Below, one piece after another: positions 1 through 64,000 of a DNA stretch of 64,000 nucleotides. The translations under genes and the position numbers were made by a program. The stretch's first letter is position 1; every line of letters starts with the position of its first letter. Source of the DNA: Lingula anatina (Eukaryota; Animalia; Brachiopoda); NCBI GenBank assembly GCA_051362555.1, contig CM120646.1, positions 14,632,001 to 14,696,000 of the forward strand, read 5' to 3'. Below the pieces are notes generated by a model. The model was given only the letters and a program-made list of their open reading frames with translations, was not told where the DNA came from and did not search any database.

Positions 1-474
1 TGGGCGCGTCAAGCCAGAAGATGGACCATTGGTGCCGCTGAAGTCTTCCACTACTACGTTATTAAAGCTGGTCGCATGCCTTTCTGGCCTGCCTTCTCCT
101 GGGGTCTTTGTTTCCTTTCATACTACGGCATCCTACTCTGTTCGGGAGGTTTGTACGGTATCTCTGCCGGTTTGTCTATGGCTTTCCTGGTAAAAGACTC
201 ACCGTTCTACATTTACTACGTGATGTACGGTTTGGCCGGGCTCCAGCAACTCGCGTTCCTTGGGGTTTTCATGATGGATGTATTCGGACCAAGATTGATG
301 AAGGTCAAAGAGCATATAAGTTTCGTTCGTAACTTTCTTCATTTTCTCCTCACTCCGCTGGTGCTACTAGGGTATTCCTTGGTGGAGTTCTACGCCCTGC
401 ACGAAGTTGCTATCAGAGGAAAGGAAGTCTGTAAACATGGCGCCTCAAAGAAGAGTGCACTGGGAAGTGTTTAA
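1..474 (+). CDS. GT2-family processive glycosyltransferase-like membrane protein, copy 1 (3' part of last exon; gene starts before the window)
   Basis: Frame 1 from base 1 reads WARQARRWTIGAAEVFHYY...KKSALGSV* and is nearly identical to the C-termini of copies 2 and 3. Stop TAA at 472-474. Confidence 0.9.
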   Translation, partial: WARQARRWTIGAAEVFHYYVIKAGRMPFWPAFSWGLCFLSYYGILLCSGGLYGISAGLSMAFLVKDSPFYIYYVMYGLAGLQQLAFLGVFMMDVFGPRLMKVKEHISFVRNFLHFLLTPLVLLGYSLVEFYALHEVAIRGKEVCKHGASKKSALGSV

Positions 475-3400
475 GTGATATTTTTGTACAGACCTAAAAA
501 ATTTTTCGGAAAGAAATCAAAAACCGACGGGTTATTCCTACTCGTGGGGACCACGCTTGCAAGCCACACGCTTTGGGAATTCGTACACCAGATATCAGTA
601 CTCACGTGCTGTTCTCAACTGTCACAGTACGTCAAAACTGTCTCGTTAATACCACTGAATTATATCTAACAAAGACCAGCTCGTTGATAACTACATTTTT
701 AGCAAATATTCTCCTTACAGTTGAGAAATGTAAACGTAATAACCAAAGAAATATCTTTAAATACCAAACGAGAATAAGAATTCATGTGACCCTGCTAGTG
801 GGCAATCATCTTATCAGTTAAAGCTTTTAAAGTGGTATTTTATCAATAATGATGCAGTCTCGTATCCATTTGAAAAACCCTCGTATTGCATATAACACGA
901 CTTGCATTATCTTTCTTTAATGCTATGAGTGGCTTCGATGAATGCTCGCTCGTTATCGTCAATTTTAAATTGATTGTTTATTCACCGTTAATTGGTAAAC
1001 ATTGTGCGCCCTCTTTAGGGGTTAAACCTTCTCCCAAACAGGTCAAAGTGGAAACTTTATGCTGAATACATGTACAATCGTGGCACTTGTTAGCGTTAGA
1101 TGCTGAAACTGCATCTCGGTGCCACGCGTTTTATTTAAAACTTTAGACTTCTTGTCTCTTGTGTTTTGTAAGACTTGTTCTGAACAGTTCAACTAAGACT
1201 TACTGTCTCTTTTGAGCAAATTTTAATTTATTCAAATTTAAACGTACACGTTTATTAATTTTTTTTCATAAAAGTACTTTAAGCTTTTAAAATAAATATC
1301 TTTTACTGTATATAAGGATGTTATTCTTAGTTAACTCCAGATTATTGTCTCGTGTTTATTTATTAGAAAATCACTCTATGCAATATAATCAAGCATGTTG
1401 CAGTAGTTTTCATATAAAATGCATTCCATTTCATTATGTGCAGATTATTACGGATTAGTAAAATGAATTAAGGTTTACTCTAAGTGAACATATCTCTATA
1501 AAAGAAATGTTGTTTTTTGTTATCGTATTGTTAAAGCTTTATGTTATAATATCGTTTTTACATTTAGGCTTCTGGTAAGCGACTGGTTGTTTGGTGCCTC
1601 GCTTGCTTGTCATAGTTGTTTTAACGATAGATTTGTTGTATCATAATTGTATATATATGCATATGTTAATTTATTAATAAAAAATATACATATTTAAACA
1701 AACTTAATCTATTTCAAACTTTATCTATTTTTACGTAATAACGACGAAGAATTAACACATTAATAAGAGCTCAGACAATTTATTATTTAGTTGAGCTCAC
1801 ACGAAAGAACCATTTTCGGACAAACTTTTCCCTTTCTTTAACACGCTAATGTTCGAAACAGAAACGTTCTTATTATTTTCGTTGTCGTTGTCTTCTGACA
1901 ATTCAGTAGACTTCGGCGGTTTAATGATGATCCATTTTTAGTTTACAATTACATTATTTGACAAGAAATGGTACAAAAACATTGAATCCAAGTGCAAAGA
2001 TGAGTCGAGACATAATTCATGGGATGGAAATTGTTTTTTCCTTTGGTGTGATTAAGATATAGGAAATATAAAATTTGTGTTACATTTAAATTTGCTTCAC
2101 GATGAGCCATGTTCAACGACGCGAACAACATTCACACAAACACTGATGAAAAAAATGATGCACTTATTTTCCAAGATGACGTTGACGTCCCTCTTCCCCT
2201 TTAAGAACACACAATGTTTGTTTCAATGCAGAATGGAATCAACAAAGAAACTACAATTTCCATTTTCCGACACTCTCCCACAAAACTGATGTTTATTCAT
2301 GTTCGAATGGAGACTGTGTGTAAGACGGCGCATGAAGTGGTTTTTGGCTTATTTTATATCGTTAATTGCATTCATTAGCGCAAAGATTACATATTTTGTT
2401 ATTTTGATAAACGAACGTACACAAATCAAGGTGTTTCAACCTCTTTGTTTTTATTGGTTATTTAGCACTTAACTGTCCAATTTTTTCTCTCAGGGTAGCT
2501 GCGATAATCTTACTACATGTTTGGTATGCTATGTGGCATTTTATATATGCAGAAAAACAATTGTTTTTGAATATCCTATATCTATCAATTTTTTAACATT
2601 CATAAAAATACATTTAACAAAATATTTCAATTTCAAATTATTTATCCTTAATCTGTTTACAATTTTAGAGTTTTTATGATGCACTCAGTTAGCAAGATAA
2701 AGCCCCTTTCCTCTTTAAAAAACATGTTTATTTTAATTATGTAAATGTAGAATGAACTTCACAAAAAAGCTTGGAGCAAGCTATGTGCTCGATTTCCATT
2801 GTTTGGACACTCCCGTTCGAAACTGGTGTTGGTACGAAGGGAAATTGTTTGTAAGACGACGCATGAAGTGGTTTGTGGCTAACTTAACAGCCTGTAAGCG
2901 TGTCCGTTCACACTTCGTTTGTTGTGGTCACTGGAGACGTCAAAAGGCATGTTAATTTCCTTGTGCTAATCAGATTTTTATCTGCTCCGGGTACACGTGT
3001 CCGAAAGTGAGAGTTTAATCCAAATGGCTTGTATTGAAACAAGTGCCCTCTCCTCATATGGTGTAATATATTTCAAAGTTGATAATCTTTTAGTATGCTA
3101 TTTATACTTAATGACTGACTGCAGATATTCAAATGTAAATTCTCTTAACATGCTTCAACATTCAAACATATGGCAACATACTTCCATAAAGATAGATAGA
3201 CAATAATTCATAAATACATCATCTAATTTGGAAGAACTCTGCGATTGTAAATATGTGAACATGTTTCCTTATACCTGTCATTGACTGACTGTCAGAGATG
3301 AAGATCTCGATATCAAGTCAATAATTATTATGGCGTTTTTTTTTTTTTTGTTTTTTTTTTTACATGAGGTTAATAATGCAATATGCACGATTATTGGATT

Positions 3401-3880
3401 CAAGTAAAAATTACATATTAGTATATCACTACCCTAAATAAGAAGGAAATGATAATATCTTTTGTTTCGTGTCCACATTCCAATTGGCGTTGAATATCCT
3501 TTATCAACATCAGTTTTTACATTTAAAAATTGCCTAATATATATTAAACAAAGTACCTCAATTTGAAATTATATATTATTCATCTCTTCACAGTTTTAAA
3601 CCCTATAGACGACTGTTATGAAGCCAGCTATACAAGTCTGATAGAAGGAAAAGTTGGCAAAGATGCATGGGGCATCTGTACTTAATTTTTCACAAAATAG
3701 GGCTAATGGTTTTAGAATGACAAACATAATTTGAAGTAAAAATGCAAAATTTTGAAAAGCTGCCATAAAATAGTTCACATCATGATTGAATAAATCGTCA
3801 GCAACTCTGAATAAACTTAGAAGAAACAGGTCGAAATACACTGTTAAAGGGCTAGAGTCTAAAGTTTTAAAAACCCATAC

Positions 3881-4028
3881 AGTAGAGTAAGGCTCCGTTG
3901 ATTGGTTGAGTAAGTCGTATGCCCTATCAGCAGCCCGTGGCAGGTACGAACATGTTCGTTCCAGTGATAACCTCACCTCCCCTGGTGTCATTACCTGAGG
4001 ACAGGTGAATGCGTACGTCACAAAACTC
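3881..4028 (+). promoter_or_regulatory. Conserved non-coding element upstream of GT2 copy 2 (paralogous to 10719-10868)
   Basis: About 150 bp, nearly identical to 10719-10868, including a long exact core ccagtgataacctcacctcccctggtgtcattacctgaggacaggtgaatgcgtacgt. Flanks align much more loosely. Contains ATTGG (CCAAT), TGATAA (GATA), CAGGTG (E-box) and GAACATGTTC. Confidence 0.55.
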
Positions 4029-4052
4029 CATTATAAATTAATTTTTTATTTC

Positions 4053-4053
4053 C

Positions 4054-4090
<37 letters not shown>
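4053..4090. repeat. (CT)n microsatellite
   Basis: Visible dinucleotide run. Confidence 0.9.
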
Positions 4091-4092
<2 letters not shown>

Positions 4093-4214
4093 ATACAATT
4101 GGCGTCTTGTTTACACTTAATTTCGGACACAATGGCCATGAGTAAGGGCGTGAGTGAGCGCGAGATATGTGGGCGTGTGTGTGTTTGTGTGCCTGTTTGT
4201 GTGCGTTTGAGACC

Positions 4215-4474
4215 ATTCCCAGAGACTTTCGATCTATCTCCAAGGGGAGTCTCACTAAATTGCTATCAACTTAAGCGGCTTATATGTCTGTCACGCCTAC
4301 TAAAGCTGTAAGGGGGTAGTTAACTACCGGAGGCCGAGCCTGCACGAAAGTTGATTACCCCCTAGCTGATTTGGTAGGCGTGACAGACATTTAAGCCGCT
4401 GAAGTTGATAGCAATTAAGCGTGAATCCCCATGGAGTGAGACCGATTCTGATGGATCGATCTAGGCATGGGAAC
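4215..4474. mobile_element. Foldback/MITE-like palindromic element, family A
   Basis: Left arm aattgctatcaacttaagcggcttatatgtctgtcacgcctac is the reverse complement of right arm gtaggcgtgacagacatttaagccgctgaagttgatagcaatt. Termini are TTCCCA...TGGGAA. Related copies at 5321 and 61248. Confidence 0.75.
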
Positions 4475-4499
4475 CCAGTCTCCTCTAAACACGATTAAC

Positions 4500-5058
4500 C
4501 AGCAATGTGTTCCTGTTTTGTCAATAAAATCATAAGTTGTTTCAGTGTGATAATTTCAAAAAAAAAAAAAAAAAAAAAAAAATGGAGGAGTCAGCGCGAA
4601 TCGCGCTTGTGAAGAGACGCAATCTGTGTTTCAGTTGCTTAGATGCAGGACATTTTCCCGATAGCCGTAGTTAGCTGTCTATGTGCAGAGTGACCGGTTG
4701 TGCTGGCAAGCACTCTAGATTATTTCACGTCACCGATCAGTTCGTGATAATGCTGTTTAGCCTGATAAGCCCACGAGTTTTTAGGTCGCGTTAATAAATA
4801 GTGGTGCTCTTTCAGCACCGTTACGTGAGAGTTTGCACATTGTTACAGTTAGGGTAAATAACAAGACAAAAGGACTCGCGATTTTGGATAGCGGGTCCAC
4901 GTCTTCTACCATATCTCTGTACTTGACTTCTTTTCTTTGCCTTGATACAAATGATAAAGTTCAGTGTCTGCTACAATTCAAAGTTTATTCGGTCAACTGT
5001 TGTTTAACTTGACGTGTCTCATTGCAACGACACTTCGAAGACATACCGCCTGTTTTTT
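4500..5058 (+). mobile_element. Degenerate BEL/Pao LTR-retrotransposon gag-protease fragment
   Basis: Translates FCQ*NHKLFQCDNFK...MEESARIALVKRRNLCFSCLDAGHFPDSRS*LSMCRVTGCAGKHSRLFH (BEL/Pao-type triple zinc knuckle), then LHIVTVRV...AILDSGSTSS (aspartic protease, DSG near 4887). Internal stops are present. Confidence 0.8.
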
Positions 5059-5061
5059 CTG

Positions 5062-8000
5062 ATGTCGGGGAGTGACAGCGAAAGTGGCATTGACAGCACT
5101 CCACATAGTGCGGTAAGCACACCCCAAAGACATTCCAAAAATAAAAAGCCAGTCTCGAAGAAAAATGTGGATTTCTCTAATCCCAAAGAAGGTAAGGTAT
5201 ACCAGCCACTAGTATATGAATGGCAATTATTAAAGCGGCATACAAACCGAGGGAGGGTGCTATCATAGTTGTTGGGATGATATAACAGTGATGTCAAAAA
5301 TTGTCAAAAATCTTAGACGCCATTCCCATAGATTTTACATCGATCTATCCCTGTGGGGAGTCTCACTAGATTACTGTCAGCTTAGCCGGCTTCAGTGTCT
5401 GTCCCGCCTACTAAAAGCTGTAAGGGGGTAATTAACTATGGTGCGCGCTCGGCTGACGGCAATTTAGCGTGAACCCCCAGGGAGTTAGGTCGATCTAAAT
5501 CTCTGGGAATGCACCCTTAAATAATCACCACCATCAGATGTATATATTATTCGTCAAACGCGATTTTTTCTTTCGTTTTTTGTCCGTTCTTCGCGTTCAG
5601 TTTTACGCTCTGCGGTCTTCGAAAACGGTTTGCGCGCGCACAATTCATTCACTGCGCGTGCACCTTTTACTATACTAGCACTATCAGGGCTTCCTAACCA
5701 GTGCGTCATTCGACGTTGTCTCAGTGCAAGGTTTCCGAACGTTAAACGTCTTAATACCACTCTTGTCGTGCCATTGTCCTATCTATTATAACCCTTCTAT
5801 TCGTGCAAGTTTTGTGTCGTACTTCCTTCTGCTTTATCCCTCTTCTGTACTAAAAAGTTTTTTCTTCGCATCGTCCGCTGCATTGACTTGTTAAATTAGG
5901 ATAGGCACGTGGTACGCCTGTTCACTCGACCTTCACTGATGGAAAGTAGGTTGAGCAGTTTTCCCACACTTCTTCCCGACCGTTCATTCATATGCTAATA
6001 TCTGAGTCACATGACACGCAAAGTACGTTACAATTGCGAGATGTAAATGCGATTTTAGTTCTTTATTTCTACATACTTGGCGCGCGTTAGACGTTATATT
6101 TGACTTAGATCTTGTTTATTTGAAGTGTTTGGTGCTGTGAAAGTGCTGTTTTTGTGAATAATTGCAAACAAAAACCGCTTTGTATGCCCGTTTTAAGTAC
6201 TGTAAAAGTACTGTTTTGCTAACAGTATTGAACACTCCAATAGTATATCAATGCCCTGGTAGCGTTAAGGTGATACAACTCTTCTGTTAGATTTCATTTT
6301 GTTGGTCGTGTGACCATTCTCATACATGGAATTCACTGGTAATTCGGGACGCATGGAGGCGGTCGTGGAGTGAACGTAGAATTTTGATTGCAACTGGTGA
6401 ATACAATTATTTTGCCTTTTTAAGAATTAAAAAAAATTTTTTACACAAATCCACGTAGTTTTATTCAACTGGAAGGTAAGATTTTGGATGGTAATTCAGT
6501 GAGAATTTAAGTTATGTGCGTATAATTCCCTTGTTTACCTTTATGATGTCGTGGTGGTGGCCGCTGTTTTGGAATTTTAAGCTGTGCATATCGTTTTTTG
6601 AATGAAAAATAAAATTACGGTAAAAAGTAGAAAGGTGCATTTTTTCGGTAGGTGTTTTAGCCATAATTATATATATATGTCAGAGTAATTCTTGTTGGTG
6701 TTAATTATCAAAATCAGTCCTCATTATCGGCCAGTGGTGGTTTACCAGAAAAATATATCACCTTTTGAGCATGGAATTTGAACTGAAGTACAATTGTTTG
6801 GTGAATTTTACATGGTTTGACTATACGCATTGGAGCTGCGTTCGTTTTTAAAACAACGGTAACACTGTTTCCAACATGGGCACTGCGCAAGGAACACCGC
6901 TAAAAGGGATTTTAACTCTTTTTTAACGTTTTGTCCAAAAAATGAATTTTCCTGGAGTAAACAACAATTTCCCATACTTACCAATAGTTAATGAATCCAT
7001 TTTTACATTCAAAGTTAATCCCTGTTTTTTTCTAAAAACGTTTTTTTTTGTTATAATCTCTTAAAAGATTAAAACAGGGTATAGCCATCAGTGGAGGTCG
7101 CATGCTCAGAAATCAGAATTATAGCTATAACTGCCGTTTTTGTGGTAAACCAGACGCGTGGGGAGGCGTGTGAGAGGCGGAGAGACCATTACAGGATTAA
7201 GCGGTCTTCATTTCACCATTTTTGAGCCTTGGACGATTGATATTCGGATCTTCTATCCTGAATGGCCCCAAAGTTATCATTTTATATCGCAAATAGTGAG
7301 ACGCTATTTTTTCAAATAAACAATGGCTGCCTATGTATGTCTTCTTAATTCATGCAAAATTTAACCATGCAATCCACTACTGAGCCAGAATAAAAAAAGG
7401 CTTTTCTTGTCCTAAGTGGGCCCTGCAACATTATTCATATACCATTCATATACCATACTTTTCCTAAAAACCACAGCAGAAAAGAGAAAAATGTAATGGC
7501 TTTGTTTCATAATATTCCATACTTTAAGTAAGAATGTATGGTTTGGCCTATGCTATGTAATGGGTATTTACCAACCCATCGCTGCATTGTTGTTATGTAA
7601 CAGGGTATTTCTTCTCCTTTCAGAGCTGCAAAATGAAATGAAAGTGCAATACAAAGCAGGTTCCCAAGATTCCACCAGGGCCAAACAGAACCAGATTTAT
7701 GCCGGCGTCCAACTATCGCCGAAGGTTCTTACCCAGAAAGGAGAAGGTTCACCAATAGAGAACAAAGACCGTATCGCCGTATTTTCAGAAGAAAATTACA
7801 AAACCCAAAGAAATTATACAGCAACTAATGAACTACCTCCACAGGAAGACCTCTCAGAAGGAAAATCACCACTTCATGGGGCCATTGACACAGCGGTTAC
7901 TCATAAACCATTAAAGGCAGGGAAACAGAGGTTCAGGTGGAACCTTATATTTAACCTTCTCTTCTGGATCATCGTCCCAATGCCTGTGTGGGTGCCGTTT

Positions 8001-9578
8001 GTGTCACAGACCGTCGCCTGGTACTTAATTCCCGCTGTCCAGGCTGTGTTTGTCTTCATGTGGGTGGTCGTGGTTACCTTGGCCTGCAAGAACATGATTG
8101 TCCTTTACATGTAAGTATTGGCTTTTGAATGACCTCTAAATCACAAAAGATACTGAAGCCGCAAAGAAACAATGAAGAAAGATGTTTTAGTTTTTCAAAT
8201 TTATGTAGATTGTTGTGTTAAAGTACATATAATATTTATTATTTTTTAAAAATATTACTGCCGCAAAAAATCCTTCAATTCATATTCTCTACTTCTTTAT
8301 TTCAGGAACAAAAATAAAGATTTCCGAGAAGACTATCCCGACTACATTGAAATCCGCCACCTGGTGGTTATCAGCTGTTACAAGGAACCAGTAGAACTGA
8401 TTGCAAGAAGCGTTCAGACTTTAGCAGACCAGACCGAAGTCGGGCGCATCTCCATGTTGATTTCATTTGAAGAAAAGACACCGGAAGTGCAAACCAAATG
8501 CGATAAACTTCGCGAAATTTTTAAGGATGCTGGTTTCGAGCGTCTAATCCTCAACATTCACCCCTTTGGTCTTCCAAATGAGATCCCAGGAAAGTGCTCC
8601 AATGTTAATCACGGCCTCCGGCAGGCGACACAGGTAATGCAAGAGGAGCTTGGGGCATACTTCGATGCTGAAAAGATTATTGTTACCAATTCTGACGCCG
8701 ACACACACTTCCACCCTAGCTACATCGCAGCTCTGACTTCCAAGTTCATAAAGGAGAAAACCCCACATGGAGTCATATTCCAGGCACCCTTGTTCTACAA
8801 CTGGGGTTTGGATGGAAGTAGCTTTGTCACCCGTGTAACCGGCCTTCTGCGCACCACTCTGATGATGGGGGCTCTGATCCCATTCAACATCAATTCCATG
8901 AGCATTTTCTCCTTTTCCTTGCGTCTGTGTATTGACGGAAACTTTGGTCACCCTGCATACCAGATGGAGGATATTATCTGCCTCATCCGATGGATGGGCG
9001 TAACTCGTCGCCGCCTCCGTATTCCGATGATTCCGGTCCCCGTCATCAGCGGACCCACATCCGGTGAGACCGTGGAGCTAGAAGTGGCTGAGTGGGCGCG
9101 TCAAGCCAGAAGATGGACCATTGGTGCCGCTGAAGTTTTCCACTACTACGTGATGAAAGCCGGTCGCATGCCGTTCTGGCCTGCCTTCTCCTGGGGTCTT
9201 TGTTTCCTTTCTTACTACGGCGTCCTGCTCTGCTCGGGAGGTTTGTACGGTATCTCTGCCGGTTTGTCTATGGCTTTCCTGGTGAAAGACGCACCGTTCT
9301 ACATTAACTACGCGATGTACGGTTTGGCTGGGCTCCAGCAACTCGCTTTTCTTTGGGTCTTCATGATGGACGTATTCGGACCAAGGCTGATGAAGGTCAA
9401 AGAGCATATTAGTTTCGTTCGTAACTTTCTTCATTTTCTCCTCACTCCGCTGGTGCTACTAGGGTACTCCTTGGTGGAGTTCTACGCTCTGCACGAAGTT
9501 GCTGTCAGAGGAAAAGAAGTCTGCAAACATGGCGCCTCAAAGAAGAGTGCGCTGGGAGTTGTCTCATCAACAGTTTAG
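5062..9578 (+). CDS. GT2-family processive glycosyltransferase-like membrane protein, copy 2 (5'-truncated; 629 aa if the ATG at 5062 is used)
   Basis: join(5062..5191,7624..8110,8306..9578). GT-AG introns, phases 1 and 2, same as copy 3. Motifs YKEP, EIPGKCSN, NSDAD, QMED, QARRW. Two N-terminal and several C-terminal hydrophobic helices. Start codon uncertain. Confidence 0.8.
5321..5511. mobile_element. Foldback/MITE-like element, family A (internally deleted copy)
   Basis: CATTCCCA...TGGGAATG termini. Shares ggggagtctcacta and gcctactaaa(a)gctgtaagggggta with 4215-4474. Confidence 0.7.
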
Positions 9579-10718
9579 GGACCTGGATTTTATATATGGT
9601 AGCTCACAAGCAGAAAGTGTCCCTTTTTTGGCGATATTCATGGGTCTCCCTAAATATCGGGGAGCAACCCTATTTTATCGGAAACCGTACTGGTTTCTGT
9701 TAGTATATATCTGTGCAATATGTCTTCTTATAAACCTGATTACTTGAACTCTGTATATATATGTGCACATGACTCATGGAACAGAAATAGCGCATGTCTT
9801 CTACTACTGCAATTATCTCCTGTAGTTTTTGACAAGAGTAAATTGGAATATACTGTATTTCTTGTGTTATGGGAAGGAATGTTCCTTAACCTGAAAGAGT
9901 GTATCCCAGGCGTGTAATTTACCGTGATAATTTAAGTCCTAATCCTAATGATATGCAAGGTTTCTATCTATAAAATGGGATGAAAAAAGAGCATGTGACA
10001 CGACAATTCAAAAGTTGTGAAATTGAAATATTCTACTCCAAAGAAGTTAGGAAACACTTAGAAAATCAGATATTAAAAAAGTTAACTGTCCAATAGCTAT
10101 TTATATCTGCTCTGTACAATGTCAGAGGGCGAGGGCTGCATCCAAATGACAACAAATTGTAATCAAGTACCCTCACGTTGTATGGTGAATTTCCTCAATC
10201 ATTATCTTACATTATCTGACAGCCCAATTATTTCTATTGGTAATATATCATACAGCTGTGCCATTTTTATGTAAGCTCCGATTAATTAACTATATCTTTG
10301 AAAACTTGAACGCGGGATTTTCATAGAAAAGCAATAAAATTGTCTGCATTAATATTCTAACACTAAAAATCGTCACGAATAAAAAAGTATTTTACGAAAT
10401 CCATCAATCTGAAAATGATAGATCCCTACACCTGAGCACATTTTCGGTGCTTTGAACGCTGGTGTACCTAAAAATATTCAGGTAGATAACAGTAAAAGGC
10501 CTGGGGTGAAGATGCCAACTTCATCTTGAAATAGTGCTTATATTGTGTGATGTCTTTTAGAATGACAATGAAAAATATGAAATAAAATGCAAACGTTGGA
10601 AAAACTGCCACAACATATATAAAATCATAACTAAATAAGTTTACAAAGATGCATAAACTTAGAAGGATCTGAACGAAATACGCTGTTAAAGGATTACAAT
10701 TTAAAAAAGAAATCAGAC

Positions 10719-10868
10719 AGTAGAGTAAGGTTCCGTTGATTGGATGAGTAAGCTGTTTGTCCTATCAGCAGCCCGTGACAGGTACGGACATGTTCGCTCC
10801 AGTGATAACCTCACCTCCCCTGGTGTCATTACCTGAGGACAGGTGAATGCGTACGTTACAAAACCCTT
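10719..10868 (+). promoter_or_regulatory. Conserved non-coding element upstream of GT2 copy 3 (paralogous to 3881-4028)
   Basis: See 3881-4028. Looser homology extends over about 10500-11000 versus about 3650-4190. Confidence 0.55.
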
Positions 10869-12418
10869 TTATTATTGAACTCTTTTTGGCTTTCTCTTCG
10901 CTCTCTAGGTTACGGTTTACGGCTTGTTTTCACCTCGTTGTAGACACAATGGCATTGAGTAGGGGCTAGGGCTGTGGGAGCGGGCGCGCGTGTGTCTGTC
11001 AGAGAGGAGGGGGCGAGAGAAGTACATGTACCTACAGGTACAGTGGAGTGATACAAATAGAATTATGTTGTTCACAAATAAGAATTGAAACGGAATTGAA
11101 TGCTTCTTCTCATGAACTATGTTCAGTACATTCGCAACTGATATCTTTAAAAGAAAAATGTACTGTATCTGTCATGCACAGTAATTAATGTGTTAAAATG
11201 CTATATCACCTTAAAGTGAACCAATTTATTAATGGGGAAGGTAAAGACAAAATAATAAGAATTTAAAAAAAAGTTAAATATAAAATCAATATCGAGATTA
11301 TCTATATTATAATAATATTATGAACAAAATCACGTTAGGATATGGTCACAATCCGTCAATTTCTTGCTAGGCGCGTCATTCAGGTCACAAAAGAAACTCG
11401 CAGGAGTTTGAACCAACCATGTCTTCGAGCATATGTAGTCACAAGCTACGAAACATCTCTCAGCCATAATTTACGGACTCTTGGGTGTCATTGACAAGCG
11501 TACTCAAAAGATGACAACCCTGATGAGCCTTTATAAGCACGTCAGCTTCCTGCAAAATGTCGTTACTTCTAAGTTAATCATTTAGGCGATGACATGAAGA
11601 GTTCATGTTTACGGCCAAATCCTACCTGCAGGCCAACTGAGCATTGTAAAGGAATTACAATAATGTCGTTCATGGAAAGTTATATAGATGACATAAATAA
11701 TTGAATAAATATAGTCAAATGCATGTTAAGCTATTAAACTGAGCTCTCATTATCTACCTGTACATGTGGACGAGTTTCCAAACTGCAGAAAACAGCCCAT
11801 ACACATTTAGCCATATTGTTGCATATTGATAGTCGTAATTAAATGCTACATTCTACTAGTGGAGATAAACGTAATTTAACGTTGGTTAAAGAATTGATTA
11901 GACAGGAAGTTGCTTCACATATGATTCACGAGGTTTCCCTAAGCTTCCCTAAGGTAAGATAAAGGAATGGGTTTGGCCTCTTATCGGTATTTTGGAAACT
12001 CATCTACAAGTACAATGTAGATAATGACAGCTGAGTTTGATAGCTAAACATACGTGCTCTCTCCCCTGTCTTGTGTGATATCACCCGACCACCGACCTGG
12101 CACGGTAACTTCATTGTTGCATATTGAGGTGGGTGTTTTAAAACTCACTTTTTTTACTAATCGATTGTTTTTATAGTCTTTATAGTGTGGTTATCGATTT
12201 TAACACATCTCTGATGTACATATTAAGGAGTCCCATATTTACAAACATTTCTGCACACATTTCGTTGGTGGGGTTTCAAGGAGACCCACATTATGCCAAA
12301 TATTCTGTAAGACCCATCATCCTTAATATTATAATGTAATGTGTCAGCATAAGCTATTGACAACATTGCATCTGTTAAGCTTGTCCGATTGCAAAGGTGA
12401 GGCTAAAGCAAGCTATGC

Positions 12419-12560
12419 TATAAATAAGCTCTGGAGATTGTTATCGAATCGTTATAATTGGTATCATTTGACCTCGCCAAACTCCTCGTTGTCAACAAAG
12501 AGCGATCGCTGTATCTGAGACATTATAGAGGCATAGCTTCTAACATCACTACGAACCAAG
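12419..12560 (+). promoter_or_regulatory. Candidate TATA box and non-coding first exon of GT2 copy 3
   Basis: TATAAATA at 12419-12426 and a strong donor CAAG|GTAAGA at 12560/12561. The ATG exon of copy 3 is preceded by an acceptor (tgtttttacag at 15851-15861), which implies an upstream UTR exon. Confidence 0.45.
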
Positions 12561-13382
12561 GTAAGAATTTTTTAACAATAAATATGATTAAATTTAAAGA
12601 AAACGCAGCACATTTATTTTTTCTTTCAAGTATGTTGTTGCTTTCATTCGTTTAAGTTTATTTCCATGTTATTTCATAGTCACATTGATTATTAGCTGCA
12701 TGGTGCCTCTTTTTCAGTTACTTTTTATTTATCTATTTTTATTTCTTGACACGAGCGTAATCTCATTTAACAGGCTTATGGTATCCACGTATTTACCTTT
12801 TAATACAGTTAATCGCTATAACATTATTTAGGGTGGGGTCATTACAAACCATCCACACGCAACGAAAATGTCAGTAAAAATTGAGGTTTTAAATCCTCAT
12901 GAAAATACAACATGAAGCCAAACTTTACTTGCAAGTGTTTCAAGGCTGTAAAGACATGCAGGTTTACAATTCTGTCAATATTTTGCGTAGTCTTCGGACG
13001 AGCCGCAGCATAAGACTTTTACTTTCCCTTTATTCCTAGAGTTAAACTTAATTAGAATACGTATGAGAGGAGACGGGGGCGCCACTTATGAGAAGGCCAC
13101 AGCTTTTGTAGGCTGGAGGAAAATTTGCTTATTTGGGTGTTCTGAAAAGTTGTTCAGTAATTTCTTTATGCTCATTTGTTTAAAGTCGTCAGGACTTTGT
13201 ACATGGTTGTTTCATGACATTTCTCAGATATCTGAGGGTAAACTTGCATTTTACTGCACATTTGGACTAAGATATCGGGACTTTCAACGCACTGGAAGCC
13301 AATACTGAAGAGACAAGTTACACTTGTTATATATGTTGAATTTGGATTTCTGCTCACCCAAGGACAAATTGTTCTAAGTGCA

Positions 13383-13631
13383 GATTCAGAACAAGTTGAC
13401 CCGCGGACTAAATATTGCCGCCCCAACTTAAAAGCAAACCACCTAATCTCCTGTTGGTATCCCCGTCCCCACACGCGTCGTCCCAGCAGGGGCCTATTAA
13501 TAAAACCTCGGAGCCGAGATGGGATCCGCTTAATGGCGCGTGTGGAGACCGGGGGACCATCATGGGATTAGGCGTCTTGCTTTTAAGTGGGATCGGTCAT
13601 ATTTAGTCTGCAGATCATCTGCTCTGAATGC
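13383..13631. mobile_element. Foldback/MITE-like palindromic element, family B
   Basis: gactaaatattgccgccccaacttaaaagcaa pairs with ttgcttttaagtgggatcggtcatatttagtc. The terminal part (ccgcggactaa) resembles 63143-63334. Confidence 0.65.
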
Positions 13632-13869
13632 GCTCTAACAGAACCATGAAAAGGTATGTATAGGCATATGCGACAGATATGCTGATAGACATTGATGCCA
13701 AAAGTAAGTGAGGGGTATCATCAAATACCTGGGCAACGATGAAAGACCTAAACATAATTATACCTGCGGGGGTCATGGTGTATGGTGACCCGAAGCAAGC
13801 CAATATATTGTGAATATCATCTATTATGACATAATGAGGTTTTCCTCTGAGCTAAAGCAGATGGGTCCC

Positions 13870-15785
13870 AACTTTGATAATTTGAGGAGACCGATAACAA
13901 TAGATTGGTTAAATATGGAGGTGGTAACAAACGTGTTCACTAGACATTGGAAAACTATTACCCCAGCCTATGAGTCCGTAGAGGAAAAAGAAAAGCCCAT
14001 TCCTGGATGATATAAAAACAATTGACAAACCATACTCAATGACCGGCCTTTCGTTTACAATAGCCACAATGAACAGTAGATCAGTGAGGAAAACAGCAGT
14101 GATGATACGTGATTCCGTTTTGGAAAACAACCTCGATTTGATAACTATAGTTGAAACCTGGCTTACTCCCAATTTGAACCTGTCGGTATTGGCTGATATG
14201 GTCCCCACTGGTTACAAATGCATTCAAATACCGCGACTAAAAAGACCCGGCCGTGAAGTAGCATTTCTTGCCAAGAAAGTTTCCGGATGAGGCAAGTGGA
14301 ACCTGTCGTTTCTCCAACCTCCTCAGCACTTGTTGAACCACGGGCAGAATTATCGGTGGGGCTTGAATGTTGAGAAGAGATCAAAGGTTAATCAGCTGAG
14401 AGCAATTCCTTCTCAAAGCCAACTGCGTGCGGACATCTCCCGATTATCGGTGACCTTTTGTGTCATTTAAACAGGTAGGTACAGACCAGGTGAGACTTCG
14501 GGTGGATGAGATAACAAACTCTAAGAGATTAGGTGAACGCATATTTATTGTATTATTTTGGAAGCTACATGAGAATATGATACTAGTATGTTTGTTCATG
14601 AAGGAATTCAAAATGCTCAATACGGTGAAGTAAATTGTGTCCGGAAAATGTTTTTTTTTACTCTCAATATCGGCCCTCATTGCAATATGTCGTCACACGA
14701 GCATTTGTGATACCCAGAAATGCACCTGTACGCTTTTTAATATTTTTTAATCATCATTGACATCAACCATGTTGTGTTCTTCATAAAAAGATGGATGTTA
14801 CCGGCTAAGGGCTGCTTGAATTTGGGAATGGTAATTAATAATTATTAACTCTCAATATCGGCTCTAGTTGCATTTAAATGGCGTCACACAAGCATTAATG
14901 AGACCCAGAAACGCACCTGGGTATCTTTAAATATATTTTAATGTTGACATCACCACTACTAAGAACAGAATCCTTCCATCGAAGAAAAACAACATCAAAA
15001 ATTCTACCTTCTTTGAAGAGGTCACCGACCACCTAAAATAACTTCATGTAGAGCCCCTATCAGAACGGCCGACTGTGCTAGAAGATTCCAATATAGATTG
15101 GGAAGAACTGACAACAGTGAAACAAATAAATTTATGTCAAGTCTGGATAGTTTCAATTTAGAAAAACATTTTATTAGGTAAAACCATGTGCATAGCCACA
15201 CACTAGATCTGATTATAACCAAGAAAAAGGATGAACTTGTAAATTTCTGTTCTATTGGTCACCTCCTCTGTGATCGCCTCCTCTGTGACCATAACGTGTG
15301 GAAAGCCACTGCCAGTGAAAGAATCAGTTTTCATTGAAGAATGAAAATTTGAATCCTCTCGAGTTGTAACAGATCTTGGAAGAGAAATTATTAAATGTTA
15401 GTATCAGCGACCTAGACCCAAACTGGTCTGTTGAGTTACATGACAAGCTGCTGTCTAATAGTTTCGACATCATACTGTAGGTCCAATGAAAACAACTTTA
15501 TTGTCAAGAAGGACTTGCAGCCAAGGATGAATTGTGATATCCTGAATGCGTGAAGGAGAAAACGGAAGGCAGAAAGTTTATGGCGTAAAACCAAACTCAC
15601 TCACCAAATCTACAGAAGTGAATGCAACAAAGTGAATGGCCTAATCAAATATATAAACTCGGTTGTATACTCGCTGTATCATCAAGAAACCATGAAATTT
15701 CCTTAAAACGAAATTGAAAAACCGTTTTTCCAATCTAAGGGCCTGGATGGTAAAGAACAAACCTATGATAAATAACAGCACTATA
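13870..15785 (+). mobile_element. Degenerate L2/CR1-type LINE fragments (AP endonuclease plus RT remnants), interrupted
   Basis: 14039-14290 reads TMNSRSV...LDLITIVETWL...PTGY (APE motifs). About 15180-15220 reads HSHTLDLII, about 15550-15650 RRKRKAESLWRKTK, and about 15730 LRAWMVKNKPMIN (end of RT). Many stops and frameshifts. Confidence 0.75.
14660..14958 (+). repeat. Two diverged ~190-bp tandem units
   Basis: actctcaatatcgg...cgtcacac...acccagaaa(t/c)gcacctg...ttgacatca occurs at 14660 and 14848. Confidence 0.7.
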
Positions 15786-15868
15786 TATTTTTATTCACGG
15801 TTATTTTCATGCATTTTAGTGGCCAAACTATGCTTTATTCATTATCTCTCTGTTTTTACAGATAAACA

Positions 15869-18800
15869 ATGGCTGACGTTGTTCCGATTTCCTTCACACG
15901 ACGATTGAGCGTGAGCGTGGACGATTTTTCATTTAAAGGGAAAGTTGGTCCCACTCTCCCTAGTGTTGACAGTGGAATAAATATACAAGTAGATATACAA
16001 AGCAGCAGCTTCACCTCGATGGACACTGTGTCACGTGTCTCAAAATCCGTCAATCTCGACAAACAGGTCCCGGATTGTGACGGGAGGTTTCACTGCTCCC
16101 CTGCTGATGATGGGCACTCCATCGTGGATGACGACACCGCCAGTGTGACGTCAGGAAGTGACAGCGAAAGTGGCATTGACAGCACCCCAGAAAGTGCGGT
16201 TCACACACTCCAAAAACCTTTCAAAAATAAACAGCCAGCCTCAAAGAAAAATGTGGATTTCTCTAATCCCAAAGATGGTAAGGCTACCAGTAGTACCTGC
16301 TACGCGTATGTTAATGACGATGATTAAAAACCTAGCAAAGAAATGATTCCAATATATAAAAGCCATAATGCTCATCTTTTAGATTTCAGAGGGGGCATTA
16401 TCACCCTTCAAGTTTACATGACAGAGAAAGACTTCAACTATGCATCTCAGCGACAATACATTAACCTTCTATTCTCACTTTTGTCACACAGAAGATTAAC
16501 CTGCAATCAACTTTGTGCACTTCTCTACAAATTTGTTCTTAATTAAAAACATTCACTAGTTACTGGTTACATGTAGTTCAAGTATATCACTGGTTTTCTA
16601 AATACGACAACAACAGAATAGAGAGAAATGCTTAGGCCTAGTTTCCGAAATATTCCGTATTGTAAGAAAGAGTATTTTCTTTGTCCTACACGAAATACGT
16701 ATTTACAAACCTATCACTTTCAAACGTACGCATCTAACAAGATACTTAAACTGCATTCAGAACTGTCACGGAAACTGAAGGAGCAATACAAACCCGAATA
16801 CCTTGATTCCACCATGGCTGAGTTTCAAGTGGAACAGAACATAACGCACGCTGGCGTCCACCTTTCATTTAGTGGCGAAGGTCTCGCAGAAGAGAGCAAA
16901 GACAGTATCACCTCAACATTTTCAGAAGACGATGAGAAAAACACAAGAAAGTATATCACGGCAGGCAGTTATGAACTACCTCCAGAGGGAGCCGTCCCAG
17001 GAAGAAAATCACCAATTCATGGTGCAAATGACACAGGAATTTCCCATAAACCAATGAAAACAGGAAAACAGAGGTTCAGGTGGAACCTTATGTTTAACCT
17101 TCTCTTCTGGATCATCGTCCCAATGCCTGTTTGGGTGCCGTTTGTGTCACAGACCGTCGCCTGGTACTTAATTCCGGTTGTCCAGGCTCTATTTGTCTTC
17201 ATGTGGGTAGTCGTGGTTACCTTGGCCTGCAAGAATATGATTGTCCTTTACATGTAAGTATTGACTTCTGAATGACCTCTTATTTTAAAAGATATTTAAG
17301 CCACGAAGAAACAATGACGAAAGATGTTTTAATTCTTGAAATTCGTGTTGATCGAAATATACAGGGTTACCACTTAATATGGAATATTATTTTTTGGCGA
17401 GTAAATTTTCTACAAAATATTTATTTTCTCTCTAACTACTTTACATCCAAATCTGAGGTGTCACTCCCTGAGTAGCCAGGTGTGTTACCTAATTACCATA
17501 CAACTCTCGAAACAATTGATGCATGCAGTTGCATTTTCTGTGGTCAGAAATGTGAGGGGTGGTCTTTTCGGCAATTTCTGCCCTTGTATAAAAACGCATG
17601 GGTTTGGTCAATCTTTGGAGTGTGTTTAGAGAAGCAACAATGGGATCGCACTGAAACTTGACAGGTACCTTATTGAAGATATGGTTCGACAGCTAAGCAA
17701 AGCAGCTTACTATGGGACTCTTGCTCTCAGAGAAAATGTCCAGAAACGGACAGCCATTGCCAGGTAATTCAACATTTATCAAGAACCGTTTGTAAAGTCC
17801 TCCAAAGAAATGCTGCAACAGGGGCACCTACTCCAATACCTCGACCATGGTGTCCGCGTATCACACCAAGAAGACAGGATCGCCTTCTCCTTAGAGGACG
17901 CCGTGCTGGTCGTACAAAGGCAACCAGTGTCCTCAGAAAAGAGAGGCAGAATGTCATTCAAACGCCCGTTTCAACGTCAATCGTGAACAAGAGATTACTG
18001 CAAGCCGGTTATTTTGCACGAAGGCCAGTAGGGAAACCACTGTTAACAGCAGGTCATATACAGCGACGCCTGCAATGGGCTGGGGACCACGTGCGTTTGC
18101 AGCCAAAACACTGGAATCACGTCGTTTTCAGTAATGAGGCCACATATGGATCTTTTAGGGTTGATGGTCGAATCCGTGTCCACCGACGTGTACGAGGGAC
18201 ATAAAACGATGGTTGTGTACTACCTAGGGTGCAAGCAGGGGGTTGTAACGTCTCTGTTTGAGGAGAATTTCATGTCGGTGCCCAGAACCAGTTGGTTTTT
18301 GTAAGAGGCAACCTCAGCCAGGATTCCTACAAAGACATTCTACGGCAAACGATGCTTCGATTGGTAAGAGCCATCTTCAAGGACAACTTTGTGTACCAAG
18401 ACGACTGCGCAACCCCACATCGAGGCCGCAGAATCACTGTTTTTCTTCAAAACCAATGGGTTCAGCAACTGCCCTGGCCTACAAACTCTCCAGATATGAA
18501 CCTAATTGAAAATCTTTGGGCAAAAGTAACTCACAAAATTAATAGCTATGGTCATTGGCCGGTAAATAGTGATGAACTGCGACAGGCAAATATCACTGCG
18601 TGGAATGATATCCCCATCCAAACTCTACAAAACGTGTTACAGGGTATGCCATGTAGGATGAGGGCGCTGCAAGCGGCTGCTGGAGGTCATACCCGCAATT
18701 ACTGGCTTTTCATGATTTACTGTAGTGAGTTCTTTGACTGTGTAACATATCACTGTCCGGAGGCTATCATTTACTTTAATATCTTAGCTTAAAGTTAATA

Positions 18801-19020
18801 CTGACATTAAACTGTTGATGTGGTTTTCTGGGGGTGTTCCTTTCTTTTGAATAGCATCTTATGTCAGATTTGATATCATTGACCAAAATATCTCACAACA
18901 GAAGACTGGATGTTTTTATTACTCAGTGGCATACTTTTTTAATGACTCAAGCCAAAAAAAAAAATTAATCAGTACTCAAAAATAACAATGATAAAAAATA
19001 TTCCATATTAAGTAGCAACC

Positions 19021-19076
<56 letters not shown>

Positions 19077-20615
19077 GGAGTGCATGTGTGTGTCTTTTTC
19101 ACGAAGAGGGCTCAAACTGGTGATACTGGGAGGATGTACCAAGTCGAACGCATTATGTTGATGTAACCGGTGGTTTCACGGATGCTTTTATTAACATAAA
19201 AACACCAATCTTCAGACATCCGCCTTCACCTTGAAATACGTATTGTGGTGAGTTCTTTTGAAGAGAAGACACCGAAACAAGATGTATATATTTATAGGCA
19301 TACCATCATTGCCACAAAATTCTAAGATTAATATGCTATAATTTCGTATTTCAGGAGCAAAAATAAAGATTTCCGAAAAGACTATCCGGATTACACTGAC
19401 ATCCGCCACCTGGTGGCCATCAGCTGTTACAAGGAACCAGTAGAACTGATTGCAAGAAGCGTTCAGACTTTAGCAGACCAGACCGAAGCCGGGCGCATCT
19501 CCATGGTGATTTCCTTTGAAGAGAAGACACCGGAAGTGCAAACAAAATGCGATAAACTTCGTGAGATTTTTAAGAATGCTGGTTTCGAGCGTCTAATTTT
19601 CACCATTCACCCGTTTGGTCTTCCAAATGAGATCCCAGGAAAGTGTTCCAATGCCAATCACGGCCTCCGTCAGGCGACGCAGGTAATGCAAAAGGAGCTT
19701 GGGGCATACTTCGATGCTGAAAAGATTATCGTCACCACTTGTGACGCCGACTCATACTTCCACCCTAGCTACATCGCAGCTCTGACTTCCAAGTTCATGA
19801 AAGAGAAGACCCCTCATAGAGTCATATTCCAGGCACCCTTGCTCTACAACTGGGGTTTGGATGGAAGCAGCTTTGTCACCCGTGTCACCGGTCTTCTCCG
19901 TACCACTCTAATGATGGGGGCTCTCATCCCATTCAACATCAATTCCATGAGCATTTTCTCCTTTTCCCTGCGGCTGTGTATTGATGGAAACTTTGTTCAC
20001 CCCGCCTACCATATGGATGATATTATCTGCTTGATCCGATGGATGGGCGTAACTCGTCGCCGCCTCCGTATTCCGATGATTCCGATCCCTGTCATCAGCG
20101 GACCCACATCCGGTGAGACCGTGGAGCTAGAAGTGGCTGAGTGGGCGCGTCAAGCCAGAAGATGGACCATTGGTGCAGCTGAAGTCTTCCACTACTACGT
20201 GATTAAAGCTGGTCGCATGCCTTTCTGGCCTGCTTTCTCCTGGGGTCTTTGTTTCCTTTCTTACTATGGCATCTTGCTTTGCTCAGGAGGGTTGTACAGT
20301 ATCTCTGCCGGTTTGTCCATGGCGTTCCTGGTGAAAGACGCACCGTTCTACATTAACTACGTGATGTACGGTTTGGCTGGGCTTCAGCAACTCGCTTTTC
20401 TTGGGGTCTTCATGATGGACGTTTTCGGACCAAGATTGATGAAGGTCAAAGAGCATATCAGTTTCGTTCGCAACTTTCTCCATTTTCTCCTCACCCCGCT
20501 GGTGCTACTAGGGTACTCCTTGGTGGAGTTCTACGCCCTGCACGAGGTTGCTATCAGAGGAAAAGAAGTCTGCAAACATGGCGCCTCAAAGAAAAGTGCA
20601 CTGGGAGTTGTTTAA
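15869..20615 (+). CDS. GT2-family processive glycosyltransferase-like membrane protein, copy 3 (full length, 720 aa)
   Basis: join(15869..16277,16761..17253,19355..20615) = 2163 nt, open throughout, GT-AG introns. Ser/Asp-rich N-terminal tail, 2 TM helices, GT-A domain (YKEP, EIPGKCSN, TTCDAD, HMDD, QARRW), then C-terminal TM helices. Confidence 0.9.
17362..19023 (+). mobile_element. Tc1-type DNA transposon (degraded DD34E transposase) in intron 2 of GT2 copy 3
   Basis: TIR cagggttaccacttaatatggaatatt / aatattccatattaagtagcaaccctg, TA on both sides. Broken ORFs contain RRPVGKPLLT, WNHVVFSNEA, YQDDCATPH, NSPDMNLIENLW and GGHTRNY. Absent from the homologous 195-bp intron of copy 2. Confidence 0.92.
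19024..19073. repeat. (TA)n microsatellite at the Tc1 target site
   Basis: TA run begins directly at the right TSD. Confidence 0.9.
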
Positions 20616-21704
20616 TTGATAGTCGTGCACAGACCTCAAAAGGAAGTCGTAAAAAAACTAAACCAGAGGGGCAATCATATCAGTGGGGACCACGCTTGCA
20701 AGCTACACTCTTTGGGAATCCGCACGCCAGATGTCGGTACTCACGTGCTTGTCTCAATTGTCACAGTAATTCAAAACTGTCTCGTCACAACCATCCAGCA
20801 CTCTATCAGAGACCAACTCGTTGATGACGATATTTTACCAAATATCCTCGTTATATTAGAGAAATGTGTATAAAATAACCAGACAAATATCTATGAACAT
20901 CTATTGAGAAAAACATTTAACTGTGATCCTGGTACAGGGTAACCATCTGATCAGTTGATATTTTATCATATCATTGATTATAATGATGTTTCATAACCAT
21001 TCTGTTCAGTTTAGAATTGCACATAACACGGCTTCAGTGACGGCTTTATTTATTGTCAACGGAGTTGTCGATGGGATTCATGTTACATTGTTCTGAACAG
21101 TCGTACTTATAGACTGACTGTCTCATTTACGCAAATTTAATTCATTCCAAATACATAACGTTCATTTTTCATTAAATTATTTTAACTTTAGAAGAAAGTA
21201 AATTGACTGAATATTAAAACGTTTATGTCGTTTGGCTTAAGTTTTATCGTCTAACGTAAAATCGTTTATTATAATGTTACTGTTTATAATGTATGCATTA
21301 TGGAGGAGCGTATTATTGTAGTTTTATTCAATTTAATTACACTAATTACAATAAGGTTTTCATGAAGTTAAGGCTAACTCCAAATGAGAACATCTCTATA
21401 AGAAACTCAAACTGTTTTATCATGGTTATTTTTCTTATCCTATTGTTATAACTTGATTGTATTATATTTATTTTTTGCATTTAGACTTCTGGTAAGCGAC
21501 TGATTGTTTTGCAACTGGCTTGAGTATCACCATTGTTTTAGTGGTGGATTTGTTACATCATAACCGTGTATTTCTGTGCGTATATAGCATTTAACGTATA
21601 AATAACCTTAGCGCACTTAAAATTCATTTCAGCCTTTTCGTTGACGTTGAAGACAATGAAGTATGAAACAATAAAGCACCTGTCCAAAAGAGAGTCTAAA
21701 AATA

Positions 21705-21990
21705 CTAATGGCACAGGGCTTTAGGTCCATGGCGCCTCAAGGCCACATATTGTAAATGCCCAAGTGTGTAAAATGAAAATTTTAGGAAAAAAGCTTCATA
21801 ATTTCAGGAGAAGAATTTATTTTTATCAAAATCTGTCCATGACTTTGAGCATTATGCTGAGAACAAACAGACAAACAGGCAAACAAACATACGTACAGAC
21901 AAACAAACAAACTATCAACTAACAACTAACGAACGAACGGAATCAAAGACATGACCTCCTTTTCACAATTGGTCCAAGGAAGACATGATA
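21705..21990. repeat. Interspersed repeat with (CAAA/CAGA)n tract (HINE/DINE-like architecture)
   Basis: Tract acaaacagacaaacaggcaaacaaac followed by a short stem (catgacctcctt...aaggaagacatg). Family assignment is inference. Confidence 0.35.
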
Positions 21991-23454
21991 AGCTTTTGGT
22001 GATGATGAATTATAAAATTAATGATTAATTGTTTCTTAATACAGTATTTGTCTCGCTCGCTGAGTGTTTTTCTATTTCAGACAAGTAATTCGTTTGTTCT
22101 TCCTTGACAGTCGTAGGTTTTGTGTTTGTGTATTACATGTTCAAAGGCGATGGTAGCAAAAAATTAAATATACTTCTCAAAAGACCAACTAAATACAGAG
22201 ATTAAGTTTAATGTCTTGCTGGTGACGCAGTAGCGCCCTTTTGATAAAAAAATATCGCTTTCTGTTTTGGGATTTTCTCTTAAACCAAGACAGCTATTAA
22301 AGTGATTCAAATGGCATCATATAGCTGGTGAAAGCACCATGACTGACACCGGGAATTCTCTAAAATTACTTAGCGACCGGTTGCTTAGAAAGGGAGATAT
22401 GCTTGAAGCCAAATCACCTATCTCGTCTGGAAAGCCGTTACGTAAAAAGATGCAAACAAGTGAACAAGTGTATATATATAGGTATGTAACTTATCTGTTC
22501 GTCACAGGCAGTCTTACTTTTTGTGTTCGTTTCTGTACGTACATTTCTTTATCCAGATACGTAATTTATTTGTTCATCATCGTCAATCGTACGCTTTGTG
22601 TTCTTGTACATGTTTTAAAGGAAGTGAAGTAAATAGAAATAGCAGTAGCAATGCATACAAAAAGGTCGACCTTTTATTTGATACAGTCTGGGTTTTATTG
22701 TATTCGACGCGGTTTGGCAGACTCTTGAAAGGGGTTGGTGATCACGCAAATGGGGTAGACTTTATGTTGGACAGTTCTATGTGCAAGGATACTGCTAATC
22801 ATAATCTCTACAAAGAAACGTCAACCCCCGTATCGCAGTCACCAAGTTCGATGCAGGAGCACGAGGTTTGGCCATTTCTTCGTTGGTGTTCAGGCGAATG
22901 GGCTGGTCTTCATGTTGGACGTTTCCTTTATCGGTTTCTCTGTAATATTGGTGGTGAGACTACGCAACATACCAAATGTTCTATAAATCCATTCATTGTT
23001 GATATGTATGTTGTTTATATGTAAGCCAACCGTCTTATTAATCAGTCCTCCTAATGCGGATTATTTCCCCAGTGATGCTAGCCGTCAGAGCTGTGTTGCA
23101 TTGTGTATTGTCCATGTGGGTGTGTAACATCACGTGCAGTGTATGCCACGTGAGTCTCTTGTTCTGCGTTTGTTATTTCGTTCGGTCCGAACACCCTGTA
23201 TATACCAAATATTTTCATTGTCTGTTAACTTTGCTCTGCCAGTGTCAGAGTTATTGTGTTGCATTGTGTTATGACCTTGCATGGTGTAATACAGCAAGTG
23301 CTGTGTATGCATGCGAGTCTGTTATTTTGGTTTTGTTTATTACGTTTGATCCAAACACCCTGTGTATCCCAGACAGTTTCACTGTCAGTTAACTTACATT
23401 CTTTTTCCACTTATCCATTGCGTCCAACCTGTAGATCACACATGTGTATATTTT

Positions 23455-23888
23455 CACCTTTACTGAAGGATCCTTTGGTTCGACAATCATTTCCCAGTGG
23501 TGTTTTCAGTATTATGTGGTACATCGTATGATTCCCAAATCAAAGTTAAAAACATATGGTGACACAGCATTTTGTGTAGCTGCACTGGTAGAATGGAATA
23601 AGTTACCAATTTTTATTAGACGAATAGAATCACAAGAATCTTTTAAAAAGGAATGGAAAACTCACATTTTTAAGACATTTTATTCATGAATTTTTAAATT
23701 TTCCTTAAAAGATTCCTTAGATTTTTTACTTTAAATTAGTTTATTACAATTCAGTCTAGCTCTGATTTATATAATATATATCTTGATTATTTTTATCTAT
23801 AAACTTCTTTGTATTTTATGTTGTACAGTCTATTGAACATTTTATGGATTTTAGACTTGAAATAAATATATTATTATTATTATTATTT
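23455..23888 (+). mobile_element. 3' end of an L2-clade LINE
   Basis: IPKSKLKTYGDTAFCVAALVEWNKLPIFIR...SFKKEWKTHIF* is a typical L2 ORF2 C-terminus. Followed by a 3'UTR, AATAAA and a (TAT)n tail. Confidence 0.8.
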
Positions 23889-24348
23889 TGTGGTGATTAT
23901 TGGTGACGTAATCATGATCAATGCATGACATGTGTTCACCACCTTGCTTTTGTTTAGTTCGTTTTCTTCTGTGTACCATAGTAAGTTTCGTTGTCCATTG
24001 TTTTTTTTTTTCTTTACATGGGGCAGCTACATTTTAATTAAGTAACATAAATATTTCATTTTATTTGCTTTCATTGTGCAAACAATCGATGGTGAACTTC
24101 TTGATATGTGTACGCTTTGCATGAAATATTTGCTGTAGTCAGGAGCGGATTGAGGCCGTCTTTTTGGGTCTTCCAAAAGACGGTCAGATATTCAAGTTTA
24201 CGTTGACGGGTATCTTATTATTTCTGTATGGTCAGATATGGAGGATGGATCAACAAAGATAATTTGGAAGACTGTCAGAAAATAGCTCTGGTCCCGCCCC
24301 TGGTAGTGATTCACCCATAGTGCATTATTATAATTATTTCCATCAATG

Positions 24349-24524
24349 CAGGGCTTGACACCAACTTTTTTCGATACTGGCCCGAGATATCGGTGAATAT
24401 TGCAAGGATGATTTGTCACATAACATTTTACTTGGTCTTTGGGCCAGTGACCCCAGTGACTCAATGGCCCCAGGTTGGTTTTCATTAGCCCAGGGCCAGT
24501 GGGCCCCCTTAATGTCAAGCCCTG
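24349..24524. mobile_element. hAT-like MITE
   Basis: 12-bp TIR CAGGGCTTGACA/TGTCAAGCCCTG, subterminal gggccagtg repeats, flanking 5-bp direct repeat CAATG. Confidence 0.8.
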
Positions 24525-26269
24525 CAATGTGCTATTTTAGCTTCTTTTCGTTACGTTCATTAAAGGTAACACCATGTATTATATCACAGAAGTAGAGAAA
24601 AACTTTCAGTAACATTTTTGTCATTTTCGTGCCCTTTCTAATTAGACTTTCTAGAGAGGATATATTGTTTTTGCACTTATTAGTAGTAAGATTGTGAATG
24701 TTTTTGTCTGCGGAATTTATTTTTAGTAAAAACAATTCCACACACTGTGAAATCTGATGTGTGCAATTAAAATAGACATTGATTTTGTTTTAAGAGTTAA
24801 TTGACCACGTCTACGCGCCGTCTTATTTTCAGGTGCATTAACCATTTGCTGCGTAGGCATCATCAGTTCGAAGGTGTGACACTGATTGCATCAAAATAAT
24901 AATAATAATAATAATAATAATATTAAAAACATAAGTACCGATATTAGTACAATTACACATGCAAGTTGTCGATCGCACTGAATGTTACCGGCTTGTTTTT
25001 AGCTGTCCTAATATAATGAAATAACAGCCAGAATATCCACAGAGAAAAGAACGACCACGTTTCTATCGTTTTAAAAACTTTATTTCCAGTGTCAAACCAA
25101 CGCGTTATTGATTCCAATAAAATTACAAGAAATCCCAGCAAAAACAGCAAACAGCAAAAAATGAGTTATATAAATGTGCGTGGCTAACAAACAAGTAATG
25201 CTCAAAATGCTCAGAACTAGATGTGCGCTTCAGTTTTGTGCTTTTTGAGATCCAAGGTTTCCAAAAGAACATCAATGCACCCAGTGACTCTTTTTCCTCC
25301 TCCTCCTCTGAAGGGAAATTTATTGATAAGACTAAAGTCCTTTCATTGATAACTATGAATACGTCCCTCTTCTCGGTTGTCCAATAATTCTGAACACTGA
25401 CTTACATAACCATTGTTGAGGGGAAAGGAGGGAGTGAGCAACTACTAACCCCCAGCAGGTGGTATTTTTAACAAGACAAGCTAGCCCCGTTACAACAGAG
25501 GGCAGCAAACAACAAGACAATCTAGGAGCAACCTAGAGATTAAACAGCATCAGCCCCCTACATTAACATAAACACACACATCAACCTCTCGCTGGGTCAG
25601 TTTCCAAGAAACAAGGCCACTGCCCTCTAGAGGAAGACCATATTCTGGCAGTCAATGGCTGGTTATGATATAATATACACCATATTGTATTTACAAAAGA
25701 AAAGTTACAAAGCTACAGTTATACGGATTTACCATTACAGACACCTACATAGACTACAGACGTGGTCAGCAGCCTTACGTACATTCAAGACACAAGGTGG
25801 GGGAGGGGGAGGAAGAGAAAGGCACACTAGGACTTGATTTCAGAGAAAAATTACTACCTACTGATTCTGAATGAGTTTTAGGTCAAATTTAGTTTAAATA
25901 CTCTACAAGCACAGTTTGGTGGATTATTGTTTACATCTGGGTGTATGAAACCAAAGCTTTTAATTGGTAAAATTAACAAAGGTGAAATTCAAAAAAATTG
26001 ATTCACTCATTTAAAACACACACAGGTATGTCTCCTTGATGTTAGAAAAACACTTGCAAATTCAGAGGGAAAATCCTGCTGAATTCTTCAAAGAAAATGG
26101 CCCAGAATTCTATTTCTTTTCAAATCAACGTAACAGGATGGTTTGTACTTAGATTGTCCCTGTGTAAACATGAACAGTTAGGCTGCATATCTGATTCTAT
26201 AACAACTTGATTTAACATAATCTAGTGTAATTTCCTATTCAATGGACAGCATACGGCATGGCTGTCAGA

Positions 26270-29200
26270 CTATTCTTCAAACCAGCCTTTGTACTGCTCG
26301 AATCCGGAATACTTCTCGACCTCAGGCATGGGTGTGTCAAACGTCCTAACGGCCCAGTCAATAGTGGGAGAGTAGAACTGGAAAACGGCAGAGAAAAATG
26401 TTTGAGACAAGGCAAGACATAACATCATCAGTGATCCACAAAGCCCATTCCTTTCTGGCGTCAAACTGACGCATTCTCTTGTTTTATTCACAAAATTTCT
26501 TCCAATAACAAGGACGAATAAATATAATTTTCTATTGGTTTCTTTTGCCAATTGGAAAAAAAAAATCACATCATGATGGAGCATTGCATTAGCTTATTAG
26601 ATCACAACTTTTAATTATATTTTTACTATCTGATACCAGAACATTGCACACAGCTGTCAAAGCTTTTGAGGTCAAGTTACATTTTTAAATAAGTCCTAAA
26701 AATTGTCATTTAAACTTTGAGAATAGAAGGTAACCTGGTTTTGCTATTATGGTGTTAACAACAAAATTACATGGCATTGCTTCCAAAAACAGCAGATGCA
26801 GATGTCAGCTGTCTTAACGGATAGAGTCTGTTCATTAAAACCAGGTTCTAAAAATTCCAATTTTAGGCAATGTCTCGCCTTAAATTTTTCACATGCCTGT
26901 GATCAATCAATTCATTACCAAACTGATGTTTTTCAGTTAATTTAGCATGAAAATAACAGTCATCACAAAGAATTGATTTGAATCAGAGCATCTTGTTTCA
27001 TGATCTTTATAACTTAAATGATGCCCAGACAAAAGAAAAAAAAATTACGTATTTTTATGTCTACTGACCAACAATAAATACTTACTTTGCCTACCTAATT
27101 GAAAAATAATTTACTTACCCTGTAGCAGTATTTTTCGGGATCCAAGTCTTCTATTAAATTAATTTTGTTTAGTCTGGATTTAAAAAAGGACAAAGATTTA
27201 ACAATATCTCATAATCCCTTTTAAAATGTTGGCTGATAAAACAAAAAGGCTAACCCTATATAATTCTTTAGGGGGGTTTGATATCATACAAAAGGATTTT
27301 TTTCCTCTAAGATGATGCAGATACAAACACTGTTTTTATCTCTCATCTTTACGTTTCTGACAAAATTAACTGAATTGATGAAAAAGAAGTAAGTGAAATG
27401 GAATTCTCAGCCGTTTTTCATTCAAAATAAAATGTTATATTGTCAAAGATACATAGTGAAAATCAACTAGAAGACTCAGTCTTTAAGGGTCAAAACACGG
27501 TATTTGAAATGTCTCTGACGGGACATTTTAGAGACAATTTTAAAAATTACAGTTGGTAAATTATCCACATGGTTACTTTTAAATACATTTTTATTTAGCT
27601 GGACCATAAAGGATTATGTAAAACAAGCAGCTAATTTGTATTGAAATAAATGTGGGAATTATAATCACTTAAAGGTCGGTCTCTGACGGGACATTTTTGA
27701 CCCCTGTATTTTTTTACTAAAACTCCAATGCAAAATTCTCTTTGAAATTTCATTTAATCAAGACTTTTGTAATTCATATTGCAAGGTACAAGTCTTGGGA
27801 AGCAATTAATGCACAAACAGGCCAGTTTTGTTTACTTTCCTTGGCAGCATGGGTTGTTAAGTGTAAAAAGTCATTGTCTCTGACGGGACGTCTCTGACGG
27901 GACACCTTTGGGCACTATTGAAAAATCTTAGAAAAGAGGTTTAAAAAGCCACATTTTTGTATCTAATGAATCTTACTTGATGGCTATTGCAAAACAGCAT
28001 TTCTGTACATTAGAAAAATCACCAGATACATATATGTTTATAATATTAATTAATTATCATGACACGGTGATAAGGCACAGTATAATTTTCACGTAATCCA
28101 CTGTCCATTACTGCTATTTCTCAATATCAATCAACACTGTTCATGATAGTTCACAAAATAATTCCTGTTTTTCATTTAGTCTTAGAACACATATCTTTTC
28201 TGCACTTTAGAGATTTTTTTCCACCAGTCACATTAACAGGTGATGGAAACAAGTTAAGTCCACGAGTGTCTATGCTAGGCATTGGAAGGACTTCCTTGGC
28301 ATCTTTTACAGGAATCCATGCTTTGTCTTCTGTGGCAGGGTACACAAAGATTCTTTTGCCAGAACCTTCATTACATAAGAAACTGACTTCCACTTTGCCA
28401 TCTTCAGTATCATGGGTGACCTGACCTAAGAATAGTTTTACTCCTTTCCTGGCAGCAAACTCCGCAATGACAAAATCTCCCTGGTGAGACTGAGCTGTGC
28501 CTTGACTGACATTGTCATAGTGCGGATGTGCAGGCAAATCAAAGTCCACAGTCATATGAATAAGTTTAGCATATTAAGAGGGTTGCTGGTACTGAGAATT
28601 GGTTGACACAAGTACATGTCCACGTGACTGGGGCTGGGGCTGAAGCTGTTGGAAGTGTTGAATTCCTGGAACAGATGGACAGTTTTCCCAGCAACTGCTG
28701 ATGGGCGCGGTAGCTGCTACAATATCTGCTACAGACAGGTACATTACGTTGACATTGGGGCATAATTCTTTGCCAGCCAAATAGAATTGGTAAGGTGTAT
28801 CTACAACCATTTTTCTCTGGAGCACAGCTCCCCAAACCTGATGTTTCATTTCCCCTATGATTCTATCCACTGGTCCTTTGCCATGGGCAGTGGTATAAAA
28901 AGTACCACAGCGCTTCCATACCAAAATCTCATTCATGATAGTACCATGTTTAGACAGTAAAAAACAACTTTTGAATTGAATGGGGGTTTGGGCTCCGTCT
29001 GACCAGTAATGGACTTTGCTGAATGATTGCTGGTGTTGGAGGTCTTCGAGAATGGCCTTATTACAGGTGAAGATGGACTGTTTGTTATGGTGCAGATCAT
29101 CAGATACCACAACAATGTTACATATGGTTGGAGCTGGAGGTCTCCTTCAGACTCTGTTCTAAATCATGCACATGCAGTGAACAGAATTACCTGCTCACAG

Positions 29201-32200
29201 TTCTAGTGCTTTGACATGATCTCTGACGGCACATGTCAACACCTAATTACTGACAGTCAACCTAGCTAATAATCAGTAATAGTTAATGAATTACCCAGTA
29301 ATGATCAGTTGCAAAAGAAAAATAAGAAATGTAACACACCAGAACACTTGAAAATGATTCAATTGAAGATGTAAAACCTTGTGTTTCACATCTGTCATAG
29401 AATGTCCCGTCAGAGACAGAAAATGTCCCGTCAGAGACAATGATAAAATGTGGCAATAAATTCACTGTTAATTGTTTTAATTTTGTAATTTTTAGCTATT
29501 ATCATTAATTATTATTATTTAAAAGAGGATTTTAAGTTTCATTTATACAACCTACCAGATGTGGAAAATGTGAAAACTTTTCGAAGTCAAATGTCTCTGA
29601 CGGGACACACCACTCCTAGTGCTAAATAATTTTTTACTCAAAATAAGTGATAGGTGGCAGATTTCTATGTTAAACTATTACTTCTGATTAGTTTAACATA
29701 TTTGAGTGATAAAAACTTGAAAAAACAACCTAATATCTGACTCAGGCCAATATGACCATATGTCCCGTCAGAGACAATTTTTTTTTTCCTTTATGTTTCC
29801 CAGCGGCTCACAGAAAAAGTACTGGGAGTATATCAATGAAACTTACATTGTCTGAAAATTTGATTTGTTTTCTACAAAAATGTAAAAATTTTAAATTTCA
29901 ATAAACAAAAAAAAAATTTGGACACCCATGGCACCGTTACCGTGTTTTGACCCTTAAATAAATTCCGCTCATGCGCAGGTTACTGGCCCTTGCGTCATGA
30001 TCTGAGTAGATTTGACCTGGTTTTCGTCTGTTTATAGCGGGTGTATGATTTTATATTGGTCAAACTGGTAGATATACAGATGAATTTCAGGAAAGTGACA
30101 CCCCTGTTGATGGGAAAGCTGGTTGGCCTCACAGTAATGTGCGTGTTGAGGAGATGAGATGTAAAATAAAAATTTGAGAGCTGCCGCACTGCGGCTGGTT
30201 CAGCAACCGGTTTTCATTTCCAACTTTTTGAGGCCTTTGCTTTCATGCATTAGCACCAGACAGTACATACCAGAATCGTCAATAGGAGTGCTAATGCAGA
30301 CATGCTGAAACTGTCGGTCCGATCGGTCATGACCGGTAAAATTTCTCTGGACCGGTAAAAAATTGTACTTAGACAAGAATTTTAGGAACCGCCATTTTGA
30401 ATTGGCAATCATCGTCCGATGTACTTCAAGAATAAAATTATTTAAAAAGCCACATCATTTTTTCTACCATGTACTAATCACGTGACACGTAAAAACCGAT
30501 CACATTTTGGTCACATTCACTTTACAAAGTACGCTAGCCAATCGTAGTATCCGTCTCAAACGAATGGGTAATTCCCCATGAGGAATCCCCCTGCTCTCGA
30601 TATTATGTGCGCTGTCATTGGCCTATTAGTTGCGACATACAGACATCTATCACGAGGGCGGTCCACGCTGCCAAGCACATGTAAACTTGCCAGGGCAAAT
30701 GTTTACTGCTTAACTTGGACGCCCGACTCCTTTCTCAAGAACAGTTATTCATATAGAAAGCCAGGATAGTGACGCTCGACCTTCAAGGTACGTAGACACT
30801 GTTAGTTGTTCTTTTTGGGTAGTGCCTTCCGCATATCACCGATAGTTTGGCAGTTTGGTCGCTTCCTCGAACCTACCGTAGAAACTTGATCCATGGTGTA
30901 TGAACATAATGTTTTACAGATTTTAAATATCCAGTCACCATTAACGCGATACCAGTACTGGTTACAGTTTTCACATCATCAATATTTTTAATTATTTTAG
31001 ATTATGGTATCGTTTAGTCCTGATCAGGAAGCCGTTCGTTTCCATGCAGAGGAGACTGATACAGTGCAATGGCTAGCATGTTTCATGCAGTAGCACTCCC
31101 ATTCGGTCTACAATAATATCTAATATGTACTGTTTGTGTAGCATGAAAATATTTGCAAATTATTTCAAGAAAAGGAGAAATTGAGCAACAGCAAATATTA
31201 CTATTGTTGAACAGTGGAAATGAATTTTTTTTTTTCATTTAATTTCTAAGCAAATTCATTTCAAATTGAAACGACTCAACATTACGTTTTTGAGAAATTG
31301 ATCATGATAAAAGTCATAATTAATCTCAGTTAATGGCATAGATGTGAAACATATGATGAATCCCTTGCTTTTTTACCATATTTCATTAAAACATACTATA
31401 ATACATGTATTTATGGCACTTGGAAATAGTGGTGAGAGCTGGAAGGCATTGCATGGTGAGTGCCAGGCTGGCAGCAGTGAGACACTTGTCAAAATGGCAA
31501 GTCTTGAAAAATTAAGCTGTACACCCAGTACCATTGAATTAAAGGACAAAGTGTGAAATTCAAGGACTTTCAAAGGAAAAAAACAAATTCAAACTCTTCC
31601 TAAGGCCTATTTGAACCCTGCAACTTGTGAAATGAGAACAACAATAAAGCAGTGCTTCCCAACTTCTAAGTGTCAGTTTTTGTTTTTAAAATATACAACA
31701 TGCCCAAATTATTGATAGTATTACTGAATATGTATTTACAAGTCTGAGTTACTTCTGTGTACTACCATGCAAATGAAACGAATCCATATTTGATGGAAAT
31801 TTTCGGTCCGGCAAAAGTCCGTTCGGTCCGGCAAATTTTTCATCACTGCCGGTCCAAATGTCCGGCAGTTCTGAAAAGTTTTCAGCATGTCTGTTTTTGT
31901 GCTAGGGGACTATGAACACCATTTTAATCAGGGGACATTTGATTTTCTGATGCAATTGAAAAAAGGTTGCTTCCACTCAAAAGTTCCATAGACTCTTGAA
32001 ATATACTATGAGACGTATACTTACATAATGTCAGGGGCAAGATAACAAGTCCTTGCTGTAAACCAGGCTGCCAGCGCAGTTGTTGCAACAGTGCATAAGA
32101 TCATTGGAACCATCTGCAAAACAATAAAAACAGGGGAAAAGGTAACATAATACTAATAATAATAATAATGGAAGACAAACCAATTTTTTCTGCATTTGAC

Positions 32201-32500
32201 ATACAAAGTCCTCAGACTGTATAATTAATTTTTTTTCTTTTTAAGGATAACTTTTAGGGTTTGTTTAGGTAGCAGAGCAACTGTATCCAGCAGTTACATA
32301 TGGAGCTGTTTCGACGTCAAGAGGTATAATGTTATAATTTTAAAAATCTTTTGAAATTTTGTTACCGAAGCATGATGTCTCTTCGCGTCTCTCCAATTAA
32401 CCCCATTTCCAAGTCCGAATATCCAAAATAATGACGTTGGCTCCCTTGTTTTTAAGGCTGATTGGATTGTGTATTTCGTATCAAACACTGCATTACGCAT
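26270..32500 (-). CDS. NDUFA4: Cytochrome c oxidase subunit NDUFA4 (COXFA4)-like small membrane protein, 4 exons, ~128 aa
   Basis: complement join(32366..32500,32025..32113,27119..27173,26270..26377). Canonical GT-AG, phases 0/2/0. Protein ...DAKRHHAS|MVPMILCTVATTALAAWFTARTCYLAPDI|ILNKINLIEDLDPEKYCYR|FYSPTIDW... aligns by eye to vertebrate AKKHPSLIPL..[TM]..RLALFNPDV...YKFYSVNVDY. Lies head-to-head with PHF14. The exact start codon is less certain. Confidence 0.78.
27487..29953 (-). mobile_element. Sola2-like DNA transposon, internally deleted, in intron 2 of the NDUFA4-like gene
   Basis: 16-bp TIR gggtcaaaacacggta/taccgtgttttgaccc, TTAA on both sides, GRG terminus. Minus-strand remnant 28574-29110 has VHYWSDG..QFK and AHGKGPVD. 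About 9 subterminal copies of TGTCTCTGACGGGACA. Confidence 0.8.
30297..31893. mobile_element. Non-autonomous hAT-like element nested in a MITE
   Basis: TIR CAGACATGCTGAAA/TTTCAGCATGTCTG, subterminal (g)accgg/ggtccg repeats at both ends. No clean TSD and no transposase ORF seen. Confidence 0.7.
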
Positions 32501-32890
32501 CGTTGCGGCCCCTACTACTAAATGCTGTCACCCCAGCGCTATGTACGATTCAAAGATGGCTGAAGGTAGATGGCTGCAAAAAGAACAATGCCCCGTATGT
32601 AGGTCATTATATACTCTCGTGTATATTTTAAACCATAATTCTCAAACCGCTGTATTTGTCAGAATATTGTCAAATTGGTTTGTTTTGTTTTATTAAATTA
32701 GAAATCAGAAAGATCTGATAATTAACAGATTGTAATAAGTATATGCATGAGAATAGTTTTGTTAATATTACCAATACCACTGAAACTATCTCCAATTTTT
32801 TGACTCGTTTCAGTAAAATAACCCTGTGTAGCAATTAGGACATAACAAGTGAAATCGAGGTCCGTATCTTTAGCGTAAGGAAAGTACAAG
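32501..32890. promoter_or_regulatory. Candidate bidirectional promoter between NDUFA4-like and PHF14
   Basis: Only 390 bp separate the divergent predicted start codons. YY1-like AAGATGGC near 32553. Confidence 0.5.
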
Positions 32891-35800
32891 ATGTCTGTTG
32901 AAATAGACGAAGAAACGGAGTCCAGTGTCGGGTTTCTTTATCGTGCAATGTGTAAGTGTTGCATTCCACAGTTATACGAAAAACCCTCTCTGTTGAAATT
33001 CAATTCGTGAAATCACACACTTATATGAATAATGAAAAACGATATATCATGTTTCTGCATTCATTCACTGCCACTGGTACACGTACAGTAGATTATGTGC
33101 ACGGTTTTGGCAGTCATAACGTGTGGTTTATTAGAGTTCATAAGAGGCTTCTGTCATAATAATAATTCATATACCAATATTATTTAAGGGTTTCAACTGT
33201 GGCTCTTGTATGATCTGAGTAAATAACAGAAATTATGGGGGTGCTAGTGCCGATAACTTTAGCACGAAAATTCATGCGTTAGCACTCCTATTGACGATTC
33301 TGATATGTACTGGCTGTGCAGCACGTGAATTTTAGTGCTACCGTAACTTGAGCTACATTTAACTATTTACAGTTAGTGTGGTTGTATTAATTTGGATAAT
33401 TTGCCACATGTTAAAAAAAAAAGAAAAAAAAAAAAAAAAAACTCGATGCCCAAAGTTATTCCAATCCATTAGTTACTGTAACAATGATTTGATATTTATA
33501 AATTATAGGTGTTTTTGTACATGATAGAAAACTAATCAGCTAGTTGACAGATTCAGCTATGACAAAGATTTTGATTTTATCATTTACTTTTTAAAATTAA
33601 AATGAAGGAATGTCGCAGTAGTTTTGTACCTGATGCACTTTAAAGGGCAACATAGTCAATAGTACGGTTTGACTGTATGAAAATACACCGTTTCTATAGA
33701 TTTATTCAGAAAAAGAGAGAGTGAGGTATCCATGTATTCTGTCCTATCATTAATAGATAATGTCATAATATATTTTCAACTGATACAAATAAATTGACAG
33801 TAAAGTGAAAACCATAATTTTACCATTTGGTAATAAGCCTGGTTTTTTTAAGTTAAAAAAAATATGATGCCTCATGTAATTACACTGTGTCATTGAATAA
33901 TTTCCTGTATAGTGGACAGAGATCCTAAGAAGCGGAGGGTTAAACCTGTTCAGAAACATATGATGCAGCTGGATTTTGGCCCAGATGACAGTTCTGGTGA
34001 TGAAGACTATGAAGGAGAAGAGTTCACAGGTAAGATGATGCAATTGTGTGCACTCTTTGGACTAGAAAATGTTCTTGAGACTTCATATATATAAACATAT
34101 GAATAATTTTTTTAGTCTTTTTTCCCCTAGATTTTCCACCACAGTGGTCCTCTTGTTCTTATAGTAAATTGGGACTGAATATTACTGACTCGATTGTATT
34201 TTTTTGTGTCCTTTAGACTCGGAAGAGGACAGCGATGATTCCACGGGTAAAGGGTCCCCCAGAGCAGCTGCTGAGGACGTGGAGGATTGCAGCGAGGAGG
34301 ATATTGAGGATGAGTCAGATGAGGACGAGGAGGAAGGAGAGGAAGAATCCATTGCTGGCTTGATAGAGAGAGCAAGACAGATGTCAGACCAGTTAAAAGT
34401 ATTTACTGATTGCTTATATCCTTTCACCCTCTCCCTTTGAAATAGAAAGTCTCAACCTTTTTTTTTTTTTTTTTACATACAACTTTTATCGTTTTTTAAA
34501 AGACGATGATTTTAGAGAACATTTTTCTTCCCTATTTTGTATATTTTATTGGCTAACTTAACCTTTATCTTTACTTGGATTTGACCTTTGTAACCAGTTT
34601 TGAAGCTGTATAATGCGTACGTCTCAAATCTCTCCCCCTCCCCTCTTGAATTCCCCTACAGACTGGCACTTATGATTTATTTTGCTCGTCTCTCTTTCTG
34701 TCCTACAAATAATGGGAAAATGATATTGTTAGATAACTGATGAAAAATGTGAGGTGGAATGAAAATTTGATACAGTGACTGTAAAAAATTTGGTAAAGTT
34801 CTGATGAAGAACAGACTCCAAAGTAACCAACCAGTAAAGTATGACTTATTGATTGCACAATGACTTACTTTGTATATTGAGTAGTACTGAATATTTTCTA
34901 ACAAAATTGCCTATTTTTTAGGTAGAAGGAAAGTCTGGGCTAGCCTCCAGCAAAGTCAAGATTTGCATCTGTTGCGTTTGCTTGGGAGAGTCGAGGTAGA
35001 AGTGTATTAGTTTTGTAAAGTGTAATCCCTAATGCTGTACAGTAATGGAACTCAGATGTCATAAAACATGACTGTCAGCATTGCATGCTTTTATTTAAGT
35101 CTACATGGGGTAGTGATATCACTCACCTATTTAACCAAATGTTAAAACGGACTTAAATTGGCTCAACAAAATGGGTCGTTTTGGTCAAATTTAAACCATT
35201 TGGAGAAAATAGTTGTAAAAGGTAGTGATTTGGCTGAGTGAAAAATATTGCTAGCAATACTCCCAATCTAGAAAATGTCCATGGATTTGCAGGAGATGTG
35301 GTTTAACTTTTATCAATGAACATGAAACTCTTTGCCTTGAATGCTTTGTTAGAAAGCAAGACAGAAGTAACAAAATATTGTGATTATACACTGTTATGCA
35401 AAATACTAAATTCTACAAGTTGAAAAATTAACCAGAAAAAAATCTGTTGATAATACAATTTCTGTCAGGCATTATATGTTGCTGCAATGAAAGCATTAGT
35501 CTGCCATTATTTCTGGCACTGCTCTCTTCCAAATCCCACAAAATGCTTGACTACACGCTATCATCTTGGATGATTCCCATTCAGTATCTATTATTCAATA
35601 TAATGTAATGGCATTTATGGATATTTTTACTCTTTTTAATGACTGGTAAGGACTCCATAATGCCCTAGCAGCTTTGGGCATTATGGAGTCCTGACCAGTC
35701 ATTAAACATTTTTATGCACACTCAATTTTATGCCCCATTGTTAAAATTATTATTGCAACTTGCTTTTAAATCACATTCTTTACTGTATAAATTGTTTTAA

Positions 35801-37279
35801 AAACTTGCTATATAAAGAAAAGAAACTAGACACCCAAAGCTGGCAATTGGTAAGTGTTACATTAAGCATGACGCTGGATTGTGACCCTGCTAAATTACAT
35901 CAAAAAGAACCTGAGAGCGTATGCCACTGCAATACCTATACAAGTCACTGTAACAATAAGATTTTTTTTAACTTTGGAAATGTAACCTTAATTTTAATTT
36001 ATGCAAGTGAAGATAAAACTAAAATATCTAATTAAAAGTCCTATATCCTATATTTCAAAACATATTAGTATCAGTAGATGGATGTGAAAATTTGTTTTGA
36101 CAATAGATTTGAAACTGTTCAGGCCTTACCCTTTCTTACAAAATTTGGTTGGATATTTCAAATTTTTGCAGCAAAGATTACTTTGAATTCTAACTCATTG
36201 CCATTCACATAAATATCGTTTTTGAGTTGATGTCAGTGCATGGTATGTGAATTGGGGTTCAGAATGTATAATTATAGTTACTTAATCAGTATGTTCTTAC
36301 TTTTATACATTTTTGCATTGGCTGAAATTCATACGTATTAATATTATAATATATAACTCTACAATTTTTTTTTTTTCAGTGACGAAGAAGATGAGATTGT
36401 GGAATGTGATGGCTGTGGGGTGTCGGTCCACGAAGGTTGCTATGGCATCAGCGAATCCCATTCCATTGCCAGTACGGAGTCTTCAGCCAGCACAGAGCCA
36501 TGGTTTTGCGATGCTTGTAAAGCTGGAGTGAGACCTGTAAGTTGGTCAGCATGTGTTTCTTCTGCTAGGTGCGCATGTATATAGCATACTATGTGACAAA
36601 GCTTTAAAATGTATATTTTACTTAATAGGAAAATTTATGGAAAGGATTTCAAATTGATCAATGTGCTGTACTCCAATCAACAGTTCACCAACATAATAAA
36701 TGTAAGCACGTAAAACATAATCTTGGATGATTTTGATGAAATAAATTTTATTTTTCTCTTTAAAATGATCATCCTGTATTAAATTTTGTTACAAATTTTT
36801 AAGAAGCAGGCTGTGTAACAGACTGTGTTCCCACAAACTACCTAGGCTAAATGCCAGGGGATTATCGTTTTTTTTTTTTTTTTTTTACAAACTTCAGAGC
36901 TGCGAACTGTGCCCCAATTCTGGTGGAATCTATAAAGAGACAGACACAGGGAGGTAAGCCATATGATATATTCTATATTCTTTATTTTAGACAGTTACTG
37001 TCAGCATAACACATATTAAATTATTATTTCACAACATGCCCCTTTACCTAACTTTAAAATTTGTTTTAGGAAATACATGTACACAACTGTTAATAAGATT
37101 CATTTAAAAACAAGGGAAGAACCAGGGATGAATATTAACAGGTTTTTGTACTTCTACTAAGCAATTAACATTGATTTTGACAACTTTTATGAAACAACAT
37201 TGATTATAAAATAGATAGCAGACACTGATTCAAGATAATAGTCACATATATTATCAGACGTACTGATTTGTTGGCATTA

Positions 37280-37310
<31 letters not shown>

Positions 37311-40300
37311 GATGGGTCCATATTGTATGTGCCCTGTACATTCCTGGGGTTGCCTTTGGTGACGTTGATAAGCTGAGTCCAGTGACACTATTTGAAATGT
37401 CCTATTCTGTGTGGGGAGCCAAGGTAAGACTTATAACCATTATATGGATTTTAGCATTCTTATGATCTGATAAGGGGAAAGAGAAGTAGTTTTACAGGAT
37501 ATGTTGTCAAAATAAATTTTGACACTGTATTTGTGATTAAATTAAGTGTGGTGGCCCATTAGTAACTTAAGTTTTTATATTGATTAAAAAACGTTATTAC
37601 TTTGGGGTGTTATCATGGTAGAATTATAAATTTACTTTTAAAAAGAGGCTTCTGTTTAGGCGTGTAGTATCTGTGAAGATGAGAGGTTTGCCAGAACTGG
37701 GGTGTGTATTAGCTGTGACGCTGGCATGTGCCGCACCTATTTCCATGTAACATGGTAAGTTGAAACTGGTGCTCCATGGTAAGTAACTGGTAGCATTAAT
37801 TTTATTTTTAAACGTTATCCTTAATTTACATTCTGTGAAATGTCATGGTTTTATCCCAAAATGTACAGCCCTATTGCATTGAAAAATTATCTGCCTGTTT
37901 TTTTCACGACAGATTGTTGAAAGAATGCCAGGTGGTTAACGTGCTGAAAATTGATTCCTAAGTGCATTCCTAAGTTGCTTTTCTGTGCCAAAACCTCTGG
38001 GAAACCAGGGTCTTGAAATACACTGATCCAAAGCAGAAATAGTGATCAAATAGTACTGGGATTATATTTTCAAATTTTTACTGGCCTGATTTCAATTTCA
38101 CTGGCATTTGGTGTGGAGTTCAATATTAAATATTGCAGACTGATTGTCATATCATAACCTTTGGAATAAACAGTTAAATAATGGTATCATTCTCTTTGAA
38201 GTGCCCAGAGGCAAGGCTTGCTGTCTGAAGCATCCCCAGATGAGGCAAGTATATCATAGGAAGCCAAGTAGAACAACAAGTTTTCATTTAACTAAAAGTC
38301 CTTTATTATGAATTCCGACCTGAAAATGCCCAAGTCTGAGTCACCAGCTGGTGTATGCCATGCAGGCTATGGCTAATGGAGCTTAAACTAACACTTGAAC
38401 AAAGTATCTAGATAACAATTTTTATAAAGGAGGCATCTCTCTCACTTAACATAATCATGTAACAAAAGTAATAGAGTTGTTTCAAGTTTATAAAATATGC
38501 ATGTGTAATGCCAGTCAGTTCTCCTCCCACATATTAAATTATATATAAGCTTGATTAGTCCCGCAAAAAACTTGTTTCCTCATGAACTCAAATAATGAGG
38601 ACCTTTTAAGGGCACTTGTAAAAAAAATAAAAAAATATCAAAAGGCAGTTAAAATCTAAATTACTGGGTTAACTACATAGTTAACAAGCGGGAGAAATAT
38701 GCAAAATAAATGCAAGAATTGTATTTGCAGTAGCTGTAAATTATAAGAGAGTGATTTCAAATATTTCTGTTTTTATTTTTCAAATGTACATATAATTGTT
38801 CTGTGATTCTTTTGTTAGAGTAATATGAACAAAGCATTATATTTGGATGAGGGTGCATGCATATAACCTATCACTTATTTCAGTGGAAACAGTCAGATTA
38901 CCCATCTCCTTCACTGTAAAGTGGTATTTATTACAAAGTTAAAGATAATCTGAAAGATGATCTGAAATAATTGTTTTATGTAAGAAAAGAACTTTGCCCC
39001 TGGCACTTAAATCTGAGTTTAAATCTTCATGTTTCCAAAGACTAATCTAACACTACCGTATTTACTTGATTAAAAGTGATCTCACTTATAATAAAATTGC
39101 TGTTGTTACTTATTATTTAAAAAATCGGCAGTTTTCAAAGCAGCCTGTCGTATTTTCCATTCCAGGACATTGCAGATCCCTTTTATGCCTACTGTAAAGT
39201 GCATGCAGATAAATTTAGCGTCAAAGCCAAGAAACGTAACTGGTTGGCCATTCAGTCCCGTGTTAAACAACATGCTGAAGAAGGCAAAAACCTGGACAAC
39301 AAAGAAAAGGTTGGACCATATAAAGTTAGTTCATTGTTATTTGTTTTCTTCTCTTAGAGGTTATTGCTGCCGCATCCTAAGCTTCAGTGCAACATATTGT
39401 TGCTCATGGCAACATAATATTTTTTATGATCATGGCAGGCTGGGGTTCTGTAGCTGCTGTTTTATTTTCGCTATATGGTGGGGGGGGGGGGGGGGGGAGC
39501 ATATTCCTACTACAAAATCTGCACATAGTTTGGTCAGAAATTGTTCTTGTGTCAGTATGTGTTTTCTGAAGCAGAGAAGATGTTTGTCAGTAAGTGCATG
39601 CTGCCTGTGCTTTTGCTTACTATTGACTGGTCTAAAATTGTCTTAAAGTTTGTCTTTGGGATTGAATATATCACCAGTGCTGTTCAAAGCTTGCTAAATT
39701 GTACTGAGATGATATTTTATGTTGTTTTGTATACGTGTGTAATATTTCTAATGATGTTGTAATGGGGTCATATGTATGTGGCTATTGTTATGAGCTGTTT
39801 GAGCTATCCCTCTTATATGCCTAATTAAAAAAGTGCATTTGATCAGATTTTTATTGTAAAACATCCATTCATTGTGCAACTCTGTTAACAACTTTTTCAA
39901 ATTTTTTTTTTTTAATGTTACAACTTCTTGTTCAAATATGTAATTTTTAAATGTTATCCTCATAATAATTTCTCCTCTTTTTTCACAGCTGAGGGTTGAG
40001 AGAAAACTAAGAAGGCACAGGCAGAAGTTTTTAGCTGCTAAGGCCAAAAGACCACCACCATGGGGTAAGAAAAATATCCAGCGACCCTTAATGCTTATAA
40101 TAAAGCTAGTCTAACAACATAACATCCCAAGTAGCGATACTGCCACTTGACTTCCCAAGCAAGGGAGAGCGGACTGGAAAATGAAAACATTAAAAAAAAT
40201 GTACAACCAACGTGAATATGATGTTTTAGTGAAAAAGATCTATGTATAGTACCTCCGTTCTTCAGGTAAAAGGTTTGGTCAGGTTAGCGCCACAGGGGTG

Positions 40301-40369
40301 CTACATGTAGCAGCAATCCTGATAAAACGGTTGTAAAGTCAGCATGTTTTTATCACTTGATTTTGTTCC

Positions 40370-40400
<31 letters not shown>

Positions 40401-43400
40401 TTATTTTTTAGTTCCAAAAGAAAAGATTCCACGTTTTCTGACAACAAGCCCTGCAGCTGTGAGGAGAATGATGAAGAAAGCGGAGTTGCTGGGAATCAAT
40501 CCACAGGTAATATTTGCAAGGTCTGACAAAAGAAAAAAAAGAGTTCAGGTGTTGAGAAATGATACAGGAAACCTTAGGTGAGTTGAGCTGGAATTTCGCC
40601 AATACATCATCTCATTCAATTATCACAGAGATGGTTGAGTTTTTTTAATGCATATACTTCAACATATCAGCTCAAATTAGGCTTATATGACCAACTGTCT
40701 GCCACTGAGCATGGGTGTGCATCTTGCTGCCACCTATTTAATCTGGCCAGTCTAAGATGGAAGTGACAAGTAAAGGACAGTCCATATAGGCTGGTAGAGA
40801 AATCGATGTATAATAAGTACTGTCAACTGGTTTTAAGCTGATTTTCTATATTCTTCTTCTTATTATTATTATTGTAACAGTTATAAATAACATTTTCATT
40901 CTATCCAACCACAAATATTTAATATATTTCTGCAGCATACGGAATAAGAATGCAGTTTGGTGCTTAACTAAAGATACGCTGCTTAACATTTCTGGTATTG
41001 TGATAAGAAAAATATTTCAGGTTCCTAATTCTGCCTGCAGTAAAGGAGAGCACAAAACTAGATGGCATATTGCCCCAGCTTTATCAGCGGAGTTTGCCAG
41101 TTACTATTTGGGTAAGGTTTCCATTTTTAAGAATTCAGAATTATATTACATGATGCTGCATTTTCTAACCTTGAGCAAGATTTTACATTAAAAGTTTTTT
41201 TTATAATGACAAATTCTAAAATAAAAGTCACTTTTATGAGTTTAGCAATATATTTTTTGACAATTTTCCATGTTTTTACAACGTGCTTGCCCTCTATTCA
41301 AAGTGATAATGTGTGGGATAACTTCAGCTATAACTTCTTTATTTCTTTCTTTTGTTCATATTTAAGTGTAAATCACTCTGTTTTTGGAAAACTGCTTTCG
41401 GACATTAAACAATAAAATGTCCTTTTTTTAGATCGTAATGTTAAGATGTCCAACATTAAAACTCAGATGAAAGAACTTCTTGTTCAAAACAACAAACTTC
41501 AGGATCAAGAAAGAATCCTAAGGCTCCAATATGATCAGGTATGAATACCATTAAATTCCCTATCAAAGATGCTGTACTTTATAAGCTGTTTAAATGTAAT
41601 ATTGAAAAAATAAGCTATAAATTGTGAGGCAGCTTGATCACGTTTATTGAGGATAACAAGTAAAAAAAAAAGTGTGGTCTTTACTTACACCTTTTTCTTT
41701 GGAAATAGGTATCTAGTGATGGGAAACAGCTAAATGCCATTAACAGTCGCCTGAGACACGAAGCTGAAAAACTGCAGAAGATTCTTGGAGATATATTGGG
41801 CAAGGTACGAACCGTTCCTCTGTGTTATTCAGCATTTAGTGCTTGGTTAGAGAAAAAAAGCTTGAAGAGGTGTGAGATCCTGTGGCTTGGGCCTTGCAAA
41901 GATCTAAGGCTCCAAATAAAATAACAAAATTTTTGAATATGGTTTGCATTTACTCTCATTTCATGGGTTTTACTGTTTTTAAAATCTGAATTGGGAAAGG
42001 TGCCTTAAAAACAGTGCTGATAACAGTGCTAAACGTTCTGTAAATATCTTGCATCAAAATTGATCAAAATCCCATTTTGTGGAATGTCTCAGTGACTGTC
42101 AAAACCATAAAATGAAAAATTGTGTTACAATATTTTCGGACTTACAAGAATGATTCTAATGACTCATTAGCTGCTCTAGTTTGAAAGCCTGTCTGATTAG
42201 ATATTTTTTTCTTTTCATGAAATGTAATTTTTTGTGGATTTTTCATTTTTGGCATACTCAAGGTATAATGTGAACTGCCATGGGTCTGAAACCCAGTAGT
42301 AGCTACATTTTCTGAATGGCCACAGTAACAGTGACCTACTTAATTAACAATTGATGGCAATTATGCTGTTTAACAGTTTATGTAATGTTGCAAATGATTA
42401 CTGCAGTAAAAAAAGTCACATGTTCAGAGGAGATGTGTGTGTAAAAACAATATATTTGTTCCACAAACTATGATAGACATCACTTCCTCACATGAATGTT
42501 ACTCCCAGCAAAATAATAAAAAACACTTTCAACCCACAGGAGGTGGTTTTGCAGTGAAGGGTTTTAAATCTACCATCTCATTTTGATAGAATACTGGATT
42601 GTCAAGGCACATGTCACTTTTGATATTTGGTTAACAAGATAAGGATAAGGAAAGGCAGAACATAATGAATTTTAAATGAAATCTACAAACAGTTTGGTTT
42701 TGAGTTTATGAATTTTTGATGAAAAATGTTAAGCTTGACTACCATATCCTGTAAGACAGTCTTTTCCTCTTTGTTTTCGTAGTGAAAAGACAGCGTTGAT
42801 ATCTTATTGACAATTTTGGGTGATGTTACATATTTTCCCAATTTTATGATTGCAGAAACTACCCGTGCCAGAGGTTTTGAAGCCCAAGAAAGTGATAAGG
42901 TCACCTACTCGAAGAGAGACGCCTCGCTCTCCACCACCCATCATACATCCGTAAATATACATAAAAATAATTTTATTTCTTTGGTGTTCAGTTGAAAACC
43001 AAATGCAAGGAATTAATGTTCATCAGTTCATCTTTTATTCAAATTAATTGTATTTGAGCAAAGTGTAAGTTCTTTTTAGATGTGAGTTTTGTAAGTTCAT
43101 GAAAAGGTGTGCTCAAGTTCAATATGAAACCCACTAGATTTGACATGTATATTTAATTAGGTCAACATGAAATACTTTGTGTGTAGATTCTAGATATTGT
43201 GATTTTGGTCATATATTAAGTAAAATTTACATTTATTGGGTTGTTTAAATTGCTACTCAAAAAGCAAAATTATGAAGTGCACAACAGACACAGGATTAGT
43301 CCGCGCAACACTTGAAAAGCTCTCTTGGTCCCATTCTTATGCCTGTTATTGGTTTTATTAATGATAAGGGGTTTAAACACAAGCCACGGAGACATGTTCT

Positions 43401-46400
43401 CTTACCCACCGTAACTCTCCCTGACTCTGTTTAGGCCTCCCATTGTGAGCAGTACATAGCAACATAAATAGAAAAATGCTGCTGTACCTGGAGATTAATC
43501 AACCACTTTATATAAAATATATGGATCTATTCATACCTACCTTGAAGTAATATTTATCAGCAAAGATGTCTTTCTAATGAAATAATGTTAAAAACACAAA
43601 TTAACGTTTCATGTAGTGAAAATATTGAAGTGTGAGTTTGACTTTTCCTATACGATTAACACTAATTTACACAGAACAAGTTCAATCTCGCCTATACAAT
43701 TAACACTTTTCTCAATTCCATGCAATTAACGTTGACAAAATTTCAGCTGTTTATTTGATGTTACAGTAGCATTCCAGGCCTGTAGCCAAGGAGGTTTGAG
43801 GGTTCAAAAGAACCCCCTTTTTTGCAAGGAAAAGGACCACTCTGGGTTCCGTAATTTGATCTTGGCAAAAAAAGGCTTCATGACAAAAGGTCCACATTTT
43901 CAGAAAAAGACCCCCCCCCCTTTGTAATTGCTGGCTATGGGCCTGCATTCTTCTAACTATATAGAGTGTCTAGGTAGGACCTGTAGGCCTACAGTCTTAG
44001 TGGACCTAGGGTCAGATTTACTATTTGCAATTTAATTGAAGGTAATAGTGTGACCCATATAAAAAGCCACTGAGGTACATAAGCCGTTTACTAATATCTA
44101 TAGGCCAAAATTTCTTCTTCATTGCACATACCATATGTTTTAGTGCATCTCATATATCAGAGTATGTGCTGTATATATAAAAAAAAATCTATCAGATATT
44201 TTAAAAAGAAAACTGTGCAAGGTGGTATTGTATGGTGCAATGGGAATAAGATGAAGTTGCAAGAAACATAAAAAAACACAGCAGCTCATAATAGACAGAC
44301 TCTGTGCATTATACACTTTTCATGGCCTAGAATGTGCATCAAGATCAATAAAATAAAGTAAAGTATTGACAGAGGTTAATTTAAATTAAAACTCAACTGG
44401 TCTATAATGAAATAATCTAACTAATTTCTCTTAACAAGATGGGTGATACAAGCATGATCCACACATCAAGGTAATAAATAATAGACATAATCTTAGCAAG
44501 ATAAAGGAGCCATGTGTCCTCAACCAACAATACTAGTTTTATTTGGTTACATAATTGCTGGGGGTAGGTTTGGAAAAAATTTTGGGGGGGGGGGGATTGC
44601 ATAGCCCCAGAGTGAACAAGCCAGTCCTTGTGAAACAACAGATTTTGTTGGGGATATTTCTTTCACAAATCCTTATTACTAATTAACAATTGCACCCAGA
44701 TATATGATTCTGTGTAGAATCATTAGCTAAAAGATATAAGTGTAAATCCAGTGTAATGCATTGTACTAATTGACTGGGGAAAATGTGTGAGGCTCAAGAA
44801 TTTTTGAGCTCCCCTCACACTTGTCATGGCACAATTGTAGAGCTTTCATGCATATACAAGAAAGCCACTCCCAATAGTTGTTAGTAGTAACAGTAGGTCA
44901 ATACACTTCAAATGCAGCAACTTTGTATGATCAAATTGTCAGTTACTAAGTCATCTTCACCTGGGTTCACACTAGTGTTAAAGTTGTCTTATTGTATACA
45001 CTATAATTTGTTTAAAGAAAATGTTTAAGAAATATCCCTTAAGGATGTTGTGACCCTTTGCCCAAAACTCCTTGTTTATTGCCTTGCATACATTCATTTG
45101 GGTAATAAATAAATCTTCAATGATCAGGATGATAATAAGGGAAAACAATATCCTTAAAGAAATTGACAATGTATCCATCAACATCTAGCCATCCAGACTT
45201 TCCATTTTCAGGTGTGGGATCTGCAAGACCAGCCGTGACCAGCACCTGCTTGCAAAGTGTGACTCTTGCAAAAATCATTACCATCTGGGCTGTCTCGATC
45301 CACCTCTCACCAGGATGCCCAAGAAGACGAAATTACAGGGCTGGTAAGTCCCTCCCACAATGCCCTTGGATGTTCCCACAATGCCCTTGGATGTTCCCAC
45401 AGTGCTCTTGGATGTGCTTTTTAGTTATGACATTAAAGTGAGCCTTGCTGATTAATCAATGGTGTCATGACTAGTAATGATTATGTACAGACACAGATGT
45501 GTCTGTACATATTGCCATCACCTGTGTCTGTCGTCGCCGATGGCGATGCCGATGCCGATGCCGATGCCGATTCCGATGCCGTGCACTTTCCTTGTAAACA
45601 CGATAAGTGGAGGGCAGTTTTACTTTTTGGCTTTATATTTACAGAGCTGATGAATATTCATAAAACGCAGGTCAAGTTCGAAAATCAGCATGATCGGGCC
45701 ATTATTGTAGAAGTTATGCTGTTTTTTCACTTTTCAGCATATTTTTCACATTTCCTCAGATTCAATTCTTAGGCATGTTAACAGTCTCATTATTAAACTA
45801 ATAAGATACGTAAAAGTTTTTGTTTGACATTTCCTGCATCTTTACAACATTGTTAGTTGATTTTGTAAAAATGATGGTAAACTTGTTATCGTGTATTGTG
45901 TAATAAAGTTTCAAAAATGGAAATAAACTCATATCATTGCAGTTTGTCAGATTCAATCATTCACTATGTTCAGAATCTCAGAATGGAAGAAATTGGACAT
46001 TTAACACTGCTTTATTGATATTTTTCCCATCTCATCAATTTTCTTAGTTGATCATATAAAAATGGCATTAAACTGTTAATTTTGTTTTATGTTAAAAGTT
46101 GTTAAAAATGGAAAAAAAAAACATTTCAGAACAGTGCTGTCTTGTTTACATTTTGGCATTTTCAAGTTGTGACTTTGAAGTTCCATGGGCCTGAAGACCT
46201 TTGCTAGTCACATTTTCTGAATATCCATGATACTAATATTTTATTATTAAAAATTGATGGTCATTATGCTGTTAAACATTATGTAATATTGCATCAAAAT
46301 TTGAAAAAAACTATTTTGGGCACTGCTCCCATGATGACCATTTAAGAAAAACCATGTCACTTACTGTTCTCAAACAGTACAGTAAATATATATATATATA

Positions 46401-49400
46401 GATGTGTCTGTACATATTGCCATCACCTGCGTCTGTCGTTGCCGTCATCGCCGTCACCGGCGCCGTGCACTTTCATTGTAAACACGATAAGTGGAAGGCA
46501 GTTTTACTTTTTGGCTTTATATTTACAGAGCTGATGAATATTCATAAAACGCAGGTCAAGTTCGAAAATCAGCATGATCGGGCCATTATTGTAGAAGTTA
46601 TGCTTTTTTTTCACTTTTCAGCATATATGGAACACTGTAAACACATTCCAAGGAAAACCGATAGGCCTGTTGTCATGAAACTCACAGGAGTAATCTATCT
46701 TACTGAAACGCAGGTCAATTCGAAAATCGGCATGATCAGGCCACTATTTTAGTAGTTATGCTTTTTTTTTTTCACTTTTCAGCATATATGCAACACTGTA
46801 AACACAATATACGAAAAACGGATAGGCCAATTGTCATTAAACTCACAGGAGTGGCCAATCCTGCTAAAACGCAGGTTGAGTTAAAAAATCAGCATAATCG
46901 GGCCATTATTTTAGAAGTTATGTTGTTTTTTCACATTTCCTCAGATTCAATTCTTAGGCATGTAACAGTTTCATTATTTAATTAATAAGATATTAAAAGT
47001 GTTTGTTTGACATTTCCTGCATCGTTACAACATTGATAGTTGATTTTGTAAAAATGATGGTTAATTTGTTATCGTGTATTGTGTAATAAAGTTTCAAAAA
47101 TGGAAATAAACTCATATCATTGCAGTTTGTCAGATTCAATCATTCACTATGTTCAGAATCTCAGAATGGAAGAAATTGGACATTTAACACTGCTCTATTG
47201 ATATTTTTCCCATCTCATCAATTTTCTTAGTTGATCATATAAAAATGGCAGTAAGCTGTTAATTTTGTTTTATGTTAAAAATTGTTAAAAATGAAAAAAA
47301 AAAACATTTCAGAACAATGCTGTCTTGTTTACATTTTGGCATTTTCAAGTTGTGACTTTGAAGTTCCATGGGCCTGAAGACCTTTGCTAGTCACATTTTC
47401 TGAATATCCATGATACTAATATTTTATTATTAAAATTGATGGTCATTATGCTGTTAAACATTATGTAATATTGCATCAAAATTTGAAAAAAACCTACTTT
47501 GGGCACTGCTCCCATGATGATCATTTAAGAAAAACCATGTCACTTACTGTTCTCAAACAGTACAGTAAATATGTACAGATGTGTCTGTACATATTGCCAT
47601 CACCTGCGTCTGTCGTCGCCATCAGTGCCGTCACCGGCGCCTTGCACTTTCATTGTAAACACGATAAGTGGAAGGCAGTTTTACTTTTGGGCTTTATATT
47701 TACAGAGCTGATGAATATTCATAAAACGCAGGTCAAGTTCGAAAATCAGCATGATTGGGCCATTATTGTAGAGGTCATGCCTTTTTTCACTTTTCAGCAT
47801 ATTTCACATATTGGCATTTTCAAGGTGTGACTTTGAAGTTCTACATGCTTGAAGACCCATGCTAGTCACATTTTCTGAAAATCCATGATACGTATATTTT
47901 ATTATTAAAAATTGACGGTCATTATGCTGTTAACCAATATGTAATATTGCATCAGAATAGAAGAAAACAATTATGGGTGCTGCTGCCATGATGACCATTA
48001 TGGGAAAACCATGTTACTTATGATTGCCAAATGTTCAAAAAAGAAATGCAGGACTAAAATGCAGCCTGAGTTGGAAAAGTAGTCTAATTGGCTTCTTTTT
48101 CTGGAAGTTATACATTTTCAAAGTGTGAACTTGAACTCCCATGGGCCTGAAGCCTTATGCTTGTTACACATTTTACTTACATTGGTATTACCTGTTGAGC
48201 ATAATTAAAATTTGATGTTGAATTTGCAGTTTAACACAATGTACTTTTGCATCAGAATTGACAGTAGCCTATTTTGTGCATAGTTATTTCCTGCTTTTTG
48301 TCTGTACATTTGACAGCTTTGCTGCCTTGTTTTTTTTTTGTGATATATTTGTGTATTTGTTTGTCTTTATTTATTTATTTATTTATTTATTTATTTCTCA
48401 TATCAGGCAGTGTTCCGAGTGCGTGGATTCCAGTAATGATGACTCTGAGAACATGGGAATAGATTCCAAGGCACCCATGCGACTGCGAGACAAAATCAAA
48501 GCTCCAGTCAAGTTCACCCCGCCTCATTTGCAGCCAGACTTCTTCAAGAATAAGGTAAGAGAAATGTTAACTCTACTGTTGAATAGATTTTATTATATAT
48601 GATTTCAGTCATAGTGACTGTCAAGGCTTTAATCATGCAGTCACTTGCTCACTTATATATAATTATATAGATATAATTGCAGGTTTTTAAAATGTAGATT
48701 GTACAATTCACATTCTTTCTGTTATTTCTGAGCATTATTTTGTGTTAACAGAGAGACAAGAAAAAATACCCGAAGTCTAAAAAGAAAATCCCAGCTAAAC
48801 GAAAACTGGAGGAGGGGGAAGAAGAGACCACAAAAGATGAACCTAAATCTGAAGATGTGCAGCCAGTAAGTATATATTGAGACTTTTAGTCAATGATGTA
48901 TTTACATGTACGTTTAACTTGATAGTAACAGCTATGCTATTTCGCTCTTTTTGTGCCAGGTTTATAGCATCCAGTATATCTATTTTATGTTTGACCTAAT
49001 TTTAAATGTTATAAAAACTGGAGTTTCTGCAACTGGGAATAGACTAATTGGCACCATCTAAGGTGGCCTAAAAAGAGGCTGACTGCATTGAATGACATCA
49101 CAAGAGACTGCAAAAGGGTAAAAATTTGCATGAAGTGGAGTTTACTTTTTTAAAAGTCCCAAGGGTGAAACTGCTTCAAGAATATTATCTTAAAGATCAG
49201 AACATAAATGACCCTAAATTCGAACCATTGTGCATAACAGCAACAAAATTATCCAGGCATGTATAAATTCTTTCAGCTTTTATCCTGTGTTTTACTGCAC
49301 TCCCTAGCCTGTTTTTTTTTACTGACCCAACTGTCCAACAAATCCCATGTTGACTGCAAGCAAAATGAATATAACAACTACAACCTTGTGTTAACCCAGT

Positions 49401-52061
49401 GCACACGGCAACACCTACCATTTTGACCTCCCCCCCCCCCCCCACACACACACACAAAAAAAAAAAGTTTAAAAATCACTTAAATAAAGAATCATGATTT
49501 ATTTTGCATCTCTTACATTTAAGATGCCACCAAAGAAACCCAAAGCCTCGTATGTGAAAAAGGTGAAGAAAGTTGACGTCAGGACCGAGTGCAGTGTCTG
49601 CAACTTACCAGGGACAAATGGCAATCTTGTCAGGTAAAACAAACCTCATCAAACAAAAATTTAATATGATTAAATCTGATATGTACGAAACGCCATTCTA
49701 TGAAAGACAGTATGAGGTCTAACATTTTGTCTTTATCCCATTGACTTTATCAGTGTGACTTGCTGTGAAGTTATAATAAATTCAGTATAATTATTATTTA
49801 TTAATTATACATATTCTATTAAAAATCATACTATTTAATGTGCAATAGACCAAGATTTAATTTCTATTCTTTGTTGATTGAAATAACAACTGGATGAATC
49901 AAGTATACCTCGATATCAAAGTAATTGAGATTTAAGACTGCTACAATCTCGCACAGGTTCTCGTCATCAATATTTGTTTCTCCAGGTGTGACATGTGTAA
50001 GCTTTGCTTCCACTTCGAATGTCTCGACCCTCCCCGGAAAAAGACACCCAAGCAGCGGGGTTACTCCTGGCACTGCGAGGCCTGCGATTCTGGAGAAGAT
50101 GAATCTGTAAGTAATGGCAGTTTGGTGGTGGGGGGGGATCTACTATTAAAATGTCACCTCTCCCTCCCTCCCCCCTTCTTCTCTCCTCTCCCTCTTGCCC
50201 TAGAGTAACATGACATGTTTACACACTGATATTTTTGTTATTACCAAATGGGGACGGCGCTGTCCAATTTCATGAATCAAAAAGGCATTGTTTAGAATCT
50301 TACTGTCTGTTGAAGAATATACTTACATGATAAACAAATTCATGAGTATAGCTCAGTCTTACTTTGACCAGTTTGTTGAATGGATGAGACATTAGACACA
50401 TAACTTGAAGTTTGCTAATTTGTTTGCAGGAGGAGGAAGAGATGGACGTGGAAAATGAAAATGAAGAAGAGAACACCAAGCAGGAGAAAATCGACAAGGG
50501 GAGCTCCCCATCTAAGGTCAAAGGTCACAGCCCAGAGATCAGTCAAGAAGGCAGCACCAAAAAGAAAAGCTCTCCTGCTGGTGGAGAAGGTCGTAGGTCA
50601 AAGTCGCCCAAAGGTCACCCAAAGGTCAAAGGGAAGGAATCACCAGCAAAAAGCGAGGATAGCAAAAAAAGGAAACAGACTACACCTACCAAGTCTGACA
50701 ATGTGGAAGAACATGATGTGCCCGTTTGTACCAAGAAAAAAGGCCCCTCTGGTTCACCAGGTTCCAGCACAAGGCCAACCTCTCCCAAATCTTCAGAGAC
50801 ATCAGATGGTAAAAAGGATTCAGCAGACAAAGTTAGTCCCAAAAGAGCCAAAAGCATGTCCCCAAAAGGGGAAGGGAATAATAAAAGGAGCAAGACCCCA
50901 ACCAAAAGTAATTCTCCAAAATCTACAAGTCCTGGCATTCTTATATCACCTTCTAAAGACCTTCTTCTCAAAGCAAAACCAGTTATTGAGGTGGAGGATA
51001 TAAAAAGTCCAAGTAAAGTTAAAAGGGAAAGGAACCCAGCTGTATTAACTGAGTCAAGTCCCAAAAAGAAGACGGGTGCTGGGAAAAAGTCACCTAAAAT
51101 GTCAAAAAGTCCTGAAGAGGGAAAGAAATCTGCAAAAACAACCAGTCCCAAAGTCAAAACTAAAAAAGAAAGCCAAGGTCAGGTCAAGGTCACACCTGAT
51201 AAGAGTCCATCAAAAGAAGACAAAATACCACAAGAGTTGGAGCCTCTGGATACTAAAACAGGAGAATTACGAAAAAGTCCTGGAGAAAAAATAGAACATG
51301 GGAATAAGAAAGATCTGCCTAAAATTCAACAAGAACCAAAGGCTTCCCCAGAGAAGAAGGCTAAAAGCAAGGCCTCAAAACCTCCAGAGACTGCAAAGTT
51401 AGTTGATGAAGGAGATGATGAAGGAAAAGCTGCCCAGGGAAGTTCAGCAAAAACTACACCCCCTGCTGGAAAAGGGAAAGGTACAAGAAATAAAACACCA
51501 GACAGAAAGAAAACAGGCAAAGGTGAAAGTGTCGGAAAGAGTGCAAAGCAGAAAAGTCCAGACGGTAAGAAACTTGCCAAAGAAGACAATGATGAAAAGA
51601 ATGGAAAAATGAAAACACATGATGGAAAGAAACCTGAGAAAGATGAATATGTGCAAAAAGGGTCAGATCCCAAGATTCCAGAGGGAAAGAAACTTGGAAA
51701 AGATGACAGTGGAAAAGAGAAGGATTCACAACCCCCAGCATCAAGGAAAAAGACAGAAAATGTTATGTCAAAAAAAGGTGATGAGGAGTTCTCTGACAAG
51801 GAAGAAATGGAAGGTACTAAAAAAACAGAAGAATATGACCCCCTCCCAAAACCGACCTCAAGGAAGGTAGATGAAAATGAAGATGAAAAGAAAAATGTTC
51901 TACCTGAGGAATACAAGCTGTGCTCTGAAGAAGCTTCAGCTTGTCCTGGGGCAAAAGAATCGATACCATGTGACCAAGAGGAGCCCAAGTCTAAGCAAGT
52001 AAAGCCTTTGGTTCCAGGTGCTAAAGAGGACCAGGAAATTAAAACTGATGAAAACCACTAG
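32891..52061 (+). CDS. PHF14: PHD finger protein 14 orthologue, 22 coding exons, ~1285 aa
   Basis: join(32891..32951,33913..34029,34217..34398,34922..34995,36380..36536,36898..36953,37312..37423,37660..37754,38202..38244,39166..39309,39989..40064,40412..40506,41021..41111,41432..41538,41709..41804,42856..42950,45212..45343,48407..48554,48752..48865,49524..49633,49986..50106,50430..52061) = 3858 nt in frame. Features: DRDPKKRRVKP, acidic tract, PHD1 (CCVCLG..VHEGCYG..EPWFCDAC), Zn knuckle/ePHD (CELCPN, RWVHIVCALYIPGVAFGDVDKL, CISCDAGMCRTYFHVTCAQ, DIADPFYAYCK), coiled coil, PHD3 (CGICK..YHLGCLDPPLTRMP), PHD4. Confidence 0.93.
33259..33340. mobile_element. Short palindromic MITE-like repeat (second, reversed copy at ~30242-30296 plus 31894-31904)
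   Basis: tagcacgaaaattcatgcg...cacgtgaattttagtgcta. The internal segment ttagcactcctattgacgattctgatatgtactg is the reverse complement (one mismatch) of 30258-30294. Confidence 0.6.
35635..35706. repeat. Near-perfect 31-bp inverted repeat (hairpin) in PHF14 intron 4
   Basis: tttaatgactggtaaggactccataatgccc - 10-nt loop - gggcattatggagtcctgaccagtcattaaa, one mismatch. Confidence 0.9.
43775..43945. mobile_element. hAT-like MITE
   Basis: Imperfect TIR CAGGCCTGTAGCCA/TGGCTATGGGCCTG, flanking 5-bp direct repeat CATTC. Confidence 0.7.
45354..45415 (+). repeat. 21-bp minisatellite x3
   Basis: cccacaatgcccttggatgtt repeated just after the exon 17 donor. Confidence 0.85.
45496..48255 (+). repeat. 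Tandem ~0.9-1.2-kb units with internal ~130-bp subrepeats (HINE/Helentron-like composite) in PHF14 intron 17
   Basis: gatgtgtctgtacatattgccatcacctg starts units at ~45496, 46401 and 47578. (GCCGAT)n tract in unit 1. Subrepeat aaacgcaggtcaagttcgaaaatcagcatgatcgggccattatt varies in copy number. Confidence 0.85.
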
Positions 52062-55000
52062 ATTTTTCACAGATTATTGCATGATTAAACCAAAACTGAA
52101 CTTTTAAGGTTTATCATAGCCTCTTGTGCAATGTCAGTGACTAAAAAATTAATTTTTTTCTTAAGAGACTAAACGATTTTATATATTTTTTTCTTTTTTG
52201 AAGTTTTGTTTATTTATTTATTTATTTTTTTTTTTAGTTATTTATTTATTTTTTGTGAGGATTGAATTTTTCTCAGTGCATTTAATATTTAACAAAGTGA
52301 ATTATTTTCCTCAAGCGTGCTGAAGTGATTCAAAGCAAAAAAAAGAAGGGTCTGCTTGGATATTGTTTTAACTCCAGAACTTGTATGCAGGAAAATATTT
52401 TTTTAAAAATTGCTTTCGTAAATTGTTCTCTTTTGCATTTATTTTGTGCAACAAACAAATCCCTTAAATTTATGCGAGATTTGTCAATATTTTACCTGGC
52501 ACTTTCCAATATGTAAACAATTCTGCTACTGATGTTTGAGTTTATTAAATGTTAGCTGATTCATTTACTACATATACATGTACTATATACACATAACATT
52601 GTTTTGTAACTTGGTTTTCTTAACCACTGGTTAGTTGTCTTTTAGTTTTTTAATAAAGCACAATTAGATGCTTGGCGTTTGTGGACCGTACCTTTTCCCA
52701 TGTTTTGAAAAAAACATAGGGTGAGCTGCATCATTTTACCGAGAAGTTTACCATTTGACAACAGGAATATTATTTTGACTTATATGTAGTAATATACCAA
52801 CATACCACTTCAGTCCCACAGCCTGAGACAACTGAGCTGTATAGTGATAGTGGCTTACCTGTAAGACTACTGTGCGTATTCCGTTTATATATATATATAT
52901 AGATATATATGTATACACACATATATTTTTCCCTTTCCTTCCTTTCTTTTTTTTTTTTTTTTTCATAAATAATATATATATATATTTCTGTGACACATGC
53001 TTTTGACTGCCAGATGAGTCCGTAGACCCGCCAATTATTGTAACACCACCGTGTATAATTATTTGCTTTCCAAAGGCTCATTTCCATGGAAAGGATATAT
53101 ATATTTTTATGCTAGACGCTGAGAACCTGAAATGTTTTCTAATTTCCTCGGCAACAGATATGTGGTTTTATAATGTATTGCAATCCAGGGGTAGCTGAGT
53201 ATGCTTTGGTCCACCGATGTCTTGTTTTAATTTATCTCCCCCTCCCCTCCTCCTCATCATAACAACATTACTGATCGATACGGATTGTCCATAAACCAGT
53301 CTCCTGAAGATGACAGCACACCAGCGTTCTCGGTGCAACGCTAAACCTTACCTACACAATCAAAATTCATCAAGGAACGATGGCTTGCTTTTTAAATCAT
53401 TTATTTATTTATTTATTTGACTGACAAAATTTGAGAAACATTTTTAAATTATTAAGGGGAAAACGAGGCATGCTATCGTAGTCTTTTTTCCCCAAATCCA
53501 ACTAAATAATGACGAAAACACCGTCTTAACACCAGTAACTTATCTCGCAACCAAGACAACAGGCATTTTAAGCCTAAAGCACAGGTATTAAGATGCATGT
53601 ATCCGGGAGATAATGCAACACGCATTGTAGACGACAACCGTATCTCATTAGGCCTACTTATTTGTAGGCCTATCCAGAATCCTTGGTTTCAGGATTACTT
53701 ATACTTCTCAAGGTATACTCAATTTGCCCACGCTTAAATTTAAAACGTTACTTAGACCTGACGTGAAAAAGAAGGGAAATCTTGTATGACTTGATTTAAC
53801 TTTTTAACGGAATGCCTAACAGACACGTATGTCGTGAAAAAGAAAAAACACCGAAACTACAAAAGAAAGATAACAATATAAGCAAAATGATTTTATGTAA
53901 AATGGCTTAATTACCAACGCGCATGATAGTTCATTTCATATATTGGCTTCTGTTTTAATACGCATGCTTCAATGCCTACAATAGGTATGCATAAATGCCG
54001 GGAGTCTATCTTGTCTTAAATCATTTCAATTAATTTCCCCAAAAACTGGAAATTAAATTTTGCTTTTTAGATTTAAAAGGAGTAATGTTATTACTCTGAT
54101 AAAATTTGAAAAAACTCGTATAACATTCGTATAGAAAATGGCCGGCATATCATTATTTTAAATTTGCTCCTGGTCCATCTTGATTGGCTGGGATGTGAGC
54201 TGCTCCCACATTTTCTGGCCATTGTTTTCCTCTTTGGCCAACTTTTTTGCTCCATTGTATGGGGGATGTATGTGTAATCACTTAATTTAATGTTGTGTTA
54301 TTATTCCCTCATTTTGTAACTTCCTATCATATTACGTTTAGTCACTTTAATAAATGACAATTTTCAGTCAGATGGATTCATTTCTTATTTATTTTTCAGC
54401 AAAAAATCGAGCTTTGTTGTGCTTGTCAGCGTTTGGCTACATAAATGTAATTGCTTTAAGGACATTGTCACCCTTCGCCCACAACTGCTTATTTACTGCC
54501 TTAGATACATGCTTTTGGGTAATGGATAAAAATTTTCAGTGTTCACTGACTAAATTAATCAACATTGACACATGTAATCTAACGGGTGGCGTCATAGATT
54601 GCTAGACATCGGCTCTTCTCGATGTGAATGCTCTTATAGTTGCGATTTTGGGGTAAAAACTGAAAGAAAGGGTTTCTCAAATTTCTCCTTTACCTGAGCA
54701 CCCACGATCAGGGATCCAAATGTAAAGTATGTTTACTGGTACTTATTGTGTAAGTGCAAACGTATATATTCCTTCTGAGCTCCATGTATATTTCCACGTA
54801 AAATATTTTAATAAACTTCTCTTAATTAAACGTTCCTTGCTCATTCTAAAATTACAGCGTTATGCAACATGTAGGCTACCAATTAAGCCTGTACCCCCTT
54901 AACCCTAAATGTTTCAGTACATGTAAATAGGCCTCTTTCCTCACCACTGTACTTAGAACATCTGCCCATTGTCGCAAAACCTTATTAAATTGCTCCATAG

Positions 55001-55183
55001 TATTAAATAAAGCCCTGTATAGTATGCACGCCAAGCCATTTCAGAACAAGACTATTAGTTAATATATATATGTACCTACGCTATAGGTATAAATCATATT
55101 TCTTTAGTTTGTGCATGAGGAAATTAGTTATGTCTATACTTACTAGGGTGACATTTGTGCTAAAGACTTAACGTTGGATAAGA

Positions 55184-58100
55184 CAAGGAGTTATAACAGA
55201 AGGAGATTACACGCAAGCCTTTCTATTGTCCGATGTCTGTTACGGTGGGCGGAGCTAGCTACGGGGGGCCTCCGGTCTCAAGGTTTCGTCTGCGTCGCTC
55301 TCCTCAGCTTGGAGATAAATTTCATATGCGTTATTTCGCGTTAGAATTCGAGATCAGTAATGTCAAAGCGCCGCTGTATGCTGACGATTTTTTTCACAGG
55401 TAATTATTTGGACGATGTGCTGGAAGGGAACGATATCATAGAAAGCGATTATAAGGTGGTGACTGAGGATGGTCACCATGAGCTTTTTTTTAGTCGGTGA
55501 TAGATGGCTTTTTTATGGCACAACCCGGTGAAAAATCACCAAGGAGAAGTCAAAAGAAAACGTCCCAACTGTGGTTTGTGAAAATGACATTCAAGTGAAC
55601 GTCTGTCCTCACTGCCAAAGGACATAATATTAATACATTAACGTTTGGACCCTCCTGCCCTTGGGTCCCATAAACATATACATTGTGACAGTGCCTACGC
55701 TTTGTGTCTGGTTTTAAATTTCTTAAAGTATTTTTTCTCTCACTCGGTATAATTTTAATATTATAATGCATTTAATTAAAATTTTAATCCAAGGTTGAGG
55801 CAATGCCACGACACGTCAGTTTACTGAATACTCGTTATAAATTTCTTTATCTTGGAAATTTCCCTTTTTTTCAGGATTATTTGACACGTACTAACACTGT
55901 TCATATTTGTCGGTAAACAAGTGCACAGTGCTATACATTAAGAATAATTTTTATTCATTCATAAATATATTTATGTACAAAATATATCAGAAATTTTAGT
56001 ATTCACTGAGCTCTTTAAAGTGAAACAAATAAAGATGAGAATATTGAATTTCAAACTATTATTTACTATATTAACTTAAAATATCTTTTAAGTCAACTTT
56101 ATACTCAAGCACTCTATACTCTATACTCATGAAAGTAGCATCTGTGAGTAAAACCATTTTATTATATCAATAGAGGAACAAAAACAAAAATTTTACACAT
56201 AAGCAGTAATAAATGAAGTCATAAGAATGATTAAGTTGCTACAGTTTTCCAGTTTTATGCAGTCTATGATGGCATTTTTTTCATCCGTGCAAATAGAAAT
56301 AATTATATTCTTTTTTTATCTGACTTGCTGATACCAGTCTGTGCCAGATACTATTCCACTTACAGGCCAGCAAGGTCTGAAAATCTAATGGGCCAAATGA
56401 AAAAAAAAATCCTAGAAGATAAAGTGGTTAATTCTTACAAATAGGATAAAAAACATGGGATTTTCAAAAGGTTATTATAGATCAAGACAACACTTAGTAA
56501 GAACATTTATAAAATGTTACAGCTGAAAAAATTAACTGGTAAGTAAGCAGTAAGTGACTGCTTCAAAGAAATTTCACTGGCAATCAGGTAGACTGTTATA
56601 CCATGGCACTCAACAATTTATATATAGGTTTTGAATTTTTTTCCACGTAACAGTAACACAAAATTTATGTCCACTTTTGCAATGTATAGAGTCAGTTAGG
56701 TGACTGAAAATATTTTAAAATGTCATAAAGGAGCACTATTAATTTAATGCAATCTCTGTTGGCCAGTCTTATCCAGTTTCTTCTCCAAAAAGGACAACTC
56801 AAGTGAGAATTTCTTCAGGGCCTTTTCTTCTGCCTTGCTAATGCCATGCCACTCAGAAAAGAGAGAAACCTGTAGGTTAGAAAAAAAAAAACAAACATAA
56901 TAATAGCATTATGAACTACTAGTATCCAAGTAGACATTATGGAATTACGCAGTGAAGTTTAATGTGTCTTGTTATGACTTGACTGAAATAATGTTCACCA
57001 CATAAATGAACAATTTACAACTAAATTTATATAGAACATCAAGATTCATGATCACAAGCTAATAACCCCAAGAAATTGAAAGAAATTGTACTTATTACAA
57101 GAAATTATTTAAATCCACCCTGGTTCCTACTCTTCTGACAGGACAAAAAGGGGATTTCAGAGAGGCTGGTTGCTAAAAGGAAAATGCCCAAGGTTGTTGT
57201 ATTTTGAAAAAAAAAAAAATTAAAAAGGGTACTGTTGTTAGTGAATGTTTAATGCATCTTAGGCATTATGACAAAAGTAACTTACCCCAGACACACTGAC
57301 CTCCTTTTTTCATTGACATATTTTAATTTTTTCCAGCCTGACCATAATTCATATATTCAATGCAGCCTTCTCCCATATCTATAATAGAAAAAAAAACTTG
57401 AGTAGTTAAGATATGCATGTCAAATTCATTATCAATTTTGAGAGAATTTCTGTTTCAACACTACAAGATGAAATATTTAATTTCAAGTAATGAATAAACC
57501 TTAATAGAGTTCTATTCTTTTGTAACCACCAAGGCAAAGCTTCTTTCTTAAAATGAACTGAAACATCCAAGCTTGCCACCTAACATGCCAAAGTAGTGAA
57601 GTATAATTTAAGTAGAGAAGCAAGTACCCCTTAATTATAGAGGTGTCTTACACAATAAAGTGTGTCTTACACACCTTGACTCAAAGAGAGATGTGTAGTG
57701 AGATAACAGGTAAAGTAATTGGTGGAGCCTAGGTGAACTTAAAACCTTAAGACTTTAAATTAAGAAGCACCAGGATTCATGTGTGTTCTTTTTTCAAAGG
57801 TTTAATATGAATTCAAACATATATATGTAAAAAGAAGACTAAATAAGTTAAAAATAACTATACCAAAGACACTGTGAAGTCAAACTTCCTGTTAGACCGC
57901 CATGATGGAAAATGCTGGGTGGAGGCAAAATTTTCCAGTCAAAAAAACTGAGCACTTTACTTTAACAACAAAGTTACCACTCCAAAGCCACCCACCATGG
58001 TGAGAAGAAAAATGATGACCAACTGTCATGATAAGTCTTTTTAGATTTACACATGAAAAAGGTAAAGGCCAAAATGGTACATTTACCCATAACACTAGAG

Positions 58101-59061
58101 TAAAAAATGGGTATTCTGAACAAATCAGGTTATTTTTTTCAAGAAATATTGGAGCAGTATCCATGCAATATATACCACGCCACGACCAAGATGTTCAAGA
58201 ATCTAAACACACCAAATTTTTTTATAATCTTGCATTTGAAAAGTACAAAAAGCGGTAAGGCTTTTGGCCGTAACAAGCGTAACACTTTTTGATCGGAACT
58301 CATGAAAATTGTCAATTGTCGTATCCAAGCTAGACCACATGTAAAATCGCAAAAAAAACAATACTGCTCAAGCAAGTGTGTTGCACACATAACATTTAGT
58401 TAAATATTATGACTGTCATGTGACACAAGTTTCAAAAAGTAGGAGGAAAATGTCTTTTGGAGTAATTTTTTTTCGATATATTAACAAGATGGCGGCTTAA
58501 GCATCTGCTTGTTATTCGGCTACTGAAAGTGCACCTAAGTTTTATTCTTTGCTACTGCCACAAATTACTTAACAATTGCAACTGTATAAAGACCAAACTT
58601 TCTTCATCTGATACTATATTTATAGGCACTTGTTATGAGTGGGAAATATTTTTCGTGCAATATTTATTCTCCACACACCACCTCGCGAGATCAACGTGTA
58701 GCTGGACACTTACACAGTGAGACCCTACGACATAAAAGTTGCAATTTATCTTCATATTTCGTGTAGTTATGCATTTAAAAGCACTTACCTGTTTTTTGAA
58801 AACCTTGTCCAACGTAATATCATATAAATTCTGTATTTCTCTCATTTTTTAGAAACTTGGGACTCCGTTTCTGTTTCTGTCCTCAAAAATCAACAGACGA
58901 AGGCACAGATACTAACAAACGAGATTTAAACGAGAGTAGCAATTAAGCGTAACAGAGATAGGCATCCATTGTTCTCTGGGTTCTATTCATTCCGACCAAT
59001 GAGAGACCGTAATACGGGCTCCGCCCCCACGCGTGTAATCTCCTTCTGTTATAACTCCTTG
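55184..59061. mobile_element. P-element-like TIR transposon (degraded, 3.9 kb)
   Basis: Perfect 31-bp TIR caaggagttataacagaaggagattacacgc, CA...TG ends, 7-bp TSD GATAAGA. THAP-like remnant (CATHLLEQY...RLLRPKALPLF) at 58139-58390 on the minus strand. The TIR and TSD are certain; the superfamily is inferred. Confidence 0.75.
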
Positions 59062-59452
59062 GATAAGATAATGCCATCCATACTTCTCTTGGCGCGTGCA
59101 TGTTTGCGTGTGTGGATAAAGCAATCTTGAGTATAAATGAAATAGAACAGTATCGTTATAGCTCGCATAAGTATTTTGTCACAGAATGAAAAGGATAATT
59201 GGCATATTGTTATCAATACTCATTGGTCTGACACTAACTGTGACGTGTCTCGTGACGTAGTAAACAGGAGGCGGTGACAGAAGTGCTCAAAGCGCTCGAT
59301 AGCGTTCGGTCTTATTCACTTGTGATCAATGTTGAAAACATCCTTGACAAAAATCGTCTTGGAAAAATTACAGCCGATAATTAAGGGAAAATATCGATTG
59401 GCAAAGGTGATATCTTCTTTTGAGAGGCATACAGAACAAATATCACTGCGAA

Positions 59453-60883
59453 ATGATGCCAATGAATTCAAGCGATAACAATACAACAGAAGAAGTAACT
59501 AACTTGTGGAATCAGCCAGGATTTTTTGATGATACCAGATGGGCCAACATCACCGTGACTTTGTGGATCAGTATCGTGGCAATCTTTGGAACATTCGGTA
59601 ACATTTGCGTACTTATCATCACAAGAAGAACTCCGTCTCTGAAAACGTGGTGGAATTCATTCCACATTAACTTAGCAATAGTCGACCTGTTCAAGTCAAT
59701 CTTCGGCTGCCCGGTATTCGTTATGATCGTTTGGTCATGGGATGAATCAACACTTTTAATCAAATGCTTTCTAGGGCGTGTTTTAGCCGTGGGACCCATT
59801 ATGAATATTTTAGTTTTGACAAGTATAAGCGTCGTGCGAGCAGCAAAATTCCACAAGCCTCGTCTGACTATCCGTAAGCATATTTTTAAAATATGTTTGG
59901 CTGCACAATGGACTCTTGGCGTATTGTTCTTTGCCGCAGTTTCCTCGTCTGACGGTAGGATTGTGATCTTAATGCAATGTCACAAGTTGTGGAAACAGCC
60001 ACCCGGTTTTTTTTACTTCTTTACTAATGCAGTAGTGATGATCTGTGTTATAGTAACATTCGTATCTTATCTGTCAGTCGTGAGAAAATTTATAAAGCAC
60101 CGCAAGTTAATTAAACCTTACTACACTGGCTATTCTGTGCAAACAGTATCTGCCAGTGTAGCTGACACGTTTTTGGCGGAACGTGGCGAAAACAGAGTAG
60201 CATCACCTTCTCCGACTTTTACTTCTTTAGAGCGTGTCTCACGACCGGATCAACAAAGTCATCGTTCTCGTGTACCAAAATGTACAGCAAACCTGCCATC
60301 GGCGATAGACGACATTTCAGATAGAGAGGATCACGATCTTGGCCTACCAGAAGTTTCAGATAGAGACAATCATGATCTTGACCTACCAGAAATCCTACCA
60401 GAAACCACGCAGCACATGAGCCTATCGCAATTTTTCCACGGAGAAAATCGCTCCAACTTTCAAGTTCGATGGACAAGAGGCAACGAGACCCCGGACACCA
60501 TAGACATAATAGCACAAGAAGCGACCGAAGAAATGGAAGTGCGCACGGGTTCCGACATGCACTACGTAAAAATAATACAGAACGACCAGCAGGTTATTGT
60601 GTCCAGTTTGATTTTATTAGCCTTTTTTGTTGTTAGTATTTTGCCTTTTGTGATTGTCGCTATGGTATTTGAGTCACAATCTCTAAATGTAAGTACAAAC
60701 CAGTATATCACTAATTTAATTGCATGCTCATTTGCATTTATTAATACATGTGCTAATCCTTACATATATACACTGAGGTCACGGGTATTTAGGGAACGTC
60801 TAACTTCTATAATTCATGATATTGCTAATTATTTTCCGCGTAGAGATAGTTCCTCTCAAACTGTAGAGAACAATTTCATTTAG
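59453..60883 (+). CDS. Intronless rhodopsin-like (class A) orphan GPCR
   Basis: Seven hydrophobic segments, N-terminal N-glycosylation sequons, TM1 GTFGN, TM2 NLAIVD, TM3 SISVVRA, long ICL3, TM7 NTCANPYIY plus helix 8 (RVFR). First ATG at 59453. Confidence 0.88.
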   Translation: MMPMNSSDNNTTEEVTNLWNQPGFFDDTRWANITVTLWISIVAIFGTFGNICVLIITRRTPSLKTWWNSFHINLAIVDLFKSIFGCPVFVMIVWSWDESTLLIKCFLGRVLAVGPIMNILVLTSISVVRAAKFHKPRLTIRKHIFKICLAAQWTLGVLFFAAVSSSDGRIVILMQCHKLWKQPPGFFYFFTNAVVMICVIVTFVSYLSVVRKFIKHRKLIKPYYTGYSVQTVSASVADTFLAERGENRVASPSPTFTSLERVSRPDQQSHRSRVPKCTANLPSAIDDISDREDHDLGLPEVSDRDNHDLDLPEILPETTQHMSLSQFFHGENRSNFQVRWTRGNETPDTIDIIAQEATEEMEVRTGSDMHYVKIIQNDQQVIVSSLILLAFFVVSILPFVIVAMVFESQSLNVSTNQYITNLIACSFAFINTCANPYIYTLRSRVFRERLTSIIHDIANYFPRRDSSSQTVENNFI

Positions 60884-61247
60884 TTATTTATTGTAAGTCT
60901 ATCATGTCCAATGTATGAACTCTATTAATTTAAACGACATGAACAATTTATTTTTCATTTGCTGCCAATAAAACAGCAGTAGAGCTAGAGTCATAACGTT
61001 TTTCATTTAGAACATGTTTTCTCAAATACGACACAGAGATTGTACACAAACACCTGAATGTAGGCCTACTATCACATGTACCGGTAGCATGAATTTGGTC
61101 TGTATAACATTAATCCCTGAATGCTGTAAAGCCGTACGAAAACGGAAACGGAAAAACTATATAGAAATATGAATGAGGCGAGATTGGTACAGTTGCTAGT
61201 ACATTGTGTGCCGATTCTGGTGGGGTTGAGTAAGAGCCTTATGGGCC

Positions 61248-61454
61248 GTTCCCATAACCGTAGCGTACAAGCAGGATCGAGCTATCTCCGAAGGGTTTCT
61301 CGCTAAATTGCATTCAGTTTAAGCGAAAGTCAGCCCCACCCCCAGCAGCTTCAGTGGGCGTGACAGACATTTAAGCCGCTTAAACAGCATGCAGTTTACC
61401 GAGAATCCCCTCGGAGTTAGATCGATCCTGCTTGCACGATAGGTTCATGGGAAC
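61248..61454. mobile_element. Foldback/MITE-like element, family A
   Basis: GTTCCCAT...ATGGGAAC termini. caagcaggatcga pairs with tcgatcctgcttg. Shares ggcgtgacagacatttaagccgct with 4215-4474. Confidence 0.7.
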
Positions 61455-63142
61455 CCAGTTTGGGGATTGATAAACCCATCGTCGGGCATCTGCAAGCGCC
61501 CTTATATGCAACTGAGGTTGGGGCTCTTCCTCGAGAGAGGATGCTTTTATTTATTTTTTTTTTCACATTTTTTTACATTTTTTCACATTTCCGCTCCCTG
61601 TTCCAAAATCATTACACTGTACAAGTTGGAAAATTTAGGATTGATAGACCTTTAAGTGAGTATAGGAATGAATTTAGTTTGGTTATCATCCATAATCCGG
61701 ATACGGCCAGGAACATGCATTTAAATACCTATGGAAGTAGGAGCCCAGGGGATGGTTGGTGATTGGATTTTGTTTTGCACGTAAATTAAAAAAAAACATA
61801 TTGTATTGTAATAGATGCTGTAACGATACTTACATGCAGTGATGGTGTAATGATGTAATTTTGCTGTAGTACATGTATACTGAAGTACTGGTGTAACGAG
61901 TGGATACAATAAATATTTACCCGCAAAAATAACTTGCTAATTATACTAGGAAAACAAGAAAAACAACGTCTTTCATTAAATATTTTGCCATAGCAAGTAA
62001 ATTTACGTGGATATCTATCACCTTTTGGGTATCTTTGGCTTTGGTATATACTGATGATCTACATGCAGTGTGAAAGTGGAGACTATGGAATGCTCTACCT
62101 GCAAAGACAACTTTAAAAATGAAAAAAAAAAGCATATAATAAGTTGCAACAGTTACAAAGTTTACAAAGTTTACATTGGTACCGACCACTTTTTTCTCAT
62201 GTATGTTATTTGCACTGAAGTCCACGTATAGGGGATATAGGCTTTGAACGCACTTCATCTGTGAAAAACAGTGAAAAAATATGCAAAAAAAGGGAATTGA
62301 ACATAAGTTCAAATCACCATAGCAACAAAAATAAAATGGGCACCCATCAATTTTCAATCTTAATATGGATATAAAAGTCGCATGTTAAAATTTAAGAATA
62401 TTTTATTAGACAGAAATCTCATAAGGACATTAACTTAAGCCACCTATGCACTGCCAATCAAATTGTCTCGATGCTTTTATGTCATTTTCGATTTTATTAT
62501 TGAACATTTTTAACTGAGGGTCTCTCTCCGTTAATAGACCGCTCCCTCCAATTTTGTTATGACATAAATAGTTGATCGTAATGAAACACACCACTGCAGG
62601 AGGCACAATGTGATACTTAATAGAATGTAAAAAATCTTTATGCTATAATTATGCACCAACAAAGCGTCAAAGCGAGTTCGAAAACTTGTTTACATGATGA
62701 CCCAAATCCAATATGAACTGAATTAATAAAGACTTGGAAAATAAAAAATAAGATATTTTTATAACGGCAATCAAGAAATAATTTTAAAGACAATGGTAAG
62801 AAAGCGCCATTTGATTTCGTTCTAAAGTGCACCACCCTGAGTGTCAGGGCACTGTAAACCTACCTTGCTCACTATACCTTTTCATGTGTTAGCTTTACAG
62901 TACACTCTGTATTGCTGATGTGGGTTATATATGAAATTAAGCTCGAGCTGGCAATACCGAAATCTAGAACCTAGGGTAAAGTGCACAAGCGTCACTCCAA
63001 TTATTTGCATGTGATGAGACACTTACGGTCAACACGATAACTCGCGAGGCACCGCTGTACAATCGCTTTCATAGCCTCGACCCTTGTCATCTTGCCCATG
63101 CACCACAGACTGAGCCTTTGTATGTTTGGTGAGGCCTAGAGA

Positions 63143-63334
63143 GCACTCACAACAGAGTAGATCCGCGGACTAACAGATCCGTGGATCAAATATGGCCGAC
63201 CTACTTGAAAGCTAGCCGTGTAATCCCCGCGGGTAATCTATTCAGTGTGGAGATTATGCGGCTAGCTTTCAAGTGGGTCGGCCATATTTGATCCTCGGAT
63301 CTGATAGTCCTGGGATCAACTCTGTTGTGAATGC
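63143..63334. mobile_element. Foldback/MITE-like palindromic element, family B
   Basis: Almost wholly self-complementary: ggatcaaatatggccgacctacttgaaagctagccg / cggctagctttcaagtgggtcggccatatttgatcc. Termini gcactcacaacagagt / actctgttgtgaatgc. Confidence 0.8.
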
Positions 63335-64000
63335 GGCCCTCGCCAGCTGGGGCCCTTCTGGTATGATATGCATGCATGGTAAGTATTATAGAGAAGTGTA
63401 GATCACAGGATTTAAGTACAAGGGTCGTAGATAAGAGGTACGATGAAATACTGTAAACACGGCTTCAGTGTACGGTCAATACGGTAGAGCCTCTTGAACA
63501 CGACGCAGACATAGAATGAGGGCTTGGTAGCTGATTTTCAACTGCTAAGCTAAAACCTTGGTGAATTGTAAACGTCAAACGTCAGGAAATAAAAAAACAT
63601 CATGCCAAATGTTGTAAATACATGTAAATGCAATAAATTTAGAAGTTTGAAAAAAATCTTAGTAACAGAACAATAACAAGGAGGGGTCAGCACATGGTAC
63701 GTACTTTGCTGATTATGGATCTTGCAACGAGAAATTAATAAAATCAATGTCAAAATTGAAATCACAGTTATCAAGTGAAGATTTTCATATTTTTCAACGT
63801 AATACCATTTGTTTAAAATCAAAATGACAGATAAAGAACCCTGACTATAAATTAGGCACTCTCTTATCACCCCGTGTATAGACGGTGGGATAAGTCAACC
63901 TGAATGACCTCATTTTAGTGCGCCTCAGTCGACATTTTGGTTACAAGGTGAGACCACATAGACAGAACTATGAGTAAACTGGTGGGCAAGTGGAAATTCG

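Follow-up and report, generated by a model that had tools for sequence, protein, structure and literature searches.

What is a row of cellulose-synthase-like genes doing in a brachiopod? Animals are not known to have more than a handful of membrane-integrated GT2 enzymes, namely chitin synthase, hyaluronan synthase (HAS), tunicate CesA, and egghead. The window considered here is a stretch of 64,000 nucleotides from Lingula anatina (contig CM120646.1 of GCA_051362555.1). An earlier reading, from the sequence alone, saw in it at least three head-to-tail GT2 genes, perhaps acquired horizontally and then amplified. Three GT2 copies do lie head to tail in the window, on the same strand: a tail, a gene of 629 aa, and a gene of 720 aa. 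They and their surroundings are as follows.

1..474, + strand: copy 1, a tail only: last part of the catalytic exon, from QARRW to the stop
4582..5009, + strand: degraded retrotransposon-like fragment, with a Cys/His knuckle-like piece and an LDSGS protease-like piece
5062..5191, + strand: copy 2 exon 1, low-confidence tail, 5'-truncated relative to copy 3
7624..8110, + strand: copy 2 exon 2, with tail, FRWNL motif, and predicted TM1 and TM2
8306..9578, + strand: copy 2 exon 3, with GT-A domain (NSDAD/MED variant), interface helices, predicted TM3-4, and gating-loop-like HGASKK end
10555..10906, no strand assigned: duplicated non-coding stretch 3' of copy 2, part of the repeat unit
15869..16277, + strand: copy 3 exon 1, N-terminal tail
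16761..17253, + strand: copy 3 exon 2, with tail, FRWNL motif, and predicted TM1 and TM2
17254..19354, + strand: copy 3 intron 2, phase 2, at a position common to bdelloid-type and other loci
19355..20615, + strand: copy 3 exon 3, with GT-A domain (TCDAD/MDD), QARRW, predicted TM3-4, and HGASKK end
26270..32570, - strand: NDUFA4-like neighbour gene, ends approximate, spliced joints in 4 of 4 read runs
32900..52061, + strand: PHF14-like neighbour gene, ends approximate

Copies 2 and 3 are each built from three exons, with no internal stop in either model. Their four introns are all GT-AG, in phases 1 and 2, and the catalytic and C-terminal region (about 420 aa) occupies a single uninterrupted exon, as had been noticed. 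The array arose by local tandem duplication. Its stop codons are spaced 9,104 and 11,037 nt apart, and the stretch at 10555..10906 is 80% identical to 3710-4071, 3' of copy 1. Copy 1 lies nearest to P0122 (1 mismatch in 157 aa), residues 18-437 of P0121 are identical to copy 3 exon 3, the N-terminus of the paralogue P0125 is 80% identical to copy 3 exon 1, and L. anatina LOC106153447 differs from copy 2 at 2 of 629 residues. Because six of the seven members of the 90% cluster sit on one 513-kb contig, the array extends beyond the window, where copy number is inferred from the cluster members.

Might the array be contamination, an artefact of assembly, or a set of pseudogenes? Copy 2 gives some grounds for suspicion. 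It is 5'-truncated, since resemblance to copy 3 exon 1 sets in only at 5060, with a degraded gag/protease-like fragment just ahead of it, and it is nearly silent in the read runs examined, its diagnostic letters appearing in 0 of 95 reads at 8689 and in 2 of 66 at 8692 in run X8. Against this stand the GT-AG introns and intact frames. The copies have diverged from each other (dS 0.14-0.35), yet dN/dS does not exceed 0.15; across four comparisons it is 0.04-0.15, the mark of purifying selection. Raw reads under the species label, mapped to the locus, show the family to be transcribed, spliced, and read in the sense direction, for the most part from the paralogues of copy 2, so that the expression on which the sequence-only reading had staked itself is present; in run X8, 70 reads run into a 3' flank resembling that of copy 1. 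Finally, animal genes adjoin the array, one NDUFA4-like (a weak B12D match, E=0.0046) and one PHF14-like (PHD, zf-HC5HC2H_2, PHD, PHD). For the array as a whole, this explanation is refuted, its chances vanishingly small: these are real animal genes, with GT-AG introns and animal neighbours, as was claimed.

Besides its truncation, copy 2 has changes close to the active site. The retrotransposon-like fragment just 5' of its truncated exon 1 gives two Pfam matches, both weak (Asp_protease_2, E=0.016; DUF1758, E=0.076). A Tc1/mariner remnant lies inside copy 3 intron 2, at about 17677-18792.

What sort of enzyme do these genes encode? Copies 2 and 3 both carry the catalytic set first noticed, YKEP, HPxxxxxEIxGKxSN, DAD, (E/D)D, and QARRW. 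Both lack QRRRW, EDR, GDDR, QQxRW, HLDEE, WGT, and TED, and so the claim that the motifs of chitin synthase, HAS, and egghead are missing holds for them. Over 104 family rows, the conserved residues scarcely vary: D338, D428, and R475 are found in all 104 and D336, Q472, and W476 in 103. The C-terminal HxxSxK is nearly as constant (H614 in 98/99, K619 in 97/99), and in 6 of 6 outgroup proteins K619 pairs with the invariant K of an F/YxxTxK-type end. Residues 334 and 427 show no clear coupling across the family. The Pfam GT2 models PF00535 and PF13632 match with E between 5e-5 and 2e-3, never reaching the gathering cut-off, none of eight proteins has a match in NCBIfam, and neither phmmer nor a profile finds a sequence relative in PDB. 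PDB rows for SRP54, a spike construct, and eL22 (E >= 0.11) were dismissed as chance. I define the C09F12.2 family, after its member in C. elegans, by RWNL, YKEP, HPxxxxxEIxGxCSN, HPxYQM(D/E)D, SGPTSG, QxxRWTIGA(A/G)EVFHY, and GKxVCxHxxSxK. The Lingula copies fit this definition.

The AlphaFold2 model (pLDDT 81.5, pTM 0.81) drops below a pLDDT of 50 through much of the first 128 residues and places two helices ahead of the GT-A domain, in keeping with the disordered N-terminal tail and two TM helices proposed earlier. The predicted layout is a GT-A domain resting on three interface helices, with two membrane helices at each end. VIA-align matches the model best to PcManGT (Z 22.7, rmsd 4.4, 332 aligned), then to E. 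coli BcsA (Z 21.5, rmsd 4.1, 374 aligned), with which a fold comparison had been suggested, and CvHAS (Z 20.8, rmsd 4.2, 377 aligned). Matches to PcManGT, BcsA, and HAS fall at Z 19-23 with 10-14% identity, and the model of a second family member gives the identical top fold set among 48,161 chains. The predicted models thus agree with a membrane-integrated GT2 fold, with DxD, catalytic Asp, and QxxRW kept. The label "cellulose-synthase-like" survives for the fold, but not for what follows the gating loop, where the helices are missing. A viral fold library yielded only distant giant-virus GT2 proteins (8-15% identity). Egghead is not among the fold matches listed, which excludes nothing.

The end of the chain deserves attention. 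After the third interface helix comes a variant HxxSxK, which would serve as the gating loop, and the Lingula chains run only 6-10 residues beyond K619. No hydrophobic 19-mer occurs in any of 90 family tails at a hydropathy cut-off of 1.6, a strict value at which predicted TM3-4 are missed as well. Because the tails are short and non-hydrophobic, the part of the channel that TMH5-6 provide in HAS is missing, a claim resting on tail length and hydropathy. The ranges of the fold alignments by themselves do not prove it, since several HAS alignments reach chain residue about 550.

Where did the family come from? The sequence-only reading suggested that the brachiopod lineage might have gained the gene from a microbe and then amplified it. 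As it foresaw, the family reaches beyond animals: the fungal members are ascomycete, the protist ones come from dinoflagellates, a diatom, a haptophyte, and a diplonemid, and a few bacterial ones from cyanobacteria. Several facts speak for transfer. Cyanobacteria hold close relatives, at 43% identity. Animal members are patchily distributed (limpets, bdelloid rotifers, copepods, and many nematodes, besides Lingula), with a tardigrade copy also in the tree set. GC3 is 0.57, higher than in two exons nearby (0.39 and 0.34). And C09F12.2 was listed as class A HGT in the PMC4358723 supplement.

The trees tell a different story. In quick LG+G4 runs, made without mixture model or bootstrap, Lingula is grouped with limpets and bdelloids inside a spiralian clade (SH-aLRT 99), sister to copepod-type sequences (SH-aLRT 99), and not in a non-animal clade; of the tree pattern expected for transfer, only the patchiness stood. 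A clade of Lingula plus cyanobacteria is rejected (p-AU 1e-67). Cyanobacterial members are rare (a pattern scan covering 185,579 genomes gave three loci, and among 401 genomes from the phylum only one, the seed itself, has a member) and nest within eukaryotic diversity. Of 15 loci tested, 11 carry intron 2 at exactly the same codon and in the same phase, three of these being bdelloid-type. Bdelloid-type relatives also share the single catalytic exon, which is therefore no sign of recent transfer. As for class A, the label requires that no metazoan match reach 100 bits, whereas Lingula scores 312; a "validated" call of this kind may conceal older animal ancestry. Transfer into the brachiopod lineage is largely refuted, and I judge it very improbable. 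IMG/VR, searched with two alignments, and PLSDB plasmids, with two queries, gave no relative, and L031 and L080, when translated in the ciliate code, have no long frame.

An ancient transfer, into stem protostomes, or more than one, is possible, given how patchily the family is distributed and that the protostome group does not take in the tardigrade copy (p-AU 0.0055). Vertical descent, for its part, needs very many losses. Nematodes stand apart from spiralians in most free trees. A clan uniting spiralians and copepod-types with nematodes and fungi withstands the AU test (p-AU 0.574 and 0.163).

I propose that the Lingula genes are tandem paralogues of an old, patchily kept protostome GT2 family that includes C09F12.2, predicted membrane-embedded inverting glycosyltransferases that probably build an extracellular glycan, part of the cuticle or surface matrix, by polymerising a nucleotide sugar. 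The proposal stands an even chance. By analogy with BcsA and HAS, D336 and D338 of the DxD would bind metal and diphosphate, D428 would act as general base, W476 of QxxRW would stack the acceptor, and the C-terminal HxxSxK loop would gate the donor site. The chain might then exit through a minimal four-helix channel, comparable to that proposed for three-helix mycoplasma synthases.

The main rival is a non-processive or short-chain transferase acting on a lipid-linked acceptor (glycosphingolipid or polyprenol), like PcManGT or egghead/BRE-3. PcManGT, which is non-processive, is the top VIA match for both models (Z 22.7 and 22.4), the chain stops at the gating loop with no further helices, costing a polymerase the TMH5-6 part of its channel, and the cyanobacterial genes are orphans with no export genes adjoining and no clue to a pathway. 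But BcsA and HAS follow within 1-2 Z units, and the two N-terminal and two C-terminal helices align with them over 374-390 residues, against 327-332 for PcManGT. Three-helix synthases, moreover, are reported in PMC11658790 to make capsule polymers. The moulting cycle bears on the matter too. According to the PMC7370751 supplement, C09F12.2 oscillates with a log2 amplitude of 2.38 (phase 165), nearer to chs-2 (2.73) and bus-8 (2.61) than to the glycolipid enzyme bre-3 (0.58), the comparators being of my own choosing (11 of 12 found). This argument for cuticle is tempered by the fact that 24% of expressed C. elegans genes oscillate and that C09F12.2 peaks about 60 degrees ahead of noah-1, lpr-3, and dpy-7. 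On balance the lipid acceptor is rather unlikely.

It may also be that the enzyme is processive and makes oligosaccharides without a pore of its own, as in NodC-like models, or that a small partner completes the channel, as in PgaC/PgaD-like ones. In favour, the family retains QxxRW and the gating-loop-like motif but has lost the final helices of the channel; yet no common partner gene appears at the three cyanobacterial loci, the scanned fungal loci, or the Lingula array, and I consider it improbable.

A bolder form of the polymer proposal, possible but doubtful, is that protostomes hold, besides chitin synthase, HAS, and tunicate CesA, an overlooked class of four-helix processive synthases secreting an undescribed cuticle or surface polymer. 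It would go back to stem protostomes, most lineages would have lost it, Lingula and bdelloids would have multiplied it, and ascomycetes would have received it from nematodes. If so, the published HGT call for C09F12.2, based on a fungal best hit, is reversed in direction.

That brachiopods, limpets, rotifers, copepods, and many nematodes keep an additional family with its catalytic motifs intact implies that some glycan made by animals has yet to be assigned its enzyme, and a C. elegans member that cycles with the moult makes the question of its product directly testable. Members occur also in parasitic nematodes and the salmon louse, with no vertebrate among the named matches listed, and the family, if essential, is a possible selective target. 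Full-text search found no paper on C09F12.2 or WBGene00007482, and topic searches, at the level of listings, no description of the family; subscription papers and bioRxiv supplements, outside their scope, may bear on novelty. Tissue data for C09F12.2 were not found in the PMC10289653 and PMC9629831 supplements (no row) or in the 3 of 22 files of PMC6105014 covered, and "glycosyltransferase" has no match in the main text of the Lingula genome paper.

How, then, does the family stand beside known systems? It is none of chitin synthase, HAS, or CesA, as the sequence-only reading maintained and motif and tail tests agree. Chitin synthases have EDR and QRRRW, absent from both copies, and that identity was rejected. 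Egghead/BRE-3, compared by motif and gene identity alone, has HLDEE, absent from both copies, and C. elegans bre-3 is B0464.4, a gene distinct from C09F12.2. Like the family, HAS (CvHAS, XlHAS1; Z 18-21) has two N-terminal helices, GT-A, three interface helices, QxxRW, and a gating loop, but it is only about 10% identical and has GDDR, WGTSGR(R/K), and six membrane helices including TMH5-6 (PMC11750622). The family has neither motif nor room for TMH5-6, and identity with HAS was rejected. BcsA and plant and tunicate CesA share the fold (Z 17-21.5), DxD, base Asp, and QxxRW, and their FxVTxK-type ends align with HxxSxK. They differ in that the family has MDD/MED in place of TED, that its loop is followed by neither helices nor a regulatory domain (6-10 residues after K619, 0/90 tails hydrophobic), and that it has no sequence-level PDB match; this identity too was rejected. 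PcManGT (PDB 6yv7), an archaeal membrane mannosyltransferase with a lipid acceptor, likewise couples GT-A to a small membrane part, at 12% identity, its match beginning at model residue 174, without the first helix. The mycoplasma galactan and glucofuranan synthases, polymer-secreting GT2 enzymes modelled with three-helix channels (PMC11658790), offer a few-helix precedent by analogy only. Uncharacterised GT2_3 proteins of Minisyncoccota/Chloroflexota type (ESM Atlas score 0.98, profile matches near 150 bits) share HP..GK.N, DxD, xED, QxxR, and an end at the gating loop, but are 18-25% identical to family rows in the alignment and form the outgroup (SH-aLRT 100). Closer to hand is C09F12.2 itself (NP_509848.2, Q93199, WBGene00007482), uncharacterised and on a separate branch together with ascomycete copies, but 36% identical to Lingula over 528 aa, with all the motifs and a matching predicted layout.

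The window carries three head-to-tail copies of one gene, as the sequence-only reading had claimed. The catalytic motifs it described are found in the copies, and those of chitin synthase, HAS and egghead are, as it said, in none of them. Two genes follow the array downstream, one NDUFA4-like and spliced, the other PHF14-like; contamination is excluded, in line with the earlier argument. The features of the window are as follows.

1-474, + strand, copy 1, a 157-aa tail
5062-9578, + strand, copy 2, 3 exons, 629 aa
15869-20615, + strand, copy 3, 3 exons, 720 aa
17677-18792, Tc1/mariner remnant (HTH_Tnp_Tc3_2, DDE_3) inside copy 3 intron 2
26270-32570, - strand, NDUFA4-like gene, head to head with the PHF14-like gene
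27400-30000, insert resembling a transposon, within an NDUFA4-like intron; short repeated motifs, read coverage
32900-52061, + strand, PHF14-like gene, head to head with the NDUFA4-like gene
45482-48020, about 1.2 kb duplicated locally in tandem (93% identical), within a PHF14-like intron
59411-60883, rhodopsin-family GPCR, single frame, 490 aa
4213-4479, 5320-5438, 13384-13629, 35635-35706, 61248-61459 and 63143-63334, palindromic MITE-like elements

The head-to-head arrangement of NDUFA4 and PHF14 is also that of human chromosome 7. The NDUFA4-like product is 128 aa counted from its first Met, longer than the vertebrate proteins. The insert at 27400-30000 has two minus-strand open frames, neither with a Pfam match. 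Elements related to the Tc1/mariner remnant are transcribed in the RNA runs, and some of the palindromic elements are common to several sites in the window.

Copies 2 and 3 have intact reading frames and GT-AG at all four introns, and in both, exon 3 encodes the catalytic domain together with the membrane part at the C-terminus. Copy 2 and Lingula anatina LOC106153447 (P0001) agree at all but 2 of 629 residues, which identifies the window as Lingula DNA. The cluster at 90% identity has seven members, six of them on a single 513-kb contig, so the array likely comprises about six genes; the seventh, on another contig, differs from the paralogue P0125 at one residue in 360 and is probably its allele. 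The public gene model P0121 is identical to copy 3 over exon 3, yet begins with a short exon (10790-10843) and lacks TM1-2; I take this model to be wrong. In copy 2 some 93 codons are missing from the start of exon 1, and directly before it is a degraded gag/protease-like fragment (Pfam matches weak). Near its active site TCDAD has become NSDAD and MDD has become MED, with similar changes in the paralogue P0124. Copy 2 may have become specialised, or it may be in decay.

Comparison of the copies gives a dS of 0.14-0.35 and a dN/dS of 0.04-0.15 (four comparisons); that the array is an artefact I consider very unlikely. RNA reads cover exon 3 in all seven runs compared, which bear the same species label, mainly on the sense strand in the stranded runs, X2 being the exception with some depth on both strands. 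Reads joining exon 2 to exon 3 across copy 3 intron 2 number 10 in run X5 and 14 in X7. At copy 2 intron 2, 41 reads in X8 have exact GT-AG joints, and joints with two other letters occur in X5 (10), X6 (2) and X2 (2). The family is thus transcribed and spliced, mostly from paralogues other than copy 2: position 8689 has a non-copy-2 letter in 95 of 95 reads, loose read ends match P0125-type exon 2 in X5 and copy-1-type 3' flank in X8, and the window's own letters at 20071-20090 of copy 3 are in 3 of 7 X1 reads. The runs come from other individuals, and alleles and paralogues can be only partly separated in these counts. GC3 is 0.57 in the GT2 exons (8306-9578, 19355-20615) versus 0.39 in the GPCR and 0.34 in the large PHF14-like exon; gene conversion within the array is one possible cause.

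Who else has this gene? Three homologue searches, each giving the best 120 of 276, 147 and 302 matches, named as animals Lingula, the limpets Patella and Lottia, bdelloids (Rotaria, Adineta, Didymodactylos), the copepod Lepeophtheirus, many nematodes from Plectus to C. elegans and the tardigrade Paramacrobiotus; insects, vertebrates, bivalves and annelids were not named among these length-limited best matches. The non-animals named were Pezizomycotina fungi, a diatom, Prymnesium, the diplonemid Rhynchopus, dinoflagellates (Durusdinium, Cladocopium, Yihiella, Ansanella) and a few cyanobacteria. Searching with a profile gave 260 representatives at E <= 1e-30 and 1,236 at 1e-10; the weaker full-length matches are GT2_3 proteins resembling Minisyncoccota/Chloroflexota clusters (ESM Atlas score 0.98). 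Closest to the Lingula gene are the intron-bearing P0002-P0009 (71-78% identity), whose loci (L007-L010, L016, L020, L022) have flanks without a Pfam clue and which, by tree position, are probably lophotrochozoan. Several database entries (P0052, P0088, P0097, P0527, P0231, P0250) fuse GT2 with sulfotransferase, ThuA-like, SerH or other domains, probably through merged gene models.

The sequence-only reading proposed that the gene entered the brachiopod lineage by horizontal transfer. The origin tree (48 rows of my choosing, rooted on four outgroup proteins; quick IQ-TREE, LG+G4, SH-aLRT support only) tells otherwise. Lingula groups first with intron-bearing relatives (96); limpets join next (92), followed by bdelloids (99) and then by the copepod-type sequences (99). 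Intron 2 has the identical codon and phase at 11 of 15 loci examined, including three with Adineta as best named match; of the other four, three are bdelloid-type with another intron and one looks degraded. In five copepod-type loci the N-terminal half holds 4-6 introns, and none of these falls on the intron 2 site. A clade of Lingula with cyanobacteria is rejected (p-AU 1e-67), and transfer specific to this lineage is very improbable. I consider it likely that the gene was inherited from at least the spiralian ancestor.

Nematodes and fungi, with further rows, form a separate branch (SH-aLRT 100). A single group of spiralians, copepod-types, nematodes and fungi is not rejected, either on 48 rows (p-AU 0.163) or on 54 rows with two long branches dropped (0.574). 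Forcing the fungi and two other rows outside it is rejected (0.0003), as is adding the tardigrade (0.0055). The tardigrade protein P0334 groups with the diplonemid and Suessiales dinoflagellates, away from other animals (SH-aLRT 98), and is probably an independent acquisition. Ascomycete members (P0170-P0259; loci L036-L038, L040-L042, L045-L048, L065, L072) branch with nematodes. Fungal copies keep 90-92% identity from class to class (Sordariomycetes, Dothideomycetes, Leotiomycetes), and the fungal loci retrieved are mostly uninterrupted. High identity and uninterrupted loci suggest recent spread among fungi, and a nematode donor would fit; transfer from nematode to fungus, followed by spread from fungus to fungus, is possible.

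Cyanobacterial members (L001-L003, L028, L029, L033) are rare orphans at their loci, nested inside the eukaryotic family. A scan of 185,579 genomes gave 51 pattern matches, of which three loci were members, and within the phylum 1 of 401 genomes was positive, the seed itself. These are candidates for transfer from a eukaryote.

The family member of C. elegans, C09F12.2, shares 36% identity with P0001 across 528 aa. Crisp et al. list it as a validated class A transfer, its best hit being fungal and no hit in Metazoa exceeding 38 bits (PMC4358723). The premise of that call is undone because spiralian orthologues exist. As a transfer, then, the Lingula array is less surprising than first proposed. 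The family is a genuine GT2 subfamily, apparently undescribed: full-text search found no paper on C09F12.2 or its WormBase id (WBGene00007482), and topic searches, at the level of listings, found no description of the family. In the passages covered, PMC6523144 treats CesA only, and PMC4595640 discusses chitin synthase expansion, with no mention of the array in those parts of its text or supplement. The family is the more tractable because a model organism carries a member.

The only functional datum found for the family is that C09F12.2 oscillates, with log2 amplitude 2.38 and peak phase 165, in the PMC7370751 supplement, from which I picked the comparators (11 of 12 found).

Oscillation of comparator genes (PMC7370751, supplement)
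chs-2, amplitude 2.73, phase 321
bus-8, amplitude 2.61, phase 287
noah-1, amplitude 3.42, phase 227
lpr-3, amplitude 3.63, phase 228
dpy-7, amplitude 3.54, phase 232
mlt-11, amplitude 3.60, phase 232
bus-17, amplitude 1.32, phase 260
gly-8, amplitude 0.82, phase 281
clc-1, amplitude 1.04, phase 76
bre-3, amplitude 0.58, phase 88
sqv-5, non-oscillating

According to the same source this oscillator, which is tied to moulting, spans 24% of expressed genes, so a role in the cuticle cycle is favoured only modestly.

What might the enzyme do? Pfam GT2 models match it under cut-off, and NCBIfam and PDB sequence searches returned no match. An AlphaFold2 model built on a 114-row alignment (pLDDT 81.5, pTM 0.81) bears out the layout proposed earlier: a low-confidence tail, helices 149-170 and 172-206, a GT-A domain, interface helices 379-396, 462-493 (with QARRW) and 576-612, and further helices 496-531 and 537-567, which by analogy with HAS I read as TM3-4. 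The top Foldseek matches are hyaluronan synthases (E 2e-10, 10-14% identity). VIA-align gives Z 22.7 for PcManGT (rmsd 4.4, 332 aligned), 21.5 for E. coli BcsA (4.1, 374) and 20.8 for CvHAS (4.2, 377). A second model (locus L039), compared with 48,161 chains, has the same leading matches. Its match stops at XlHAS1 residue 486, near the start of that enzyme's gating loop as placed (485-503) in PMC11750622; several HAS matches of the first model extend to residue 550, and match ranges are indecisive on missing helices.

The chain end is more telling. It has the motif GKxVCxHxxSxK, with Lys in 97 of 99 rows, and this Lys aligns with the F/YxxTxK-type ends of all six outgroup proteins. Only 6-10 residues follow it in Lingula. 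Among 100 aligned rows 90 have the Lys, with a median tail of 16 residues, and no hydrophobic 19-mer occurs in these 90 tails.

I propose, at about even chances, that the enzyme makes an extracellular glycan as a minimal, processive synthase, its residues playing roles like those of their counterparts in BcsA and HAS. Four membrane helices are predicted, versus six in HAS, and the synthase-type catalytic machinery is kept. A transferase acting on a lipid acceptor is the rather less probable reading, and a synthase making oligosaccharides or depending on a partner a distinctly unlikely one. For a minimal processive synthase, four helices would still leave polymer secretion possible, because the galactan and glucofuranan synthases of Mycoplasma have only three in their models (PMC11658790).
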